Positions 1-64,000 of a stretch of 64,000 nucleotides of DNA are shown here, piece after piece. This stretch comes from a virus (Duplodnaviria > Caudoviricetes). A program made the translations under genes and the position numbers. Location: IMG/VR virus record IMGVR_UViG_3300028833_005988, positions 16,004-80,003 of that record. One strand, 5' to 3'. The notes beneath the pieces were generated by a model. The model was not told the origin of the DNA. It did no database searches and was given only the letters and a program-made list of their open reading frames with translations. Positions within the stretch are counted from its first letter, which is position 1; every line of letters begins with the position of its first letter.

Positions 1-71
1 GCAATAAAGGAGGGATTACTGCATCAACAATAAAATACATTGCGGATCTGGATTTTCTGACCAAGAATTAT

Positions 72-590
72 TTGCCCACAATAAAGAGAATAACCGCTGG
101 TCTATCAGTCCATATAAATCGACTTGATGAGAGAAATGGCGCTGTTGGATATCTTGCTACAACCTCTTCTAACAATACCGTATTCATTCCTCACTATACT
201 TTCGCAGGGGAATTTGGAGAAAACATCATACAAGGCAGAAGAATAGAGAGAGAAAAAACTTTGCTGAAGAGTTGTAGACTTTGTGCTGAAACGGACGTCT
301 ACGATTTCATTGAGCAAAATGCTCGACGTCTTAGTTTCTACAAGATCACCCCTATTGCCATTCGCGACGATACAGAAGAAATCTACTTTAGACTGGATTC
401 GGAGAATGTATATAGCCGAGTATCTATAAGAGAAACAATTAATGATAACATGGCTTTCTTCATCAATTCTGGAATAGCCAATCCAGATACGCTCTGTCAA
501 GTAGTTCGACTCAAGGATCATATGATTACCAAGGAGACTTGGGCAGAGATTAAGAATGATCATAATAATGAGTTGGAATATTTTCAATGA
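72..590 (+). CDS. Hypothetical protein (may be 5'-truncated by window edge)
   Basis: 172-aa ORF, no recognised motif. Confidence 0.5.
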   Translation: MPTIKRITAGLSVHINRLDERNGAVGYLATTSSNNTVFIPHYTFAGEFGENIIQGRRIEREKTLLKSCRLCAETDVYDFIEQNARRLSFYKITPIAIRDDTEEIYFRLDSENVYSRVSIRETINDNMAFFINSGIANPDTLCQVVRLKDHMITKETWAEIKNDHNNELEYFQ

Positions 591-646
591 GGATAACAGA
601 AACACTTGTTTGCTGAATTTCCAAAAAACAAAAGGGAGAAAGAAAA

Positions 647-1327
647 ATGGAAGATATGATTTTATTGCTGTTATTTACATATCCCGGATCGGTAGTCGAA
701 TGGGTATACGGCTTCCTGTGTAAGCCCTATGATTATTATACTCCTTTAGAAGGAGTGCAACAGGCAGCACGCTATTTTGTGTTGAGTGTGATTTGCACTT
801 CACTTTCCATGTTGATGCTTCCTTTTTTCTTTCCCAATAAAATACAGTTCACAATCTCATCTGTGATAAATGCACTAAAGAATACAGAAATGATTTTAAT
901 ATATATTCCGCTTTCTATTGCGGTAAGCATATTACTCGGAGGAATATTATTTGTTTTCCGTCATTTTGTTGTTACCCCAATTTGCAATTCGGTTGCCAGG
1001 AAGAAAAATAAATATACTGATTCCGGATTGAAAGACGTCTGGGCGGAGTTATTCAACCATCCAAAAGATTTCGATCTATGGAAATGCGCTATGATTTTGA
1101 AGAAAAACGGAAAAATTATCGGGTGCGGTATGCCTTATTCTATGCATGTAAAAAAACGTAATGTTGAATATTCGTTAATGTACTGTGACATTGTCCTAAA
1201 AGAAATAAAAAAAGGGAACAATAGCGACTTGATTGAAAATCATGTACTCACATATTATGATGCCCAAAACGATTTGGTTTGTGAATTCTGGAAAGCAGAT
1301 GGTATTTTGGAATACATGAAAAATTGA
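647..1327 (+). CDS. Membrane protein, hypothetical
   Basis: RBS GGGAG upstream; three hydrophobic segments in the N-terminal half. Confidence 0.65.
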   Translation: MEDMILLLLFTYPGSVVEWVYGFLCKPYDYYTPLEGVQQAARYFVLSVICTSLSMLMLPFFFPNKIQFTISSVINALKNTEMILIYIPLSIAVSILLGGILFVFRHFVVTPICNSVARKKNKYTDSGLKDVWAELFNHPKDFDLWKCAMILKKNGKIIGCGMPYSMHVKKRNVEYSLMYCDIVLKEIKKGNNSDLIENHVLTYYDAQNDLVCEFWKADGILEYMKN

Positions 1328-1797
1328 AATATAGCTTCGACTCATTGCTGCGTGACATTATAATGTGGCTTATGCTTGTAACCTGAGTATAAGATTCTTT
1401 AATTCTTTTCCGATCTTTTCTGATTTTATGTTCGTGCAAATACAACCTTTCATTTTGTTTTATATGATTCTTCAGTATATATTTATATAGCCATGACATT
1501 TGGGTTCCGTTTTTATGGAATCAGTTTTATCATGTCTTTGAAACAATACTTAATCGCATACACGGTAAGGCTTCAAATTATGCTGCAGGAGATTAATTAT
1601 TTTGTTATATTTCCATTATATGCTTCTCTATAATAAAATTCTTCCTCGAGCCTTATTGTACTTTGTATCTTCCAAGTACAAAGAAATTCTGGTATAATAC
1701 AATGGCTGATCAAAAAACAAGGTAACTTGATCAGTTTCTTCGTTATACCCCGCAATACAGTTTAGTTAAATTGAGAATTAATCCAAAGGGCAGTAAA

Positions 1798-2637
1798 ATG
1801 AGTCGAATAAAGATGTTCACTATCTTCATCGTTTTGCTTGTTTTGTTTAATTTCTCATCTGCTTCATCTGAGGCTGCACAGGATTCTGATTTACATATAT
1901 ATTTTTTAGATGTGGGGCAAGGAGACGCTGCCGTCGTTTTGTGCGAAGGTTATGCTATGATTATTGATGGTGGTGATTCTCAGCGCTCCGCTTACATTTA
2001 CTCATTTTTACATAATACAATAGAGGTTAATCACATTGATGTAATGATCGCCAGCCATCCGCATATGGACCATGTTGGCGGATTAGCGGCAGCCCTAAAT
2101 GCTTGTTATGTCGATCTCATCTATTCGCCAGTTTTAGATTACGATACAAATGCATGGAATTCTGTGAAGAAATATGCTGAAATTCTGGGGACGCCTATTG
2201 TCGTTCCAGACGCAGGGGATGAATTTGATTTGGGAGAAGTGCATGTTCAAATTCTTGGACCTCTTCACTGCTATGTAGATATGAATAATATGTCATTGAT
2301 CATAAAGATAACTTTTGGAAATACAAGCTTTCTATTCACTGGGGATGCAGAATGGGAAGCCGAGCATGATCTACTAAACGCGGGAGTAGATCTGTCGGCT
2401 GATGTACTAAAAGTTGGACATCATGGAAGTGAATCAAGTACAAGCTATTGGTTTTTAAGAGAAGTTTCTCCCTCATATGCTGTTATAAGTGTTGGAAAGG
2501 AAAATCAATATGGGCACCCTTCTGAAAACACTATAAGAAAATTACAGGATGCAGATGTTAACATTATTCGCACTGACCTCTCCGGATTGGTTGAGTGCGT
2601 AAGCGATGGAGAACAAGTGGCCTTCATAATAGAGTAA
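1798..2637 (+). CDS. ComEC/Rec2-family metallo-beta-lactamase-fold protein, secreted
   Basis: Signal peptide; FLDVGQGDA, SHPHMDHVGG, FTGDAE, LKVGHHGS, NQYGHP motifs. Confidence 0.9.
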   Translation: MSRIKMFTIFIVLLVLFNFSSASSEAAQDSDLHIYFLDVGQGDAAVVLCEGYAMIIDGGDSQRSAYIYSFLHNTIEVNHIDVMIASHPHMDHVGGLAAALNACYVDLIYSPVLDYDTNAWNSVKKYAEILGTPIVVPDAGDEFDLGEVHVQILGPLHCYVDMNNMSLIIKITFGNTSFLFTGDAEWEAEHDLLNAGVDLSADVLKVGHHGSESSTSYWFLREVSPSYAVISVGKENQYGHPSENTIRKLQDADVNIIRTDLSGLVECVSDGEQVAFIIE

Positions 2638-2781
2638 AGATTGCCGAGATAAACTATTTATTGCTTGCATATTATCAAATATATTTATGGCTTAATTAGA
2701 ACATTCAAATATGCTGATTATGTATTTTGTGAAGATTTCGAGAATCATTCCTGAGAAATTCACGAATTTTTTTAACCTTAA

Positions 2782-2814
2782 GTGTACAAATCCGGCTTTC
2801 CATCCGTCTTAATT
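2782..2814 (+). promoter_or_regulatory. ECF-sigma-type promoter, copy 1
   Basis: GTGTACAA-N15-CGTCTTAATT directly upstream of the ECF sigma gene; same boxes and spacing at 6158 and 10279. Confidence 0.75.
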
Positions 2815-2828
2815 AGTGAAGGAAGGAG

Positions 2829-3359
2829 GTGATCGGTATGGAGCGTGCTGCGGTACCCAGCATGACCCGAGAGCAGATATTGGAAGCATGGGTTCACACC
2901 TATGCGGGAGCGATCCTAAAAACCTGCTTTATTTATTTGGCCGATCATGATCTTGCACAAGACGCGATGCAAGATACGTTTATGAAAGCATGGAAATATA
3001 TGGGGAACACAAATCATTCAGTCATTCAGAATGAAAAAGCGTGGCTGATGCGGGTAGCGATGAATACTTGCCGGGATTATCGCCGGACGCAATGGTTCAA
3101 GCACATTGATTTCAAAAAGAGCCTGGATGAATTGCCACTCAGCTATATTTCCGTGCCGGAGGAGGATCGCGACTTGGTGATCGAGGTCAGTAATTTGCCG
3201 GATAAATACAAGCAGCTTGTGTTGTTGTATTACTATTCCAACATGACCTTGCAGGACACGGCGGAGGCGTTGGGTATTCCCAAGTCCACCGCCAGCAAGC
3301 GATTAAAACGGGCGGAAGAAATGCTCAAACGCAGTTTGACGGGAGGTGAAGCACAATGA
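2829..3359 (+). CDS. ECF RNA polymerase sigma factor
   Basis: Region 2 (DLAQDAMQDTFMKAW, AWLMRVAMN) and region 4 HTH (TLQDTAEALGIPKSTASKRL). Confidence 0.93.
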   Translation: MIGMERAAVPSMTREQILEAWVHTYAGAILKTCFIYLADHDLAQDAMQDTFMKAWKYMGNTNHSVIQNEKAWLMRVAMNTCRDYRRTQWFKHIDFKKSLDELPLSYISVPEEDRDLVIEVSNLPDKYKQLVLLYYYSNMTLQDTAEALGIPKSTASKRLKRAEEMLKRSLTGGEAQ

Positions 3360-5179
3360 AGGATATGGAACTGCAAAAGCGCATTGAAAACGCTGTTGAT
3401 ACTACGTTGGCTTCTCTTGATCCTTCTGCCCGGCAATGCGATCTGCTGATCGAAAACATTAAGGGAGGAAAGAAAAGCGTTATGGGGAAAAAAGTATCTA
3501 TTACGTTTGTATTTGCAATTGTGATGATGATTGCTTGCATCGGTACCGCAGTTGCGCTATCTTATACGTTTATTCAAAAAGCGGTGCAAAACCAACAGGA
3601 AAGCGGCCCGCTTGAAAAGTGGTCGATCGAGGAAAAGCAGTCTGTAATCGACGCCATGGTCGAAGATGGTTTGGCAGTAGATGAGATCAAGTATGCTGCT
3701 ATGAAAAACGCATCAACGAATGAGCAAAAACAGCGTATCGCTAATGAAATATTGCTGGAAAGCAAGCTGGCAAGAGAAGAATTGATAAATCATTACGGAT
3801 TCACGGATGATTCTTTCCAGCTCTTTGATAAGACAGTTTTGATTGATGGAGAAGCTGGGACGTGGAATGTAGCCTATATGCCGACTCAATATTCGGAAAG
3901 AATAGGACAATATGTTGTTGTTCTGGATGCAATCACAGGGAATGTGGTGAGTAGCACATGGAGCTATGACCATGCACTGCTTGAAGATACGCTGCCAGAT
4001 ACCTGGGATTCAAAAATCTGGTCAATGGAAAAAGTCAATCGTCTATTACGCTTTGATGCGGAGCGCATGGAAGAGCTGGAAAAACTGGAGGCGGAGAAAG
4101 GCGAATTTGATTATTGGTCAATTCAAGATAAAGCCGCCTTTGATGAAGAAATAATATCGCTTGGTTATCCGCGCAATGACTTTGTTGTGAACGTCCTTCC
4201 GCAGGCGGATGATGTGGACGAACAAAAGGCATTTAGCTTGGCCGAAGGGATCGTTCGTGAGCGACTGGGCGAATCCTCTTTGCCGATCCAGCCCATCACC
4301 ATTTCCTTCTATCTGCTTGCAGATGATACAAAAGAATGGATGGTCGTCGTTACGGCAGGTGATAATTCAGAGGTTACCTATACCGTTGAAATCGCTTCGC
4401 CTTCCGGCGAGATACTGTCTTGCTCTGCGCCTCTGTTGATTTCTGAAAAGCAGGATGATCAGGCTACTGACCAGCTTTCCTATCAAGAGAATGAAATTCT
4501 TGATCTTGCTTGGGATGCGATGAGGGCTGAATTCAGTTTCAATGACAATACCCATATCTATTTTAACACAGCTGTCGTTCAATTAGATGACGCATATGAG
4601 GTCATCTTCAAGTCCAATAACTATAATCCTGCAAAGGTTGGCATATATACAGTTAAACTGAATATGGCGGAAAAAGAAATACTTTCTATTGATTGGAGTT
4701 TACAGCATGAGTATGAGCAGCAAGGCCCAAAAAAGCCGTGGAAAGCTGCGGAACTGTGGAGTTCGTATGAGTATAACGAATATGCCACCTTACGAGAAAA
4801 TGGGAAAGCCGTTATGAAAGAAGCAGGCTCTGATATTTCTTGGGGAATGGATTTTGAACATCAAGCGGCTTATGATACACTTTATCGTGAAGCAGGGTTT
4901 GATCGTACACAATATTACCATGCGCTTCCCAGCACACTTGACCTGTCAAAGGAAGAGGCCATTGCATTGGCGATCAATACGATTGCACAAAAGTATATTC
5001 TGCAAAAAGAAGTACTGGAAAACGATGATATTCTTTATGAATTTGACGTGTCGGAAGAGGATCGTCCACTTTGGAGGATTTCCATCCTTGATGAAGCAAC
5101 TGATTCCGTGTATATTGTTGAGATTCAGTCAATAAACAATAATATTATAAAGGCAATAAAAAGAGAGTTATCAAACTAA
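3356..5179 (+). CDS. Anti-sigma-like membrane protein with large extracellular PepSY-like repeat region
   Basis: Overlaps sigma stop (ATGA); one TM segment near residues 48-70; repeated 'EKQAFSLA/KEEAIALA...W.V...Y.V.ID..G' units. Confidence 0.7.
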   Translation: MKDMELQKRIENAVDTTLASLDPSARQCDLLIENIKGGKKSVMGKKVSITFVFAIVMMIACIGTAVALSYTFIQKAVQNQQESGPLEKWSIEEKQSVIDAMVEDGLAVDEIKYAAMKNASTNEQKQRIANEILLESKLAREELINHYGFTDDSFQLFDKTVLIDGEAGTWNVAYMPTQYSERIGQYVVVLDAITGNVVSSTWSYDHALLEDTLPDTWDSKIWSMEKVNRLLRFDAERMEELEKLEAEKGEFDYWSIQDKAAFDEEIISLGYPRNDFVVNVLPQADDVDEQKAFSLAEGIVRERLGESSLPIQPITISFYLLADDTKEWMVVVTAGDNSEVTYTVEIASPSGEILSCSAPLLISEKQDDQATDQLSYQENEILDLAWDAMRAEFSFNDNTHIYFNTAVVQLDDAYEVIFKSNNYNPAKVGIYTVKLNMAEKEILSIDWSLQHEYEQQGPKKPWKAAELWSSYEYNEYATLRENGKAVMKEAGSDISWGMDFEHQAAYDTLYREAGFDRTQYYHALPSTLDLSKEEAIALAINTIAQKYILQKEVLENDDILYEFDVSEEDRPLWRISILDEATDSVYIVEIQSINNNIIKAIKRELSN

Positions 5180-5222
5180 AAAACGCTGTCACCTAATTCT
5201 GCTTGGTTTCTTTTTAGACCAA

Positions 5223-5248
5223 GGGGGCGCTGTCGATGCAGCGCCCCC
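5223..5248. terminator. Hairpin between convergent genes
   Basis: GGGGGCGCTG / CAGCGCCCCC inverted repeat. Confidence 0.65.
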
Positions 5249-5255
5249 AAATGGA

Positions 5256-5792
5256 TTAATGAGCTTCATTATACAGAGCATTCTTCGTCAAGGGACCACT
5301 AATGCCATCAACACCAAGACCTTGATCAGTTTGGAAATTCCGTACTGCAGTACGAGTGGCAGAACCATATTTTCCATCAACATTACCACTCAAATATCCA
5401 AGTGTCTTAAGATCTTGCTGCAAGTATCTCACATAGCGATTATTGCTACCCAGGTTAAGTTCCGTAGTTCCGTAGAAAATTTCCCATTCTCGTCCAGCCA
5501 CACGAACATATTGCCGCATAACATAGTAAGTGGTGCCATTTTTAACGAAGGAATACCAATGAGCATTAACCGGGGTTACATTTACGCTGGAAGTATTGGA
5601 GAGAGTCCCTTTTTTGGTTAGACCACTATTAGAAGCGGTAGTATTGTAACCGCTATAATAGTTAACGGTACCATAAGGGGTAGCACCATGGCTGGTATCA
5701 ACCGTGCCGCTTTCGGCAAACGCAGGAATGGCAATAGTCATGATGGACATGATCGCCAGAACCAGAGCAAGGATCTTCTTGATATTCTTCAT
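5256..5792 (-). CDS. Secreted protein with C-terminal peptidoglycan-binding domain
   Basis: Signal peptide MKNIKKILALVLAIMSIMTIAIPAFA; LQQDLKTLGY...DGKYGSATRTAVRNFQ...L.VDGISGP.T motif. Confidence 0.85.
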   Translation of the reverse strand: MKNIKKILALVLAIMSIMTIAIPAFAESGTVDTSHGATPYGTVNYYSGYNTTASNSGLTKKGTLSNTSSVNVTPVNAHWYSFVKNGTTYYVMRQYVRVAGREWEIFYGTTELNLGSNNRYVRYLQQDLKTLGYLSGNVDGKYGSATRTAVRNFQTDQGLGVDGISGPLTKNALYNEAH

Positions 5793-6141
5793 TGTTTTCA
5801 CTTTCCTTTCATTTGGGCGCACGAAATACATCGAAGTGCTGCCCTTCGTTTTTTGATTTTGGTATTCTGAAATATGGGGTTATATCAGATGAAAGCACTT
5901 TTTTCATTCTGCGCTGCTGCGTGCTATGATTCCTTGTAGAACATCCATCCCCATCTCTTTGAGGATGGCAGCGGCCAAGCTCGTTTTACAGAATCATCCA
6001 CGCCGTGAATCAGATCAATGGAATCACCACTTTCTTTGTTTTGCTGCCGTGGGTTTCATTCCCTCAGCGCAGTTATAGTATAAGGCATATCCGGGGTTTT
6101 GAAAATTGAAGAGGTTGAGCAGTTTCCGAGAAGATTTCAAG
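5793..6141 (-). repeat. Conserved ~350-nt promoter/leader, copy 1
   Basis: Near-identical to 9901-10250 and 14161-14510. Confidence 0.9.
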
Positions 6142-6157
6142 CAAAAATTTTGAAAGA

Positions 6158-6190
6158 GTGTACAAATGCTATATTTTTTTCGTCTTAATT
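6158..6190 (+). promoter_or_regulatory. ECF-sigma-type promoter, copy 2
   Basis: GTGTACAA-N15-CGTCTTAATT. Confidence 0.7.
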
Positions 6191-6643
6191 AATGTGAGAG
6201 TACTATTATCAAGATTTCTCTTGGTAAAGCGTTCTATATAAACATAGGGAGGAGAAACGATAGCCATAGAAAAAAATATATAATTTGGTATAAGAATGAT
6301 ACTAGCCTTGTAGTTTAAGAAAGTAATGAGGAGAAACAAGAAATGGAAAAAGCATTAATCCGTGGTTTCATGATCGCCTTGATAGTGCTTTTGATGACTG
6401 CCTCTGTTTTAGCAGAATCAACGAATCAAGCAATCAGTATTCGTCCACGAAAGACTCATGCAGTATGCTCGTGGATGTCTCAGTAGTCCTTGTCGGACAG
6501 GATGCTTATTCAAGTGTATTTATAGGGAGTGACGAACGTTGGAAACTGTTTGAAAATTATATGTTTTGAGGTGACATTCAGCGTATTTTATGATATAATG
6601 AAATTCAATATACAACTTTAGTTAAATCTTAGGAGGGTAACCC

Positions 6644-7471
6644 ATGAAAAGAATTCTTAGCATTTTTCTGCTTTTGTGCTCCGTTTTTGCCAGTGCACAC
6701 GCTGAGGAAAATGAGACTTGGATTGGAGAAAAGAAAGCGAGAGAATTGGCATCCATTTATTTTTCTGAGAAAAGCGGATTAAATGAAGAAGAAATAAAAA
6801 CATATCATTTCAGTGAACTATCCTCGAAGTGGCTTGAAGATGGAACGCCTGCGTTTATCGCTATATTCTTTGGTGATATCGATGATCCGCGTTATGCGAC
6901 AAATTCCTATAGTGTGTATATCAATAGCCATAATGGAGACCTCATTCGGATCACGTATCCTCAAGCATGGCACCCTGTCGATTTGGAATATAGGCGTTTG
7001 GAAAAAGAACGGGGAGCATTGGTGGATTGGACGATCGAACAAAAATATGAACTAAAGATATTGTCTATTGCTGCTTACGAAGAATACCTTGAGCATCCGA
7101 AAGAAAAGAACTATCTTCCATTGACTCGGTATGCGCAGCAATTCATGAGTTATGACTATCGTTTGCCAGATGAATTATGTATTTCTGAGGATACGGCAAA
7201 GCAGCTTGCCATGGATGCTCTCAAAAAAACAGAATCTTTTGATGATGAATATGTCCAAACACAATTTCGGATCAGTTCTTCCTTCCTTTTTTCCAAACAA
7301 TTTTTTCCCGAAGGGCGGCTGGTATGGAAAATTTTCTTTCTTCCCTTATATGATACCAAATATTACGACTATGGGTATTATGTTGAAATTGGCGCGGAAG
7401 ATGGAACGGCACTGGGCATTGTTCATCAACTGTATACAGACAACACTTCACTTGTTGACCATTATGAATGA
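6644..7471 (+). CDS. Secreted PepSY-like repeat protein
   Basis: Signal peptide; WTIEQK and ISEDTAKQLA..AL segments resemble 3356-5179 and 10498-11682. Confidence 0.75.
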   Translation: MKRILSIFLLLCSVFASAHAEENETWIGEKKARELASIYFSEKSGLNEEEIKTYHFSELSSKWLEDGTPAFIAIFFGDIDDPRYATNSYSVYINSHNGDLIRITYPQAWHPVDLEYRRLEKERGALVDWTIEQKYELKILSIAAYEEYLEHPKEKNYLPLTRYAQQFMSYDYRLPDELCISEDTAKQLAMDALKKTESFDDEYVQTQFRISSSFLFSKQFFPEGRLVWKIFFLPLYDTKYYDYGYYVEIGAEDGTALGIVHQLYTDNTSLVDHYE

Positions 7472-7506
7472 TGCTGATATATCGCACGGCTTTCAATTTT
7501 ATTAAA

Positions 7507-8163
7507 ATCGGGTAGGAGGGGGTGGCTAACCCCCGTCCTCCCACATCAGCGCTCATGCGGGCCCGCAAGCGGCGGTTCAGTTGCTGGCACTTGGCAGCAT
7601 GTTTGATCGGAAATCGTGACGTTCAGCGATTCTGCCATACCTTCGGTCGCCCACCTATCCTCTGGCAGATATCCTCTATCGAGCAACTGCTTTCAACACG
7701 TCCGGTTCCTGACATACTGTATTATCAGCAACCGCCAGGCCCTTCCCTCCATCGTCTTTCACCGACTTCTCTGGTACTATGGCCCAGACTGACTTCTGGA
7801 TGTTCAGCCATGCCTCGTTTCCTTGTGCATGGGTTACTCCGCGTGACCGGAGCTTATCATCCAGACCTCCCCGGTTAAGGTGCAACAACCTTCATTCCAT
7901 GCAGCCGCCGCATTTACGTGACAGAATCCGGGTAGTATTGGACTTCGGCTTGTGTTGCAGTCTCGTCCGTTCTGCCCCGCCTTTTATGAAGTTTCTGTTC
8001 GTTGGCTCGGAACTTTGCCCGTCAGGGTTGATCATTTCCCCCTGGCATCCGGCTTCCTTCAGATTCCACCTCGCGATGGACACCCTTGCCTTCGGCTAAC
8101 GCTTCCTACTACCAAGCGTGTAGTGGACTTTCACCACCAAGTTGTTGCCCATGCCGGGCGTAC
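7507..8163 (-). mobile_element. ORF-less group II intron (IIC-like), 657 nt
   Basis: 5' end GTACGCCCGGCATGGG; domain V/VI-like 3' end ...GCGGGCCCGCATGAGCG...GGAGGACGGGGGTTAGCCACCCCCTCCTACCCGAT; no RT ORF inside. Confidence 0.8.
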
Positions 8164-8169
8164 AACGTG

Positions 8170-8207
8170 AAAGACCAACAGACTATTTTTTTAGCCTGTT
8201 GGTCTTT
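8170..8207. terminator. Bidirectional terminator-like hairpin between the two introns
   Basis: AAAGACCAACAG / CTGTTGGTCTTT inverted repeat. Confidence 0.75.
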
Positions 8208-8211
8208 AATG

Positions 8212-8817
8212 GTGTTCCGGGCATGGTGCAATTCTCGCGGGTGAAAGCCTCGCCACCGGTGGCTACCGCCAAGTGTAGCGAACCGCAAGCCGTTATCAGC
8301 AACGTTAACTGGGGAGGAAGCGGTGTAGCAAAATCGACGAGTCTACGGAAAGAAACTGGATACAAGGCCAAACGGCGGGCAAGGTTGCCACAGAAGCCGA
8401 AGCCTGAAAGGTAGCTGTAAAACCGAAACAGTAAATCCAGAGGTTGTGCGGTGAAAGAATTGTGGCTTATCCCGGGAGGCCTAGTCAGCGAGGTGAAAAC
8501 CGAATGTGAAAAAAGCGAGTGACCGGGAGTCAACTGAGGCCATGGTAGGGACTTTGTCCTGAAGATCCTATTGTCGTGGTATTGCAGATCACTGTAAGTA
8601 AGTCAATGATTGCCCGAACATGCAGCGAATGCCAAGGCAAAGGGATCGTAACCCGGAGTGGCAGGAGAGGCGGAGATGCTTTCTTCATTGATTTTGTAAA
8701 CAGAATGCGAAGCAACAGGCAGAAAATGTCTGGTATTACACAACGATGTAGCGCCGCATACCTGACCGGTATGTACGGTGCAATAGGAGGGAGGGGATTA
8801 ACCCCTCTCTACCCTAT
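8212..8817 (+). mobile_element. ORF-less group II intron (IIC-like), 606 nt
   Basis: 5' end GTGTTCCGGGCATGG...GTGAAAGCC; domain V/VI-like 3' end GCGCCGCATACCTGACCGGTATGTACGGTGC...GGGAGGGGATTAACCCCTCTCTACCCTAT. Confidence 0.75.
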
Positions 8818-8863
8818 TGAGCGTTTACTTATTCAGTTTATTCAAAAGAATAATCGTATTATA

Positions 8864-9595
8864 TTACTTATTTGCAAAATAGTTTTCTATTGAAATTCCT
8901 TCATATCGATTATTACTTACCGTCCATAAGTAGAATTTATAAAGTTCCGCTTTTGTTGCAGGGCCACATACTCCATCCATCGCAAGAGAAACCCCTGCAA
9001 TACACTCACATTGCTGGAAGCTATGGATAGCAGTTTCTGTTTTATTACCCATATATCCGTCAGCTTTGAACTTTGACATGCACACTTTGCCGCTTATGTC
9101 GCCATATAAGCCCGATTGCTTATCATCCGGACGATATATCTGATGATATTTATGATAGTGCATAAGATCAATTTGAACATTGCGCAATCCTTGGTAAAAA
9201 CCTGTAGTCTTTCCGTTCTTATATGTCGTAGTACCGTAACGTCCCTCCCAATCGTTTGAGGATGATCCTGAGCCAGAATCAGATCCGGATCCTGTATTGG
9301 GTTTAGTTTCAGTTAAATACTTGGTCAGCATGTATCCCTTGTACACTTTTCCCGCAGCAGTAGTATACTTCACCTTATGCCATGTATTGTTATACTTATC
9401 TGCCTTTACTTCTGTGCCGTGAGGTACATTAACAAGTATATTGTTGTCCACCGAAGTGTCTCGAGTTGACCGGAGACGCACAGTTTGACCCGGCTCTATA
9501 TTGACATACATTGTCGAGTTATATTCTGCAAAAGCAGGGATTGTCAAAGAGAACAAAGAAACAATCGCCAAGAGAATAGAGATAAATTTTTTCAT
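8864..9595 (-). CDS. Secreted SH3-like plus peptidoglycan-binding domain protein
   Basis: Signal peptide; VRLRS...VNVPHGTEV...WHKVKY...GYMLTKYL; DGYMGNKTETAIHSFQ...MDGVCGPAT. Confidence 0.8.
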   Translation of the reverse strand: MKKFISILLAIVSLFSLTIPAFAEYNSTMYVNIEPGQTVRLRSTRDTSVDNNILVNVPHGTEVKADKYNNTWHKVKYTTAAGKVYKGYMLTKYLTETKPNTGSGSDSGSGSSSNDWEGRYGTTTYKNGKTTGFYQGLRNVQIDLMHYHKYHQIYRPDDKQSGLYGDISGKVCMSKFKADGYMGNKTETAIHSFQQCECIAGVSLAMDGVCGPATKAELYKFYLWTVSNNRYEGISIENYFANK

Positions 9596-9685
9596 TACAA
9601 TCTCTCCTTTTATAAATTTATTGGATTTGGATTGCGGGGGGGGGTGGATATGTTGCCACCTTGCGAAGTCTCATACCATATGTCA

Positions 9686-9900
9686 TTAGACATTGTCATA
9701 ATTGACGGTCAATTCCATTGGAGATTTTCTTTAACACAGTTGCAGACGAGCTTTTCGTCTTACGCAGATTTAGAGTGCCACTGTTTGTGGACGATGTATC
9801 AACATAAGTGGTTTTAGATGTTGCTGCGAAAGCAGGAATAGCAATAGCCATGATGGTCATGATCGTCAGAGCCAAGGCGATGACCTGCTTGATTTTTCAT
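9686..9900 (-). pseudogene. Frameshifted, truncated paralog of the 13543-14160 secreted protein
   Basis: Frameshift just after ATGAAAAAT; shifted frame reads signal peptide then TYVDTSSTNSGTLNLRKTKSSSATV before TAA. Confidence 0.7.
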
Positions 9901-10250
9901 TCTCTTTACTTTCCTTTCAATTTGGGCGCACGAAATACATCGAAGTGCTGCCCTTCGTTTTTTGATTTTGGTATTCTGAAATATGGGGTTATAACTGATG
10001 AAAGCACTTTTTTCATTCTGTGCTGTTGCGTGCTATGATTCCTTGTAGAACATCCATCCCCATCTCTTTGAGGATGGCAGCGGCCAAGCTCGTTTTACAG
10101 AATCATCCACGCCATAGATCAGATCAATGGAATCACCGCTCTCTTTGCTTTGCTGCCGTGGGTTTCATTCCCTCAGCGCAGTTATAGTATAAGGTATATC
10201 CGGTGTTTTGAAAATTGAAGAGGTCGAGCAGTTTCCGAGAAGATTTCAAG
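9901..10250 (-). repeat. Conserved leader, copy 2
   Basis: Near-identical to 5793-6141. Confidence 0.9.
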
Positions 10251-10278
10251 TAAAAAAATTTTTGAAATTTTTGAAAGC

Positions 10279-10311
10279 GTGTACAATTCTTATGTTTTTT
10301 TCGTCTTAATT
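10279..10311 (+). promoter_or_regulatory. ECF-sigma-type promoter, copy 3
   Basis: GTGTACAA-N15-CGTCTTAATT. Confidence 0.7.
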
Positions 10312-10497
10312 TGTGTAAGGAAGGAGGTGATTCGATTTGGCTGCATCAATGAAAAGGCGGCAATAGGAGGCGCCTTATCTATGCACGGCAAACGCAAACA
10401 TTGGATCAAGACATAATAACGTATGACTAAAAAACGGTTGCGTAAAGTTTGTGCATATTTCAATCTCATTTCAATATTAGAATCAGGGAGGTTCAAT

Positions 10498-11682
10498 ATG
10501 AAGGCTATGTTAAAAAAAGGATTCCAATATCTCTTGCTTACGGTCATTCTTCTTTCATCTGCTTTACCTCATGCATTGGCAGATTACAATCCCAAATATG
10601 ATACACCTCCTATCCTTAACGCAGGTGATATGCAGCAAAACGATGCGCTTGAAAAAGCGGCAGAAGTTGTTGAAGAAAAATTCGGTGTAAATTCTCAAGA
10701 GCTTCTGCAATCTTGGAATCCAGTAGCAAAATTTGACTGGAATAGTCTTCTGTATGAAGATGATGGCGTATGGACTGTGGTCTTTCATATGGAAACGCCG
10801 AAGATATGGCAGTATGAAGTAATTTTCTCTCGAAGCGGAGAATTGCTTTGGGTAAAAGGATGGGATACGATTTTTTACAAACCCAATTTTAATGTACTTG
10901 ATGATGCCAAGATCGCAACTCCAACTCAAAATGATGCAACAGAGGAACAGGTAATTGCAACTGCTCGGCTCAATTTGCCAGAGCTGTCTGAATATACAGC
11001 GAAAGAAGCTGACAGTTTGAATGTAAAAACATATTTTATTTATCATGTGGCATTTTGCATGGGGAATGCTCCCGTTTGGTATGTTCAATTCTTCGATCAT
11101 GAAACAATGGTGCATGAAATGCTGCTGTCCTATGATGGCGAGGTAATGGACAGTCTTCCTAAAGCCGGAATGTTGTTTTATAATGTCCAGCTTCCAGAAG
11201 AAAATATGGGGGATACTCTTGGTATCAATTTTGTCACTTCTGGTTTTTGGGAAGCAAGCGTAGAGGAAAAAGCAAAACTGTATAATGAATGGAAACCCTT
11301 GGTTGATGCCTATTTGCGTGATCACCCCTATTTGAATAAGAACAATTTGTTGTATGCTGCAACAGATCATGTTTATAGCGTACCTGGTGACAATCATATC
11401 ACTATGGAGCAAGCAACAAAGATTGCAAGAGAAGCCGCAATAGCGCTTGGAGCGGATGAAGGGACATTTGAAAAACGGAATATCGAATACTTTTTCGATG
11501 CTACCGATCCACTTACTCCTGTGTGGAAATTGGTGATTTTCTATGCGAAAGTGCCTATAGAAGAGCTTGGAGAAAATCATAATTTGGCAAACTATCGAGT
11601 AATTATTGACGCAGAGACGGGCGAGGTGCAGGAAGCATTCGAAGTTCCTGATGATATGCGTTTGGTTAATTGGCGCTTTTAA
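10498..11682 (+). CDS. Secreted PepSY-like repeat protein
   Basis: Signal peptide; ITMEQATKIA, PVWKLV, YRVIIDAETGEV motifs. Confidence 0.75.
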   Translation: MKAMLKKGFQYLLLTVILLSSALPHALADYNPKYDTPPILNAGDMQQNDALEKAAEVVEEKFGVNSQELLQSWNPVAKFDWNSLLYEDDGVWTVVFHMETPKIWQYEVIFSRSGELLWVKGWDTIFYKPNFNVLDDAKIATPTQNDATEEQVIATARLNLPELSEYTAKEADSLNVKTYFIYHVAFCMGNAPVWYVQFFDHETMVHEMLLSYDGEVMDSLPKAGMLFYNVQLPEENMGDTLGINFVTSGFWEASVEEKAKLYNEWKPLVDAYLRDHPYLNKNNLLYAATDHVYSVPGDNHITMEQATKIAREAAIALGADEGTFEKRNIEYFFDATDPLTPVWKLVIFYAKVPIEELGENHNLANYRVIIDAETGEVQEAFEVPDDMRLVNWRF

Positions 11683-11694
11683 GAATAAAGATAT

Positions 11695-13532
11695 GGGGCT
11701 GTTGCACTAAGGCGCAACAAAAAAACGGAGAAGTTCGAGAGAACAACTCCGTTTTTTGCTGTATAATGTAACTGTCATGAAACAATATCAGCAAAGAAAT
11801 TATACAGCAAAAGAAACGGCGGTGCAAGTGGTTTTGCCGCTGGATGTGGAGACCATCATCCCGGAAGATGATTCGGTGCGGACGCTCATGAGGATAGCGG
11901 AAAGGATAGATTACACAAAGCTGTCCGGAGCGTACGAGCGGGAGAACCCGCGGGAAGCCACACCGAAGCAGCTGTTCCTGCTGGTGGTCTTGGGATACAT
12001 GGAAGGAAAGTATTCCACGCGCAAAATAGAGAAAGCCTGCAGGACAGATACCTGGTTCATGTGGATTCTGGGTGGAAAGGCTGTGCCGGATCATACGCGT
12101 ATATCGCGTTTTTTGCAGCGGATCAGCGGAGAGATTCTGGAGGAACTGTTTTACCAAGTGATCCACCTGCTGCATGAAGATGGAGAAATCGAATATGAGC
12201 ACTTGTTTGTGGATGGCACGAAGATCGAAGCCAACGCGAACCGGTATACGTTTGTGTGGCGGAAACGGGTGGAAAAAGGAAGAACCAAGCTGGCCGCGAA
12301 GGAAGAGAAACTGGCGGTTGAACTGAGAACGCGGTATGCCTTTGAACTGGAAAACACGAAAGCACCGGAAGAAATGCTGTCCCGGCTGCAAAGGCTGGCA
12401 GAAGAGCGGAAAGTCGTTTTTGTGCACGGCATCGGCAAGCGAAAAACCCAATTGCAGCGGGATATAGAGGCATTGGAAGCGCTGCTGGATAAAGAGCTGG
12501 AATATACAGCGCATATGGAGATTCTTGGAGAACGGAACAGCTATTCCAAGACGGATCACAGCGCCACGTTCATGCGGATGGAAGACGACCATATGCAGAA
12601 CGGGCAGCTGAAGCCTGGATATAACATACAGTTAGGGATCGAGGCGGAATACATCGTAGGCGTGGATGTATCCGGTAATCTGAATGATACACATGCCTTG
12701 CTTCCATTAGTGAAACGCATGGAGGAAAAGGGAAGGATCAAACACTGGGACGAAACAACTGACTCCGGATATGAAACGGAGGAAACATACAGCGGCATGG
12801 CAGAACGGAAACAGCTGGCGTATATCAAACCCCAAAACTACGAAACAAGCAAAAAACGGAGCTTCCGCCAGAACGCGTATTTATGGGAAAACATGCCGTA
12901 TGACGCAGAAAAGAACTGCTTTACCTGTCCGGCGGGGAAAGAGCTGCGATTCATCAGCGATCGAAAACGAAAAACCAAGAGCGGATATGAGCAGACGGTA
13001 AGCATATATCAGGCGGAGAGCTGCACAGGCTGCCCATGCAAGGAGCATTGCACTAAAGCAAAAGAAAACAGGACGGTCCAAGTCAATTGGGCATTCGAGG
13101 CGGCCCGGGCAGCCTCCCGGGAGAGGATCACCAGCGAGAAGGGCATCCTGCTGCGGATCAACCGAACTATCCAATCGGAAGGAGCCTTCGGAGTGCTGAA
13201 AGAGAATCGGCACTTCCGGCGGCTGAGGCGGAGGGGACTGCAGGGAGTATTTGCTGAGATCCTGCTGTACGCGATCGCTTTCAACATAGAAAAACTGCAC
13301 GCCAAAGAACGAGCCGACAGGCTGAAAACCATGCTGTTCTATCCTGATTCTGCATAAGTTTCAGAAAACTGAATCATTCTGGCTTTTTCGATCCTTGAAA
13401 GCCAGGCTGAAAATCGTGACAGTCTTATTTGCGCCCCCGAAAATCCACAATTTTCCTCATTTTCCGGGCACTATACTGCTTGACCGGTTGCAAAAAGGGA
13501 CTGCTGCACTTTTTTCTTAGTGCAACAGCCCC
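11695..13532 (+). mobile_element. IS1182-family insertion sequence
   Basis: 16-bp terminal inverted repeats GGGGCTGTTGCACTAA / TTAGTGCAACAGCCCC around a transposase. Confidence 0.9.
11756..13357 (+). CDS. IS1182-family DDE transposase
   Basis: YSTRKIE, PDHTRISRF, FVDGTKIEANAN, SKTDHSATFMR, LKPGYNIQ, DSGY, Zn-ribbon FTCPAGK, SEGAFGVLK motifs. Confidence 0.95.
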   Translation: MLYNVTVMKQYQQRNYTAKETAVQVVLPLDVETIIPEDDSVRTLMRIAERIDYTKLSGAYERENPREATPKQLFLLVVLGYMEGKYSTRKIEKACRTDTWFMWILGGKAVPDHTRISRFLQRISGEILEELFYQVIHLLHEDGEIEYEHLFVDGTKIEANANRYTFVWRKRVEKGRTKLAAKEEKLAVELRTRYAFELENTKAPEEMLSRLQRLAEERKVVFVHGIGKRKTQLQRDIEALEALLDKELEYTAHMEILGERNSYSKTDHSATFMRMEDDHMQNGQLKPGYNIQLGIEAEYIVGVDVSGNLNDTHALLPLVKRMEEKGRIKHWDETTDSGYETEETYSGMAERKQLAYIKPQNYETSKKRSFRQNAYLWENMPYDAEKNCFTCPAGKELRFISDRKRKTKSGYEQTVSIYQAESCTGCPCKEHCTKAKENRTVQVNWAFEAARAASRERITSEKGILLRINRTIQSEGAFGVLKENRHFRRLRRRGLQGVFAEILLYAIAFNIEKLHAKERADRLKTMLFYPDSA

Positions 13533-13542
13533 AATCATTTCC

Positions 13543-14160
13543 TTATTTATAACCTTCTGCTTTCAGTTGCGTTTTATAACGATTCCAGAGAGAGGTCTTC
13601 GTTTTAGAGCCGACAACCCCATCGGGGGTGCCACATTCGCTCTTATACTTTTTCTGATAAGCAAAAACTGCAGCTTCAGTATCATCACCAAATACACCGT
13701 CAATATCACTTCTGCTCATATAGCCAGCATAATACATGCAAAGCTGAATGTTGCGGACGCTGTTGCCCTGATGGCCGTTTTTAATATTATTGATATTGTC
13801 ACAATTGAAAGCTTCGCCCTGGCTTTGCGGATGGTCAGACGAAGAAGGACCACCATAGGTTCCATCGGAGAACCTCATAAACTTTCCCATAACATATCCA
13901 GTTTTATTGCCGTAGGTAGTTTTATACCAAATATCTGTTTTGTAGGTATAAGCGACAGTAAGAACTGTGTTGTTAGGAATAGTCTGAATGACTTTAGCGC
14001 CGGAACTGGCAGTTTTACGCATGTTTAAAGAACCACCATTCCCGCGCGGAGAATAGGTATCAACAGTAGCGGTACTCGTGGCAGCCATAGCTGGGATGGC
14101 AATAGCCATAATGGATATGATCGCCAGAATCAGAGCGACGATCTTCTTGATATTTTTCAT
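13543..14160 (-). CDS. Secreted SH3-like plus peptidoglycan-binding domain protein
   Basis: Signal peptide; SLNMRKTAS...WYKTTYGNKTGYV; IDGVFGDDTEAAVFAYQ...DGVVGSKT. Confidence 0.85.
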   Translation of the reverse strand: MKNIKKIVALILAIISIMAIAIPAMAATSTATVDTYSPRGNGGSLNMRKTASSGAKVIQTIPNNTVLTVAYTYKTDIWYKTTYGNKTGYVMGKFMRFSDGTYGGPSSSDHPQSQGEAFNCDNINNIKNGHQGNSVRNIQLCMYYAGYMSRSDIDGVFGDDTEAAVFAYQKKYKSECGTPDGVVGSKTKTSLWNRYKTQLKAEGYK

Positions 14161-14510
14161 TGTCTTTAATTTCCTTTCATTTTGGGCGTACGAAATACAT
14201 CGAAGTGCAGCCCTTTGTTTTTTTGATTTTGAAGTTTTGTAATTTGGGGTTATACTGATGAAAGCACTTTTTTCATTCTGTGCTGTTGCGTGCTATGATT
14301 CCTTGTAGAACATCCATCCCCATCTCTTTGAGGATGGCAGCGGCCAAGCTCGTTTTACAGAATCATCCACGCCGTGGATCAGATCAATGGAATCACCACT
14401 TTCTTCGTTTTGCTGCCGTGGGTTTCATTCCCTCAGCGCAGTTATAGTATAAGGCATATCCAGCAGTTTGAAAATTGAAGAGGTTGAGCAGTTTCCGAGA
14501 AGATTTCAAG
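14161..14510 (-). repeat. Conserved leader, copy 3
   Basis: Near-identical to 5793-6141. Confidence 0.9.
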
Positions 14511-14575
14511 CAATTTCAATAGCAAACGAATAAAAAAACCACCCTTTGAATTGGGGTGGCAGACAAGAAGAATTG

Positions 14576-14983
14576 TCAATCGTTATCATCTTCAGGCGGT
14601 AGCGGTTCCAGATCGCCAAAGAGCGAAAGAATCAAATCCCGATGGCTTTCACAGAAATAGACGATCTTTTTCAGAGCCGTAGCCTGATATTTTACCAATG
14701 TGCGCTGACTTCGTGTAAACATCCCTTTCCATCGCTCTTCAAACACAAACTCGACACGAGGCCATTCTAATTCATCTATCAGATGCTTTTGGATAACAAA
14801 TGCTTCATCTGCGTTGAGTAGCTTCAGCCAGCTTTGAATGGTGGTGATTTTCATTTGGTCGATTGCCAATGCATCCCGCATATCATCATTTTTCTTATAT
14901 GCGAGCCATTTTTCAAAAAGCTCTGTTTCTGAAACATAGGCATTGTATTGGTGCAATGCCGCACGAACTAATCCTTCCATCAT
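14576..14983 (-). CDS. ArpU-like / sigma region 4-like transcription regulator
   Basis: RBS GGAGG before ATG 14983; WLKLLNADEAFVIQKHLIDELEW; paralogous to 15292-15693. Confidence 0.6.
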   Translation of the reverse strand: MMEGLVRAALHQYNAYVSETELFEKWLAYKKNDDMRDALAIDQMKITTIQSWLKLLNADEAFVIQKHLIDELEWPRVEFVFEERWKGMFTRSQRTLVKYQATALKKIVYFCESHRDLILSLFGDLEPLPPEDDND

Positions 14984-15291
14984 TTCCCTCCGTTCTTTAT
15001 TATCCTGGTAGCAGCGGGCGAGAAAACGATAGAGCTTTACACATGGAATGAACTGTGTTATACTATCATTGTCCTTGTAGAACAACCATCTTTTTGAAGA
15101 TGGCAGCGGCCAAGCTCGTTTTACAGGGACTTTTTTTCTCGCTTGTTTTTCGTATTTCCCAAGCATCTTTCTCTCTTTCCTCCTCTCCGATGGTGTTGGG
15201 ATTGATTACGCAATCATTATAGCTGAACCAGCATTGAATTGAGAACGGCAAAGGCATGACAATAGATCGCTCATTCCACGACAAAGAGGTG

Positions 15292-15693
15292 TCAATTTGC
15301 AGACTTCTCATTTTCTACTAGGAAATCCAAACTGCTTCCAAACGATTTGTTCATAAGAGCGCTAATATTTTGAATAGCTCTAGCCTGCTGGCGTTGCAAC
15401 GTCCTTTCATCACAGGGGATCGTGCTATTGGATTCCATGTCAATCTGATTGGCGATATATGACCACGGCTTGTTCTGGATCAGATGAAGTTGAACGACAT
15501 TTCTCTCCTCCGGTGATAAATAATTCAGCCAATGGTCAACAAGCGCCATTCGCCGTTTCAGCAAGGAAAAGTGCATGGCCTGCTCTGCGGATGCAGCGTC
15601 ATGGAGTTCATCAGAACAGTCACGAATAATGGATAACTCCGCTTCACATTGCCGCTTCTGCTGGAAAAGTTGAATAATGTTTTGTTCCGTCAT
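15292..15693 (-). CDS. ArpU-like / sigma region 4-like transcription regulator
   Basis: WLNYLSPEERNVVQLHLIQNKPWSYIA...RTLQRQQARA. Confidence 0.6.
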   Translation of the reverse strand: MTEQNIIQLFQQKRQCEAELSIIRDCSDELHDAASAEQAMHFSLLKRRMALVDHWLNYLSPEERNVVQLHLIQNKPWSYIANQIDMESNSTIPCDERTLQRQQARAIQNISALMNKSFGSSLDFLVENEKSAN

Positions 15694-15881
15694 AATTTAC
15701 TCCTTAACCTTTGCAGCTTAATGGATAGATGATGCTTTTTTAAATTCTTTTGAAAAGATCCTCTTTTTGGCAGTAAAAAATAGAGAACAGCAGAAATACT
15801 TATCCATACTTCTGCCGCTCCCATGATCCCGCATAGCCTGCTATCGTCGAGCCATGGCACATCTGTTGTATTTTGTATTGG

Positions 15882-16406
15882 TTAGCTGTCGGCTTGCGAA
15901 TCAAGCAGAACACGAATACGCCTTTTTGCCTTAAACCAATACTTGCGAACAGTACCTGGAGCAATATTCATTATTGTCGCAATGCTGTTTGTTGAATGCA
16001 TCTCAAATTTCAGCTTTAGGACTTGTGCTTCTCGCGGCGGCAAGAAAGAGAGACCCAACATTATGATTGAACTGTCAATTCCCGGGCTGTTCCAATCATA
16101 TTCATCGCCAATTTGTGATAGATATAAGGATCTCATCTCATTTTGGTGTTCGTAACATGAATATCTTTTTTGGCGACGTATGTAGTCTATGGAGCAATTA
16201 TGAACACATCGCATAATATATGCTTTGATAGCATAGTCCTCCAATTTTTGTAATGTGTCCATGTGCCTGATAATTGAAAGCCAACAATCGCTAGCAACAT
16301 CTTCGGCGTCCTGTGAATTCCGAACATAGCGATATGCAGCGCTGACCATTAGCGGATGAAAGTTGGAGAATATATTTATTATTAATCTATTCACTTCATC
16401 ATTCAT
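15882..16406 (-). CDS. ECF sigma factor
   Basis: DAEDVASD, region 4 LPPREAQVL...IATIMNIAPGTV. Confidence 0.85.
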   Translation of the reverse strand: MNDEVNRLIINIFSNFHPLMVSAAYRYVRNSQDAEDVASDCWLSIIRHMDTLQKLEDYAIKAYIMRCVHNCSIDYIRRQKRYSCYEHQNEMRSLYLSQIGDEYDWNSPGIDSSIIMLGLSFLPPREAQVLKLKFEMHSTNSIATIMNIAPGTVRKYWFKAKRRIRVLLDSQADS

Positions 16407-16407
16407 A

Positions 16408-16806
16408 TCAGTATGTGATAGTGCCCGTGTATTTAGTAGTGGATTCTAACGATTTCCCATTCTCATCACTCACATTGATAATGGCAGACATACGATATTT
16501 CCCTGAAGATGCTGGAATATCAATTGTTGAATATGAACTTCTTTCAAATACAAGAGCTTCGGTCCTGACGGTTGTCCATCCTCCGTTTGAATTCTGTTTC
16601 TGCAGTTTCAAAGTAATGGTGGCCTTATCACCAGGGGTTAAGTTGACTCTCACGCTTCCCTGGATAGAACTCCCATTTATTAGTATTTTGACCTGGAATC
16701 CACCGCCTGAGTATGCGTTGACAGAGTATGCATCTGCAACGGACGATGACATTGTGATGGTCGCCAAGAGGGTTACAGTTACAAGTAAAGCCAAGATTTT
16801 TTTCAT
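16408..16806 (-). CDS. Small secreted protein
   Basis: Signal peptide MKKILALLVTVTLLA; beta-rich mature part. Confidence 0.7.
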   Translation of the reverse strand: MKKILALLVTVTLLATITMSSSVADAYSVNAYSGGGFQVKILINGSSIQGSVRVNLTPGDKATITLKLQKQNSNGGWTTVRTEALVFERSSYSTIDIPASSGKYRMSAIINVSDENGKSLESTTKYTGTITY

Positions 16807-16879
16807 GAGAAAACCTCCTTAATTTGTGTTCCACATATATACACAAATCAGCAGGCACTTTTGTGACACATTTTTCAAA

Positions 16880-17656
16880 TTATTTTTTTATCATCCTAAC
16901 TGATTCTGCAATTCGTATAGCTTCGCCTGTTTCAATTCCATAAGTTACAAGGTCAAACCAGTTGTTATCTAATGCCCAGACGATTGTCACGTTATGGATG
17001 TTGTTATGATATCCATCAATAATAGTAGCTTCTGCACCACGAATAACTGTCGTACTGATGACAGCGTTTTCTGTTCCTCGCATTTCAGTTGTTTCTTCAT
17101 CCAGTTCAGAGAACAGAATTGTTTTATTATCATCTGCCGCCAGTTCGATACTATGAAATAAGTCAACATAATCTATAACTTCAAAGTCACTTGGAATATA
17201 TGATGGGTAATACATTCCGGTCCATACTTCTGGAACAGAAAATGAAGATTCAGCATCTTCCTCAAATGAGAAATGGGCTTCTTGATTTTCATTGTCTATC
17301 TCCGCCAGTAATTGCATCACTCTTGAACGAAAATAGGCAGAATTTGCTAATGCAATCGGCGTAGCGATTCCTGCAATCAATATGATGCTGGCCGCAACTT
17401 GAACGAATTTGGGCACTACCTTTTTCGCAGCAGAAGAAAACTGGATGATCTTCTTTCTACGTTCTTTCTTCTCTGACTTATCAATAGCCACCTGGAATAT
17501 CCGCTTGGCTTCTTCCTCTTCCTCGGGTGACAGTGTTGGATCTGGTGTATCAAGGATCTTCTGAATTTCCTCTTCTTCTTCCTTCATAAATGCTAATTGG
17601 ATCATCATATCCAGGTGCCGATCCTGCAATGTTCTCCTATCTGATTGCTGGCTCAT
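16880..17656 (-). CDS. Anti-sigma-like membrane protein (DUF4367-like C-terminus)
   Basis: One TM segment; YYPSYIPSDF and C-terminal IVW...EAIRIAESV; directly downstream of a sigma gene. Confidence 0.75.
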   Translation of the reverse strand: MSQQSDRRTLQDRHLDMMIQLAFMKEEEEEIQKILDTPDPTLSPEEEEEAKRIFQVAIDKSEKKERRKKIIQFSSAAKKVVPKFVQVAASIILIAGIATPIALANSAYFRSRVMQLLAEIDNENQEAHFSFEEDAESSFSVPEVWTGMYYPSYIPSDFEVIDYVDLFHSIELAADDNKTILFSELDEETTEMRGTENAVISTTVIRGAEATIIDGYHNNIHNVTIVWALDNNWFDLVTYGIETGEAIRIAESVRMIKK

Positions 17657-17658
17657 TG

Positions 17659-18216
17659 CTATGCTCCTTCGTAGATGGTCACTTTAAGATGCTTTCTTGC
17701 ACGTTCAATATACTTGCGAACGCTGCTTTCAGCCAAGCCGACAATTTCGGCGATTTCTTTATCGGACTGCCCCTCAAAGTATTTGAGATGTAATATCTCT
17801 CTTTCTTTTTCGGGCAAGTGATGAATTGCCTGTCTTACGGTGTCTATTTCAGCATCGAATGCGATTTTTCCCTCCGTTGTTTCTTTTTCAGGCATTTGTT
17901 CCATCACCTCGTTATCAATATGCTGGAACCTTGCATTTTCCCGTTGCTTTTTTCTCCAATGGTTAATTGCGGTGTTCCTAACAATATTGACGATATACGA
18001 GCGCATTTCGTGGTCTTCCATGGTGCGTAATTTTTGTAAATTATCAATCATGGAAACGCAGCTATCTGAAACAATATCTTCTACTTCTGCTTTTACTCTG
18101 GTGAATGACCAGGCCACCTTTAGCATTAAAGTGTGGTATTTGATATATATGTCAGTCATGTATGACCGATCTTCTTCAGAGTTAATAGCCATAATAACTG
18201 CCGGAATTACTATCAT
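17659..18216 (-). CDS. ECF sigma factor
   Basis: VEDIVSD, SYIVNIVRNTAINHWRK, LPEKEREILHLKY...EIAEIVG; ends in TAG. Confidence 0.9.
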   Translation of the reverse strand: MIVIPAVIMAINSEEDRSYMTDIYIKYHTLMLKVAWSFTRVKAEVEDIVSDSCVSMIDNLQKLRTMEDHEMRSYIVNIVRNTAINHWRKKQRENARFQHIDNEVMEQMPEKETTEGKIAFDAEIDTVRQAIHHLPEKEREILHLKYFEGQSDKEIAEIVGLAESSVRKYIERARKHLKVTIYEGA

Positions 18217-18392
18217 TCTTTTTAGCCCTCCAAATGTGTTCTCAATGTTAATACCTGCATGCACGATTGGGGGTTGAAACTCTGTTTAGAGCCACATCCA
18301 TTATAAACTATAGACAGGTATTATCAAGTGAATAATAATCTTTCAAATTGTAGTTAACGAGTATACTATCAAGAATTATAATAAGTTGGCTA

Positions 18393-18650
18393 TTAAATAG
18401 ATTGATACGGAAGAGGAGGAAAAAGATCTGAGATATTCACTTGTAATGCTTGAGCAATGATAAACAAATCTGAATCTGAAACAGCAATTTGTCTGCCTTC
18501 AATTCTTGACAATTTGGATTGAGAGATATCTGCATTTAACAGTTGAATTTTGATAATAAGTTCACCTTGTCCAATGCCTTTTGCCTTTCTAATTTGACTG
18601 ATGCGATCGCCAACAATGTTGCAATCGCCACATTTTGATCTGCGACGCAT
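18393..18650 (-). CDS. XRE-family HTH regulator
   Basis: NIVGDRISQIR...SQSKLSRIEG...IAQALQV. Confidence 0.85.
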   Translation of the reverse strand: MRRRSKCGDCNIVGDRISQIRKAKGIGQGELIIKIQLLNADISQSKLSRIEGRQIAVSDSDLFIIAQALQVNISDLFPPLPYQSI

Positions 18651-20327
18651 CGTTTTCTCCCTTCTCGAAACTTCAATGTAATTATAAATTGTAAAAACGT
18701 GTCCTTTTTGCACCTGGTGCATATACAGAAACTATTTTGCACCGCATGCATTTAGCCGCAGAGAAAAAGGCCTTATTTTACCATAAGACATATAAGTAAT
18801 AGTACAATTTGAAACTCCTTATCATTCATGTTCGTCAAACATAAGTAGAGACAACAAAAAACATGAATCGAAAAAGCGGAAAATATAACGAGAAAAATGG
18901 AACTCTCGAAGACGAATTATCTGCTTTCAGCACAAGTATTTTTGATCTCACAATGATTTCTCGATATGGTCTCGTATTATTTGCAATAATCAATTTCTTT
19001 TATTTTTTGACCCGTATTGAATTCTGAACATATCTGAACAAGTTTAATATGTAAATTACCTTCAGAAACTGAAGCGTACAGAACAATTCAGTGTTAGATA
19101 TGGTGGGATGGCTCTTCCGCAAGGAAACGCAAAGAGCTATATATAATAGTAGAAACTGAAATTCAGGATGTCATATGACAGGGACAGGGGTTTTTCTGGC
19201 CGCGGTTCGTTTTCGGACGTAAACGGGACATAATATAGCATTATGACGCCATTTTTCCGGGGCTTTTCCCCGGTTCATCCTGGACCCGGACGGGGCTTTT
19301 TTGTGCGCTTTTCCTGGGCCTCTATTCGCTGCACGGCGGGACGATTTCCGCCTGCTTGTGTTGTCCTGGTATCCATCCCCGCCATTTTTGCCCCGCTTTC
19401 CTGGCCCCGGACGGGGTGAAAATTTGCCCCATTCCTGCCCCGTCTGGCGGGGAGAATAGGGCCATTTTTTCGCTTTTGCGCATAGATTGAAAGAATTTTG
19501 CGTCAAAAAATCCTGTCAACTCGGAAAAAAGGCTAAAGTTTTTTAAAAATCTTTGTGCATATTTCACATTTTGAAAAATGGCCGAAAATTATTTTGTTTC
19601 TAAAGACCGCGAAAAAACGCGAATCACCCCGGCGGCAAAATGGACGGGGCGGCGAAAAAAACGGGGCTTATACTGGCGGTGCTGAAAGGTGGCGGGCGAA
19701 AATCCCCCGCTGGACGGTGACAAGCTCGAAAGGGGTGATGCCTGGGAAAGCGGTCACGGCTGATTGTGACACCTGCAAACATGGTCAACTGTTTGGGCAA
19801 CATGGGCCAATCATGGCGCGTCAAGTGGGAGGCTTGACGGGTGACGCCTTATAGTCTGCACTGTGATTCCCATAGGCGGCGAATAAGCGGGAAAGCGCGA
19901 AAAAAGGCCAGTTTTGTGGGCACAGGGAAAAAAGCGAATAGCACAAGGCGGGCAAGCGGCACGGCGTGCAGGAATCTTTTCAGGTTCGACATAGGTTGCA
20001 TGGCGGCTGTATTCTTGGCTTGCGGCAGGGCCCAGGGCTACCCATCTGTTTGGATGGGCTGGAGAATGCCGCGGAAAAGCTGGGCTTATAGCTTGGTGGG
20101 AATTATGTCAATGCGAGTGCCTTTATGTCCTGCGATTGGTGACGGAATCAGCCTATCTCTGTTTGGATTTAGGAATCAGTCTCCGCTTGTCTGTTTTGTG
20201 TGTAGACTTGCCCGCGTCGTACAAAGGGCGCGGGCTGTCTGTCCCCACGGTAAAAGTCCGTGGGCTGACGATGGCATGACGCCGAAACAGACAACACACA
20301 GGAACAAAAAAAGAAAGGGGTATCACT

Positions 20328-20906
20328 ATGTCCAAGAAGAACACCGGCAACACCACCACCATGGAGAACACCGCTGTCACCACCAACACCACCACCAGCA
20401 ACAAAAAGGAGGATACCACTATGAAGAACACTACCACCACCAGCACCGCGAACAACAATACCAGCACCATGTCCGCCCAGGAGTTCAAGCAGAAGTCCTA
20501 TGATGCCTACCTGGCCTATGTCGCTTTCATTGAAGGCCAGAAGTCTATCTCCGAAACCATGGAAGCCCTGTCCCCGCTCATGTCCGCCTATGGCTTCACC
20601 CTGACCGTGGACAACCTGGCCAACCTGCTGACCGTCAAGATGACCGCCTTCGGTAAGGACAAGGGCGAGCAGGCCAAGAAGGTGAAGTCCATCTCTACCT
20701 TCCGGGCTTTCGTGAAGGGCGGCTGGCAGGATGTGGCTGCGGCTCCCGTACACTCCAACGCCGGCAAGAACCCCGCCGATGTGAAGCAGACCACCAAGGC
20801 CAAGGGCCCCACCAAGGCTGAACTGGAAGAAAAGAACGCCGCCCTGCTGGCTGAACTGGAAGCCCTCCGCGCCGCCGCTGCCGCTAAAGAAGCGAAGGCC
20901 GCCTGA
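20328..20906 (+). CDS. Hypothetical protein with Thr/Asn-rich N-terminus and Ala/Lys-rich helical C-terminus
   Basis: 192-aa ORF with strong C/G third-position codon bias; terminator follows. Confidence 0.8.
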   Translation: MSKKNTGNTTTMENTAVTTNTTTSNKKEDTTMKNTTTTSTANNNTSTMSAQEFKQKSYDAYLAYVAFIEGQKSISETMEALSPLMSAYGFTLTVDNLANLLTVKMTAFGKDKGEQAKKVKSISTFRAFVKGGWQDVAAAPVHSNAGKNPADVKQTTKAKGPTKAELEEKNAALLAELEALRAAAAAKEAKAA

Positions 20907-20925
20907 TTCCCTGCCCCTCTGTCCT

Positions 20926-20961
20926 GCGGCGGTTCTGCTATACTGTGGAACCGCCGCTTTT
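20926..20961 (+). terminator. Rho-independent terminator
   Basis: GCGGCGGTTC / GAACCGCCGC stem followed by TTTT. Confidence 0.75.
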
Positions 20962-20964
20962 CAA

Positions 20965-21023
20965 ACCGCCTGACGAGTCTTTGCAAATTAAGACGAAACA
21001 CCTGCGTCCGCAGGTGTCGCGGT
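20965..21023 (+). ncRNA. Type I hammerhead ribozyme
   Basis: Stem I ACCGC/GCGGT; core CTGACGA; stem II GTCTT/AAGAC; GAAA; stem III CACCTGCG/CGCAGGTG; GUC site, predicted cut after 21018. Confidence 0.9.
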
Positions 21024-21055
21024 ATCCCCATCGAAAAAGGAAAGGAGGTATCATC

Positions 21056-21244
21056 ATGAAGCGGGCTATCGCGATCCTTCTGGCCGTATGTATTGCGGCC
21101 TTCTGCGGCTTTGCCTTCACGATTCATTGGGCAATGTCGAACGTGGAGATATGCTGGAATCCATACGGGATATCCCTATATCTCTGCGGGCACGAGTGGG
21201 TACATTTAATTGATAGCGGAATTTCCGAAGTGGTTCAGGAATGA
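21056..21244 (+). CDS. Small membrane/secreted hypothetical protein
   Basis: RBS AAGGAGG; hydrophobic N-terminus. Confidence 0.6.
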   Translation: MKRAIAILLAVCIAAFCGFAFTIHWAMSNVEICWNPYGISLYLCGHEWVHLIDSGISEVVQE

Positions 21245-21353
21245 ATCTATGGCGGAAAATTGCGCTGTCTTTTTTATTTACCCAAATGTTTAGTAATACT
21301 AAGTATATTATTTAGTATTGCGGAAAATCTGCAAATTGGGAAGGAGAACACAC

Positions 21354-22823
21354 ATGGCACAGCGTATGCTCATCACGGTTCGCAACCGGGCAATTCAGGC
21401 CTATCTCAACGGAAAAAGGGAAATCCGTATTTTCGGCATCACCATCCAGATTCAGCACGCTCATACCAACCAGTACCAGGTTATTCTGCCTGACGGTTCG
21501 GAAATCTTCCGTATCGTGGATCAGGGCAACCGGAAGCTGCAAGTCTACACAGTGTAAGACAATTTTTTCCGCCATGCAAAAAACGGCGAAAACTGCATCT
21601 CTTGTATCTTGTATATAGAGGGTTTTTGAAGGGAGGGAACGCGGATGGGTTGCAAAGGCGGAAACCGGAAATATGACGATCTCCGGGACGGCATCCGCAA
21701 GCACATCCTGGTGAAGGTGGAAACAGACGGGAATTACCTGTCCTTCGCCACCTTTTCCCCGGAATGGGGAAGCCATGGACGCTTCCTGATTCAAGTGGAC
21801 AAGGTTCGGGAACTGGTGGAGGAGAAGGTGTACAACCTTTGTGATATGGATTGCGGAAATCATATCTACATTTGGAATCACAAGGGCATTCTGTACTTCA
21901 CCTTTGACTGGCTGTCTGAGTACGGAAATGGGACGCTCAAGGGCATTCGGCAGCACCTGGAACTGTCCGCGGAAAAGCTCATTTCCGTTCTGGTTACGGG
22001 GAAACCGCTTCATACCGTCTACCGGCCAGACAGCAGCCAAGCGCGTATTCTTTCCGAACGCGTGGTCAAAGTCATTCGGGAAATTTTGAAGGACAAATGG
22101 AAAAAGCGGGCTTTCTGCAAAGCCATGCGGGACTGCTTTCAATGGCGGGGCGATACGGTGTCCTTGTACCCGGACAGCAGATATTCCTTCTATTTCTGCA
22201 CATCCAGCGGCTTTCCCGGCAATGGCGGACTGATCCTGCATGAGGGAAGCGCCCGTGTGGGAAACCGGGAATATTCCAAGCTGTACTACAGCGTTCATAC
22301 CTGAAAGGGGGATCGGCATGGAAATCTCGTTTTACTGGGATGACCTGACGCCTGAAAAGCAGGCGGAAATCCTGAAAAAGCTGGGCGATAACCAGAACTG
22401 GGATGTAATCCCGTTTTGCACGCTGGAAATCGAGAATGACGATGAGGACGACTGACCGTCCGTGAAACACAATTCAGCATTCTGGAGGTGCGGAATCATG
22501 ATGTTCAGGAAAAACAAAATGCGGTCAAGCTCGAAATTGGCTTGCCCGACGGCTCACGCATCGTTGCTATGCTGAGCGGTTATGTGGAGCCTGGTGGGGA
22601 AGATTGCGGCTGGGCCGGTGTCAATGTGGACATGGTATCCACGGATGGCGCTCACTACATGCTGTGCAGTGCTGAATATGTGGAGGATGTTCGCAAGGTT
22701 CGAGTGTTCGGCAGCAGCGGCAGGATCAATGAACTGGAAGTAGGCAACTGTGCGGATCAGGCCATGCGGAAAAACAGGAAAACGACTTACAGAGCTGCCG
22801 GAATCCGCCTGGGCGTTGCATAG
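21354..22823 (+). other. Run of hypothetical CDSs: 21354-21557, 21645-22304, 22318-22455, 22488-22823
   Basis: Co-oriented ORFs, mostly with recognisable RBS; no family recognised. Confidence 0.6.
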
Positions 22824-22880
22824 GCGGATTCCTGCTAAAGAAGTCAGCATAACCTCGACAAGATTGGAAGAGGTACATCC

Positions 22881-23675
22881 ATGAGCAAGCGTATCGAACA
22901 GCACATCCCCATCACCGGCAGAGATAAAGGCATGGCCAAAAATCCTTCGGGCTGTGTGAGCAATCCCACTCACATCACGCTGTCCCTGTACTATTCCCTG
23001 GGCGGAATCAACTACTTCACCGGAAAAACGGAACTCCGCGGATACTATATTTCCGCAAATGTGGAGCAGCGCGGCGCGCTGGATATTGGCAGCAGCGTCT
23101 GCTGTCTACTGGGTTCCGGCGTGAAGCAGTGCGTACTGGAAGTGAACCGACAGTCCGACAAGCAGCAGGAGATCGCAGCGACCCTAGCGGCTAATATGGG
23201 CAGCGCCATACTGGCCTGGTGCCGTAACGAATATGGCGTGCTGTATGACGAACCTGCGGAATACTTCCCCGGTGTGAAGAAGCGCCCCGTACCGGCGCAG
23301 CTTCCCAAGGTGAAAAAGCTGGAAGAACTGGAAAAGCCCATCTCGCCCATGCGAGGTATGAAACTGCTCACAGCGGAAATCATCAAAAAGCTGAAAAAGC
23401 ACCCTTTCGGTTCCCAGGAAGGAAAACTGGATGATGCGGAAGTACTGGTCAAGTTCTTCGGCGGCGGCGCCTGCACCTGGTTGGTGACGGAAGGCGAAAA
23501 GCAAGAGGACGGCGATTGGGAGTTCTTCGGCAAGGTGACCCTGGGCGATGAATGGGAGTGGGGCTATTTCCGGCTTTCGGAGCTGGCGGAAATGAAGTTT
23601 CCGCCCTTTAACCTGGGTGTGGAGCGGGATATGTATCCCGGCAGCAAAAAGACGGTCAGGGATTTGGCCGCATAA
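22881..23675 (+). CDS. DUF2958-domain protein
   Basis: C-terminal VKFFGGGACTWLVTEG...FGKVTLG..EWGYFRLSEL...VERD motif. Confidence 0.7.
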   Translation: MSKRIEQHIPITGRDKGMAKNPSGCVSNPTHITLSLYYSLGGINYFTGKTELRGYYISANVEQRGALDIGSSVCCLLGSGVKQCVLEVNRQSDKQQEIAATLAANMGSAILAWCRNEYGVLYDEPAEYFPGVKKRPVPAQLPKVKKLEELEKPISPMRGMKLLTAEIIKKLKKHPFGSQEGKLDDAEVLVKFFGGGACTWLVTEGEKQEDGDWEFFGKVTLGDEWEWGYFRLSELAEMKFPPFNLGVERDMYPGSKKTVRDLAA

Positions 23676-23693
23676 CAAAGGAGGGCGTGAACC

Positions 23694-24932
23694 GTGGATT
23701 TTTTTGACGATAAGCTGAACCTGTTCTTCGACAAGGAAATGCTTCAGCGGACGGTCAACGCCTGCGTGGATAAGGGCATCGACCTGGCGGAAATCCGCTG
23801 GTTCACGCAGCCGGAACACCGCATCACTCTGGCCAAGCAAATGCTTGCGGGACAATACCATATCGCCCCGCCGCACATCATTCAGATTCCCAAGCGGGAT
23901 TCCACGGAAATGCGGAAAGTGTACTGCAACGAAGCCATGGATCGCTTCATCTGCGCACAGATTGGCAAGGTATATGAGCGGATGTACCATGACCGGATTC
24001 ATCCCTGCTGTGTTTCCTATCAGCACGGTATCGGCGTGGGAAAGATAGTGCGGGAAATATCCGCCTTTCTCGCTTCCCATCCCGGCATGAAAGGCCGGAA
24101 GTACGATATTCACCACTATTTCGATGAAATCAGCGAGGAAACACGGGATCAGGGATTGCGGGAACTGGACTCCGGTTCCTGCATTGACCGGGTCGTGTGG
24201 GAATACCTGCATGACGATCAGGTGATTGATGAGAATGGCGAATTGCAGCATGTTTATAAAGGCATCGCCCAGGGCTTTGCTGTCAGTCCCTTCCTAGCGA
24301 ATTACCTGCTCCGTGATGTGGATGAAGCCATCAGCAAGCTGGACGTTCTCTATTACCGGTATTCCGATGACATTCTGATCCTGGGCAGCGACGTGGAGAA
24401 AGCTGAAGCCATCCTCTTCTCAAAGCTGGCGGAGAAAGGGCTGACCATCAACCCCAAAAAGGTGACGGACATTGACGCGGATACCGCGTTCACCTTTCTG
24501 GGCTTCAAAATCCGTGGCGCGGAGATCACCTTTTCCAAAGATACGATCGACCGGCTGAAAAAGAGCATCCGCAGCCTGACCAAAACCAGGAAAGGCCAGC
24601 CCTTGAAAAGTGAAGCCGTTCTGCGGAAAGCGATCCGACAGATCAACCATGATCTGTATATGGCCTATTTGCTCAACGACCGGGAATTTGGCTGGGCGGA
24701 GTATATGTTCGGTACGGTCAATGTTCTGGAGAATGTGCGTATGCTGGATTTCTACATCAAAGATCATCTGCGGCACCTGTACACCGGAAAGTGGAATTCC
24801 TATGGGAACTACCAGAAGGTGCCCAATGATATGCTGCGGCGGTGCGGATATATCAGCATGGTGCATCTGTACAAGCTCTACAAAATCTCCAAATCCCTAT
24901 ACAGAAATGAGGTGAGGATGCAGTGCGCATGA
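23694..24932 (+). CDS. Reverse transcriptase (412 aa, no endonuclease or Cas1 fusion)
   Basis: IPKRD...DRFI, DIHHYFD, GIAQGFAVSPFLANYLL, YYRYSDDILI, GLTINPKK, FTFLGF. Confidence 0.95.
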   Translation: MDFFDDKLNLFFDKEMLQRTVNACVDKGIDLAEIRWFTQPEHRITLAKQMLAGQYHIAPPHIIQIPKRDSTEMRKVYCNEAMDRFICAQIGKVYERMYHDRIHPCCVSYQHGIGVGKIVREISAFLASHPGMKGRKYDIHHYFDEISEETRDQGLRELDSGSCIDRVVWEYLHDDQVIDENGELQHVYKGIAQGFAVSPFLANYLLRDVDEAISKLDVLYYRYSDDILILGSDVEKAEAILFSKLAEKGLTINPKKVTDIDADTAFTFLGFKIRGAEITFSKDTIDRLKKSIRSLTKTRKGQPLKSEAVLRKAIRQINHDLYMAYLLNDREFGWAEYMFGTVNVLENVRMLDFYIKDHLRHLYTGKWNSYGNYQKVPNDMLRRCGYISMVHLYKLYKISKSLYRNEVRMQCA

Positions 24933-26790
24933 AGTGACGTGCAAAATCAGTCTGGCCGATCAGGACGGCAGGGTTAAACCTCAAATCCGTCTTCTTCATC
25001 ACGCAGGCCAATTCCGCGAAGCGCTGCATGGCCAACGTGCCCAGAAGACCGATCATCGTAAAGCCGTACAGTCAAGACCCATCCCTGAATCCTGATCACT
25101 CCCTTTTATGGCGCTGCCAGCGCTTTGAGCAGCAGACAGGCACAATCACCGCGAGATACCGCCTCCTGAGGCCCATCTCATCTCGAAGCGGATGAGATGC
25201 CCCTCCTGAGGAGGTATCCCTTGATCCTAAAGTCATGAAGTAATGGCCCGGCTTGGAAGCTGCTCTAATAAATGAAGAAGGTAACGCCAGTTATCCCGGC
25301 GCAGGGAAACAGCGGTACGTCCGTACACCAATCATGCACGAGCTCCGGATCCTTGTCGTTCGACACGTCGTCAACGCGACGTTTCCTCCGGTCTCTCTTT
25401 CAGGATCCGGAGCTCATTCTTCTATCGTAAAGCTTCTGAAGCATTGCGCAAAAGGAACCGCTGCTGTTTTATGCATCCGGTACAGGAATGCCGCATCATG
25501 TCCGTATCCTTCACACAGCCGGCTTTCGATCCGCTGAGGCAGTGGATCGCGCAGACCGGCTTTACATCGTAAACCCATGAAGAAATGTACAAAGCGGAAA
25601 CGGTGCGGAAATCGCCCGGCGCAGGGCGGCAATGCAATATCCGCAAACATCAGCTTCTGAAATTCCGATCGACATCGCCAGCTCTGGTGCCCAGAACCTG
25701 ATCGGAAGCCTCCCTTTGGTTCTGGGCACATTCGCGGCGATGTCATCCGAATTCAGAACATCGTAAACACTTTCAGTTATGCGCAAGGCGGATGCGTATT
25801 GCCAGAATCACTCCAGCGCAGGAGCAGCAATGGAGCCGCTGATTTTCAATGAGCTCTTCTGCAGTACGTCGTCTTCTTCAGGGTTTCGAGCTGCCGCTCG
25901 GAGACCTCTCTTACAGCTCGAACCCCATGAAGCAACGACGTACTGCAGAAGAGTAATATCGTAAACCCTTGCAGTCATGCGCCAAACAGCGGAAAAATTG
26001 CTTCATTATATAGCGCAGGCGCGTGCGTATGCGACGCTATGCCCTTTTTTCAGCATGTCAGTGCGAGTCATTCGCTTCTGCTCAGTGCGCTCTGCGGAGG
26101 CCGCGTCACACACTGAGCTTTGCTCCGATTCACACTGCCCGCATCGTAAAACTGTGAAGAAAACGCGAACAGAGGGCCCGGCGTTGCTGTTCTTTTTTTC
26201 TCCGGCACAGGAGAATGCCGCCATGTCCGCGCCATCAGGCATCCTGCCTTCTGAAGCGCGCGTCACATGAGGAGGTGCCCAGGCCATCGCGAAGGAAACC
26301 TTCTTATAGTCTGGAGCACCTCCCAGTATCGCGCGCTCAGAAGGCAGGCTACATCGTAAACCTCTGAAGAAACGTGCAAGGCGGAAACGGCGGCAGCATC
26401 CCATCCGTACAGATGGCTTTTCCCCAGTTTCGAGCTTTATGCGGCATTCGGAGGCGCAAGCGCCTCCTGCTGACCGACGCCTGTATGCCGGCATCGAGCG
26501 ACTGGGATGACGGGCATCCCAGTCACCATTTTCCGTCATACAGGCTCCATCAAGCTCGCAACATCGTAAAGAGATGCAGTTCTGTACCGTGCAGGCAGGT
26601 GGATATATCAGATACACGTTTGCACAGACGATTTTGACAGCCGATCCCATTTCTTCAGTTCGGCAGCCGCTCCGGCCGTCGGCAGGCGCCTTTCCATTCC
26701 GGACACCTTCATTCCAGGCGCCTCGCCGTCGGCCGGATTGGCTGCCTACATCGTAAAGCGGTTGCAGTTATGTGCCAATCGGGATGGCTG
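24926..26790 (+). repeat. RT-associated non-coding array of structured units
   Basis: ATCGTAAA at 25055, 25424, 25566, 25760, 25958, 26143, 26353, 26563, 26750 and ATCCTAAA at 25224, each followed by a TGAAG/TGCAG-like element; spacing 142-210 nt; long unit-specific hairpins. Confidence 0.85.
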
Positions 26791-26809
26791 TTTCAAAGGA
26801 GGTATCGCC

Positions 26810-27367
26810 ATGACTGTATATGAGTTTCTGGTACACGCTTCGCAAACCTATTCTGCCGTCGTGGGCGGAGGAAAGACAGAAGATATTATGCTTGACCTGA
26901 AAAGCAGGAGCATCCGAAGCAGGAAACGCTTGATTCTCCAAAATGGAATCATCGTCCGGCCTGCCGTCTATTTGGAAAACGGCGAAAAGCTGGAGCTGAA
27001 TGGTCTCATCGACTTTTCCGGCGATCCATACGCGGAGATCGAAAGGCTCTATGCTCAGTTCAAGCATTCCGTACCCAATCGCCATGTCCGGCTGAACAAA
27101 GGATATTTCAAAGCGCTTTCCAGCGATTCGTTGACCATGCAGGAGTTGACGGATAACATGCCCCGTCCCCAGGCGCGACTGGAATTGGAGGGCTTTATCC
27201 TTCTGGCTTCCGCTGCGGGGCTGATCCCGTGGCATGTGCCCGAGCATTTCTTCTGGCAAAGCGCGAATGATCCCGACTGCATCGTGTACCGGGAATGGAT
27301 CATGGGAAAGGAGGAGGATGCGGTATGTAGGAGCGATCATGCCGGTGGCAGACCGACAGCAGCGTGA
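26810..27367 (+). CDS. Hypothetical protein immediately after the array
   Basis: RBS AAGGAGG; 185 aa. Confidence 0.75.
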   Translation: MTVYEFLVHASQTYSAVVGGGKTEDIMLDLKSRSIRSRKRLILQNGIIVRPAVYLENGEKLELNGLIDFSGDPYAEIERLYAQFKHSVPNRHVRLNKGYFKALSSDSLTMQELTDNMPRPQARLELEGFILLASAAGLIPWHVPEHFFWQSANDPDCIVYREWIMGKEEDAVCRSDHAGGRPTAA

Positions 27368-27416
27368 AAACAGAAGTATTCCAGTCAAACAAATGAGACA
27401 ATGAGGAGGAACACCC

Positions 27417-28310
27417 ATGAGCAAGAAACACCAGTACATTCTTCGAAAGAACGGCATCGACTCTGACCGGTATCTGTCCATGCGCATCGACAAGGAAAGC
27501 ATCCCCGACGGCGCGGAGGTGGTGATCCAGATCAAGGACAAGGACACCGGCGAATTGCGCACCGTTCCCATGAGCATGGCCTTTGATGGCTATTTCGGGA
27601 AAAACTCCCGCTTCTATATGCAGGTCATGAACGACGGCCACGTGTTCAATCCCTATATCCACCGCCGCTTCCTTCCCGCCCAGTTCCAGCGGAACATCCG
27701 GGCAGCCGGGTATAACGGCATCCACAATTATATGCGGGAGCAGTACAACTGGAACTATGTCGTGCGCTTCCTGAAGGAAGAGTGCGCGAAGCTGGCTATG
27801 CTTCAGCGCCGTGACCCGGAAGCCTTCCAGGAACGCAGCCAATTCTTTACCCTGCACGATATGCAGAATATCTTCTGCGATTACTGCATGACGGTCAAAA
27901 ATGTGCTGACCACGGCGGAAACCAATGTATACAGGAATCGCAGGCCGCTGCAGAGGAGAGAGGAAATGTGCGTGTTCATCAAAGGCATCGGTATAATTCG
28001 GGCTGATCATATCCGTCCCATGAAGTACCGTTTTGATAAGTTTATCAGCGCTGTGCAGAATACCCATTCCTATAAGCAGCTTTCCGATTTGCTGGAGGGA
28101 TTTGATTTCTGCAAGCTGGATCCGAAGATTCACTCCAATGACCTGTTTGCCCGCCGGTTCGTGGAATCCGGCGCGTTCTACACGCTCAAGCAGAAGATCA
28201 TGTTTGAGGGTTTTTCCCTGGGTGGCCGTGATGTGATGGACGACCTTCATCTGCTGAAGGAACGCGGGCGGAACGGTTATATGAACCTGTACCGCGCAGT
28301 CAATGCCTGA
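27417..28310 (+). CDS. Hypothetical protein
   Basis: RBS GAGGAGG; 297 aa; contains HVFNPYIHRRFLP segment. Confidence 0.8.
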   Translation: MSKKHQYILRKNGIDSDRYLSMRIDKESIPDGAEVVIQIKDKDTGELRTVPMSMAFDGYFGKNSRFYMQVMNDGHVFNPYIHRRFLPAQFQRNIRAAGYNGIHNYMREQYNWNYVVRFLKEECAKLAMLQRRDPEAFQERSQFFTLHDMQNIFCDYCMTVKNVLTTAETNVYRNRRPLQRREEMCVFIKGIGIIRADHIRPMKYRFDKFISAVQNTHSYKQLSDLLEGFDFCKLDPKIHSNDLFARRFVESGAFYTLKQKIMFEGFSLGGRDVMDDLHLLKERGRNGYMNLYRAVNA

Positions 28311-28367
28311 TGAATACATTGCTGCAGGGCTCTGCTTCGGCATCCCCGCAGCGAAAGGAGGGGTCAT

Positions 28368-31300
28368 ATGTACACGGTGATCTGGATCGACGCGCATGGT
28401 AATGACCGGTGGGATCGGTGCGATTCCAGCGAGGAAGTGAACGCTCTGCTGGACAGGGAGGACGCCCGGAACGGCGATACCTGGATTTTCCTGCCCGATG
28501 CGGACGACTGTGCCATCACCGGTATTGACTTTGACAGGTAAGTACCATGCGAACCTATGAGATATGGGGCGTCATCGACGTCAACATGTATAACTCCCTG
28601 CTTTCTCCTGAGTTTACGCTGGAAACGGACGAGGATACTGAAATGAACGCGGAGCGGGAGCAGCTCTGGCAGCGGTTCGATGTAAAGAAATATGCTGATC
28701 TCATACGTGACCGGGCAGTGATCGAACTGAAAGAACTGCTGAAACAACTCCCCAGCAATATGCGCGTTCGGTATGTGGAGGGAAGCGCGGAAATCTATTC
28801 TCCGCCTTGGTACAACGATGGCGGCGACGAGTTGGTCTTCAAAATCCGGGCACTAAGCCGCCGTTCTCAGAAAGGGATGCAGCGGTATCTGGATCGGTTC
28901 TTTTCGGATGAATGGAACGCGGAGTTCGGCCCTGATTACCGCATCTATGAGTATATCCGTGAAAACATGGGGCTGGAAGACTTTCTGATAGAGGAGGACG
29001 AGCATGTACAATCTCCTGACATGGAAGGATGAAAACGGCGTTGTCACGACCCGTGCAACGAAGGCTAAGCTGACCGAACGGCTCTTCGTGTTGGAATCCT
29101 TTCTCCAACAATTGACCGCTTATGAAATAAGCAAGTATCGGCTCGGCCAAACCGCACGCTTTCTGAAACATCCAGTGGGAACCGCGGATGAAAGCTATTT
29201 CACTTTTTTCCGAAACCTGCTCAGCAAGGAAATCGCGCAGCACAAAGCTGTGCGGGACCGCATCCGCCGGATGTATGCAAGGCTGACGAAAGAGACGATG
29301 GTGCAGCCGGGTGATTTCGAGCGGGAAACGATGCCGGTACGCCCTATCAATCAAGAACATGCCCGAAGGCTTATGAAAGTCCTGGAGGATAATGGCATCG
29401 AAGCAGACGAATGCGAAACGGTGGCAGAAGCCATCTGCTTTGTGCTTGATCTGGATGCTTCCTTATTTCAGCAACAGGAGGTACGAACATGAATCAAAAG
29501 CCGATCCTGTTATCTCGTGAATGTATTCGTGACACACTGATGGTCAAACGGGAAAACCTGCTTCATGGGCTGGCGGGGAGTCTGTATGTGCTCAACATTC
29601 AAACGCTGCGCAGGGGCCAGCTTGCACCCTATCGGGAGACGATGACGGCCAACCGCTACCTGAACCGCCAAGCGCTGAAACGCGCTGCGCCGGATATCGT
29701 CATCACGGTACGAGGCGGTATGGTACAGGAGGTACGCTCTACCAATCCCTATGCCACCGTGTATATCGCGGATTATGACGTGGATTCTCCGGATGAAAAC
29801 GCCACAACCGAGGATGCGGAGGAACGCGCTGCCTGGGGAGATATGCACGTCGTTTACTGAGGAGGCAAGCCGTGGAAATCAAAAGCATCCAGAAGCTGCT
29901 GGCCATGAAACCCGGCCTGTACATCGGCGTGGATGATGAAGGCCGCAGGGTTGCCGTATCCAAGAACAGCACGGGCTTTCGTCTGCATGTGGAATCAGGA
30001 AATCAGCGGTATAAGGTTCTCCAGTTTGATCCGAATGGTACGCTGCTTTCCTCCAGCGATAAGGAAGTAAAGGGGGACGCGGTATGAATACGGATTATCA
30101 TGTGAAAGCTGCCCTGCCGGGCCAGGAAGAATTGTTTTATTCCGACAGCAGTCAGGAAGAAAACTGCATCGGCCACCTTCGCGGTGACTTTGGCCATGGC
30201 GGTAACGAATTCTGGACATCCTGGTGGCCTCACGCGACAGAGCATAAGAAAACGACTGGTTTCCGGCAGGATTTCAACGAATTGGTAGGCTTTCTCCGGC
30301 AGGATTTACTCAAAAACCGCAGGGAGATGGCGCGCTATCTTCAAGCGTATCCCGGCCTGGTCTTGGCGTGCAGTGATAAAGGAACCATGGGTTATACGGT
30401 GTCTAAATCCTCTTATCTTTTCTGTATCCGCTGTATGCCCGCTCCCGGTAACTATGATTTCTATATTTACGCTTATATGACAGAGGAGGCGATGCGGTGA
30501 GCAGGCAGATCCCGGTGACCTATGTTTCCGTTTGGGACAATGGCATGGCAATTCCGACCACCGCCCTTTTTGACGAAGAAACCGGCATCATCAGCGATAT
30601 TCAGCAGGCTGATCTGCCGGAAAGCGTACTGGAATCGCTGGACATCCTGGTAGATCAGTATGTGATGGTCCGAGACAAAAAGTATGAGCTCCAGGAAAAT
30701 GGCGATGGCACTTTTACCGTCCTTCGGAACTATGGCGTGTTCTTCTCCCACAGCGGATATGCGGAGATCAAAGCGGTCTCTGCGGATGAGGCGATGCGGA
30801 TTGCGGACGAAACCTTGAAGGTGGACGATGTTTCCTGGGATGAAGACTGGCATCCCACTAATGCGCAGTTGGAAGAATAAAAAGCTTTCACGCAAGGGAG
30901 GTGAAGTAATGATAATCAAGCTGCCCGTTTCCTGGGAAGTATGCGGCTTTGTGGAAGTGGAGGCCGACTCCATTGACGACGCGATGGATATTTTTCAAGA
31001 AACCTCCGATCACATCCCTCTTCCAACCGATTCGGAATATGTATATGGTTCCTTTGATCTGACCTGCTATGACCCGGAAAGCATTCAAGCCTACAATCCC
31101 GGCGTGCCGCTGAGATCAAACGACGGGGAGGAATGAGCATGGCAAATTACTATGGTATCACCCGCACGAACTATTTCCATGTAAAGGATGAAGCCGCTTT
31201 CCGGGATTTCATGTCTAAAGCGGTTGGTGATGAGGATGGCATCGACCTGTGGGACGATGAAAAGGACGATCATGGGAATACTCTCTTCGGTTTCGGCCTT

Positions 31301-31736
31301 TATGGCTGCATTGCCGGGATTCTTGTTCCTGTGTTGGATGATAATGGTGAAGACACCGGGGAAACGGAAAATAATTTTGACGCCTTCACTGATGGCCTTC
31401 AGCAGCATGTAGCTGAGGATGACGCCATTATCATTTTTGAAGCAGGACATGAAAAACTGCGCTATGTGGGCGGCGGAGCAACGATCATTACCGCTAAAGA
31501 CATCATGTACATTGATCTCCAAACCGCCGCCTGCAAAAAAGCGGCGGAGCTTCTCCATAACGACAAATGGATGACCCGATGTGAAGAGTAAAAGGGGTGA
31601 TTCCATGTTCCGTCCCCATGGGTATCTGACGAATCAGGGGTATATCGGCTTTCTGCCCGACGGCAGGCATATGCTCTTTTCCACGGAAAAAGAGTACATG
31701 GAATATCTTTCGGAAATCAATGAACAGGCGGCGTAA
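28368..31736 (+). other. Run of small hypothetical CDSs: 28368-28541, 28547-29032, 29004-29492, 29489-29860, 29872-30087, 30084-30500, 30497-30880, 30909-31136, 31133-31591, 31605-31736
   Basis: Tightly packed or overlapping ORFs, all ending TAA/TGA; resembles early/leading-region genes of MGEs. Confidence 0.7.
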
Positions 31737-31741
31737 GGAGG

Positions 31742-32701
31742 ATGCGCATGGAGAAAACCTGGAAGTATATGAATCTTTCGCTCAACCCGGAAGAATTGCT
31801 CACCAAAGATGAACTGATCGAAATGATTCGGAACGGCGGCGGGACTGACGCAGCGCTTGCAGTACTGCGTGAAAAACAGCATGAACAGTACGGGAACGAG
31901 CTGATCTGGCGTTATCCCATCAGCACGGGCGAATCGGCGGGTGGTTTCATTATGCCCGTGCGGAAAGGCATCCTCTGGATTCCGTATGATGAAATGGATA
32001 AGGAGGAAGGAGAAATCCTCCTGGTGGACAATGCGGAATTGCTTTCCGAGGATGTCTGCGAAATCATGGCAGAGGATTATATGTCTTACGCAAAAGAACT
32101 CTGCGATGTGCTGAACCAATCCGCTGCCATCACCCATCAGGTGCAGCTGGCTCAGATCGTCCGTGAAACGATGGAGCTGGGCTCCTTTGAAATGGTTTCC
32201 GGTAAGCTGGCTGTTTCTGATCCCTGCTATGATCCGGATGTGTGGTGCCGCGGAGAGCTCACCAATGCCGCGAATGGCATCTGGAATGCCTCAATCGTTA
32301 CACATAACTGCGGAGAATGGGGGCAGCGCGTCGCCAAACTGACCATTGCACATGAATCGTATGATGAATCGCAGAACCTGACCCGGCAGAAAGCGCCCTT
32401 TGAGGTTGGCGTTGACAGCGGCCAGGCCGGGTTCTTTGATGTCGCGCACTATCAGGATTCCTCCGTCATTCCCGACGCGAAGCCTGTCCCTGCGGACGAT
32501 CCGTCCGAGCCGTGGTACCTATTTTGCTGCGATATTACGCTTTCATCCATTCGCGCCGGGGTACTGCCTTTTGGTGTGGTCTCCTCCAGCGGATACGGCG
32601 ATGGCGGCTACGACTGCTTCTATTATACCAATGACGCCGGCGTCATCGTCAAGGCGGAAATCGTGTTTCTGCCGGAAGAAGAGGAGCTTTGCCATGAGTA
32701 A
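31742..32701 (+). CDS. DUF4241-like domain protein
   Basis: SGKLAVSDP, VGVDSGQAGFFD, SSSGYGDGGY motifs. Confidence 0.7.
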   Translation: MRMEKTWKYMNLSLNPEELLTKDELIEMIRNGGGTDAALAVLREKQHEQYGNELIWRYPISTGESAGGFIMPVRKGILWIPYDEMDKEEGEILLVDNAELLSEDVCEIMAEDYMSYAKELCDVLNQSAAITHQVQLAQIVRETMELGSFEMVSGKLAVSDPCYDPDVWCRGELTNAANGIWNASIVTHNCGEWGQRVAKLTIAHESYDESQNLTRQKAPFEVGVDSGQAGFFDVAHYQDSSVIPDAKPVPADDPSEPWYLFCCDITLSSIRAGVLPFGVVSSSGYGDGGYDCFYYTNDAGVIVKAEIVFLPEEEELCHE

Positions 32702-33280
32702 TATCGTTTCAGTACAGTTTACCCGCTTTCAGGATCTGGACAGCGATGGAAACCCGGATGGAAAGCCTACCCTGGGCTACCGCATCTATGATGATTACGG
32801 CGTTGACTATAACAACTGCTATGACTCCATCGAAGAAATGCACGAAGCCGGTCTGACGCCGGAGGGCATCTTCCGGTTCATTGACGAGAATCATGATCCC
32901 TTCTGTATGACCGCACTGGAGCGCGGTGTACTCTTGAATGGGCAGTATATTTCGCCCAAGGAAACTGGGAATCAGGAGGTGCCGCCTTGCTGACTGTGAA
33001 ACAGTTGCTCTCGCTGTTCGATCCTAACAACGATCTGCAAATCAATCTGGTGAGAAATGATAACAGCACGGTATTCGTTCCCTTTTCACACTTTATGCTG
33101 GAACGAAAAGGCTTTGATTTTTACCTGAATGCCACAGTCAAAGCGCTGAAAATGGAGCAGCATGAAGTGGACGGAAGGGCAATCCCCCTGCTGATCATTG
33201 AATGCCGATTTGGAAAGCACTGTCCATATGAAACGGGCGGAAGTGGACAATATGCCTGTTTATTATGCCGTTCAGGTTGA
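32694..33280 (+). other. Two small hypothetical CDSs: 32694-32993, 32987-33280
   Basis: Overlapping ORFs with RBS. Confidence 0.6.
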
Positions 33281-33731
33281 GCAAGCTCAGATGGACGTCA
33301 TGGCTTTACCCTGTTGATCAAGCTGTATTCTATAGAAGGTGGCTGAACCGAAGATGAGATTAAACAGATCATGCCCACCTTCAAATTCTATGATGAAATA
33401 AGAGAGCCGCTTCGAATTCATGAGATACTTGGGCAGAAAAAGTTAGCGATGGCTGGCAGGACGACGAAGATGGGAATCGCTACAAGGAAATTGAGTATCA
33501 GATGACCACTCTGAAAAATCTATCTGTGTTGGTTTATTCTACGCCTGATATAACCAGTGACACTACAGAACCTCTTTGGAAGGACTCCATTGTGTTGTTT
33601 TCCGATGATCCAGCCGATATGACTGATAAAAAACAATACAAGGAGACATCGGTTCACACAAGCCCATGTCTCCATATTTTAGCAGAAAATAATCAATGTA
33701 TAAATAAAGAAATATTGAATCTGCGCCTTGG

Positions 33732-34289
33732 TTAAAAATCCTGCTTTACGTTTGTTGATAATAATACTGATGCAAGACGAAAGTGCTTTTTTTTACTCAA
33801 TGGTCGACATTCAACAATTTGTACATAATCACCAATCCTTGCAACCTCATTTTCATCATGTACAAGATAGTTTTTTGATCTTTTAATTTGTTTATTATAC
33901 TTTGGATGGGTAAGGTAGTATCCGTTTTTCACCTTTATTGTCTTCTCCCCTGAAATATTTACAACAAGTCCTTCAAGCACTTTTCTCTTGTTTCTAATCT
34001 TTAAAGTAAACTCTGCTCCTGGAAGAGGAAGAGTGGGTACATGAATTATCACTGAATGAAAGGCAAGATAATCAATCCATGTTTTTACCATGCGATCCAG
34101 TTCATAATATTCATTTTGAGAAAGCCTATCATATTGATTATAAAAACTTACTGTGTTAAAAAAATTAGCTATTTCGGGAACCATTATCTTTTTTCTATCC
34201 TCGATGTTAAGGCTGACAAGCGATTTAGCCTTATGTAATAGACGTCTATGAATAAGGCTAAAATCTTTAAAACCCATAAAGCACCTCAC
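33732..34289 (-). CDS. rpsQ: Ribosomal protein uS17-like domain fused to a ~95-aa unknown N-terminal domain
   Basis: C-terminal RKVLEGLVV...KTIKV...HPKYNKQIKRSKNYLVHDENEVARIGDYVQIVECRPLSKKKHFRL; lies outside any ribosomal operon. Confidence 0.8.
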   Translation of the reverse strand: MRCFMGFKDFSLIHRRLLHKAKSLVSLNIEDRKKIMVPEIANFFNTVSFYNQYDRLSQNEYYELDRMVKTWIDYLAFHSVIIHVPTLPLPGAEFTLKIRNKRKVLEGLVVNISGEKTIKVKNGYYLTHPKYNKQIKRSKNYLVHDENEVARIGDYVQIVECRPLSKKKHFRLASVLLSTNVKQDF

Positions 34290-34996
34290 TTTACTCTTTG
34301 TTCTATTTCCGAAACAATACGAATATAAATATCCAATAAGGCCATTACAGCTCCATCAGAGTATGTCAACATATTGTCAACTGCATTCACATATAGTGGA
34401 CGATTTTCAACAATAAAGTGAACGCTTTTAGCATCCCACAAATTCTTTGTATTATACTCTTCAATTGTATCAAAAAATTCGCAAAATCTTTGATGGAGGC
34501 TTAAAGCGTTATCAAGTGCGTTATTTATTGTTCGACAATGCAAAGACAGTTCACTGAAAATCCCTCCTTTGCTATTTAGCTCTTCATAATCAGCTTTTGT
34601 AGCTTTTCTTCTTTCGGAAATGGTTTTAAGTGTGTCTGTTGCCGTCTCTAAACGTTGCTCTATATCTGTTAAAGCTGACATCATTGTCGGTTCCTGAAAT
34701 AATTGTTTTAAAGTACCAGGCGCAATGTTATCTTCAGGCTTTTGATGACCATTTCCGTCAGAAACAGTTTCATATAGTCTTAAAAATGGAGTGTGTAAAG
34801 AAGAATACACCATATGCAAATCTTTCCAGGCTTTAGCTGGATTTCTTATAAATATTAGAGATTGAAAAGTATTATTTATCTCCTGTATTTCCTTGCGATT
34901 TGCGGATACTATTCTTTTATTTACAATATCAATTGTCTGCAGGGAGAATCCTAATATTGATGCAACTGAACCAACAGCGTTAATGAGCCCATTCAT
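34286..34996 (-). CDS. Hypothetical helical protein in AT-rich insert
   Basis: 236-aa ORF with RBS AAGGAG; stop overlaps start of the S17-like gene. Confidence 0.75.
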   Translation of the reverse strand: MNGLINAVGSVASILGFSLQTIDIVNKRIVSANRKEIQEINNTFQSLIFIRNPAKAWKDLHMVYSSLHTPFLRLYETVSDGNGHQKPEDNIAPGTLKQLFQEPTMMSALTDIEQRLETATDTLKTISERRKATKADYEELNSKGGIFSELSLHCRTINNALDNALSLHQRFCEFFDTIEEYNTKNLWDAKSVHFIVENRPLYVNAVDNMLTYSDGAVMALLDIYIRIVSEIEQRVK

Positions 34997-35223
34997 AAAG
35001 GTCGTCTCCTTTTTTTATAGAAAAATTTGCTTTTCCGATTAATATAGTGCGAATAAATACAAAATGGCACTAAATTTGAAAAAAAAGAATTGATGGGAGT
35101 ACATTTTGAGTACACTTTACATGCAAGCTACAAAAAACAGAGAAAACTGCAAATAAACAATCAAAATATGGCGGATGCACTATTTAATATGTGGGTATCA
35201 GAAACATTTTTTGAGATGGAGGG

Positions 35224-36159
35224 ATGAATATGGGGAAACGGACAAGCTATGAGTTATTCGGCTGGGCACCTTCCGGCAGCGGGTTGCCCACCGATGAGAA
35301 AGAAGCATTGCAGGATCGCGTTATTGATCTTGGTTTTGAAGAATGGGCCAGCAACTGTGACGAGAGCGAAACCTATATTGTAGGTTTTTCCCATGAAAGC
35401 GATTATGCCTACAGTGAAATCCGTGAGGCGCTGTCCCAATATGCTATGCAGCACCCAGAATATCTGCTGGAGCTGCAATATGAGTGCGAGGATGATGAAG
35501 ATCATCACCGCATTCGCTTTATGGACTCCGATATGGAAGAATACGATCAGATTTCCGTTTTTCCGCCCTTTACGCGGTTGACACATTCCAGCGAAAACGA
35601 TGAACTGCCTGTGTTGGCGTTTCATTTCGTCGAAATGGATGGAATGCCGGAAGCCCGTATCCTGGTGCTGACGGAACGGCGGCTGAAGGAACAGGAGATC
35701 GGCGAGCTGGAGGATTCCATTTCATCATATATGGAGAGCACAGCAGCGGTTGACTATGAGCTAGCCGTTCGGGATGTGATGAACGCCACGGATATTGGCT
35801 ACTGGCTGCTCACGCCGCAGACGACCTTTTATATCTGATTCCAGGGCGGGAGATATATGCGATGCAGCTGCGGCAGCACATGGTTTATCGGGCATCAGCT
35901 GATCCGGGCGGACGTGGTGGTGGATGGGAACGGCGAATTTCTGGAGAACTGTGAGCCATTTCTGGAAGCCGCCATCTATGACGCGGAAAAGCCTTACGGC
36001 CCCTTTACCTGTACTGTGTGCGGAAAAGAGTATGAAGAACTGACGGTGGAAAAGGAGGCGTGCCATTGCTTCCGGAGAGCATCATTCCTTCACTATCGGG
36101 GAGCTTCCGATAAAGCCGGACTGACAATCACAGAAGGAGGGATCGCGCATGGGCGCTAA
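35224..36159 (+). other. Two hypothetical CDSs: 35224-35838 and 35857-36159 (Cys-pair, Zn-finger-like)
   Basis: ORFs with RBS; CSCG and CTVC motifs in the second. Confidence 0.65.
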
Positions 36160-37018
36160 TGTGCATCAGATCGTCACGGATCGCATCCTGGAGGAATTGA
36201 AAAAGGGCCAAATTCCCTGGAAGAAACCCTGGACAGGCGTGCGAACCGGCGCTTACAGCCGTTCGACAGGCAGACCGTATTCAGTGCTGAATCAGCTTCT
36301 GTTGTTCAAGCCTGGGGAATATCTCACTTTCAAACAGGCGATGGAAGCGGGTGGCAGCATCCGCAAGGGAGAAAAGGCCAGCTTTGTGGTCTTTTGGAAA
36401 CCACTTCCTGTGAAGGAGACGAATAAGGACGGCAAGGAAGTCACGAAAATTGTTCCCCTGCTGCGTTACTACCATGTGTTTCACATCGATCAATGTGAAA
36501 ATGTGAAGCCCAAATATACCGAACCCAAGCTGACCTTCGCCGATCCGATCAAAGAAGCCGAGGCCGTGTTGGCTGAATACAGCGGGCGTTCCGGCTGCCG
36601 GATCTATCACCAAAAGCAGGATCGCGCTTACTATTCTCCCGGACTGGACGAAATCCACTTGCCGTTGCGGGAACAGTTTCCCGATATCCGGGAATATTAT
36701 TCCACCGCTTTCCACGAATGCACCCACTCCACCGGCCATGAAAAGCGCCTGAACCGCCTGACTAAAGGCACATTCTTTGGAGACAGCGATTATTCCAAAG
36801 AGGAACTGGTGGCGGAGATCGGTTCCGCTATCCTGATGAACGATCTGGGCATTGAATCGCCCGCCACCTTCCACAACAGCGCCGCCTATATTCAGAACTG
36901 GCTGTCGGCGCTTAAGAACGACAACCGCCTGATCGTTTCTGCCGCGGGCAAAGCGGAAAAGGCAGCCAGATTGATCCTGAATCTGGACACCGACGAACAG
37001 CAGCAGGCAGCCGCCTAA
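36149..37018 (+). CDS. ardC: ArdC-family anti-restriction / ssDNA-binding protein
   Basis: IPWKKPW, TGRPYSVLNQ, YLTFKQA, VFHIDQ, HECTHSTGHEKRLNR, EELVAEIGSA, AYIQNWL motifs. Confidence 0.9.
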   Translation: MGANVHQIVTDRILEELKKGQIPWKKPWTGVRTGAYSRSTGRPYSVLNQLLLFKPGEYLTFKQAMEAGGSIRKGEKASFVVFWKPLPVKETNKDGKEVTKIVPLLRYYHVFHIDQCENVKPKYTEPKLTFADPIKEAEAVLAEYSGRSGCRIYHQKQDRAYYSPGLDEIHLPLREQFPDIREYYSTAFHECTHSTGHEKRLNRLTKGTFFGDSDYSKEELVAEIGSAILMNDLGIESPATFHNSAAYIQNWLSALKNDNRLIVSAAGKAEKAARLILNLDTDEQQQAAA

Positions 37019-37037
37019 CTGAAGGGGATGATGAACA

Positions 37038-37895
37038 ATGTTGGCTGCGCATGAAGCACCCTATACGCTTTTCGTAGAGCAGGATGACTTTCCCATCAAT
37101 CCCAGGAAAGACTGGGAGCCTTTCGGGAAAATGGTTTGCTGGCATAGGCGTTACAGTTTGGGCGACAAGCATGAATATGGGGATCCAGAGGATTTTCTGC
37201 GCGATCTGTATCGCAAAACGGAAGGCGATCATGGTAAACGTCTGATCTCTTTCCTGAAATCTGGCAAAGCGCGCGGGGCCAGGCTGGAATACAATCGACG
37301 CACCCACGAATGGGAATTGTATACCTATTGGTGCCTTCGCACGATCATTGGGGATTCCCAGCCAAGATGGGATCTGGAAAGCTCCGCGCCAAAGAGCCAA
37401 CTGAATGACAATGGCTGGTTCTATGATGATATGCTGAACGCCCTGACCATTGACGATCTGAAGGAACTGCTGGGAGAACGGGAGGACCTGGTCATCCTCC
37501 CGCTTTTTCTCTTTGACCACAGCGGAATTACCATGTCAACCCACGACTTTGGGGATAGGTGGGATTCCGGGCAGGTGGGCTGGATATATGCCGACCGTGA
37601 AATGATAGAAAAGAACTACGGAGCCGTAAACAAAGAAACCGTCAAAAAAGCGGAAGAACTCCTGGAAGGAGAGGTCAAAAGCTACGATATGTATCTCCGG
37701 GGCGAGTGCTACGGGTTCCGCTTGTACAAGGATGATAAGGAGGAGGACTCCTGCTGGGGTTTCCTGTGCGATGTAGACGATATGCTCAAGGAACTTCCCT
37801 CCTACCTGCCGGATCAATGCGCTGGCTTGATTGATAGGCTGGAGGACTGTGACGACAGTGAAGACGATTATCTGTCGGAGCATTTGTCTGCCTGA
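37038..37895 (+). CDS. Hypothetical phage/MGE protein
   Basis: LFLFDHSGITMST...WDSGQVGWI motif; YLRGECYGF. Confidence 0.75.
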   Translation: MLAAHEAPYTLFVEQDDFPINPRKDWEPFGKMVCWHRRYSLGDKHEYGDPEDFLRDLYRKTEGDHGKRLISFLKSGKARGARLEYNRRTHEWELYTYWCLRTIIGDSQPRWDLESSAPKSQLNDNGWFYDDMLNALTIDDLKELLGEREDLVILPLFLFDHSGITMSTHDFGDRWDSGQVGWIYADREMIEKNYGAVNKETVKKAEELLEGEVKSYDMYLRGECYGFRLYKDDKEEDSCWGFLCDVDDMLKELPSYLPDQCAGLIDRLEDCDDSEDDYLSEHLSA

Positions 37896-40091
37896 TTGAG
37901 CCGAAACAACACGAAGGAGGTGCCTATGAAGCTTAACCTTTGTCTCGCTGCCGGAAAGTGCAGCGCTTATGAGGAGCAATTTAACATCCCATTGTTCAAC
38001 GCGGCTGTGCGACTGGCGATTACCACTACAGAAGCGCCCAAACAGGTCTCGCAGGTTCAGGATACTTTATCCGAACTTCCCTGGTACGAGAAGGCGGACA
38101 GCGCGTCGTTCTTTGAGCCTTACAGCATCCGCTATGTGGGAGAACTGCTGGAACGGTACGGAGAAAAACTGGGCGATACGATAGAAAACACCCGTGCCTT
38201 GGCCTTAGCGCTGGCATGGACAGCCCCGATCCTGACGCCCAATATGTTTGTGGGCAAGCAGCGGGCCAGTTTTATGAAGGCAGTCCTGAAGAAAGAAAAG
38301 AATGACATCTATATTGCCGTTTCCCTGTACCTGCTTTCGGAGGGAGAAGAGAAGGAGGAGAGGCTTCAGGCATTGCTGAACCGAACCTACCATCAGACGG
38401 AAGAACTGATCTTCTCCCTTTGTTCTCTGGAACGTATCGAGCCGCATTACGAACAATTCCTTCCGCTTCTGACTGCGCTGTTGGGGAAAGACAGGACGCT
38501 GACAGCAGCGGACAACGGCGGTATCTTCGGCTGGCTGCTGGAACGCTGTGCCAAAGCGATCAAAGGCTGCCGTAAAAAGGACAACGCGCTCATGCGAGCG
38601 CTTTTTGCGCTTGCCAAGGGCTATGTGCGTGAAAAGGACGCTGCCCACACTGCGCTGCTTCAAGCAGGGTATTTCAAGCTGGAAATCCTGTATCTCAATT
38701 CGCTATTCGTGTGGGACAGGAAGCTTCGGTATTATCATGTGATGCCGGATTCTATTCCGGCGGAAAAGCTGGCAGCCACTTTTGTGCTCTCCTGCATGAA
38801 CGCAGCGGAAAAGCCGGACGAACCTTTGCTGGAGTACGCGGCCTGGCTGCTGGAACGCTATCAGACCTTTGAAATCAAATATGAGGCCAACACTGGCATC
38901 CGCATGGCGCTGGCCAGAGTGGTTCATATCGTATGCCCGGAGACCATGATCTGGATGATCCGGGATCTGGAATGGGAAAAAAGCCTTCCCTTTGACGCGC
39001 TGGATGATCGCTGGGATGTATTAGCCAAGGAACTGCCTAAGGAAAAATACCATGAGTTATTCAAGGAGCAGCTGGAGCATCAAAAGGAGCTTACAGCGGA
39101 AACCTTCCGTGCATGGCTTCAAAAATATGAGGCTTTAACCGGCGGCAGTTATCTGGACACATTCCGGCAGTTTTCATACCAGGAGGAAGATATCTTTGAC
39201 GACTGCGTGCGGTTCGGCGCTGTGAACTTGTGGGATTTCTTCAATGAACACAAGGATGAGCAAGACACCAGATACCAGTATTCGCCCTTACGGTATGTCT
39301 GGAATATGGTCTCCGGCGTTAAGAACCGTCCTGCCTTTGATTTCTGGCAGACGTTCTTTTCAACGTTCGATATGCGGCAGCTTCGTGCCTTCTTTCAGGA
39401 CAAATCCTTCCATGAAGGTTTCTCGTCCGCAGCTCGGGGCATTTATGGGTATTCCAGCCACCAGAAGGAGGCCCGCTATCAGCGGGCTTTCCTTACCCGG
39501 GAAGAAAACCGCAGGTTGTATGAATGGATCGATGAATCGGTTTTCCTGTTCACCCCTTCAGAGTATGACGATATGGTGTTAGCCTTCCTGACCGCCCCGG
39601 AAACCCTGGAACTGTATGACCGGGCTGAATTGCGGCCCATTTTTGACGCCATTCAGGAAAGAAAACCGAATCATTCGGATATCCCCGCTCTGAAAAGGGT
39701 CTTTCTTTCCGCTGAGGAACTGGAAGCGGAGCGTCAGGCGGAGGAGGAGAGAAAACAGCGAAAAAAGCTGGCTGATGCCGAAGCGGAAAAAATCAAAACC
39801 TGCAATGAAATGGATGAGCGCTTTGACGGTACGCTGGAATCTATCGTCAAGTATCTGGACCGCTGCTATTATTCCAGCGCCAAGCGCTACGCTGTCCAAC
39901 ACGCCGTATATCTTTTAGACGGTATTCTCATGAAGCAGCGCGCATTCACCAAAAAAGAATTCGGAATGCTGCTGGAATTGATGGGCACGCTCGTTCAGTA
40001 TGACGAAATGAAACGGGAGGTTGTGCTGAAAACCCTGAACGATGTGACAGTCTCGGAAGAGGAGGATGCGAACCATGCTGATGATGACTGA
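37896..40091 (+). CDS. Large hypothetical helical protein
   Basis: ~720-730 aa uninterrupted ORF. Confidence 0.8.
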   Translation: MSRNNTKEVPMKLNLCLAAGKCSAYEEQFNIPLFNAAVRLAITTTEAPKQVSQVQDTLSELPWYEKADSASFFEPYSIRYVGELLERYGEKLGDTIENTRALALALAWTAPILTPNMFVGKQRASFMKAVLKKEKNDIYIAVSLYLLSEGEEKEERLQALLNRTYHQTEELIFSLCSLERIEPHYEQFLPLLTALLGKDRTLTAADNGGIFGWLLERCAKAIKGCRKKDNALMRALFALAKGYVREKDAAHTALLQAGYFKLEILYLNSLFVWDRKLRYYHVMPDSIPAEKLAATFVLSCMNAAEKPDEPLLEYAAWLLERYQTFEIKYEANTGIRMALARVVHIVCPETMIWMIRDLEWEKSLPFDALDDRWDVLAKELPKEKYHELFKEQLEHQKELTAETFRAWLQKYEALTGGSYLDTFRQFSYQEEDIFDDCVRFGAVNLWDFFNEHKDEQDTRYQYSPLRYVWNMVSGVKNRPAFDFWQTFFSTFDMRQLRAFFQDKSFHEGFSSAARGIYGYSSHQKEARYQRAFLTREENRRLYEWIDESVFLFTPSEYDDMVLAFLTAPETLELYDRAELRPIFDAIQERKPNHSDIPALKRVFLSAEELEAERQAEEERKQRKKLADAEAEKIKTCNEMDERFDGTLESIVKYLDRCYYSSAKRYAVQHAVYLLDGILMKQRAFTKKEFGMLLELMGTLVQYDEMKREVVLKTLNDVTVSEEEDANHADDD

Positions 40092-42501
40092 ACGGATGAA
40101 AACCCTCGGCCAAATGGAACAGAACGGCCTAGCTCTCAAGATGACAGCGGAGTATACAGAGCAGCAAATCAATGCCTGCTGTGGTCAGCTTGAGGATGGC
40201 ACGCTTGATAAAAACGCCTATCAGAACTGCTTCTCCATTCAAGCTGCTCTGATCACCACTCCCGGTTTCCCTGAAAGGCTGCGTTTTCTCTTGGGGAACG
40301 GTGTTTCAGCTCACCAGGTCGATCAATGGCTTTCGACGGCGAAGGAAACAGGCTGCGGGATCATGGATTATTCCTGCCAGGAATTGATCCGCCTGTTTTC
40401 CATGCGTCTGGCCGACATGCGCGGCAAGCAGGAATTTGCCCAGTATTTTTTGCATAGGGGCTGGCCAGAAGATGCGCTTCAGGCCGCAGCGGATAATGTG
40501 ATCGCCTGCTATCAAGAGTTAGAGGGCGGGTTGGCCGCATTATCGGAGGAGGAACAGGAATTGTTTTCCCATCCGTGTCTGGGAGAATATATCAATGGCG
40601 CGGCCTTTTCCGAAGTGCTGCCCAGGCTTGCTGCCCATCCCATCTGCCTATCTCTTCTGGATGCCTTGTGCGCCGATAGGATCGAGATTTCCCTGGATGA
40701 AGCGGACTGGGCAAATCTGTATACTCTCACAGCGGAAATGAAGGAAAAGCTCGAAACGATCCATGCCATCCTTGGCGCCGATGGAGACCGAACGGGCATC
40801 TTCTTCCGGTACTGGCTGGATAACGGCGCCATAGCGGAAGAATTGGAAGCCTTTATCCGCTGGGCTCGGAACAAAACACTAGAGGAAATCGACGCGGCGC
40901 TGGATACCTATCTGGCCTATTTGAATGCGCTGTACGGCAGCTTTGGAAGAGGCATTCCCTTCCGGGAGTTGCACGGCGGCGCGTTTCAACTACTGGCCTA
41001 TGCTTTAACGCATAAGCAGAAAGCCTTCCTGCGCCTGGTTGAAAAAAACTTCGCGCTCTTCCAATCCATTTCTGACCGCTCCATGCTTTTCTATCATGAT
41101 TTCTATTCCAGAACGTGGCTGAACGCCCTGAACCTCAATAATCTTACTGAATGCCAGAAAATCATCGGCGGTAAAAAGAACGGGAACAGGCTGAACCTGC
41201 TCAGCCGGAAGATGTTCACCTTTGATGAACTGAAAACGCTGTTTCAGGCGGAAGAATGTTATATACGGCTGTATGACCTGCTGGACATTGCCCGGACAGA
41301 TGATCGGTTGCTGGCCATCCGGCAGCTGCTCAAGCACGATTTGCTGGATGATGAGATGAACGACGATCAGATCAGCCAACTGGCCCGCCGCCTCTCCGAA
41401 AAGAATCTGATGGACTGGCGGGATCGAGAGTTTGCGCATATCAAGGGACTAACGCTGCGCCTTTGCGTCCGCATCTTGTCCGTATACGATCATGTTAAGC
41501 GGTTCATGCCGGATATACATACCAGCGAAGAAGCGGATTTTATGATTCGCCAGTATGAATCCCTGAAATCATACCAGACATGGGCGGATGTGCTGAAGGA
41601 TATTCAACGCCTGGACAGCGATTGGGCCGTGCTGCGGGAAGCGCTCCAGTTGGATCATGATTTTGTGAACGAACATGAACAGGAGATTATTTCCTTTCTC
41701 TGCAAAGAAGGCGCTGCCATCGCTATGGACTATTCCCGGGGCATCCATGATCCAAAGGGCTTTTATCGGATTGTGCGTGCGCTGCTCATGGGACAGTATG
41801 AACAGGTGAAATATCACAGCGACGATCTCCAGCGGGAACTGTCCTTTTCTATCACGGAGCAGCAGAAGCAGCGGTGGATGGAGAACACGGAAGTCACGCA
41901 GGGAAAAATCCGTGTGGAGGAAAGGGATGATTTCTTTTCCACCATGCGGATCGGCCAGCTTCCCCAGCGCACCTGCCTGAACTATAAAGATGGTGCTTAC
42001 CGCCATTGCCTGCTGGCCTGCTTCGACAGCAACAAAAAAATCCTCTACGCAACCATGGGCGGTAAGCCCGTGGCCAGGGCCATGCTGCGCTTGACCAAAG
42101 GCAGCTTTACCGCGCCGGGAGGAAAGGCAGTCAAATCCCTGGAATTTGCGGACATTCTCCATCCTGACGCAGAAGAGCAGCCGGAAAAGAAAAGCGAAGA
42201 GTTGGTCGTTTTCCTGGAGCGCCTGTACACCAATGGCATTGACGAATTGGCCAAACAGACCGTGCAGAAGCTGTTCGCTGAACTGGCAGCGGAGAAAGCA
42301 AAGGAAATGGGCGCCCGCGTTGTGCTGAGCCATGATTACCGGCCTGTTGCTGCCGATATGTCCTTTACCGCCATGAACTACTATCTCTATATCTCCAAAT
42401 CCAAAGCGGGCGAACAGTATCTGGACAGCTTGGGCGGTTCCCAGGGAACCAGCAAAGAAGGCAGCTATTATAATAATATTTTCATGCTGCAAGCAGCGTA
42501 A
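40066..42501 (+). CDS. Large hypothetical protein (C-terminal PcfJ-like segment, tentative)
   Basis: 811-aa ORF; MRIGQLPQRTCLNY...FDSNKKILY segment. Confidence 0.75.
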   Translation: MRTMLMMTERMKTLGQMEQNGLALKMTAEYTEQQINACCGQLEDGTLDKNAYQNCFSIQAALITTPGFPERLRFLLGNGVSAHQVDQWLSTAKETGCGIMDYSCQELIRLFSMRLADMRGKQEFAQYFLHRGWPEDALQAAADNVIACYQELEGGLAALSEEEQELFSHPCLGEYINGAAFSEVLPRLAAHPICLSLLDALCADRIEISLDEADWANLYTLTAEMKEKLETIHAILGADGDRTGIFFRYWLDNGAIAEELEAFIRWARNKTLEEIDAALDTYLAYLNALYGSFGRGIPFRELHGGAFQLLAYALTHKQKAFLRLVEKNFALFQSISDRSMLFYHDFYSRTWLNALNLNNLTECQKIIGGKKNGNRLNLLSRKMFTFDELKTLFQAEECYIRLYDLLDIARTDDRLLAIRQLLKHDLLDDEMNDDQISQLARRLSEKNLMDWRDREFAHIKGLTLRLCVRILSVYDHVKRFMPDIHTSEEADFMIRQYESLKSYQTWADVLKDIQRLDSDWAVLREALQLDHDFVNEHEQEIISFLCKEGAAIAMDYSRGIHDPKGFYRIVRALLMGQYEQVKYHSDDLQRELSFSITEQQKQRWMENTEVTQGKIRVEERDDFFSTMRIGQLPQRTCLNYKDGAYRHCLLACFDSNKKILYATMGGKPVARAMLRLTKGSFTAPGGKAVKSLEFADILHPDAEEQPEKKSEELVVFLERLYTNGIDELAKQTVQKLFAELAAEKAKEMGARVVLSHDYRPVAADMSFTAMNYYLYISKSKAGEQYLDSLGGSQGTSKEGSYYNNIFMLQAA

Positions 42502-42890
42502 AAGAGGACGAAAGAACAAATGAAACACGAAGATTTTCCAAAAGCATTGAGCAATATTCTGGTTAAGGATGCTTTTAGTATTTAATATGCGCGATGTCAA
42601 GAAAACAATCTATGACGTTTTTTATGGTGATGCTGAATTTCCTGATGAATCAAGTGTTTCAGCTTATCATTGAGAATTTTCGCTTATCTCTATTAAGCGT
42701 AATCCGACAAGAAAAATAGTGTTTCCGATAGGGATACTCAAGGTAGTTGTAACCGCTTTCGGGTTTGCTTCTTGAATTTGCTCTGACATTATTCTCTCCT
42801 ATGATGTTTTGCGATTTCGCTTTCCTCGGAACAAATTTCATATTGACGGATGGTCGGTCAACCGATATAATGAGATTATGGAAGGAAGGG

Positions 42891-43358
42891 ATGACCATGA
42901 ATTTGCAATCCATGTTGCAGGAGCGCAATATGTCCATGTATCACTTGTCGCGGATCAGTGGTATACCCAAGACAACCGTGATTGATATTTGTTCCGGGAA
43001 AAGCGCCATTGAAGGCTGCACCGCGAAAACGGTTTGGCGTTTATCGCAGGCGTTGGGATGCACGATGGAAGATTTGATGAAAATAGACACAGCACATTAT
43101 GATCCAAAGAGCGGTTTGCCAAAAAGTGACGCTTATCTGGAAAGGGGTCTGCCCGACTATCTTCAAAAATCCATTGCGGCCATGAAAGAATCCTGGCGGT
43201 TGATTGATCAGGGCAAGCAGGATTTACATTGGGATATTTGCTGGAGCGATTTGAATGCTGATATTAACAGCGCAGAAATAGAACAGGAAATATCCGCAGA
43301 TCAAGCCTGGTATCTGCGCAGGAAGTATTTGCGAATGGAAAAGGATGATGAAACATGA
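42891..43358 (+). CDS. XRE-type HTH protein, probable antitoxin
   Basis: SMYHLSRISGIPKTTVIDICSGK; overlaps start of kinase gene. Confidence 0.8.
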   Translation: MTMNLQSMLQERNMSMYHLSRISGIPKTTVIDICSGKSAIEGCTAKTVWRLSQALGCTMEDLMKIDTAHYDPKSGLPKSDAYLERGLPDYLQKSIAAMKESWRLIDQGKQDLHWDICWSDLNADINSAEIEQEISADQAWYLRRKYLRMEKDDET

Positions 43359-44245
43359 TTGACTTCACCAATCTTCCCCGGCGTAACAAGACATATTCTG
43401 GGGCCAATGGTAGCAAGATCGCGGTTCTGTACGAAGGGGAGCAATATATGCTCAAATTCCCTGCCATTGCCCGGAAGAATAAGTATTTAAGCTACGCAAA
43501 TGGCTGCGTGTGCGAATACCTGGGCTGTCATATATTTGAGATCGTGGGAATCCCGGTTCAGAAAACGATCCTTGGCACATTCTCCAGAAATGGTAAAGAA
43601 AAGCTCGTAGTAGCTTGCAAGGATTTCACCGTTCCCGATTATGTCATTCAGGACTTTGCCTCTCTGAAAAACACAATTATTGATTCTGAACACAACGGAT
43701 ACGGCACGGAACTGTCCGATATTTTGACGGCTATTGATGAACAGCAGGCCGTTGATCCCGTCGTGCTAAAGCGGCGCTTTTGGGATATGTTCATTGTTGA
43801 TGCCCTGATTGGGAATTGGGATCGGCACAATGGCAATTGGGGTTTTCTGTACAGCAGCAAAACAGACGAGTTGACATTGGCCCCGGTGTTTGACTGCGGG
43901 AGCAGTCTGTTTCCCCAGGCTGATGAAAATATCATGCGAGCCGTGTTGAATGACCGTTCGGAGCGTGACCTTCGTATTTTCAAAATCCCGCTTTCCGGCA
44001 TCCGGGAGAATGGACAAAAAATCAACTATTTCGACTTTATCCATTCTCTCAAGGATACCGGCTGCAATGAAGCTCTGGAGCGCGTCGTTCCACTGATGGA
44101 TATGCAGAAAATCCGGTTGATGGTTGACAACACCGATTATCTGGATGATCTGCAAAAGCAGTTTTATAAAACGATGCTGGAAGAAAGAAAAGAAAAAATC
44201 TTGGATGCTTCTCTTTCAAAACTGCAAAAGAAAAAGAAGAAGTAA
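43355..44245 (+). CDS. HipA/CtkA-like kinase
   Basis: GANGSK, YMLKF, EYLGCHI, DALIGNWDRHNGNWG, LAPVFDCGSSL. Confidence 0.88.
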   Translation: MIDFTNLPRRNKTYSGANGSKIAVLYEGEQYMLKFPAIARKNKYLSYANGCVCEYLGCHIFEIVGIPVQKTILGTFSRNGKEKLVVACKDFTVPDYVIQDFASLKNTIIDSEHNGYGTELSDILTAIDEQQAVDPVVLKRRFWDMFIVDALIGNWDRHNGNWGFLYSSKTDELTLAPVFDCGSSLFPQADENIMRAVLNDRSERDLRIFKIPLSGIRENGQKINYFDFIHSLKDTGCNEALERVVPLMDMQKIRLMVDNTDYLDDLQKQFYKTMLEERKEKILDASLSKLQKKKKK

Positions 44246-44643
44246 GATAGCTTCTTAAGGCTGGCCCAATGCGCGGTCAGCCTTTTTGATTAGGACAATT
44301 CACTCTTTAGCGCATTTTCCCACCTCCTTCTTTGATGAATTGCTCCTGCTTTCCCGTTCTTCCTGCTACCGGATTGCTTCTTTAGTTGACCGTGCCAAAA
44401 GCTGCTCCAATTCCTTTTTCGGCGCTTTCAAGCTGTTCCTCGATGGACTGCTTTCCATCTGCTGCTTTTGTTTTTAACGCATCGTGTATGACCTTTCGCA
44501 CCCAATAGCGAATCAACATTAACATGGACAAATGCAGCTATTTTCCACTTCTGGCCTACAAGGATTCAGAGAATCCGCCTTCCGCGCAAACGCTGCGGGA
44601 TGCTGTGGATGTGCTGACATTGTAAAGAAAAGAGACGAACTGC

Positions 44644-44910
44644 ATGGATTTGATCAACGACGGCATTCTGTGGCAGCATATTGTTCAGCAGATTTAAAAC
44701 GGCTGTACCGCAGGCCACGGAGCAAAGTTTCACATCTGGACGGACGGCGATATGCTGCTAGTGGACGATGAATGCGCCGCTGAGACCATTGCGGATTTTC
44801 TGGAGATCATGGGTTTCGACACCTGCACCAGATACTATGATCCGAAGGAAGATCGGGAAAGCGGCACAGTCAATGAGTATACCAGCTGGCACTATATCAA
44901 TATTGAATAA
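44644..44910 (+). pseudogene. Small hypothetical gene with in-frame TAA at 44695
   Basis: Frame reads protein-like on both sides of the TAA (…IWTDGDMLLVDDECAAETIADFLE…). Confidence 0.45.
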
Positions 44911-44934
44911 ATCGCCAAGAAAGGAGGAAGGCAA

Positions 44935-45237
44935 ATGCCCATCACACAGGCACAATTATGGAAGCTCAGACTGGAGATCGTGCTGAACTCTCTTTACTAT
45001 AGCGACTACGAAAACTCCCTGGGACTGAATCGCAGGATCGTCTCCGTGTTCTTCTATGGATTCCTGGAGTTTGTGGACGAAGAAATGAAGGAGGATATTG
45101 CCGGCTTTACGGACAACGACTTTTTCCGCCATCTTCCGGCCTATGATAATTCAGAATACCTGTGGCAGTATTTCTGCGGCTTTGAGGAAGTGCTGCCCGG
45201 CTGCTATCCGGCAGGGGAGGAAGAATCGGCAGCATAA
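44935..45237 (+). CDS. Hypothetical protein
   Basis: RBS AGGAGG; IVLNSLYYSDYEN segment. Confidence 0.7.
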   Translation: MPITQAQLWKLRLEIVLNSLYYSDYENSLGLNRRIVSVFFYGFLEFVDEEMKEDIAGFTDNDFFRHLPAYDNSEYLWQYFCGFEEVLPGCYPAGEEESAA

Positions 45238-45313
45238 CTTCTCCTTTTGCAGACACACACCGCACACGCGGCTCTCAACCATGGGAGCCGCTTTTTCGCG
45301 CAAAGGAGGCAGT

Positions 45314-45928
45314 ATGGTTCACGATCATGTGCATATTTCCTATGGCGTTTCCAAGCTGGGTGCGGATATTCCTTCCGTCAATTTACCTGTGGGCTGCACC
45401 TGCCGGAAGGACGCGCCGTGCTTCAAGAAATGTTATGCCCGCCGGGGACGGTTCAGCTTTCAGCGGAACCGCGCTCACCTGCAAACCAACCTGGAGCTTT
45501 GGTACTGCAATCCTCAATTTTTCGAGCAGGAGGTGACCATCGCCGCATTCCGTTCCCGTTTCTTCCGCTGGCACTCCTCCGGCGACATCCCGGACGCGGA
45601 TTATCTGGCCATGATGGTACGGATCGCCCGGAACCTGCATAACACCCGGTTTCTGTGCTTTACCAAAAAATATGAACTTGTAAATGCTTATATTTCGGAG
45701 CATGGCTCATTCCCCGATAACCTGACCGTCGTTCTCAGCGTTTGGGGCACTTTTCAGCCGGAAAACCCTTATCATCTTCCTCTGGCGCATATCCAATTTC
45801 GGAAGGAAGATGCAACTATCCCGGAAAACGCCCGCCCTTGCCCATCCTACTGTGGCGATTGCGTTGCCACTGGCATGAGCTGCTGGGATTTAAAACGCGA
45901 AGAAGCAGTTGTATTCCATGAACATTAA
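45314..45928 (+). CDS. Gp88-like phage protein
   Basis: C...C...CYA motif and FRWHSSGD...TK motif. Confidence 0.7.
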   Translation: MVHDHVHISYGVSKLGADIPSVNLPVGCTCRKDAPCFKKCYARRGRFSFQRNRAHLQTNLELWYCNPQFFEQEVTIAAFRSRFFRWHSSGDIPDADYLAMMVRIARNLHNTRFLCFTKKYELVNAYISEHGSFPDNLTVVLSVWGTFQPENPYHLPLAHIQFRKEDATIPENARPCPSYCGDCVATGMSCWDLKREEAVVFHEH

Positions 45929-46133
45929 CGAAAGAGAGATGCCAATGAATAAAAACGTTCTTGTGACCTCGGACCGGTATCTGGAGCAGTTCTTCTATGC
46001 GCACCGGATTTCTTTTATCCGGCAATATTACGAGAAGGGCCTCACGCACTGGGTATATCCAGCCACACTGCGGTTGCTTGATGTTCTTCGGGAGTATCTG
46101 CAGCTCTCGCAGGTAGAAGGAGGCGCGGTATGA
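45909..46133 (+). CDS. Small hypothetical protein
   Basis: ORF bridging two genes, overlapping stop/start. Confidence 0.55.
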   Translation: MYSMNINEREMPMNKNVLVTSDRYLEQFFYAHRISFIRQYYEKGLTHWVYPATLRLLDVLREYLQLSQVEGGAV

Positions 46134-47080
46134 CCGTTCAGGATTTGATTGCGTTCTTTGAAGCACATGTGGCAGCGGAAGAAGGGCGGCCTGCCACTAT
46201 AGAGCAGTACGGTTCATTTCTGCGGCGATTTGACCGCTATTTACAGGATCAGCATAAGCTGAGCCTGAAGCCGGAGGATATCGGCCGCATCAAGGGCCTG
46301 CACCTTTCAGCCTATTTGCAGGAATTGGCTGCCAAAGACAGGGCGGTCAGCACCCGGAACAACTATATCGTCATTTTGAAACGTTTCTTTTTCTACATGA
46401 AAGGAATCGGCGTGATAAAAAAAGATCCCTCCCAGGTTCTCCACTGTGTGAAAGAAAAAAAGACACCGGAAGTCCTCGAAAAGCAGGCTCAGAAGCGCTA
46501 CACCGCTGAAGAAATCAAAACGCTGATCGAGGCAGTATCCGGTCCACACCCTAAGCATAATGATTTGCGTGACGCCGCTATTATCGCCCTGATCCTGGGC
46601 AGCGGCCTGCGAGCATTTGAGGTCTGTGCCTTGAACATCGGCCAAATGGAGGAAATACGGCAGGGCGACCTGTTCTGCCTACGCAAAAGGGGCAACTGGG
46701 CGCACGTCAGCGTCGCGGACTTCGTGGCTCCTTGCATTGACCGGTATCTGGCCGGACGGAAGGACACGAAGCCGGATGATCCGCTGTTCCTGTCCCAAAA
46801 AGGAAACCGGCTGGATCGGAAAACACTGTGGAAATCTCTTGCGGTCAAGCAGCAGCGTCTGAACCTGAAAACAGGAGTGCATATCTTTCGCCATACCCTG
46901 CTGACCGCTGTAGATCAGGTGGGCGGCTCCGCCATGGCTCGTGACATTGGTGGACATTCTACCGTATATGTCACCAACCGTTATGTTCATACCAGCATGG
47001 AAGAGAGGCAGCAGGCCGTCAATGATACGTCCTTTGCGGAAACGATTATGGAGTCGCTTCCGAAGAAACGGGCTTCATGA
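46130..47080 (+). CDS. Tyrosine recombinase (XerC/D-like)
   Basis: Catalytic R (GLRAFE), K (RKRG), HxxR (HIFRH), H (GGHS), Y (TNRYVH). Confidence 0.92.
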   Translation: MTVQDLIAFFEAHVAAEEGRPATIEQYGSFLRRFDRYLQDQHKLSLKPEDIGRIKGLHLSAYLQELAAKDRAVSTRNNYIVILKRFFFYMKGIGVIKKDPSQVLHCVKEKKTPEVLEKQAQKRYTAEEIKTLIEAVSGPHPKHNDLRDAAIIALILGSGLRAFEVCALNIGQMEEIRQGDLFCLRKRGNWAHVSVADFVAPCIDRYLAGRKDTKPDDPLFLSQKGNRLDRKTLWKSLAVKQQRLNLKTGVHIFRHTLLTAVDQVGGSAMARDIGGHSTVYVTNRYVHTSMEERQQAVNDTSFAETIMESLPKKRAS

Positions 47081-47143
47081 TAGGAAAATGAACGAACCGC
47101 CGCAGATATTCTTTCTGCGGCGGCACTTTGATTGATCATGATG

Positions 47144-47695
47144 TCACTGCTTCAGCTTCAAACCGTCATGAAATGCTTTTCCGACGATTTCGCCTACCAC
47201 TCGGTATGCGTTGGCGGCAGGGTCGAAGATAATGGGACGCAGTTTGCCCAGATCCACCTTGCCGTCGTTGAGGATAGATTCGTCCGCTTGGGAGGCCACG
47301 ATCTCGCCGATGAGATAGCCCGTTTCCGGATTCCAGGAACGCACCTTGCACTCCAGGGTCAGCGGATATTCCTCAATGATCGGCGCATTGACATAAGCGC
47401 TCTTGTGAACATGACAACCGGCTTTTTCAATCTTATTGATCTTTTTTCCAGTTTCCACACCAAAGTAGTCGGAAATCAAGACGGTGTCTGCTGTGCCAAA
47501 TGCAACGGTGAACGCCCCGGTTTTTTCAAAGTTTTCGGTAGTCTTGTGTTTAGACAGCATCAGGGTGATTTCACCCATGTCGCTCTGCATACCCCAGGCC
47601 GCATTCATGGCGTTGGGAGTACCGTTTTCATCATATGTGCCAATAATGAAAACGCCTTCTGGGGTAATGATGGCATGCTTTCCTTCGATTTCCAT
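47144..47695 (-). CDS. Flavin reductase family protein
   Basis: PNAMNAAWG, TTENFEKTGAFTV, APIIEEYPLTLECKV. Confidence 0.9.
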   Translation of the reverse strand: MEIEGKHAIITPEGVFIIGTYDENGTPNAMNAAWGMQSDMGEITLMLSKHKTTENFEKTGAFTVAFGTADTVLISDYFGVETGKKINKIEKAGCHVHKSAYVNAPIIEEYPLTLECKVRSWNPETGYLIGEIVASQADESILNDGKVDLGKLRPIIFDPAANAYRVVGEIVGKAFHDGLKLKQ

Positions 47696-47708
47696 GAATC
47701 TGGCTCCT

Positions 47709-47987
47709 TTACTTTTTTTCTACAGCGTCTTTCATGGCTTTGCCAGGCTTGAATGCAGGAGCTTTCTTCGCGGCGATCTTGATTTTTTCGCCAGTGCGGG
47801 GATTGCGCGCTTCGCGGGCGGTCTTACTCCGTACCTCAAAGGAACCAAAACCGGGAATGATGACTTTACCTTCTTTGACAAGTCCTTCAATGATGGCATC
47901 CAGGGTCGCGTTGACGACCGAGTCAGCTTCTTTCTTAGTGATTTCCGCTTTGGAGGATACCGTTTCGATGAGTTCCCGTTTGTTCAT
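47709..47987 (-). CDS. hup: DNA-binding protein HU
   Basis: MNKRELI...GFGSFEV...ARNPRTGEKIKI...PAFKPGK. Confidence 0.95.
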   Translation of the reverse strand: MNKRELIETVSSKAEITKKEADSVVNATLDAIIEGLVKEGKVIIPGFGSFEVRSKTAREARNPRTGEKIKIAAKKAPAFKPGKAMKDAVEKK

Positions 47988-48019
47988 GGAGATACCCCTT
48001 TCTATTGATCATTTGTTTA

Positions 48020-48478
48020 TTACCACAGTTCGATACTGCCGGTTTCTTCACCTTTGACCCAGTAGGCTTTGTTCTCGTCTACACGGATATAAATCTTATC
48101 CGCAGCCCCGATCTTGGCGATGATTTCTTCCGGTGTAATGGTTCCACCAAGTGGAGACTGGATAATGATTTCGGTTTTCGGCGATTGCGCGGGTGCGTTT
48201 TTTTCAGCCTTTGCCTTGCTTGTGCGCTTTGCTTTGGTCTTGGATTCCGCAGGCGCGTCAGCCTTTGGCGCCTTTGCCTTCTTTGCAGGCTTGAGAGCCA
48301 AATCCACGTTATAGACTTCCTTGATCTTTCCCAATACCTTTTCGCTCGGATTCACCCGGCCCGCTTCATAGGCGGTCACGGAGGCTGTGCTTACGCCAAT
48401 CGTTTTTGCGAAGGCAGCTTGAGACAGTTTCTGTGCGGTACGAAGTTCTTTAATTGTCGGAATCTTCTTCGGCATGAA
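48020..48478 (-). CDS. XRE-family repressor, divergent from the replication operon
   Basis: IKELRTAQKLSQAAFAKTIGVSTASVTAYEAG; Lys/Ala-rich linker. Confidence 0.88.
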   Translation of the reverse strand, partial: FMPKKIPTIKELRTAQKLSQAAFAKTIGVSTASVTAYEAGRVNPSEKVLGKIKEVYNVDLALKPAKKAKAPKADAPAESKTKAKRTSKAKAEKNAPAQSPKTEIIIQSPLGGTITPEEIIAKIGAADKIYIRVDENKAYWVKGEETGSIELW

Positions 48479-48796
48479 TGTCATCCTCCCTTTATTCTTT
48501 TGACTTCATTATACATAAAGCATTTAAGAATTACAAGGAAAATGTATTTCTTAATCAGTTGTTTGAGGGGGTATGGCATTTTTTTCGTATTGGATACATG
48601 AATAGCATAGTATACAGACGCTCTCACTGTGAAAAAAGTTCCCCATTGTTTCGTCCTTTCCGTCTCGTTATAATAATGCGCATCCGGCACAAAGAACGAG
48701 TGTTACTCACAAAATTATTTCTATTGGAGGAGCAAGTTTTGGCCAAAATGGTATCTCTTATATAATGAAAACCAAAATGAAAGGGAGGAATCGACA

Positions 48797-49831
48797 GTGG
48801 CTATTCAAATAGTCAAAGCAAAACGGCAGTTGGCGCGCCTCAAGATTGGAGTGGCTGGTAGTTCCGGCAGTGGAAAAACATAGAGCACGCTGCTCATGGG
48901 TTTCGGTTAGATTCAGGCAGTACATCCTAGCATCTCCAATGAAGCGGCTTGGGAGAAAATCTGCGTTATCGACACGGAAAACGGTTCTGGTAGCCTGTAT
49001 GTTGGCACTGTGGTAAGCAGTACCCGTATCGGGGAGTACCTGACCATCGCTCTGGACGCTCCGTTCAGCGCGGCCCGATATCTAGAGGCTATTGAAGCGG
49101 CAGAGAATGCTGGGGTGGAATTTTTGATTATTGATTCCCTGTCACACGCCTGGTCCGGTGAGGGCGGTCTGCTGGATATGCAAGCGAACATCGCCAAACG
49201 CAGCGGCAACGGCTATACCGCCTGGCGGGATGTAACTCCGCTGCATAATAAGCTGGTGGACAAGATCCTGCAATGTCCCATGCACGTGGCGGCCACCCTG
49301 CGCACCAAGACGGAATATGTGATCGAGGACAACGGACAGGGTAAAAAAGCACCCCGCAAGGTGGGTATGGCCCCCATTTTCAGAGAAGGGCTAGAATATG
49401 AGTTCAGCGTGTTCTTTGAACTGGCTCAGGATCATTCCGCGGCAGCCACGAAGGATCGTACCGGCCTGTTTGATGGTCAATACTTCGTGATCACCCCAGA
49501 CACTGGCGCGAAAATCGCGGGCTGGCTGGGCGACGCGGAAAAGAACGCAGCCGCATCGGCAGCGGAAAGGCCGCAGGTGAAGCAACAAAGCCTGGAGCCT
49601 TCTGAACCGTCTCCTGAACCGCCTTCTTCGGATGGAGAGGATACCCAGACCCTGGCTGAAAAGGTAGACATGGTGATGAAAGCCTGCTGCACCGATATTA
49701 CTCAGGAGGAAAGAGAGAAGATCGCCCAGCGGATACGGGCAATTACCGGAGGTACAGCAAACTATCGGGCGATTACTGACAAAAGGATTCTTCAAGCAAT
49801 CTACGATGAATTCAAGGAGGAAACAGTATGA
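48797..49831 (+). CDS. AAA_24-like phage ATPase; 2 in-frame TAG (48881, 48908)
   Basis: Walker A GSSGSGKT*S, VIDTENGS, IIDSLSHAW; frame continuous through both TAGs. Confidence 0.88.
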
Positions 49832-50193
49832 GTGTAAATAAGCTGACCGCAGTTGGACGATTGACGGCAGATCCTGTTTTATCCCAATTCGGTGATGCTT
49901 CCTGCGCGACCTTTACATAGGCATCGGATACACGCACCAAGGATGTGAACGGAGATAATATCACAAATTTCTATCGTTGCAATACCTGGCGCAGAATGTC
50001 TGAAGTAGCCATGCAGTATTTACATAAGGGTGACAAAATTACTGTGGTCGGCGACTTGACCATTCGGCAGTATAAAGATAAAAACGGTATGGATCGAACT
50101 GCTGTACAGATCAATGTCACAGATTTAGAATTGCCAGCCCATAAAACACAGACTACCAATGGCAGTTCTCAAGAAGATGATTTGCCTATTTAA
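49828..50193 (+). CDS. ssb: Single-stranded DNA-binding protein; 1 in-frame TAG (49918)
   Basis: VGRLTADP, ATFT*A, YLHKGDKITVVGDL, acidic tail EDDLPI. Confidence 0.92.
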
Positions 50194-50206
50194 GGGGGAC
50201 AAACAG

Positions 50207-50761
50207 ATGAAGCTCACTGCAGAACAAGAAACTCAATTCTTGAATGAGCATGAGAAAAAGATCTGTGATTTTGTCAATCGTTACCAGCGAAAAGCCGGAA
50301 AAAGGTATCCTGACAATACAGAAGATCTTCTACAGGAGGCCAGATAGGCGCTGTTGCTTCTGCTGCGAAATGCAGATAGTTTAGCGGAAGCAGAGCATTA
50401 CTACATCCATGTGACGCATGCTTTATATGAGTATGTGCGCAGAATGGCGGCAGTTAAAATCCCACAAAAGAAGTTTAAGATGGAAATCCGCAATATATTT
50501 CTTTTCTCCCTGGATGTATTCGAATTTGATGCAACATCGTCTTCTTTTGAAGATATGATTATCGGCAATATAGATTATGAACGCTTTTTGAGTTGCTTAT
50601 TACCTTTGGACGCAAAGATGCTGTCTATGAGGATGAAAGGTAGTTCATAGAAAAAAATTGCCAATGCTGTGGGATTATGCGAAAGTCAGGTATGTCGCCG
50701 TATTCATCGTTTAGGCAATCAGTATCGCTGCTTTATGGAAGGCTGTTGCTGTGCAGGCTGA
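50207..50761 (+). CDS. Sigma-70-like factor; 2 in-frame TAG (50345, 50648)
   Basis: EDLLQEAR*ALL (region 2); KGSS*KKIANAVGLCESQV (region 4 HTH). Confidence 0.75.
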
Positions 50762-52541
50762 CATCCTTCGGTTTGCCGCCGTGCACTTGGCTCCTTACCG
50801 GGTGCGCGGGGATGAACTCATCCCGGATTACTGCCCCTTCTGTCACGGCGGCGACAGCGGCGACCGATACACCTTCGCCCTGAACCTGACGGACGGCGTG
50901 TATGTGTGCAAACGGGGCGGATGCGGCGTCAAAGGCCGGTATGAAGAACTGGCAGCCCATTTTGGCGAGTGGGCGGAGTTTCTCCGCCCCGCCGCCTCCG
51001 CCAAAAGGCAGTTCATTCTGCCGGAAGTGGAAATAAAGCCCCTGACCACGGAAATAATTCAGTATTTTGAAAAGCGGAGAATCACCAAAGAAACCTTGGA
51101 CGCGTTTCACATCGGCGCGGACGAAAAAGGAAACATCGTTTTCCCCTTCTTCCGGGACAGCACATAGGAATATGTGAAATACCGGGCGCCGCGCACACCC
51201 CAGCCCAAGGAGAAAAAGGAATGGCAATGTTCCAACACACGCCCCATCCTGTTCGGGATGGATCTATGTTCCTTTTCCCACCCCCTGATCATCACAGAAG
51301 GCCAGATCGACACGCTCTCTCTTTATGAAGCAGGCGTCTGTAATGCCGTGTCCGTTCCAAGCGGCTGCACCAATCTGGATTGGATCGACCATTGCTGGGA
51401 CTGGCTGGAGAAGTTCCAAACGATCATTCTGTTCGGGGACAGCGATGAACCGGGCAAAAAAATGGTGCGTGAGGTGGTTCGGCGGCTGGATGAAGCACGG
51501 TGTATGGTGGTAGAGGAATACCCAGACAAGCCGGACGGCACACCCTGCAAGGACGCCAACGAAATCCTGTTCTATTATGGGCCGGAAACGCTTCAGGAGA
51601 CCTTGGACGCCGCTCAGCCGGTGCCTGTCAAGGGAATCATTCAGTAGTCGGATGTGGTTCCTTACGACCCTACCACCGTTCCACGAATCAAAACCATGAT
51701 CCCGGCGCTGGATGAATAGATCGGCGGATAGGCGGAAGGGGCAATGACGGTGTTCACCGGCAAGCCCGGCCAGGGCAAGTCAACGGTCACGGGACAGCTG
51801 CTTCTGGCTGCTATCGAGCAGGGCTATTCCGTCTGCGCTTACAGTGGCGAGCTGACCAAGGAAAAATTTTAGGAGTGGATTAGTCTCCAGGCAGCAGGTT
51901 CGGAGTATATCGGCCTTCGCTATGATCCCGTGCGCGGCATCAAAATCCCGACCGTGCCGTATGCCGTACAAGAGCGATAGACGGATTACTATCGGGATAA
52001 GTTTTATCTATTCGACAACCAGGAAATCTTTGAGGTCAACCAATCGGAAAGCATCCTGAAGGTTTTCCAGATGGCGGCGCGGAGATACGGCTGCAAGCTG
52101 TTCCTGGCGGATAACCTGATGACCGCCCTGTCCGATTCCGACGAGGAAACCAAGGCCCAGGGCAAGTTTGCCAACGCGCTCAAAAAGTTCGCCACCCGGT
52201 ATCATGTGCATGTGCTGCTGGTGGCCCATCCCCGCAAGGTGAAGCAGGGAGAAAAGCTTGGCCAGGACGACATCGGCGGCAGCAGCGCCACCATCCGTTA
52301 GGCGGACAGCGCCATCGTGGTGGAGCGGCCCAACCTGCGGGTGCTGAAAAACCGGGAGGGCGGGATATGCAGGCTGATCGAGTGCTGCTACTGCCCGGAC
52401 AGTCGCAGGATCTATCAGGCAGACAAGGGCGATAAGAACCGTTTTTCCTGGAATAAGGACGGTATTGTGCCGCCGAATCCCCGGGCGGACAGTTTGCCGG
52501 AGTATTCAGTACAGATGGCAGAGGTGATACAACCGTTTTAA
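50751..52541 (+). CDS. T7 gp4/Twinkle-like primase-helicase; 7 in-frame TAG (51165, 51645, 51717, 51729, 51870, 51978, 52299)
   Basis: Zn finger CPFC...CKRGGC; TOPRIM ITEGQIDTLS, DSDEPG; Walker A GKPGQGKST; ADNLM, VAHPRK, DIGGS. Confidence 0.9.
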
Positions 52542-53326
52542 TGGAGGGAAGCAAGTGCATCATTCCAAATGATATGAAATGGTCGTTCAGCAAATAGCAG
52601 TTGTTTTCTCAATGCCCCTTGGCTTTCAAGCTGCAGTATATCGACCATGTTTCCCAGGAGCAGAACAGCTACGCGGAGTACGGTACGCATTGCCACAGCC
52701 TGCTGGAGCGCTGGGCCAAAGGGGAACTCTTGTCCTTTGAACTGGCGGACAGGTATGAAGCGGAGTACGACGAAGCGGTCAGGCATTACTTCCCGCCCTT
52801 TCCCCAGGGCCTGGCCGGAAAATACTTTGAGGAAGGGAAGCAGTATTTTCTGTCCTTCGACGGCTTCGGAGAAAACATGGAAATCCTGTCCGTGGAGGAA
52901 AAGTTTGAACTGGATATCCGGGGAAATCCATTTGTGGGCATCGCTGATCTGGTGCTGCGGGACAAGCAGGATGGCGGCATTATCGTCATCGACCACAAAT
53001 CCAAGTCCATGCAGTCTATGAAAAAGGAACTGTTCGCCAATACTCGGCAATTGTACACCTATGCCGCGTATGTGAAGGAACGGTTCGGAGAATACCCGGC
53101 TATGCTGCGGTTCAATATGTTCCGCTACGGCACCTTCATCGATGAGCCCTTTTCCATGGAGCGATACCAGGAAACCATGGACTGGATCGATACGACCATC
53201 CAGGCCATCAAGAACGAAAAGGATTGGCGTGTGTCCACCTCCGGCTATTTCTGCCGCTTCATCTGCTCCACCCGCCTGCATTGTCCTGTGGGGGAAGAAA
53301 TCATTCATTCCGAAATAAAGGAGTAA
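52541..53326 (+). CDS. PD-(D/E)XK nuclease; 1 in-frame TAG (52595)
   Basis: WSFSK*QLFSQCP, GTHCHSLLE, GIADL, VIDHKS, QLYTYA, CRFICS. Confidence 0.88.
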
Positions 53327-53332
53327 TCCGCT

Positions 53333-56300
53333 ATGACGCTTTAGGAAAAGGGTATTCCTTATGTGAATTATCACCGGCATTCCTGTTACAGCAACGTCAT
53401 GCTGACAGACAGCGTAGTCACCAATGAAGACTACGCCAAGCGGGCGGTAGAATTGGGGCATACCATTCTTTCCTCCTGCGAGCACGGCACCCAAGGCAAC
53501 TACTGGCAATGCTCCGAACTGGCAAAGAAGTACGATCTGCACTGGCGGTATGTGAGCGAAGCCTATTTTGTAAAGGACAGGCGTGAAAAGGATAACGCCA
53601 ACTGCCATATTATCCTGGCTGCCAAGACGAGAAAGGGCATCGGCGATCTGAATTTCGCCCTGTCCGAAGCCAACATTAGCGGATATTACTATCGGCCCCG
53701 GGTCGATCTGGAATTACTGCTGTCCCTGGATTCGCAGGACGTTTTTGTGACCACGGCCTGCATCGCCGGGGTGTTCAAATACGGCTGGGAGGAGGCGGAA
53801 CGCCTGATCCTCCGCTTCGCAAAGCACTTTCGGGGCAGCTTCATGTAGGAAGTACAGTATCACGACACGGATAAGCAGCGGGAGGTCAACCAATTCCTGC
53901 TGGGCTTGTACAGAAAGCACGGGATTCCCCTCATCATGGGAACCGACAGCCATTATATCCATCCGCGGGACGCAGAACTTCGGCAGCAGCGGTTGGAAGC
54001 CAACCACATTCTGTATGAGGACGAAGGCGGCTGGTATATGGATTATCCCTCCGGAGCAGAAGCGTTTCAGCGCTTTCAGCGGCAGGGCGTTCTTTCCGAC
54101 GCGCAAATCCGGGAGGCCATGGAGAATACCTGCATCTTTGAATCCTTTGAGGATGTGGAATTCGACAAGAGCAAAAAGCTGCCCACCATCTATCCTGAGC
54201 TGACACAGGAGGAACGGAACCATAAGTATCTCGATCTGGTGAACGCCGCCTTTGAGCAGCAGACTGCTGGCATGACGGAGGAAGAAAAAAGTGTCCGTGC
54301 GGAAGGCGTGAAATACGAAACGGATGTGGTCACCTCCACCGGCATGAGCGATTATTTCCTGTTGGATCACGAGCTGGTGTGCCGCGCCGTAAAAAAAGGC
54401 GGCATCATCACCAAAACGGGACGCGGCAGCGCGCCCAGCTACTATACCAACTCCCTGCTGGGCCTGTCCTCCATTGACCGCTTCGCCATCCCTGTGGAAA
54501 TGTTCCCGGATCGGTTCATTTCGGCGGACAGAATCGTATCCGGCAGCCTGCCGGACATCGACATGAACGTAGCCAACCGGGAAGCCTTTGAGGAAGCCCA
54601 GGCGGAAGTACTGGGCGAATGGAGAAGCGCGCCTATGGTGGCTTTCGGTACCCTGAAACGGCTCTCCGCCTGGAAAATGTACTGCCGGGCCTCCAATCTT
54701 TCCTTCGATGTCGCCAACAGCATCGGGGATAAACTGAAAGCCTATGAAACAGCGGTCAGATACGCGGAGGACGGTGAGGAAATTGCGCTTTCCGACTACA
54801 TCCCAGAAGAATATCGGGAATAGGTCGCCGCCAGCGAGCAGTACATGGGTGTGATCGATTCCATTTCCCCACATCCCTGCGCCTATCTGCTCTGCCGGGA
54901 AGATATTCGTCGGGAAATCGGGATCATCCGCATCAACAGCAAGGGAGCCAAGAAAAAGACTGTCTACGCCGCCTTTATCGACGGCGCAACGGCGGAACAG
55001 TTCGGATATCTAAAGAATGACCTGCTCCTGGTGGAAGTTGTTAAAACCAACCATGAGGCATTTAAGCGCATTGGGACGGAGCAGCCGGATGTGAACGAGC
55101 TTTTGCGGCTCACAGCCCAGGATAAGGAGACGTGGCGTATGTACGCGGAAGGATTGACCATGGGGCTGAATCAGGTGGAACAGCCGAAAACACGGGAAAA
55201 GGTGATGCAGTACAAACCCAGGAACATCACCGAGCTGGCGTCCTTTGTGGCAGCGGTACGCCCTGCGTTCAAATCCATGCTGCCCATCTTTCTGGCCCGG
55301 AGGCATTTTGACTATGGCATCCCCGCTTTTGACGCTTTGATCCAAACAAGAGAGATGTCGTCCAGCTTCATTCTGTTCCAGGAGCAACTGATGAAAACGC
55401 TTCAGCATGCCGGGTTTTCATCCCCTGAATCCTACGCGGCCATCAAGGCGATTGGGAAAAAACATCCGGAGAAGGTACTGCCGCTGAAGCAGCGTTTTCT
55501 GGAAAAGTTCTCAGAGAAAAGTGATCCTGATGCGGCAGAAAAGGTCTGGAAGATCATTGAAGACGCGACTTCGTATGGGTTTAACAGTTCTCATGCTGTC
55601 TGCGTCGCTCTGGACAGTCTGTACGGCGCTTGGCTGAAAGCTCATCATCCTTTGGAATACTACACCACCCTTCTCACCGGCTATGCCGCCAAGGGAGACA
55701 AAGACCGCATCTCTCTTGCCAAGGAAGAAATGCGGAAGGGCTTCGGCATCCGCGTGGTCCCCTGCAAATTCCGGCAGGACAATCGGGACTTCTATATTGA
55801 CTACGAAGAACGAACGATCTCTGACGCATAGACGTCGGTAAAGCACATAAGCCGCAAGGCTGCGGAAGCGCTCTACGCTATGCGGGACGGATTCTATGCC
55901 TGCTTTACCGATCTGCTGTATGATATGGAGCTTCATCCTGCCTTGGATTCCCAGGTGGTCGAAATCCTGATCCGGCTGGACTATTTTCGGGAGTTCGGTT
56001 CCAACGGAAAGCTATAGAAGTTATTAAGGGAGTTCCGGGAAGGGGAAGCCCACTTTTCCAAAACCCATATTCCCAGGACCCAGGAGGCGCGGCTGCGCGT
56101 TCTTCGCGGGATCGAGAGAAGTCTGCCGGAGGAAACCATTCCGCCTTATGAGCAGGCGCGTTTTGAAATCGACCACTGCGGTACGCCGCTCACCTTGTTT
56201 CCGGCATTAAAGTTTGAATACGCCGTTATAGATGTGGATGATCGGTACAGCCCCAAGCTGAAGCTGTGCAGCCTCTCCACTGGACATACGGGCGTGATGA

Positions 56301-56461
56301 AGCTGAAAAAGGCGCTGTTTCAGCAAAAACCCATTGAAGAAGGCGCCATCCTCCGCCTGATCGCCTGGAACCGAAAACCGGCGTATCAGTTTCTCGACGG
56401 GAAAGCCAAGCCAAGATCCGACATGTTCGACCTGTGGATCACCGATTATGAACTGATCTGA
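53333..56461 (+). CDS. dnaE: DNA polymerase III alpha subunit; 5 in-frame TAG (53342, 53846, 54821, 55829, 56015)
   Basis: PHP YHRHS, CEHG, GTDSHY; GRGSA, PDIDM, HPCAY, LKNDLL, YGFNSSHA. Start 53333 has RBS AAGGAG (alternative GTG 53363). Confidence 0.92.
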
Positions 56462-56497
56462 TGATCCGTCCGGCCAGCGTTTTTCTGGCCGGTACAG

Positions 56498-56582
56498 GGG
56501 AGCATGGCGGAACTGGCAGACGCGGAGGTCTCTAAAACCTTTGCTTTACGGCGTGCGGGTTCAAATCCCGCTGCTCCCACCA
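56498..56582 (+). tRNA. tRNA-Leu-type body with CUA anticodon (reads UAG)
   Basis: Acceptor GGGAGCA/TGCTCCC, discriminator A and encoded CCA; D-arm GCGGAACTGGCAGACGC; anticodon arm GAGGT-CTCTAAA-ACCTT (CTA at 56532-56534); extended variable arm; T-arm GCGGG-TTCAAAT-CCCGC. Confidence 0.93.
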
Positions 56583-56623
56583 TCGCGCTTCATGCGCAGA
56601 AAAGCTTGTAAAGGAGGCGGATC

Positions 56624-56938
56624 ATGAATACGATTCCCTTACGATTCATCCATGCCGGTTTCGGCCATGTGGTATGCGCCAATCGGGTTTCCATGGTACT
56701 CAATCCCCAAACCGCCAGCGCCCGGCGATAGATTAGGGCCGCAAAAGAGGCAAAACCCTCCAGATTTGTGGATATGACCTTTGGCCGAGCCACAAAGAGC
56801 GTCTTACTGTTGGACGACGGAGCCGTGATTGGTTGCGGATTGACCTACCGCACCATAATGTCGCGGCTGAACGGCGATGCCCCATTGGAAGCGGAAGCAG
56901 AACCGATCCTGGGCACAGAAGCGGAGAATGCGGAATGA
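56624..56938 (+). CDS. RemA/DUF370-like protein; 1 in-frame TAG (56729)
   Basis: GFGHVVCANRV...SARR*IRAAKE...DMTFGRATKSVLLLDDGAVI. Confidence 0.75.
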
Positions 56939-57573
56939 AAATCATTCAGCAGTCCGCCCGTATCCTCACCCCGGAGGATGGAATGCAGGTGCTGCGGCAG
57001 ATTGAGCAGGCTGGCCGCAACTGTTACCGTTCTGAAAGAAAGATCACAGAGGACAGCGCGCCGCGTTTTGTGGCCGCACTGTTGAAACGAGGCCACCTTT
57101 CGCCTGTGGAGTTTGCCGATATGAGCGTGGAGTAGGTCACTTCCCGGGATGTGATGGCGGAACTCACCCGGCATCGATTGGCCAGCTTCTGCATTGAGAG
57201 CCAGCGGTATGTAAACATGAATGGAGAAATCGCCTTCATCCAGCCGATATTTTATCGGGAAGGTTCTTGGGCCTCCGGGCTCTGGTGGAAGTGCATGAAG
57301 GATGCAGAAAAAATCTACCATGATATGCTGGCACACGGCATCAAGCCCGAGGACGCCAGGAAGGTATAGCCCAATTCCACCGCTGTCCGCATCATCATGA
57401 AGGCCAACCTGCGGGAGTGGCTGCACATCTTCACGCTCCGAACCGATCCGGCAGCTTATCCTGAAATGCGGACATAGATGGCGCTACTGCTGCGGCAGGC
57501 CAGGGAAAGGATCCCCTTGATATTTGACGGAATAACAATCCCGGACGGAAAGGACGAAAACCATGAGAATTGA
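56935..57573 (+). CDS. thyX: Flavin-dependent thymidylate synthase; 3 in-frame TAG (57133, 57367, 57475)
   Basis: GHLSPVEF, ELTRHRLASFCIESQRY (RHRx7SxR), ARKV*PN, NLREWLH, EMR. Confidence 0.92.
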
Positions 57574-59440
57574 TAAGTATACCGATCATAACCGGCATTA
57601 GAGCTTCATTGACCGCTACGGTAGGGCGTCTAACGCTGCAACCAGCAGCGAAACGGATCCCAATGCCAATGTGGAAAGCAAGAACATCGCCACCATGGAA
57701 ACGGAAATCTATAAGGCGGACGCCATCGCCATCAATCGTCTGGGCATGTACCGGAAACTGCAGGAGATGTACGGCACCAACACCGCGGAAGAATATTTGC
57801 GGCAGCTGGAAGAGCATGAAATCTACCGGCATGACGAAGTGGGCATTTTGGGCAAACCCTACTGTGCCAGCGTGACGCTCTATCCCTTCCTTTTCTATGG
57901 AAACACCTGCATCGGCGGCACCAGCGAAGCGCCCAAGAATCTCTCTTCCTTCTGCGGCGCGTTCATCAACCTGGTATTCGCTTAGGCCAGCCAGTTCTGC
58001 GGGGCCATTTCCACGCCGGAGTTCCTCTGCTACATGGATTATTTCATCCGCAAAGAGTATGGCGACGACTATTACCAACGTTCAGATGAGGTCGTAGATT
58101 TATCCACTCGCCACCGCACCCTTGATAAGGTGATTACCGACGCCTTTGAGCAGGTGGTGTACTCCATCAATCAGCCTGCCGCCGCCCGCGGGAATCAGTC
58201 CTGCTTCTGGAATATCGCCTATTTTGACCAGCCGTACTTCCATGGGATGTTTGAAGATTTTGTGTTCCCGGACGGTACGAAGATGCGCTGGGACTCTGTC
58301 TCCTGGCTGCAAAAGCGTTTCATGCGCTGGTTCAATCAGGAACGGAAGCGCAAGCTGCTGACTTTCCCGGTGGAAACGGTGAACCTGCTGGACAACGGCG
58401 AGGATTTCGTAGATCAGGAATGGGCGGACTTTGTAGCAAAGATGTGGGCGGAGGGACACAGCTTTTTCGTGTACCGCTCTGATTCGGTGGATTCGTTAGC
58501 ATCCTGCTGTCGTCTTAGAAATGAAATGCAGGATAACACCTTCTCCTACACGTTAGGCGCCGGCGGAGTCGCCACAGGCAGCAAATGCGTCATGTCCATC
58601 AACGTGAACCGCCTAGTGCAAAATGCCGTTTGGGACAATGGCTTGGAGGATGTGCGTGAAGCGATGTCGGAGATGGTGGAGAAGGTTCATAGGTATTTGC
58701 TGGCTTTCAATGCGATCCTGAAGGAACGTCAGGCCGCCGGGTTGCTGCCGGTCTACGACGCGGGTTTCGTCTCCCCGGAAAAACAGTACCTGACCATTGG
58801 TGTGAATGGCTTTATCGAAGGCGCTGAAGCGCTGGGGATCGAGATCGACGCGGACAATCCACAGTATATTGCCTATGCCGAAGCGGTGTTGCAGCCGATC
58901 TACGAAGCAAACCGAAAGGACCGGCAGGAGGGGATCATGTGGAACACGGAAATGGTACCCGCGGAATCCTTGGGCGTAAAGAATGCTGCTTGGGATAAGG
59001 CGGACAAGCTGTTTGTTCCGCGAGACTGCTACAACTGTTATTTCTTCCGGGTAGAGGATCCCAAGGTCAATGTGCTGGATAAATTAAAGCTTCACGGACG
59101 CGCCTTTACCAAGTACCTGGACGGCGGCTCGGCCTGCCACATCAATCTGGATGAGCATTTGACCAAGGAACAGTACGTCCTGCTGCTGAAAGCCGCTGTT
59201 CGCACCGGCTGTAATTACCTGACCTTCAACATTCCCAACACGCTCTGCAAAAAGTGCGGGTATATCAGCAAGCACCGCTTGGATGAATGCCCCAAATGCC
59301 ACAGCCGGAGCCTGGATTACGCCACGCGGGTCATTGGGTATCTGAAGCTGGTGTCCCGGTTTGCGGAAGCGAGGCAGGAGGAAGAACATCAGCGGTACTA
59401 CGCAAGCAGCCTGGAGGGCGCCCATGGGCAAGGTGATTAA
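57563..59440 (+). CDS. nrdD: Anaerobic ribonucleoside-triphosphate reductase; 2 in-frame TAG (57599, 57983)
   Basis: PYCASVT, EMVPAESLG, YLDGGSACH, CKKC...CPKC, glycyl-radical loop TRVIGYL. Confidence 0.93.
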
Positions 59441-59621
59441 GAACCCGGATGAGGTCTTTTATAAGAACCTCAAGCGGCGCATCAAGCAAAACAACGGCTA
59501 TTGCCCCAACAAGCCGCGCCACGTCCCGGAAAACAAATGCCCGTGTCAGGCGTTCCGGGAGGGGAAGAGCTGCGACTGCGGGCAGTACATCGAATAGCCG
59601 GAGGATGTGACGGTATGCTGA
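59424..59621 (+). CDS. Ferredoxin-thioredoxin reductase catalytic subunit-like small protein (ends 59597 if TAG is a stop)
   Basis: GYCP...KCPC...CDCG motif. Confidence 0.6.
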
Positions 59622-59860
59622 TCTGTACGGAATGCGGGCGGACATTTGAACGGCCCCAGGAGGCTGTAGAACAGCATGGGCTGGACACGCCGCCCTACGA
59701 AAAAATCAGCATGTGTCCCTTCTGCGGCGGAGTGAGTCTGCGCAACGCATATCCCTGCTCCATTTGCGGCGGTTGGATCACCGGCAGCCACATCATCACG
59801 CTGGACGGGCAGCGCATCTGCGATGGCTGCTATATCCGCTATGAGGGGCCGGATGACTGA
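59615..59860 (+). CDS. Cys-rich Zn-finger hypothetical protein
   Basis: Four CxxC pairs (CTEC, CPFC, CSIC, CDGC). Confidence 0.65.
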   Translation: MLICTECGRTFERPQEAVEQHGLDTPPYEKISMCPFCGGVSLRNAYPCSICGGWITGSHIITLDGQRICDGCYIRYEGPDD

Positions 59861-60341
59861 AACGCCCCTGCGGTACATGGAATACGCCGTGACGCTGGCG
59901 GAGGCGCCGAAGGAGGTCAGCCTGACCATCGCTGTTTCCAACTGCGTCTTCCGCTGCTCCGGCTGCCATTCGCCCTATTTGTGGGAGGACAAGGGAGAAC
60001 TGCTGCTGCCGGCCCTGCCGGGACTGATTCGCAGGTATAAGGGGCTTATCTCCTGCGTGTGCTTCATGGGCGAAGGCCAGAATCCATCGGAATAGCGGCA
60101 GGCGCTGACGACAGTGCGGGAACACGGCTTGAAAACCTGCCTGTACAGCGGCTGCGACAGCATTCAGCCGTTTGTGCCGCTGCTTTCGCTGCTGGATTAC
60201 CTGAAAATCGGTCACTATGATGAAAAGATGGGCGGGCTGGACAGCGGGACGACAAATCAGCGGTTTTACCGCGTGGAAAATGGACAACTGATCGACGAAA
60301 CCGAGCAATTTCAGAGGAGGAAAGAGGAACATGACGCCTGA
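59853..60341 (+). CDS. nrdG: Anaerobic RNR activating enzyme; 1 in-frame TAG (60093)
   Basis: CVFRCSGCHS radical-SAM motif, FMGE, LYSG, LKIGHY, TTNQRFY. Confidence 0.9.
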
Positions 60342-60978
60342 CGAATACAAAGCGAAATACGGAGACACGGTCATCATGGGTATCGAGGCCAAATGGGTGG
60401 ACGGGCTATAGGTGGAGGGATACAATCCCAAAATCCTGGAGCCGGACGAGGATGGAAACGAGTACTGTGCGCTGCTGGAAGTGATTGAACAGCATTTGAT
60501 CAGTATGCCGCGCTGGAAAGCGGAAACCGATCTCACCTTCAAGCAGGTCATTCCCTATGTGATCGTGGAGCACCGTCCCACCGGACACATTTACATGACC
60601 ACCCGGATCGGCGGGGATGATCGGCTGAAAGGGCAGCACAGCATTGGCCTTGGCGGGCACATGGATGAGGACGAAAGGATTCTGGATACCCTTTACCGGG
60701 AACTGGAAGAAGAAGTGGGACTTCACCGGGACGACATCGCCGATATTTCGCTCTGCGGTTTTCTGTCCAGCACCATGACGGAGGTGGACAGCGTTCATTT
60801 AGGCCTGATCTACCATATCACCACGAACCGGGAGGATATTTCCTGTCTGGAAAAAGACAAGCTGATGGGCGACTGGTTCACGGTGGAGCAGTTACAGGAA
60901 GCCAGAAAAGCGGGCCACATGGAATCCTGGAGTACGATTTGCTTTGACAGCCTGCTGAGAGGGGAGGCGACCGAATAA
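60331..60978 (+). CDS. NUDIX-family phosphoesterase; 1 in-frame TAG (60409)
   Basis: KQVIPY, SIGLGGHM, RELEEEVG, VHLGL, MESWS. Confidence 0.85.
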
Positions 60979-61298
60979 TGCCCATCATCACCGGCGTTCA
61001 GCCCGATGCGCCTACCGTGGTCAACGAAAGAGGCGGCGCACAGTCCGCCACACCCTATGCCTTTCACTTCCTGCCGCCCAACGCCATGTTTGCCGCGGCG
61101 GAAACGGCCAAATACGGCGCGGAAAAGTATCACGAGTCTCTTCAGGATCGGAACTACAAGAAAATCCCGACCGAGGAACATGTGAACCACGCTATCCAGC
61201 ACCTGTACGCTTATTTGGCCGGAGATCAGACAGACGATCATCTGGCTCACGCCATCCTGCGGGCCATGTTCGCCTATGAAACGGCGTATGAGCAATAA
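60978..61298 (+). CDS. dATP/dGTP diphosphohydrolase-like (DUF5664) protein
   Basis: KYGAEKY...NY...HAIQHL...DHLAHA. Confidence 0.75.
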   Translation: MPIITGVQPDAPTVVNERGGAQSATPYAFHFLPPNAMFAAAETAKYGAEKYHESLQDRNYKKIPTEEHVNHAIQHLYAYLAGDQTDDHLAHAILRAMFAYETAYEQ

Positions 61299-61794
61299 AT
61301 TGCAAAAATCATCAAAATCTCTCCGCCTCCTCTGCGCCGATCTCTCCTTGCGCTGTCCCGGTTTTGCCGTCCTGCGGTATGAGAGCGGGAAAATCACCGT
61401 GGAAAGGCTGTGCCACCTGAACCATCGCGAGCAGAATTGCTGTCATGGCGAAATTTTGGCGGCTATCTATGATATGATCACGGAGCTTTCCGCTGATGTG
61501 GCCGTATTCGTGCGGGAAAAGGGCTTCTCCCGATTCCCGCACGAAACCCAGGTTCTTTTCAAGGTGGTAGGTATCGTTGACCTGGCCGCGTGGCGGCAGT
61601 GCAAAACGCAGTTTGAGGAAATCGCGCCGACCACCGTGAAAAAACTGCTGACCGGATCGGGGAAAGCCAGCAAGGAGGAGGTTGCCGCCGCATAGGAGCA
61701 GTACGTGGGAAAACAGGATTACGCCACCAATGACGAGAGCGACGCTGTTGCCGTGGGGGTGGCGTGGCTACGGTCACATAGATATATTGAATGA
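61288..61794 (+). CDS. ruvC: RuvC-like Holliday junction resolvase; 1 in-frame TAG (61693)
   Basis: ADLS, VRE, VKKLLTGSGKASKEEV; catalytic DESDAVAV lies after the TAG. Confidence 0.88.
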
Positions 61795-62028
61795 ATATGA
61801 GGTTATATTCCTCTGTAATTTCAATAGGAACATAGCCTTTTTCGCATGCGCGAAATCGAAAGGAAGGATGAAGATTGAACATCATACAAACCACAACAAC
61901 AGAAGCTTATCTGGAAGAAAAGCCGCATGTCCGTCTGCATTTCACGCAGTCGCCGCAGCCTGACATCGTTAATCGGATTTAGGGAATATAGATAAGAGAT
62001 ACATTATCCATGATGGAAGGAGGAGCTG

Positions 62029-63606
62029 ATGATGAAACGAGTATTATGCCTGTACAGGGTATCAACAATCGGGCAGGTTGACCATGACGATATTCCCATG
62101 CAGCGGATCGCGTGCAGGGAGTTTATCGCGCAGCACCCTGACTGGGAATTGGTTGATGAGGTGTCTGAGAAGGGTGTATCCGGCTACAAGACCAAAACTG
62201 CGGATCGGGATGCACTGGCTCAAATTAAGGCAAAAGCGTTGGCCAAAAAGTTTGATATCCTGCTTGTGTTCATGTTTGACCGTATTGGACGGCGTGATGA
62301 CGAAACGCCATTCGTGGTTCAATGGTTTGTAGAAAACGGAATTGAGGTCTGGAGCACCAAAGAGGGCGAGCAACGTTTTGATACCCATGTGGATAAGCTG
62401 CTGAACTATATTCGCTTCTGGCAGGCATCCGGTGAAAGTGAAAAGACCTCTCTGAGAATACGTACCAAGCATTTGCAAATGATACAGGAAGGCTTATACA
62501 GAGGCGGATTGGTTCCCTATGGGTATCGGCTTGAACATCAGGGACGGGTGAACAAGAAGAATCAACCGGTACGCGACCTGGTAATTGATGAAAAAGAAAG
62601 CCTTATTGTACAGGAAGTATTCCACAAAATTACTTCTGATGGTTGGGGAACGAATAGAATCGCCAACTGGCTGAATGCGCGAGGTATCCCTACAAAACAT
62701 GGGGACAGTTTTTGGCGGGGCACCTCGGTTCGTGCGGTAATACGGAATCCGATTTATACCGGCAGAATTCGCTTTGGTGATGATCTGTCCGAACCTTTTG
62801 AGCACTTGCGTTTGATTGATGACGCCTTATTTGAACAGTGCGACAGGTTAGTGAGAGAAAAAGCGCCACGGATGTCCAGTAAACGCACCTCTGCCCTCCG
62901 CAGTACAAGCAGAGGCTTATTGACTGGTGTCTTGTATTGCGGTACCTGTGGGGAAAGAATGTGCTTTAACCATAACAGGACGATACACTCTCTTGCAGAT
63001 GGAACAAAAAAATGCTATGAAAGAGATGTCTACCGTTGCTATCGGAAGATCAGTGACCGCAAAGGATGTACAGGGCGTTCCACGTATTCCGTTGAACGGA
63101 TCGAAGGGGATGTGCTGGATGCCATAAGGACTTTTTTTGAAAGAATCAAGTCCGCACCGACGCAGGTGATGCTACATTCTGCAGGCAGCAGAGCAAAAAC
63201 CATTAACGAGGAGGCACTTGCGAGGGCAGAGGCTGCGTTAAAAAAAGCGCAGTCTGAAATGACCGCGCTTGAAGAAGAAGCCGTTAAAGCGCTGACGGGC
63301 GAAAGCAAAATGGACGTTACTTTTATCAACACTCTGATTCCCAAACGCCGCGCCAACCTGGAAAAAGCAATGGCCGAAGTGGAGAGTATTCGAACGGAAA
63401 TCGAGAATGAAGCAAAGACGGATGCAATGCACAAACGGGAGCTTCAGATGATCCTAACCTGGGCAGAAACGTTTGAAACGGCACCGTTGGATACGAAACG
63501 TACTATCATCTCAGCAATGATCGAAAGGATCATTGTAAATAACGATTATTCTCTGGATATTCAGTTCAGAATGAGCATGAATCAGTTTATGGGAAAGGCT
63601 GCATAG
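62029..63606 (+). CDS. Large serine recombinase (integrase)
   Basis: YRVST catalytic Ser, DRIGR, recombinase domain GLVPYGY, Zn ribbon CGTC...YRC, coiled coil; ends in TAG. Confidence 0.95.
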   Translation: MMKRVLCLYRVSTIGQVDHDDIPMQRIACREFIAQHPDWELVDEVSEKGVSGYKTKTADRDALAQIKAKALAKKFDILLVFMFDRIGRRDDETPFVVQWFVENGIEVWSTKEGEQRFDTHVDKLLNYIRFWQASGESEKTSLRIRTKHLQMIQEGLYRGGLVPYGYRLEHQGRVNKKNQPVRDLVIDEKESLIVQEVFHKITSDGWGTNRIANWLNARGIPTKHGDSFWRGTSVRAVIRNPIYTGRIRFGDDLSEPFEHLRLIDDALFEQCDRLVREKAPRMSSKRTSALRSTSRGLLTGVLYCGTCGERMCFNHNRTIHSLADGTKKCYERDVYRCYRKISDRKGCTGRSTYSVERIEGDVLDAIRTFFERIKSAPTQVMLHSAGSRAKTINEEALARAEAALKKAQSEMTALEEEAVKALTGESKMDVTFINTLIPKRRANLEKAMAEVESIRTEIENEAKTDAMHKRELQMILTWAETFETAPLDTKRTIISAMIERIIVNNDYSLDIQFRMSMNQFMGKAA

Positions 63607-64000
63607 CAACAATAGAGACAATAGGAATAAATCGGTTTATGCTGCAGACAAAGTATGGTAGTGTCACCTGCACAAATGTGTTTTTTCAGGCAAGTGCAAA
63701 ATTCCTCTCTTTCAGCCGGTTTTGAATCATCATTTGGAGCAAGCTGAAAAAAGAGCGCAAAAGAAGCCGGAGCCTCTTCCGCAGGTTCATGTAAATCACA
63801 ATGGAATGGATCATCGCTTCGCTGGTTTCCTTCAGCTTGGTAACAATGCAATCCAGTGAATAGCGGCGTTTTCCAACGCCGAAGTGCCTTTCGATTTCTC
63901 CCCGTTCTCCGGATTCCAGCCATTCCAGTTTCTTGTGTTTCCTGGCTTCTTCCGGATCTGTAAAGGGCTTCCCGAGCTTGGGACCGTTCAGATGGATTCC

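Follow-up and report, generated by a model that had tools for sequence, protein, structure and literature searches.

TAG codons, probably read as leucine, run through the lytic genes of a large temperate Clostridia phage and may form a translation-level gate

Stop-codon recoding has been described in several phage clades (among the named ones Sapphire, Jade, Agate, Topaz, Garnet and Amethyst), all of which recode their virion genes, whereas the recoding of replication genes is variable and is mostly present in the Lak megaphages (Borges et al., 10.1101/2021.08.26.457843). In the same study the prophages Garnet and Topaz were found to carry TAG-free integrases and a lysis-lysogeny switch was proposed; where phage and host codes differed, only TAG=Gln and TGA=Trp were reported (Borges et al., 10.1101/2021.08.26.457843). 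The phage analyzed here resembles Garnet and Topaz in being a prophage of a standard-code host with a TAG-free integrase, recoded virion genes, a suppressor tRNA and a proposed switch. It differs from them in that TAG appears to be read as Leu and not Gln, in an estimated full genome size of ~115 kb (CheckV) against their 22-34 kb, and in a long TAG-free early block, a bias of TAGs towards the 5′ ends of genes and a TAG-bearing leader on its DnaE polymerase. With the Lak megaphages and the crAss-like code-15 phages it shares recoded late genes, and the Lak replication genes are mostly recoded as well; those phages, however, have Bacteroidetes hosts and translate TAG as Gln, and the crAss-like replication genes use the standard code. 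A further likeness is phAss-1 (OQ749652; PMC10607447), a 136-kb TAG-recoded siphovirus with a predicted Clostridia host, a DnaE and suppressor tRNAs, but its large terminase (TerL) is 23% identical to the one described here, its DnaE frame has no TAG and its TAG is reported as Gln (PMC10607447). That identity places our phage outside the proposed genus Phassvirus, for which high genome and TerL similarity to phAss-1 is expected.

Large temperate siphoviruses of the SPbeta and c-st type are also similar in several respects: TerL matches those of c-st (29%) and phi3T (26%), a relative of our phage at 60% identity carries the SPbeta families YonB, YomX and YomU, and a DnaE polymerase, nucleotide metabolism genes and a terminal recombinase are common features. 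These phages use the standard code, however, and the distant similarity is a resemblance, not genus membership; with TerL at 26% identity to phi3T and relatives found in Clostridia MAGs, not in a Bacillus host, the phage does not belong to Spbetavirus. Outside phages, TAG encodes leucine in green-algal mitochondria (NCBI tables 16 and 22), and in Streptomyces a single Leu tRNA, bldA, controls a gene set through UUA. The mitochondrial codes share the meaning of the codon but are whole-organelle reassignments with no partition among genes, and bldA resembles the present case in that a single Leu tRNA governs a set of genes, but reads a rare sense codon and not a stop.

The window, that is, the whole stretch of 64,000 nucleotides analyzed, comprises bases 16,004-80,003 of the 80,003-base virus record IMGVR_UViG_3300028833_005988, which is classed as a provirus and is ~69% complete. 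From left to right the record contains a minus-strand virion module, a low-GC cargo block, mostly small plus-strand genes, an operon for replication and nucleotide metabolism, and a large serine recombinase. The cargo block (window positions 647..18653: a transposase, two group II intron fragments and small regulators) is in standard code and has no internal TAG, as counted with approximate gene starts. The recombinase (62029..63606, plus strand) is likewise free of internal TAGs and uses TAG as its own stop. Close relatives of the replication operon were found in rumen and gut Clostridia MAGs, where an integrase, host tRNA genes and host genes lie beyond the operon; these last genes are intact under table 11, and some of them end in TAG. 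To judge from this neighborhood, the record is a large temperate phage of gut Clostridia that use the standard code; its virion module is SPbeta-like. A chimeric contig was ruled out, as the same modules are linked in the related genomes G002 and G008. With the query used, TerL was not found in five MAGs carrying the replication module, bins whose incompleteness makes the absence uninformative.

All in-frame breaks in the recoded genes are TAG (68 sense TAGs), and none is TAA or TGA. In full-length homologs the residues aligned to these TAGs are Leu in 165 of 232 cells for TerL and in 405 of 748 for the primase-helicase; several columns reach 96-100% Leu across homologs, and at most individual TAG sites Leu is the prevailing residue. 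Three TAGs fall at variable columns. Among loci with DnaE at least 72% identical, the TAGs of relatives mostly stand opposite Leu in the window, and TAGs of the virion module described below stand opposite Leu in relatives. A matching amber suppressor tRNA (56498..56582, plus strand, 85 nt) has a CUA anticodon, a Leu-type D-arm, a long variable arm, A73 and an encoded CCA. It lies 36 nt 3′ of dnaE on the same strand, which bears out its earlier placement in the dnaE operon. Fifteen related loci likewise have a CUA tRNA after dnaE; in G002 it is found ~4 kb further down the module. ARAGORN labeled the tRNA as tRNA-Pyl; a pyrrolysine system was ruled out by its length of 85 nt, long variable arm and Leu-type D-arm, and no pyl-like gene was present among annotated neighbors. 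Matches to RF-1 or class I synthetase families were absent from three partial virus records. Bacterial LeuRS largely ignores the anticodon, so charging of the phage CUA tRNA by the host LeuRS would be the simple reading. Judged from alignments and tRNA features, the reading of TAG as leucine by this phage is well supported.

In a quick DnaE tree, from which 11 near-duplicate loci and the locus L078 were left out and which shows clustering rather than a dated origin, the entries with recoded replication genes formed one group with a support of 100; below ~61% identity, the replication genes of relatives contain few TAGs or none. TTG showed no clear enrichment at TAG sites in relatives (11% vs 8%), as a TTG-to-TAG origin might have left. 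C never precedes TAG, which was rejected as a decoding effect, being accounted for by genome-wide avoidance of CTAG.

The recoded operon (48797-61794) holds 28 sense TAGs in 13 of its 15 genes, equal to 7.4% of Leu positions. It begins with an AAA_24 ATPase (48797..49831, TAG at codons 29 and 38), followed by SSB (49828..50193, codon 31), a sigma-factor-like gene (50207..50761, codons 47 and 148; PHROG 1740, E 9e-7), a primase-helicase (50751..52541, seven TAGs), a PD-(D/E)XK nuclease (52541..53326, codon 19) and the DnaE-type polymerase (53333..56461), all on the plus strand. From the RBS-supported ATG at 53333, DnaE has TAGs at codons 4, 172, 497, 833 and 895, the first of which had been predicted for this start. 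Downstream on the same strand, RemA-like, ThyX, NrdD, two small genes, NrdG, NUDIX, dGTP diphosphohydrolase and RuvC (56624..61794) contain 10 TAGs in all; two short genes in this interval have none. A sigma-A-like promoter candidate lies 5′ of the operon (48739..48766, plus strand), a consensus match only, in a promoter and terminator scan that found no more sites than in shuffled sequences. Before the tRNA, the scan showed no conserved promoter or terminator and only a variable hairpin, and the tRNA lies 7.7 kb downstream of the candidate promoter within the putative operon transcript.

To the left of the operon, a block of 39 genes (20328..48475) includes RT, ArdC, DUF2958, DUF4241, Gp88, a HipA-like kinase with its HTH partner, a tyrosine recombinase, flavin reductase, HU and XRE, as well as 721- and 808-aa proteins with no assigned family. 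The preliminary description had found these genes to lack internal TAGs and to end almost always in TAA or TGA, and both points were confirmed: there is no TAG at 694 Leu positions, where the TAG frequency of the recoded modules predicts ~61 (P about 2e-28), and 38 of the 39 stops are TGA (22) or TAA (16). The sole TAG stop ends a probably frameshifted ORF (22488-22823), four codons ahead of a TAA. At the code boundary and divergent from the operon is an XRE-family regulator (48020..48475, minus strand), a candidate repressor, and all sense TAGs within the window do lie to its right. Homologs of the early block in G002 and in the related genome G003 are also TAG-free (no TAG at about 270 and 607 Leu, respectively), and the early genes common to G002 have diverged as much as DnaE (RT 72%, DnaE 73% identity). 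On these comparisons the partition is old, since the early genes match the replication genes in age and are yet TAG-free in both genomes. The integrases of six relatives are TAG-free as well.

The same could not be said of the virion genes. The virion and packaging module (contig positions 849-14907, minus strand; a sigma-like gene, large terminase, portal, putative capsid, head-tail genes and tail tube) lies outside the window, ending about 1.1 kb short of its first base, and 17 of its 18 genes carry sense TAGs, 40 in all, with eight in TerL and six in the portal. TAG takes up 10.0% of Leu positions there and 7.4% in the replication operon, with no significant difference between the two (Fisher p=0.25). 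In G002 all three blocks are on one contig, with TAGs in the replication and virion genes and none in the early genes, and in G008 a TAG-bearing TerL is linked to the replication module. The partition is therefore one between the lytic programme (replication, two sigma-like genes, packaging, capsid and tail) and the early, integrase and cargo genes. Per-gene counts over the wider record thus agree with the preliminary description in that TAGs are unevenly spread, the early block having none, and go against its restriction of recoding to replication. Its contrast with described recoded phages falls away too, since late genes are recoded here and the replication genes of Lak mostly are (Borges et al., 10.1101/2021.08.26.457843). 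With a single stop type recoded, a suppressor tRNA, a standard-code host and recoded virion genes beside an unrecoded integrase, the record has the features of a stop-codon-recoded phage.

Three alternative accounts of the TAGs were weighed against these data. That replication alone is recoded and gated, setting this phage apart from known recoded phages, does hold for the 64-kb window taken by itself; the recoded virion module and the same linkage in G002 and G008 leave it with hardly any credibility, and replication-only gating is not a real novelty. A glutamine (code 15) or ambiguous reading of TAG could draw on primase-helicase TAG 374, which sits at a conserved Gln column, on the distant relative L039, whose CUA tRNA is short and recalls a Gln-type body, and on public gene calls that store one relative with TAG as Q. 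Leu nevertheless dominates the TAG columns, relatives L001, L002 and L006 carry a true Leu at that very Gln column, and the Qs in the database entries land on conserved Leu columns. The class II tRNA with its Leu features likewise sets the phage apart from code 15 phages, and we regard the glutamine reading as quite improbable. In-frame stops within a provirus could also come from decayed genes in a dead prophage or from sequencing errors. Given that every break is TAG and none TAA or TGA, that the matching tRNA is conserved and that TAG positions are common to genomes whose proteins differ by as much as about 28%, this last account is next to untenable.

Within genes, TAGs are strongly displaced towards the start: the first 50 codons hold 26 of the 68, against 12.3 expected, a value reached in 0 of 20,000 shuffles, and the other Leu codons have no such bias. 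AT-richness of 5′ ends was rejected as the source, since TTA, TTG and CTA are without significant bias. The displacement recurs at distinct sites in relatives (32 of 86, p=7e-6; in another set 15 of 39, p=0.005). TAGs are also spread over more genes than random placement would give, with 30 of 33 genes carrying at least one (25.5 expected, p=0.012), and nine relatives all deviate in the same direction (p 0.007-0.36). The AAA_24 ATPase has its first TAG at codon 12-34 in every recoded relative covered. Of 32 related loci, 30 have a TAG in the N-terminal leader that precedes the PHP domain of DnaE, a count that overstates independence because the loci are related, and two relatives have no leader TAG. 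The leader TAG is kept across four dissimilar leader types in a leader sequence that is otherwise not conserved; in the window the leader is shortened and the TAG retained. TAG-free DnaE relatives at 45-51% identity have no leader and start at the PHP domain. A DnaE start beyond the leader TAG was ruled out with the related locus L003, which offers no start codon anywhere from the TAG to the metal-binding motif.

The base following TAG is a purine in 79% of cases, compared with 54% after Leu codons (p=3e-5; across relatives p=0.035). A purine 3′ of TAG favors suppression in E. coli, and the context fits ongoing competition with RF1. Both sigma-like genes, in the operon and in the virion module, carry TAGs here and could couple late transcription to the tRNA; in two relatives the aligned part of the operon sigma-like gene is TAG-free.

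These patterns suggest a model in which TAG, read as Leu across the lytic programme, would act as a translation-level gate in the lysogen. The phage CUA tRNA, built on a tRNA-Leu body and charged by the host LeuRS, would compete with host RF1, and genes needed before or without the tRNA (early block, repressor, integrase and cargo) would avoid TAG. As long as the XRE-controlled operon is silent or leaking, ribosomes would halt early and make short peptides; upon strong transcription of the operon the co-transcribed tRNA would accumulate and allow full-length lytic proteins. Such a gate would amount to a threshold or delay set by the tRNA relative to RF1, and would be steepened by the presence of several TAGs in a gene and of many genes in a pathway. 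Because the tRNA belongs to the putative transcript of the operon, leaky transcription would yield some tRNA, made together with any transcript that reaches dnaE, so that a tight lock would need a threshold, polarity or a second promoter. Positive feedback on the tRNA is at best a possibility, since the tRNA needs no translation and is itself part of that transcript. In view of the 5′ bias, the DnaE leader TAG and the TAG-free integrases and early genes of relatives, the earlier proposal of a gate in a dormant element is plausible, and it would not act on replication alone. We infer the gate function, the co-transcription and the repression in the lysogen from gene order and codon placement, and hold the model as a whole with moderate confidence.

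The main competitor to the gate is constraint alone, in which drift turned TAG into a seventh Leu codon wherever expression follows that of the tRNA, early genes cannot hold TAG, and the 5′ bias reflects the purging of late TAGs that, under incomplete suppression, waste translation or give harmful truncated proteins. Constraint of this kind would cover the partition, the similar rates in both modules and the purine context; purifying selection could by itself yield a 5′ bias, and TAG sites do come and go from lineage to lineage, the replication genes counting 86 distinct ones. It explains poorly why a TAG is kept in the fast-evolving DnaE leader in nearly all related loci and why TAG-bearing genes are in excess, and we judge it rather unlikely, if far from negligible. 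The gate can also be put in a stronger form, in which TAG=Leu in this clade is a selected commitment lock, the DnaE leader serves mainly as an amber carrier, and neither replication nor virion proteins would be made until the tRNA outcompetes RF1. We offer this form tentatively, being somewhat inclined to doubt it.

A phage with TAG=Leu or with a TAG in a DnaE leader was not found in the literature searched, from which subscription journals were mostly missing. The architecture and the idea of a lysogeny switch are already known (Borges et al., 10.1101/2021.08.26.457843), and it is the Leu meaning that is unusual, adding a codon meaning beyond those reported in the phage papers searched. The clade is mis-annotated in public data, because gene callers break its genes, as where the TerL of relatives is cut short at a TAG, or insert Gln. 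The system makes testable whether recoding in phages is regulation or drift, for which the DnaE leader TAG provides a single-codon handle and the related prophages reside in identifiable Clostridia genomes.

The tetranucleotide CTAG was depleted approximately 3-4-fold in every module of the whole record. Within the early block, the sole TAG is found at the end of an ORF at window positions 22488-22823; this ORF has an RBS-supported ATG in a different frame, near an A run, and is probably frameshifted. Beyond the replication operon, the serine recombinase gene stops at TAG and is followed in frame by two further TAGs and then by TAA (window 63604-63630), such that suppression would add eight residues to the protein. 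The operon ends with an integrase that is exchangeable among related loci (L003, L004, L005, L008, L009 and L046), where the corresponding proteins, of approximately 330-740 amino acids, are of tyrosine or serine type by resemblance, and host tRNA genes adjoin several of them.

The early block also carries a stand-alone RT with a non-coding array at its 3' side (window 23694-26770), consisting of approximately 10 units of 140-210 nt each. A short motif, ATCGTAAA, is common to every unit, and a long hairpin differs from unit to unit. G002 and G003, relatives with homologous early genes, likewise have the motif array 3' of the RT. Further along the block, an AT-rich insert on the minus strand (window 33732-34996) holds two genes, one of them with a ribosomal protein S17 domain at its end (Pfam E-value 6e-26). 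In the cargo block, two group II intron D1-D4 matches lie on opposite strands (window 7881-8466).

CUA tRNAs were also present in related loci. L041 (TerL identity 60%) has a cluster of 24 tRNAs (positions 3021-7718) that includes a 92-nt CUA tRNA, whereas the variable arms of the three L041 Leu tRNAs are short. Of the L041 TAGs, 19 of 32 are opposite Leu, and its database entry stores TAG as Q. The loci L039 and L042 (57-62% TerL identity) have very few TAGs and short-armed CUA tRNAs (5790-5863 and 6641-6717, respectively), of which one is Gln-like and the other resembles the short phage Leu tRNAs; these loci possibly represent intermediate or separate recoding states. Leu-type CUA tRNAs were additionally detected in two other virus contigs not recovered among the close relatives (L048, 484-566; L049, 7241-7325), suggesting that reading of TAG as Leu may be more widespread.

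Follow-up and report, generated by a model that had tools for sequence, protein, structure and literature searches.

A prophage of Clostridia that probably reads TAG as leucine in part of its genome with its own amber suppressor tRNA

In-frame TAG codons in intact phage genes

The window analysed here, a stretch of 64,000 nucleotides from the virus record IMGVR_UViG_3300028833_005988, sits in a provirus record of 80 kb that is about 69% complete, and it holds a run of replication and nucleotide-supply genes that are interrupted in frame by TAG. This raises the question whether these genes are decayed, or whether TAG is read as an amino acid in part of the element and, if so, as which one, by which tRNA and to what effect. 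The sequence-only reading had counted 27 in-frame TAGs in 12 genes, and our gene-by-gene recount arrives at the same figure. It had also seen neither a frameshift nor an internal TAA or TGA; indeed, all 12 genes are open throughout when TAG is read, and end in TAA or TGA. Furthermore, Pfam domains stretch across the TAG sites.

All genes of this operon lie on the plus strand. It begins with an AAA_24 ATPase (48797..49831, TAG at 48881 and 48908), followed by SSB (49828..50193, TAG at 49918), a sigma-factor-like protein of PHROG 1740 (50207..50761, TAG at 50345 and 50648) and a Toprim primase-DnaB-type helicase (50751..52541, start approximate) with seven TAGs (51165, 51645, 51717, 51729, 51870, 51978 and 52299); an eighth, at 50712, is probably upstream of the true start. 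Further downstream are a PD-(D/E)XK nuclease (52541..53326, TAG at 52595, codon 19), the DNA polymerase III alpha subunit DnaE (53333..56461, TAG at 53342, 53846, 54821, 55829 and 56015), a RemA-like protein (56624..56938, TAG at 56729), ThyX (56935..57573, TAG at 57133, 57367 and 57475) and NrdD (57563..59440, TAG at 57599 and 57983). An NrdG-like radical SAM activase, assigned from a weak Fer4_12 match and its position after nrdD (59853..60341, TAG at 60093), a NUDIX hydrolase (60331..60978, TAG at 60409) and RuvC (61276..61794, TAG at 61693) complete the series. In addition, there is a small Cys-rich ORF (59424..59621) with one TAG near its 3′ end (59595), and a dATP/dGTP diphosphohydrolase N-terminal domain protein (60978..61298) that has no TAG in the window and one in some relatives.

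Beyond ruvC, a small ORF (61875..62081, plus strand) with two TAGs (61980 and 61989) lies ahead of a large serine recombinase, the integrase (62029..63606, plus strand). The ORF gave no Pfam or tblastn match, and its position makes it a candidate excision or directionality factor; its counterpart in the related locus L002 is an HTH_17 excisionase-type protein, which likewise has two TAGs. The recombinase has no internal TAG and terminates at TAG, and reading past this codon adds only 8 codons before a TAA. On the other side, the operon diverges from a TAG-free XRE-family protein (48020..48484, minus strand; Pfam HTH_3), which may be the repressor. The region between them (48508..48766) is a candidate lysis/lysogeny switch with two sigma-70-like sites (minus strand 48536-48508, plus strand 48739-48766), which are consensus matches only; in a scan for promoters and terminators, match counts were not above those in shuffled sequence. 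Further upstream lies an early and accessory block (20328..47987, plus strand; ArdC, a reverse transcriptase, a tyrosine recombinase, HU and others) without any in-frame TAG, for which the host code suffices.

Terminase, portal and integrase identify the element as a prophage, and, taken jointly with the leucine tRNA model set out below, we are confident that it is a temperate phage of large size that infects Clostridia of the rumen and gut and replicates with a module of the DnaE type. Its likeness to cultured large Bacillota phages was judged on DnaE alone, whose nearest cultured counterparts are Bacillus phage Tsamsa and its relatives and Geobacillus virus E3 (39-41% identity). The GC content is about 50%, and the record, at 69% completeness, gave no phage-encoded release factor. 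The sequence-only reading had proposed looking for related elements with the same code, and about 30 related loci were found to share it; in uncultured outgroups as distant as Tsamsa and E3, the aligned genes are free of in-frame TAG. The DnaE tree used was a quick one.

The residue at TAG and the tRNA with anticodon CUA

The proposal that TAG stands for leucine is now backed by aligned columns as well as by a leucine-type tRNA with anticodon CUA in the operon. Tabulating the homologous residue at each TAG, another step suggested at the outset, yielded columns enriched in Leu: recoded relatives have Leu at 88 of 104 sense codons facing window TAGs in the replication genes and at 174 of 239 in the virion genes, and in the reciprocal comparison their own TAGs face a window Leu in 42/59 and 66/83 cases, respectively. 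Three relatives that are nearly free of TAG (G008, G011 and G012) have Leu at 72 of 122 window TAG sites (59%), as compared to 52% at ordinary Leu codons, and Gln and Tyr at only 4 and 3 of the 122. A profile likelihood derived from non-recoded outgroups also places Leu first, followed by Met (−7 log units), Ile (−18), Gln (−52), Glu (−77) and Tyr (−79). Four window sites lack a Leu majority in the relatives, namely DnaE 4 (Gln), primase 405 (mostly Gln), sigma 149 (Gly/Asn) and primase 354 (Val/Thr). In solved ThyX structures, one window TAG aligns with the Leu that precedes the PN motif; PDB comparisons elsewhere, with Ile at DnaE 172 and Val at RuvC 140, are partly informative. Thus, TAG aligns with Leu, and genes stop at TAA or TGA, in the replication and virion modules as in translation table 16, though two genes, for the serine recombinase and for a cargo ECF sigma factor, do end at TAG. 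These alignments argue for leucine insertion at the internal TAGs. A more distant case is L054/G012, where one of two TAGs in aligned genes is opposite Leu and the other opposite Glu; the short CUA tRNA of this locus had raised the possibility of a Glu code.

The putative suppressor tRNA (56498..56582, plus strand) is encoded by the phage itself, inside the replication operon, and its place after dnaE or before remA is conserved in 17 related loci. It combines the CUA anticodon with a tRNA-Leu body: a type II variable arm, A14, A15-U48, G18G19, A20a (U in some variants), A73 and an encoded CCA. Its best matches are Leu isoacceptors, and in the D arm and the variable arm it aligns with tRNAs for Leu, not with those for Tyr, Ser or Gln. 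ARAGORN labels it "Pyl", a call that reflects the anticodon alone, and a relaxed ARAGORN run returned only noise. Its minimum free energy fold is not the full cloverleaf, and the structure was instead judged by covariation: across 11 variants every stem pair forms, with changes on both sides in 16 of the 23, and the anticodon loop never varies. The LeuRS determinants listed in PMC9976931 are present in the window tRNA, which suggests that host LeuRS charges it with leucine.

The suggested origin of the code, a change of anticodon from CAA to CUA paired with TTG-to-TAG substitutions, found no support. The tRNA body shares 66-72% identity with Leu(UAA) and at most 67% with Leu(CAA), which puts it slightly nearer to the former. 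These margins are small. In close pairs of loci in which TAG occurs on one side only, the other side has CTG, CTT or CTC in 36 of 65 cases, TTG in 6 and CAG in 7.

Partition of the TAG codons and alternative explanations

The sequence-only reading had placed the recoding in the replication operon, but it extends to the virion module directly upstream of the window, which holds 40 TAGs. Altogether, 34 lytic genes contain 71 TAGs, in contrast to none in 36 early, accessory and integrase genes, a set picked by hand, with 763 Leu codons (P=3e-22); relatives show the same split. Only 3 of the 34 lytic genes are without TAG, as compared to 7.8 expected (P=0.008). In the alignments, 27 of 88 TAG columns but only 21 of 302 Leu columns fall within the first 40 codons (P=5e-8), and the base after TAG is a purine in 80% of cases, versus 60% for CTG and TTG (P=6e-4). 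The load per gene varies, from 1 TAG in the 333 codons of the major capsid candidate to 8 in the 552 of the terminase, and one DnaE (in L116) as well as some SSB and sigma genes of the clade have none. In two related integrases (L003 and G007), a TAG does occur, within an N-terminal extension that precedes the matched domains. As a whole, the TAGs look selected to act as a switch.

We regard it as refuted by conservation across assemblies that the TAGs reflect pseudogene decay or sequencing errors, even if the record is that of an incomplete provirus. The aligned genes of 31 clade loci, which share kinship and do not give independent counts, contain 314 in-frame TAGs versus 2 TGA and 1 TAA, which argues against chance and decay, as does the lack of frameshifts; in-frame stops of a single kind thus lie inside intact, conserved genes. 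The independent goat-rumen assembly L002, at about 85% nucleotide identity, shares TAG with the window at 22 columns and so speaks against sequencing error, and the sites are Leu columns mostly more than one mutation away from CTG, the commonest Leu codon. We likewise give hardly any credence to the idea that the phage follows a reassignment of TAG by its host. The hosts examined are five MAGs carrying related prophages rather than the host of the window. Among their stops TAG is the rarest, but all five have an intact prfA (RF1) and a standard code: leuS and rpoC are free of internal stops, and long host genes terminate at TAG with non-coding sequence beyond. In one case, phage and host leuS share a 250-kb contig. 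Moreover, a survey of 301 host-family genomes gave the tRNA pattern in 3, each of which carries the prophage, and the phage integrase itself ends in TAG. A reading of TAG as Gln (code 15), Tyr (in a supF-like manner), pyrrolysine or a mixture is very improbable. A few columns do hold Gln, CAG is a frequent partner codon, and a type II tRNA with A73 and anticodon CUA is in principle a possible substrate of TyrRS; against this stand the likelihoods and residue counts given above and the Leu-like D and variable arms. Overall, the TAGs do not align with Gln as in code 15, the tRNA body is neither that of tRNA-Gln nor that of tRNA-Pyl, and the hosts gave no PylRS match above the cut-off.

The alternative to be taken most seriously accepts leucine at TAG, but holds that the codon spread neutrally, by drift, wherever the tRNA was present, without any regulatory role. 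Early genes are translated before the tRNA exists, which by itself would explain the partition, and the distant relatives G011 and G012, which have a CUA tRNA, contain very few TAGs. Still, we consider drift unlikely. Longer genes do not have correspondingly more TAGs, as many of the 1,040-residue DnaE genes have a single one, while the nuclease has at least one in all 29 loci, at codon 19, 21 or 31, such that the TAG shifts but is never lost. Drift also sits poorly with the bias of TAGs towards the 5′ ends of genes and with their presence in unrelated small genes ahead of swapped integrases.

A possible lock on the lytic programme and its known counterparts

Our preferred reading, which we hold to be very likely, is that the prophage encodes a tRNA-Leu-derived amber suppressor that reads TAG as Leu in part of its genome. 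The anticodon is not read by host LeuRS, and this enzyme would charge the CUA tRNA with leucine; the charged tRNA would compete with host RF1 at TAG. TAG is present in the genes for replication, nucleotide supply and the virion and in those probably for excision, and the early genes, the candidate repressor and the integrase are free of it. With its tRNA gene placed within the replication operon, the arrangement would likely work as a coherent feed-forward lock on the lytic programme: in the lysogen, RF1 would truncate leaky lytic products at TAG, and after derepression one transcript would yield the tRNA, with full-length proteins to follow. Co-transcription, timing and regulatory purpose are what we infer from gene order and TAG placement. 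We lean, with some reserve, towards a natural suppressor-tRNA feed-forward circuit in which almost all lytic genes, that of the excision factor among them, would retain at least one early TAG so as to tie replication, excision and the assembly of virions alike to one leucine tRNA from a repressed operon. In addition, the number of TAGs per gene may tune expression.

The literature we searched, with most subscription journals outside its scope, contained no report of TAG read as leucine in any phage or prokaryote. If the reading is right, host synthetases beyond GlnRS and TrpRS are open to co-option. Phage pipelines set code 15 by coding density alone (PMC9523058, PMC13037316), and this clade would therefore be mistranslated at TAG or fragmented. 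Codon 13 of NrdD is TAG in 8/8 clade loci, and nearly all of its best 120 database matches lack the N-terminal ~35 residues, as expected if gene calls begin past this TAG. The hypothesis that recoding gates lysogeny now becomes testable with a single 85-nt gene and a sharp code partition, aided by relatives that range from TAG-sparse to TAG-dense and by statistical signs of selection on TAG placement.

The closest natural counterparts are the code 15 phages and prophages of the gut, such as crAss-like, Garnet and Topaz phages (Borges et al., bioRxiv 10.1101/2021.08.26.457843; Peters et al., PMC9523058). They too have a standard-code host, in-frame TAGs, a phage CUA suppressor tRNA and an integrase free of in-frame TAG, and recoding has been proposed to be their lysogeny switch. 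Among phages that code differently from their host, Borges et al. (10.1101/2021.08.26.457843) describe only TAG-to-Gln and TGA-to-Trp. Our element differs from code 15 phages in its probable use of Leu instead of Gln, in a GC content that is not low, and in a recoding that also takes in the operon for replication and nucleotide supply, with the tRNA inside it; nor did the incomplete record show a phage release factor. UAG is given as Leu in green-algal and chytrid mitochondria (NCBI translation table 16 and others; PMC6551751, PMC6131824) and in phyllopharyngean ciliate nuclei, where the suppressor tRNAs resemble Leu(CAA/UAA) tRNAs (PMC11687900). These eukaryotic codes also keep UAA and UGA as stops; however, they are genome-wide, whereas here the code would concern part of a phage genome in a bacterium that still stops at UAG. 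The laboratory precedent for a Leu-inserting amber suppressor is E. coli supP, a CAA-to-CUA mutant of leuX, and a synthetic suppressor-tRNA feed-forward "leak dampener" has been built (PMC7969014). The likeness would extend to charging by host LeuRS, to a tRNA and amber-containing genes under one control (which in our case would follow from operon structure) that cut leaky expression, and to the rule that more ambers mean less read-through when RF1 is present. Those, however, are a laboratory mutant and an engineered circuit, whereas the phage system described here is natural and conserved.

Probable leucine at TAG in the replication operon

Under translation table 11 the region 48797-61794 is called as fragments; once TAG is treated as a sense codon, these resolve into a plus-strand operon of closely coupled genes. 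The sequence-only reading had counted 27 in-frame TAGs in 12 genes here, each gene then ending in TAA or TGA; the recount gave exactly these numbers, every gene of the operon ends in TAA or TGA, and three further TAGs lie in two small ORFs. Pfam domains span the TAGs (AAA_24, SSB, Toprim/DnaB, PD-(D/E)XK, DnaE, RemA-like, ThyX, NrdD, NUDIX and RuvC). Because the TAGs recur in an independent goat-rumen assembly (~85% nucleotide identity, TAG in 22 of the same columns), and because in-frame stops in the aligned genes of 31 clade loci comprise 314 TAG versus two TGA and one TAA, sequencing error and gene decay are excluded as their source, as judged by sequence comparison.

Among the first ten relatives, 88 of 104 sense codons opposite the window's TAGs in replication genes encode Leu and, reciprocally, window Leu stands opposite 42 of their 59 TAGs; the loci are akin to one another, such that counts made across loci overstate independence, here and below. 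The virion genes gave 174/239 and 66/83 in the two directions. Since these relatives are themselves recoded, the test was repeated with three that are free or nearly free of TAG (G008, G011 and G012), in which 59% of the window's TAG sites face Leu, a higher share than the 52% at ordinary Leu codons, and 3% face Gln. When distinct TAG columns with outgroup coverage were scored by outgroup majority, Leu accounted for 37% and Ile for 15%, in agreement with the 41% and 17% at Leu codons. The likelihood order for TAG placed Leu best, followed by Met (-7), Ile (-18), Val (-28), Gln (-52), Glu (-77) and Tyr (-79). Four window sites lack a Leu majority; two of them may be tolerant positions where CAG recently became TAG. 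The assignment to leucine proposed earlier is thus supported by the aligned columns, including those of near-TAG-free relatives, and by a leucine-type CUA tRNA within the operon; TAG is very probably read as Leu.

This 85-nt tRNA (56498-56582) lies between dnaE and the RemA-like gene, and 16 related loci have a CUA tRNA at this position; in one relative (G007) ~14 kb of inserted DNA parts it from dnaE, the tRNA still being directly 5' of remA. Its best matches are Leu isoacceptors, and it has A73, A15-U48, G18G19, A20a and a long variable arm, features which define the substrates of E. coli LeuRS, for which the anticodon is dispensable (PMC9976931). In 11 variants all stem pairs form, 16 of 23 pairs show changes in both partners, and the anticodon loop never varies. 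The E. coli supP precedent establishes that a tRNA of this kind is charged with leucine and acts as an amber suppressor (PMC7969014). The one-step origin from a CAA anticodon suggested earlier may still hold: A37 points to a parent with UAA or CAA, the UAA isoacceptor being slightly closer. Two distant relatives with few TAGs carry CUA tRNAs with a short variable arm in tRNA clusters (G011:81782-81858; L054:5790-5863), which may have a separate origin.

The element, its relatives and the host code

The record is a provirus of 80,003 bp (completeness estimate 69%), closed by a serine recombinase recognized by its Pfam domain. Recoding extends beyond the replication operon: upstream of the window, the minus-strand virion module (C1:849-14907 of the full record, L001; terminase, portal, capsid and tail-tube candidates, structural genes) holds 40 in-frame TAGs in 18 genes, at Leu columns. 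The cargo region and early block between the two modules have no in-frame TAG. The cargo (1-18800) includes ECF sigma factors, an SH3/peptidoglycan-binding protein, a PepSY protein and a DDE transposase, and two divergent group II intron D1-D4 matches lie at 7881-8080 (minus) and 8293-8466 (plus). Further along are a stand-alone reverse transcriptase (RVT_1, 23694-24932; conserved in G001 at 92% and G007 at 71%), followed at 25055-26759 by a non-coding array with some ten copies of an 8-nt motif, 140-210 nt apart, and the anti-restriction protein ArdC (36149-37018). Inserts absent from G001 hold an HTH and HipA-like kinase pair (42765-44245) and, in AT-rich antisense DNA, a 185-aa protein that ends in a ribosomal protein S17 domain (33732-34289, minus; E 7e-26).

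The sequence-only reading had proposed a search for related elements with the same code; relatives were found in MAGs of rumen Clostridia, in IMG/VR and in metagenomes, one of them a human gut assembly. Among cultured phages, DnaE is most similar to that of Tsamsa-like Bacillus phages and of Geobacillus virus E3 (~40%). In a quick-method DnaE tree, a branch with support 100 sets the 23 TAG-dense loci apart; TAG-sparse relatives adjoin them and TAG-free loci are more remote. G009 (L136; 60% DnaE identity) has TAG mostly opposite Leu, with five in RuvC, none in DnaE or primase, and no tRNA within its 70-kb fragment.

The recoding is a property of the phage, not of the host. In all five MAGs of bacteria that carry related prophages, prfA is intact, leuS and rpoC contain no internal stops, and PylRS was not found; one relative shares a 250-kb contig with host leuS. 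Long host genes stop at TAG with non-coding sequence past it, while 11 of 14 phage ORFs ended at TAG run on as coding-like sequence. Of 301 host-family genomes, 3 show the tRNA pattern, each of them a known carrier.

Placement of TAG and a possible lytic lock

The 34 lytic genes hold 71 TAGs, whereas the 36 early genes, with which the repressor candidate and integrase are counted, hold none among their 763 Leu codons (P=3e-22). The early genes of relatives are likewise essentially free of TAG, with a single one in ~14,800 aligned codons overall. Only 3 of the 34 lytic genes lack TAG, where 7.8 would be expected (P=0.008). An excess of TAG columns falls within the first 40 codons (P=5e-8). Codon 19, 21 or 31 is TAG in each of the 29 nuclease genes, and many DnaE genes of 1,040 aa carry a single one. 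The base after TAG is a purine more often than is the base after CTG/TTG (P=6e-4), a context favouring suppression. From these patterns, TAG placement looks to be under selection.

3' of ruvC the integrase type differs among relatives, and 6 of 8 are TAG-free from the likely start; a small TAG-containing gene precedes most of them, in the goat-rumen relative an HTH_17 excisionase-type protein. Two tyrosine integrases (L003:12682-13959; L103:641-1919, minus) have TAG in an N-terminal extension that precedes the matched domains, so that suppression may control a short and a long isoform. In the window, two further in-frame TAGs, spaced by 9 nt, follow the recombinase stop TAG, with TAA after them (63604-63630). 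The in-frame fusion of a relative's serine recombinase to a SpoVT C-terminal domain (L004:18246-20456) suggests that this relative integrated into host spoVT.

We lean slightly towards a regulatory reading in which TAG and the CUA tRNA form a coherent feed-forward lock on the lytic programme. An XRE-family gene diverges from the start of the replication operon. Repression of the operon would keep the tRNA low, and leaky lytic products would be cut short early by RF1 at TAG; upon induction, the transcript carrying the lytic genes would also supply the tRNA. RF1 competition would penalise many TAGs in one gene, which the low counts per gene fit. An engineered leak dampener (PMC7969014) follows the same logic.

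Comparison with known recodings

UAG as leucine is known from ciliate nuclei and from mitochondria. A 2026 tool paper names prokaryotic UAG reassignment as UAG-to-Pyl, and in a 2026 survey of jumbo phages TAG is still taken as Gln. For phages set against a standard-code host, Borges et al. reported only TAG-to-Gln and TGA-to-Trp. The sequence evidence supports a wider reading than the one first proposed, namely a clade of phages that encode their own tRNA for decoding TAG. Known recoded phages and prophages likewise have suppressor tRNAs and TAG-free integrases; however, TAG is Gln in the phages of Borges et al., whereas in the present clade it would be Leu.

Follow-up and report, generated by a model that had tools for sequence, protein, structure and literature searches.

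A leucine-bodied amber tRNA gene and the probable reading of TAG as leucine in a temperate phage of standard-code Clostridia

Introduction

How are full-length proteins made from phage genes that are interrupted by TAG codons in a host that stops at UAG, and which amino acid is inserted there? These questions are raised by a 64,000-nt stretch of a Caudoviricetes provirus record (IMG/VR IMGVR_UViG_3300028833_005988, positions 16,004 to 80,003; hereafter the window), in which a tRNA gene with a CUA anticodon lies within an operon that is rich in in-frame TAGs. In phages, Borges et al. (10.1101/2021.08.26.457843) observed only the reassignment of TAG to Gln and of TGA to Trp, and tables 15 and 4 were used by Cook et al. 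and in the phAss-1 paper (PMC10607447). A 2026 survey of bacterial and archaeal codes is silent on phages, and no report of TAG=Leu in a phage or bacterium was found in the literature searched, subscription papers being outside its reach. UAG=Leu is known from algal and chytrid mitochondria (NCBI tables 16/22; PMC6551751, PMC6131824) and from phyllopharyngean ciliates (PMC11687900).

A preliminary description of the window, made from its letters, proposed that the tRNA has leucine identity and could be charged by host leucyl-tRNA synthetase (LeuRS). Here, comparative analysis of the tRNA, the proteins and related prophages indicates that the tRNA very probably delivers Leu at TAG, so that TAG would mean Leu in a temperate phage whose Clostridia hosts use the standard code.

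Results

A conserved amber tRNA gene

A single tRNA was called by ARAGORN in the window, at 56498–56582 on the plus strand with anticodon CTA, and it was the sole tRNA of the whole 80,003-base record; low-stringency matches elsewhere in the record were noise. The program labelled it 'Pyl', as it does any CUA tRNA. The segment also matched Rfam RF00005 (56.8 bits, E 1.4e-9). Read from the sequence, this 85-nt class II tRNA with a leucine body consists of an acceptor stem (56498–56504/56572–56578), a CUA anticodon (56532–56534), a variable region of 13 nt (56542–56554) and an encoded CCA (56580–56582). The bases relevant to identity are A15 (56512), G18G19 (56515–56516), A20a (56518), U48 (56554) and A73 (56579).

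The minimum-energy fold of the lone sequence was not a cloverleaf, so the structure was tested comparatively. Related elements were retrieved with a DnaE query from viral contigs, rumen and gut metagenomes, and Clostridia metagenome-assembled genomes (MAGs). The CUA tRNA was found directly 3' of dnaE in relatives with DnaE identity from 93% down to 65%, and in one relative it was located about 14 kb from dnaE, still directly before remA. Among nine distinct copies from related prophages, 99.5% of cells were paired, both bases had changed in 18 of the 23 stem pairs, each of the five stems showed compensatory changes and the anticodon loop was invariant; none of 500 shuffles reached this level, and slid controls paired at 41–57%. 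Covariation of such strength is evidence of selection on the function of the tRNA. Since the same tRNA recurs after dnaE and/or before remA with compensatory changes, its presence is not a matter of chance, and the cloverleaf is accepted because of the Rfam match and the covariation. Thus, 56498–56582 was confirmed as a real tRNA gene, and ARAGORN, RF00005 and covariation agree with the full cloverleaf, CUA anticodon, A73, extended variable arm and encoded CCA that had been described.

Wherever the region was covered in a TAG-dense relative, the tRNA was there with its invariant CUA loop; the one exception is a record that is 41% complete. In four distant relatives where TAG is sparse (L045–L048), no tRNA lay within 10 kb of dnaE, the neighbourhood that was searched. 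A strict tRNA pattern gave no match in viral contigs; a looser pattern found two viral and five metagenome copies. A related Leu-bodied CUA tRNA also occurs in L118 (484–566) and L121, which represent another element, one that lacks the linked dnaE-remA block.

The operon around the tRNA

The recoded replication operon starts with an AAA_24 ATPase gene (48797–49831, plus strand; TAG at codons 29 and 38), followed at 49828–53326 by genes for SSB (one TAG), a sigma-like product (two), a primase-helicase (seven) and a PD-(D/E)XK nuclease (one), all on the plus strand. The 1042-aa DnaE is encoded at 53333–56461 on the same strand, with TAG at codons 4, 172, 497, 833 and 895 and TGA as its end. Downstream of the tRNA (56624–61794, plus strand) are genes for RemA-like protein (one TAG), ThyX (three), NrdD (two), small ORFs, NrdG-like protein (one), NUDIX (one), a dGTP diphosphatase-like protein (none) and RuvC (one). 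Every relative with the tRNA at this place has a RemA-like gene (56624–56938 in the window) directly after it, in most cases with an in-frame TAG.

A GC-rich hairpin, CCGGCCAG/CTGGCCGG (56470–56477/56485–56492, plus strand; z −2.64), ends 5 nt before the tRNA, so that the described order of dnaE, hairpin and tRNA within the recoded operon was borne out. In close relatives its position is kept and its sequence changed, and hairpins flank the tRNA there. An intrinsic terminator was ruled out, as the hairpin has no U tract and was not listed by the terminator scan; because no U tract follows it, a processing or stability element is more likely.

A sigma70-like site, TTGGCC-16-TATAAT (48739–48766, plus strand), is a candidate promoter of the replication operon, and a divergent sigma70-like site (48536–48508, minus strand) faces an HTH_3 (XRE-type) gene without TAG, a candidate repressor (48020–48484, minus strand). 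Both are consensus matches from a scan that returned fewer sites than expected by chance. This weak scan detected no promoter consensus just upstream of the tRNA.

TAG is confined to particular modules

The terminase and portal genes lie upstream of the window in the same record, where the virion module is also recoded. In 18 virion-module and 15 replication-module genes, TAG accounted for 68 of 776 Leu-plus-TAG codons, and all of these genes end with TAA or TGA. Their internal stops were exclusively TAG, with no TAA, TGA or frameshift. At least one TAG was present in 30 of the 33 genes (25.5 expected, p 0.013), and the first 50 codons contained 26 TAGs against 12.1 expected (0/20,000 shuffles). 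In distant relatives, the few TAGs were almost all near gene starts. This early position may reflect gating, or merely less waste on early termination.

The early-type block (20328–47080, plus strand) had no in-frame TAG in the 23 genes tested (5,846 codons, 560 Leu), which end with TAA or TGA and are readable in either code. The integrase, a serine recombinase (62029–63606, plus strand), has no internal TAG and uses TAG as its stop, and the relatives' whole integrases are likewise free of in-frame TAG. The integrase stop is followed within a few codons by two more in-frame TAGs before TAA/TGA (63604–63630), and read-through would add only 8 residues.

Of the 68 sense TAGs, 45 had A as the preceding base and none had C (86/708 for other Leu codons and 67/377 for TAY codons), and 54 were followed by a purine. 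Avoidance of CTAG accounts for the missing C, not clearly for A over G. This context bias may reflect selection for a read-through context.

TAG aligns with leucine

Genes of 48797–61794 yielded whole Pfam domains when read through TAG. At DnaE TAG columns, homologues had Leu in 95/95, 59/60, 55/58 and 54/102 sequences, and truncated database homologues stop just before Leu columns. Of the eight TAG columns of the terminase, six were Leu in 26/27, 24/27, 27/27, 26/27, 21/27 and 23/27 full-length homologues; the column of TAG 54 is mostly Ile, and TAG 460 lies in a variable loop. Opposite the window TAGs, eight relatives had Leu in 49%, TAG in 40% and Gln in 2%, the facing codons being mainly CTG, TTG, CTC and CTT. 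Profile decoding of 18 TAGs gave Leu +19.0, Met +9.0, Gln −3.3, Ser −8.7, Tyr −11.7 and Lys −12.7; of 61 sense codons, 60 were assigned correctly by the same procedure.

Since recoding also affects the close homologues, distant primases, solved ThyX structures and two cultured phages were added. In 124 distant primases, the fractions of Leu, hydrophobic residues and Gln at TAG columns were 0.30, 0.66 and 0.02, compared with 0.40, 0.75 and 0.01 at true Leu columns and 0.02, 0.09 and 0.22 at true Gln columns; the query was translated with TAG=L, which introduces a small bias. The column of primase TAG 380 is Lys/Arg in these homologues. The ThyX motif ARKVxPN, with x at the TAG, aligned with ARAVLPN of solved structures. 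At four DnaE TAGs of the window, the two cultured phages had L/L, L/I, I/I and Y/M, never Gln.

Gln does appear at some terminase TAG columns of homologues. In P0143, the one checked, it is TAG translated as Q by the database, and of its five TAGs four are aligned with columns where 21–24 of 26 others have Leu. In one relative (L011, the RUG14473 prophage), several TAGs face Gln, Glu or Pro of its relatives; either Leu is tolerated at these sites or decay has begun.

The tRNA body is of the leucine type

In E. coli, the leucine determinants are A73, A15:U48, G18G19, A20a and D/T tertiary contacts, and the anticodon is not one of them (PMC9976931); the latter bears out, for E. coli, the earlier statement that LeuRS charges independently of the anticodon. 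The window tRNA carries A73, A15:U48, G18G19, A20a and U54:A58, the whole listed set (PMC9976931), although these rules come from E. coli and Aquifex rather than Clostridia. A73, A15, G19, A20a and U48 are invariant in the nine copies, and G18 is changed to A in one relative (L049). The class II variable arm is like that of host tRNA-Leu, with one unpaired base before U48, and helix 4 is 100% paired. This layout is common to the phage tRNA and host tRNA-Leu, whereas host tRNA-Ser has G73 and G15:C48, tRNA-Tyr has G15:C48 and tRNA-Gln has a short arm. These features and, as an independent line, the alignment of TAG to Leu in proteins uphold the proposed leucine identity. CUA has U35 in place of the leucine anticodon base A35, so the tRNA is a Leu-bodied suppressor and not a canonical isoacceptor.

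The closest host tRNA was Leu(UAA) for eight of the nine copies and was tied with Leu(UAG) in the ninth. Identities of the window tRNA to host tRNAs were 0.68 for Leu(UAA), 0.65 for Trp, 0.58 for Ser, 0.54 for Gln and 0.53 for Tyr; with Trp so near Leu, overall identity is weak on its own. A standard-code sister with an ordinary tRNA-Leu at this site was sought among the relatives and not found, and relatives with an intact DnaE still carry a few in-frame TAGs elsewhere. An origin from Leu(UAA) thus rests on similarity.

Translation factors of phage and host

The record, a provirus by classification, has an estimated completeness of 69%, and a further phage translation factor may lie in the missing part. 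No release factor gene had been seen in the window, and none of the RF-1 family was found in the whole 80-kb record; likewise, the idea that no new synthetase is involved agrees with the lack of a class I (Ile/Leu/Met/Val) synthetase in the phage record. The relatives reside in Clostridia MAGs from goat, sheep and rumen samples. RF1 scored over the cut-off in all five host genomes of relatives, and host LeuRS was whole in four of them and in two pieces in the fifth. TAG ended 6 of 78 and 8 of 54 long ORFs in the host genomes of close relatives. One MAG has both the tRNA and host leuS on a single 251-kb contig. A phage without RF-1 or class I synthetase, in hosts with both RF1 and LeuRS, would rely on host LeuRS and compete with RF1.

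Discussion

The CUA tRNA might read TAG but carry Gln, Ser or Tyr in all or most cases, giving code 15 or ambiguous decoding. Gln has been assigned to all described TAG-recoded phages (10.1101/2021.08.26.457843), and it appears at the relevant columns of some terminase homologues. The Gln of P0143 is nevertheless a product of database translation, profile decoding disfavored all three amino acids, and A73, A15:U48 and the single unpaired base before U48 match host tRNA-Leu, not Ser, Tyr or Gln. The tRNA has G2-C71 instead of the E. coli anti-SerRS pair C2-G71, which is Ser-like, as is the long variable arm, and G1-C72, A73 and U35A36 overlap Tyr determinants; minor mischarging is thus possible. 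As the main outcome, we regard charging with Gln, Ser or Tyr as very unlikely. Still less credible is a pyrrolysine tRNA, as labelled by ARAGORN. Some Clostridia have pyrrolysine, and the anticodon would fit. The label was rejected, since neither the architecture of tRNA-Pyl nor PylRS was found: a length of 85 nt, a long variable arm and the G18G19/TPsiC motifs are unlike tRNA-Pyl, no PylS scored over the cut-off in the five incomplete host genomes of relatives, and Lys scored −12.7 at the TAG columns.

The TAGs could in principle be nonsense mutations of a decaying prophage, the tRNA being a functionless mutated Leu tRNA. The genes do look fragmented under table 11, and L011 has several TAGs at non-Leu columns. 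Decay would hardly produce internal stops that are always TAG in 33 genes; moreover, TAG positions are common to relatives at 72–93% identity, where they interchange with CTG, TTG, CTC and CTT, and CAG and TGG, from which nonsense TAGs usually arise, seldom occur opposite TAGs. By sequence comparison, the shared positions effectively refute decay, which we consider next to impossible. Alternatively, TAG=Leu may be real and the tRNA accessory, with read-through due to an unseen phage factor (an RF1 inhibitor or second tRNA) or a host near-cognate tRNA-Leu. The record is incomplete, the four distant relatives contain a few in-frame TAGs without a tRNA near dnaE, and up to eight TAGs per gene demand efficient read-through from a phage without a release factor. 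Against this, the tRNA accompanies TAG density in every covered relative bar the 41%-complete record, has stayed with remA in the relative where it has parted from dnaE, and shows the covariation expected from selection on its function. We therefore consider an accessory role very unlikely and retain the tRNA as the very probable carrier of Leu to TAG.

If the tRNA acts in this way, induction would lead to transcription of the replication operon, perhaps from the candidate promoter near 48739–48766 opposite the HTH gene. The tRNA would be cut out of the operon transcript, with its flanking hairpins and encoded CCA, and charged with Leu by host LeuRS ignoring the anticodon. It would then compete with host RF1 at UAG, and full-length DnaE, primase, ThyX, NrdD, terminase and portal would be produced only once it accumulates. 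In a lysogen, the tRNA would be silent and host UAG still a stop, while the TAG-free integrase, HTH protein and early block would still be translated. Since the first operon gene (codons 29 and 38) and DnaE (codon 4) need the tRNA, protein output should lag behind transcription. A tentative extension, which we think possible but somewhat doubtful, is that a self-contained translational switch hinges on the tRNA, which originates from the same operon that it serves, with early TAGs kept by selection in nearly every replication and virion gene. Such a switch would be an induction delay or commitment step and a lock against leaky lysogen expression, built from one tRNA and host LeuRS.

The element resembles the code 15 gut phages and prophages (crAss-like, Lak, Garnet and Topaz, 10.1101/2021.08.26.457843; phAss-1, PMC10607447) in having a phage CUA tRNA, a standard-code host and a host synthetase, with recoded structural genes and an integrase free of in-frame TAG. 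It differs in that TAG is read as Leu, the tRNA is class II, and the operon for DNA replication and nucleotide metabolism, with the tRNA inside, is recoded too. Neither alignment of TAG to Gln nor a tRNA-Gln body, the marks of code 15, was found in the window phage. Its features are those of phage suppressor-tRNA recoding: conserved in-frame TAGs in essential genes without other disruptions, standard-code hosts with RF1, and an integrase without in-frame TAG. The 'code change module' of Jade phages (tRNA, TrpRS and RF1) is likewise phage-borne machinery for code switching, but here no synthetase or release factor was found, the codon is TAG and not TGA, and the tRNA lies within recoded genes and not in a standard-code module. 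Eukaryotic UAG=Leu codes share the codon and amino acid but are organism- or organelle-wide, whereas here the reassignment would apply only to modules of a bacterial virus, in a host that still stops at UAG. The E. coli suppressor supP (su6) is leuX, a tRNA-Leu amber suppressor and laboratory mutant of a CAA tRNA. A Leu tRNA body with a CUA anticodon charged by LeuRS therefore works in bacteria; unlike supP, the phage tRNA is a conserved natural gene, closest to host Leu(UAA), and would serve dozens of fixed codons.

Reading TAG as Leu would add a third amino-acid outcome of stop-codon recoding in phages, where only Gln and Trp have been published, and it points to a simple route, in that the tRNA of a synthetase indifferent to the anticodon is easily turned into a suppressor. 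TAG=Leu escapes pipelines in which coding density decides between tables 11, 4 and 15, and the terminase of a relative in a public collection, with Gln at Leu columns, implies that some code-15 phages need re-decoding. Prophages in rumen Clostridia genomes may offer a handle on recoding as a regulator of the lysogeny-lysis decision, and with one 85-nt gene and a known host enzyme, TAG=Leu is directly testable.

Other features of the element

The integration module has been swapped: where the window has a serine recombinase, a 93%-identical relative (L003/L004/L010, right end) uses a tyrosine integrase, which adjoins a host tRNA-Pro. Group II intron D1-D4 matches (RF02001) lie back to back at 7881–8080 (minus strand, 118 bits) and 8293–8466 (plus strand, 88 bits), and a stand-alone reverse transcriptase (RVT_1) at 23694–24932 is followed by non-coding DNA at about 24987–26757. 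A 185-aa ORF at 33732–34289 (minus strand) matches ribosomal protein S17 in its C-terminal part (E 6.6e-26), which is odd in a recoded prophage.
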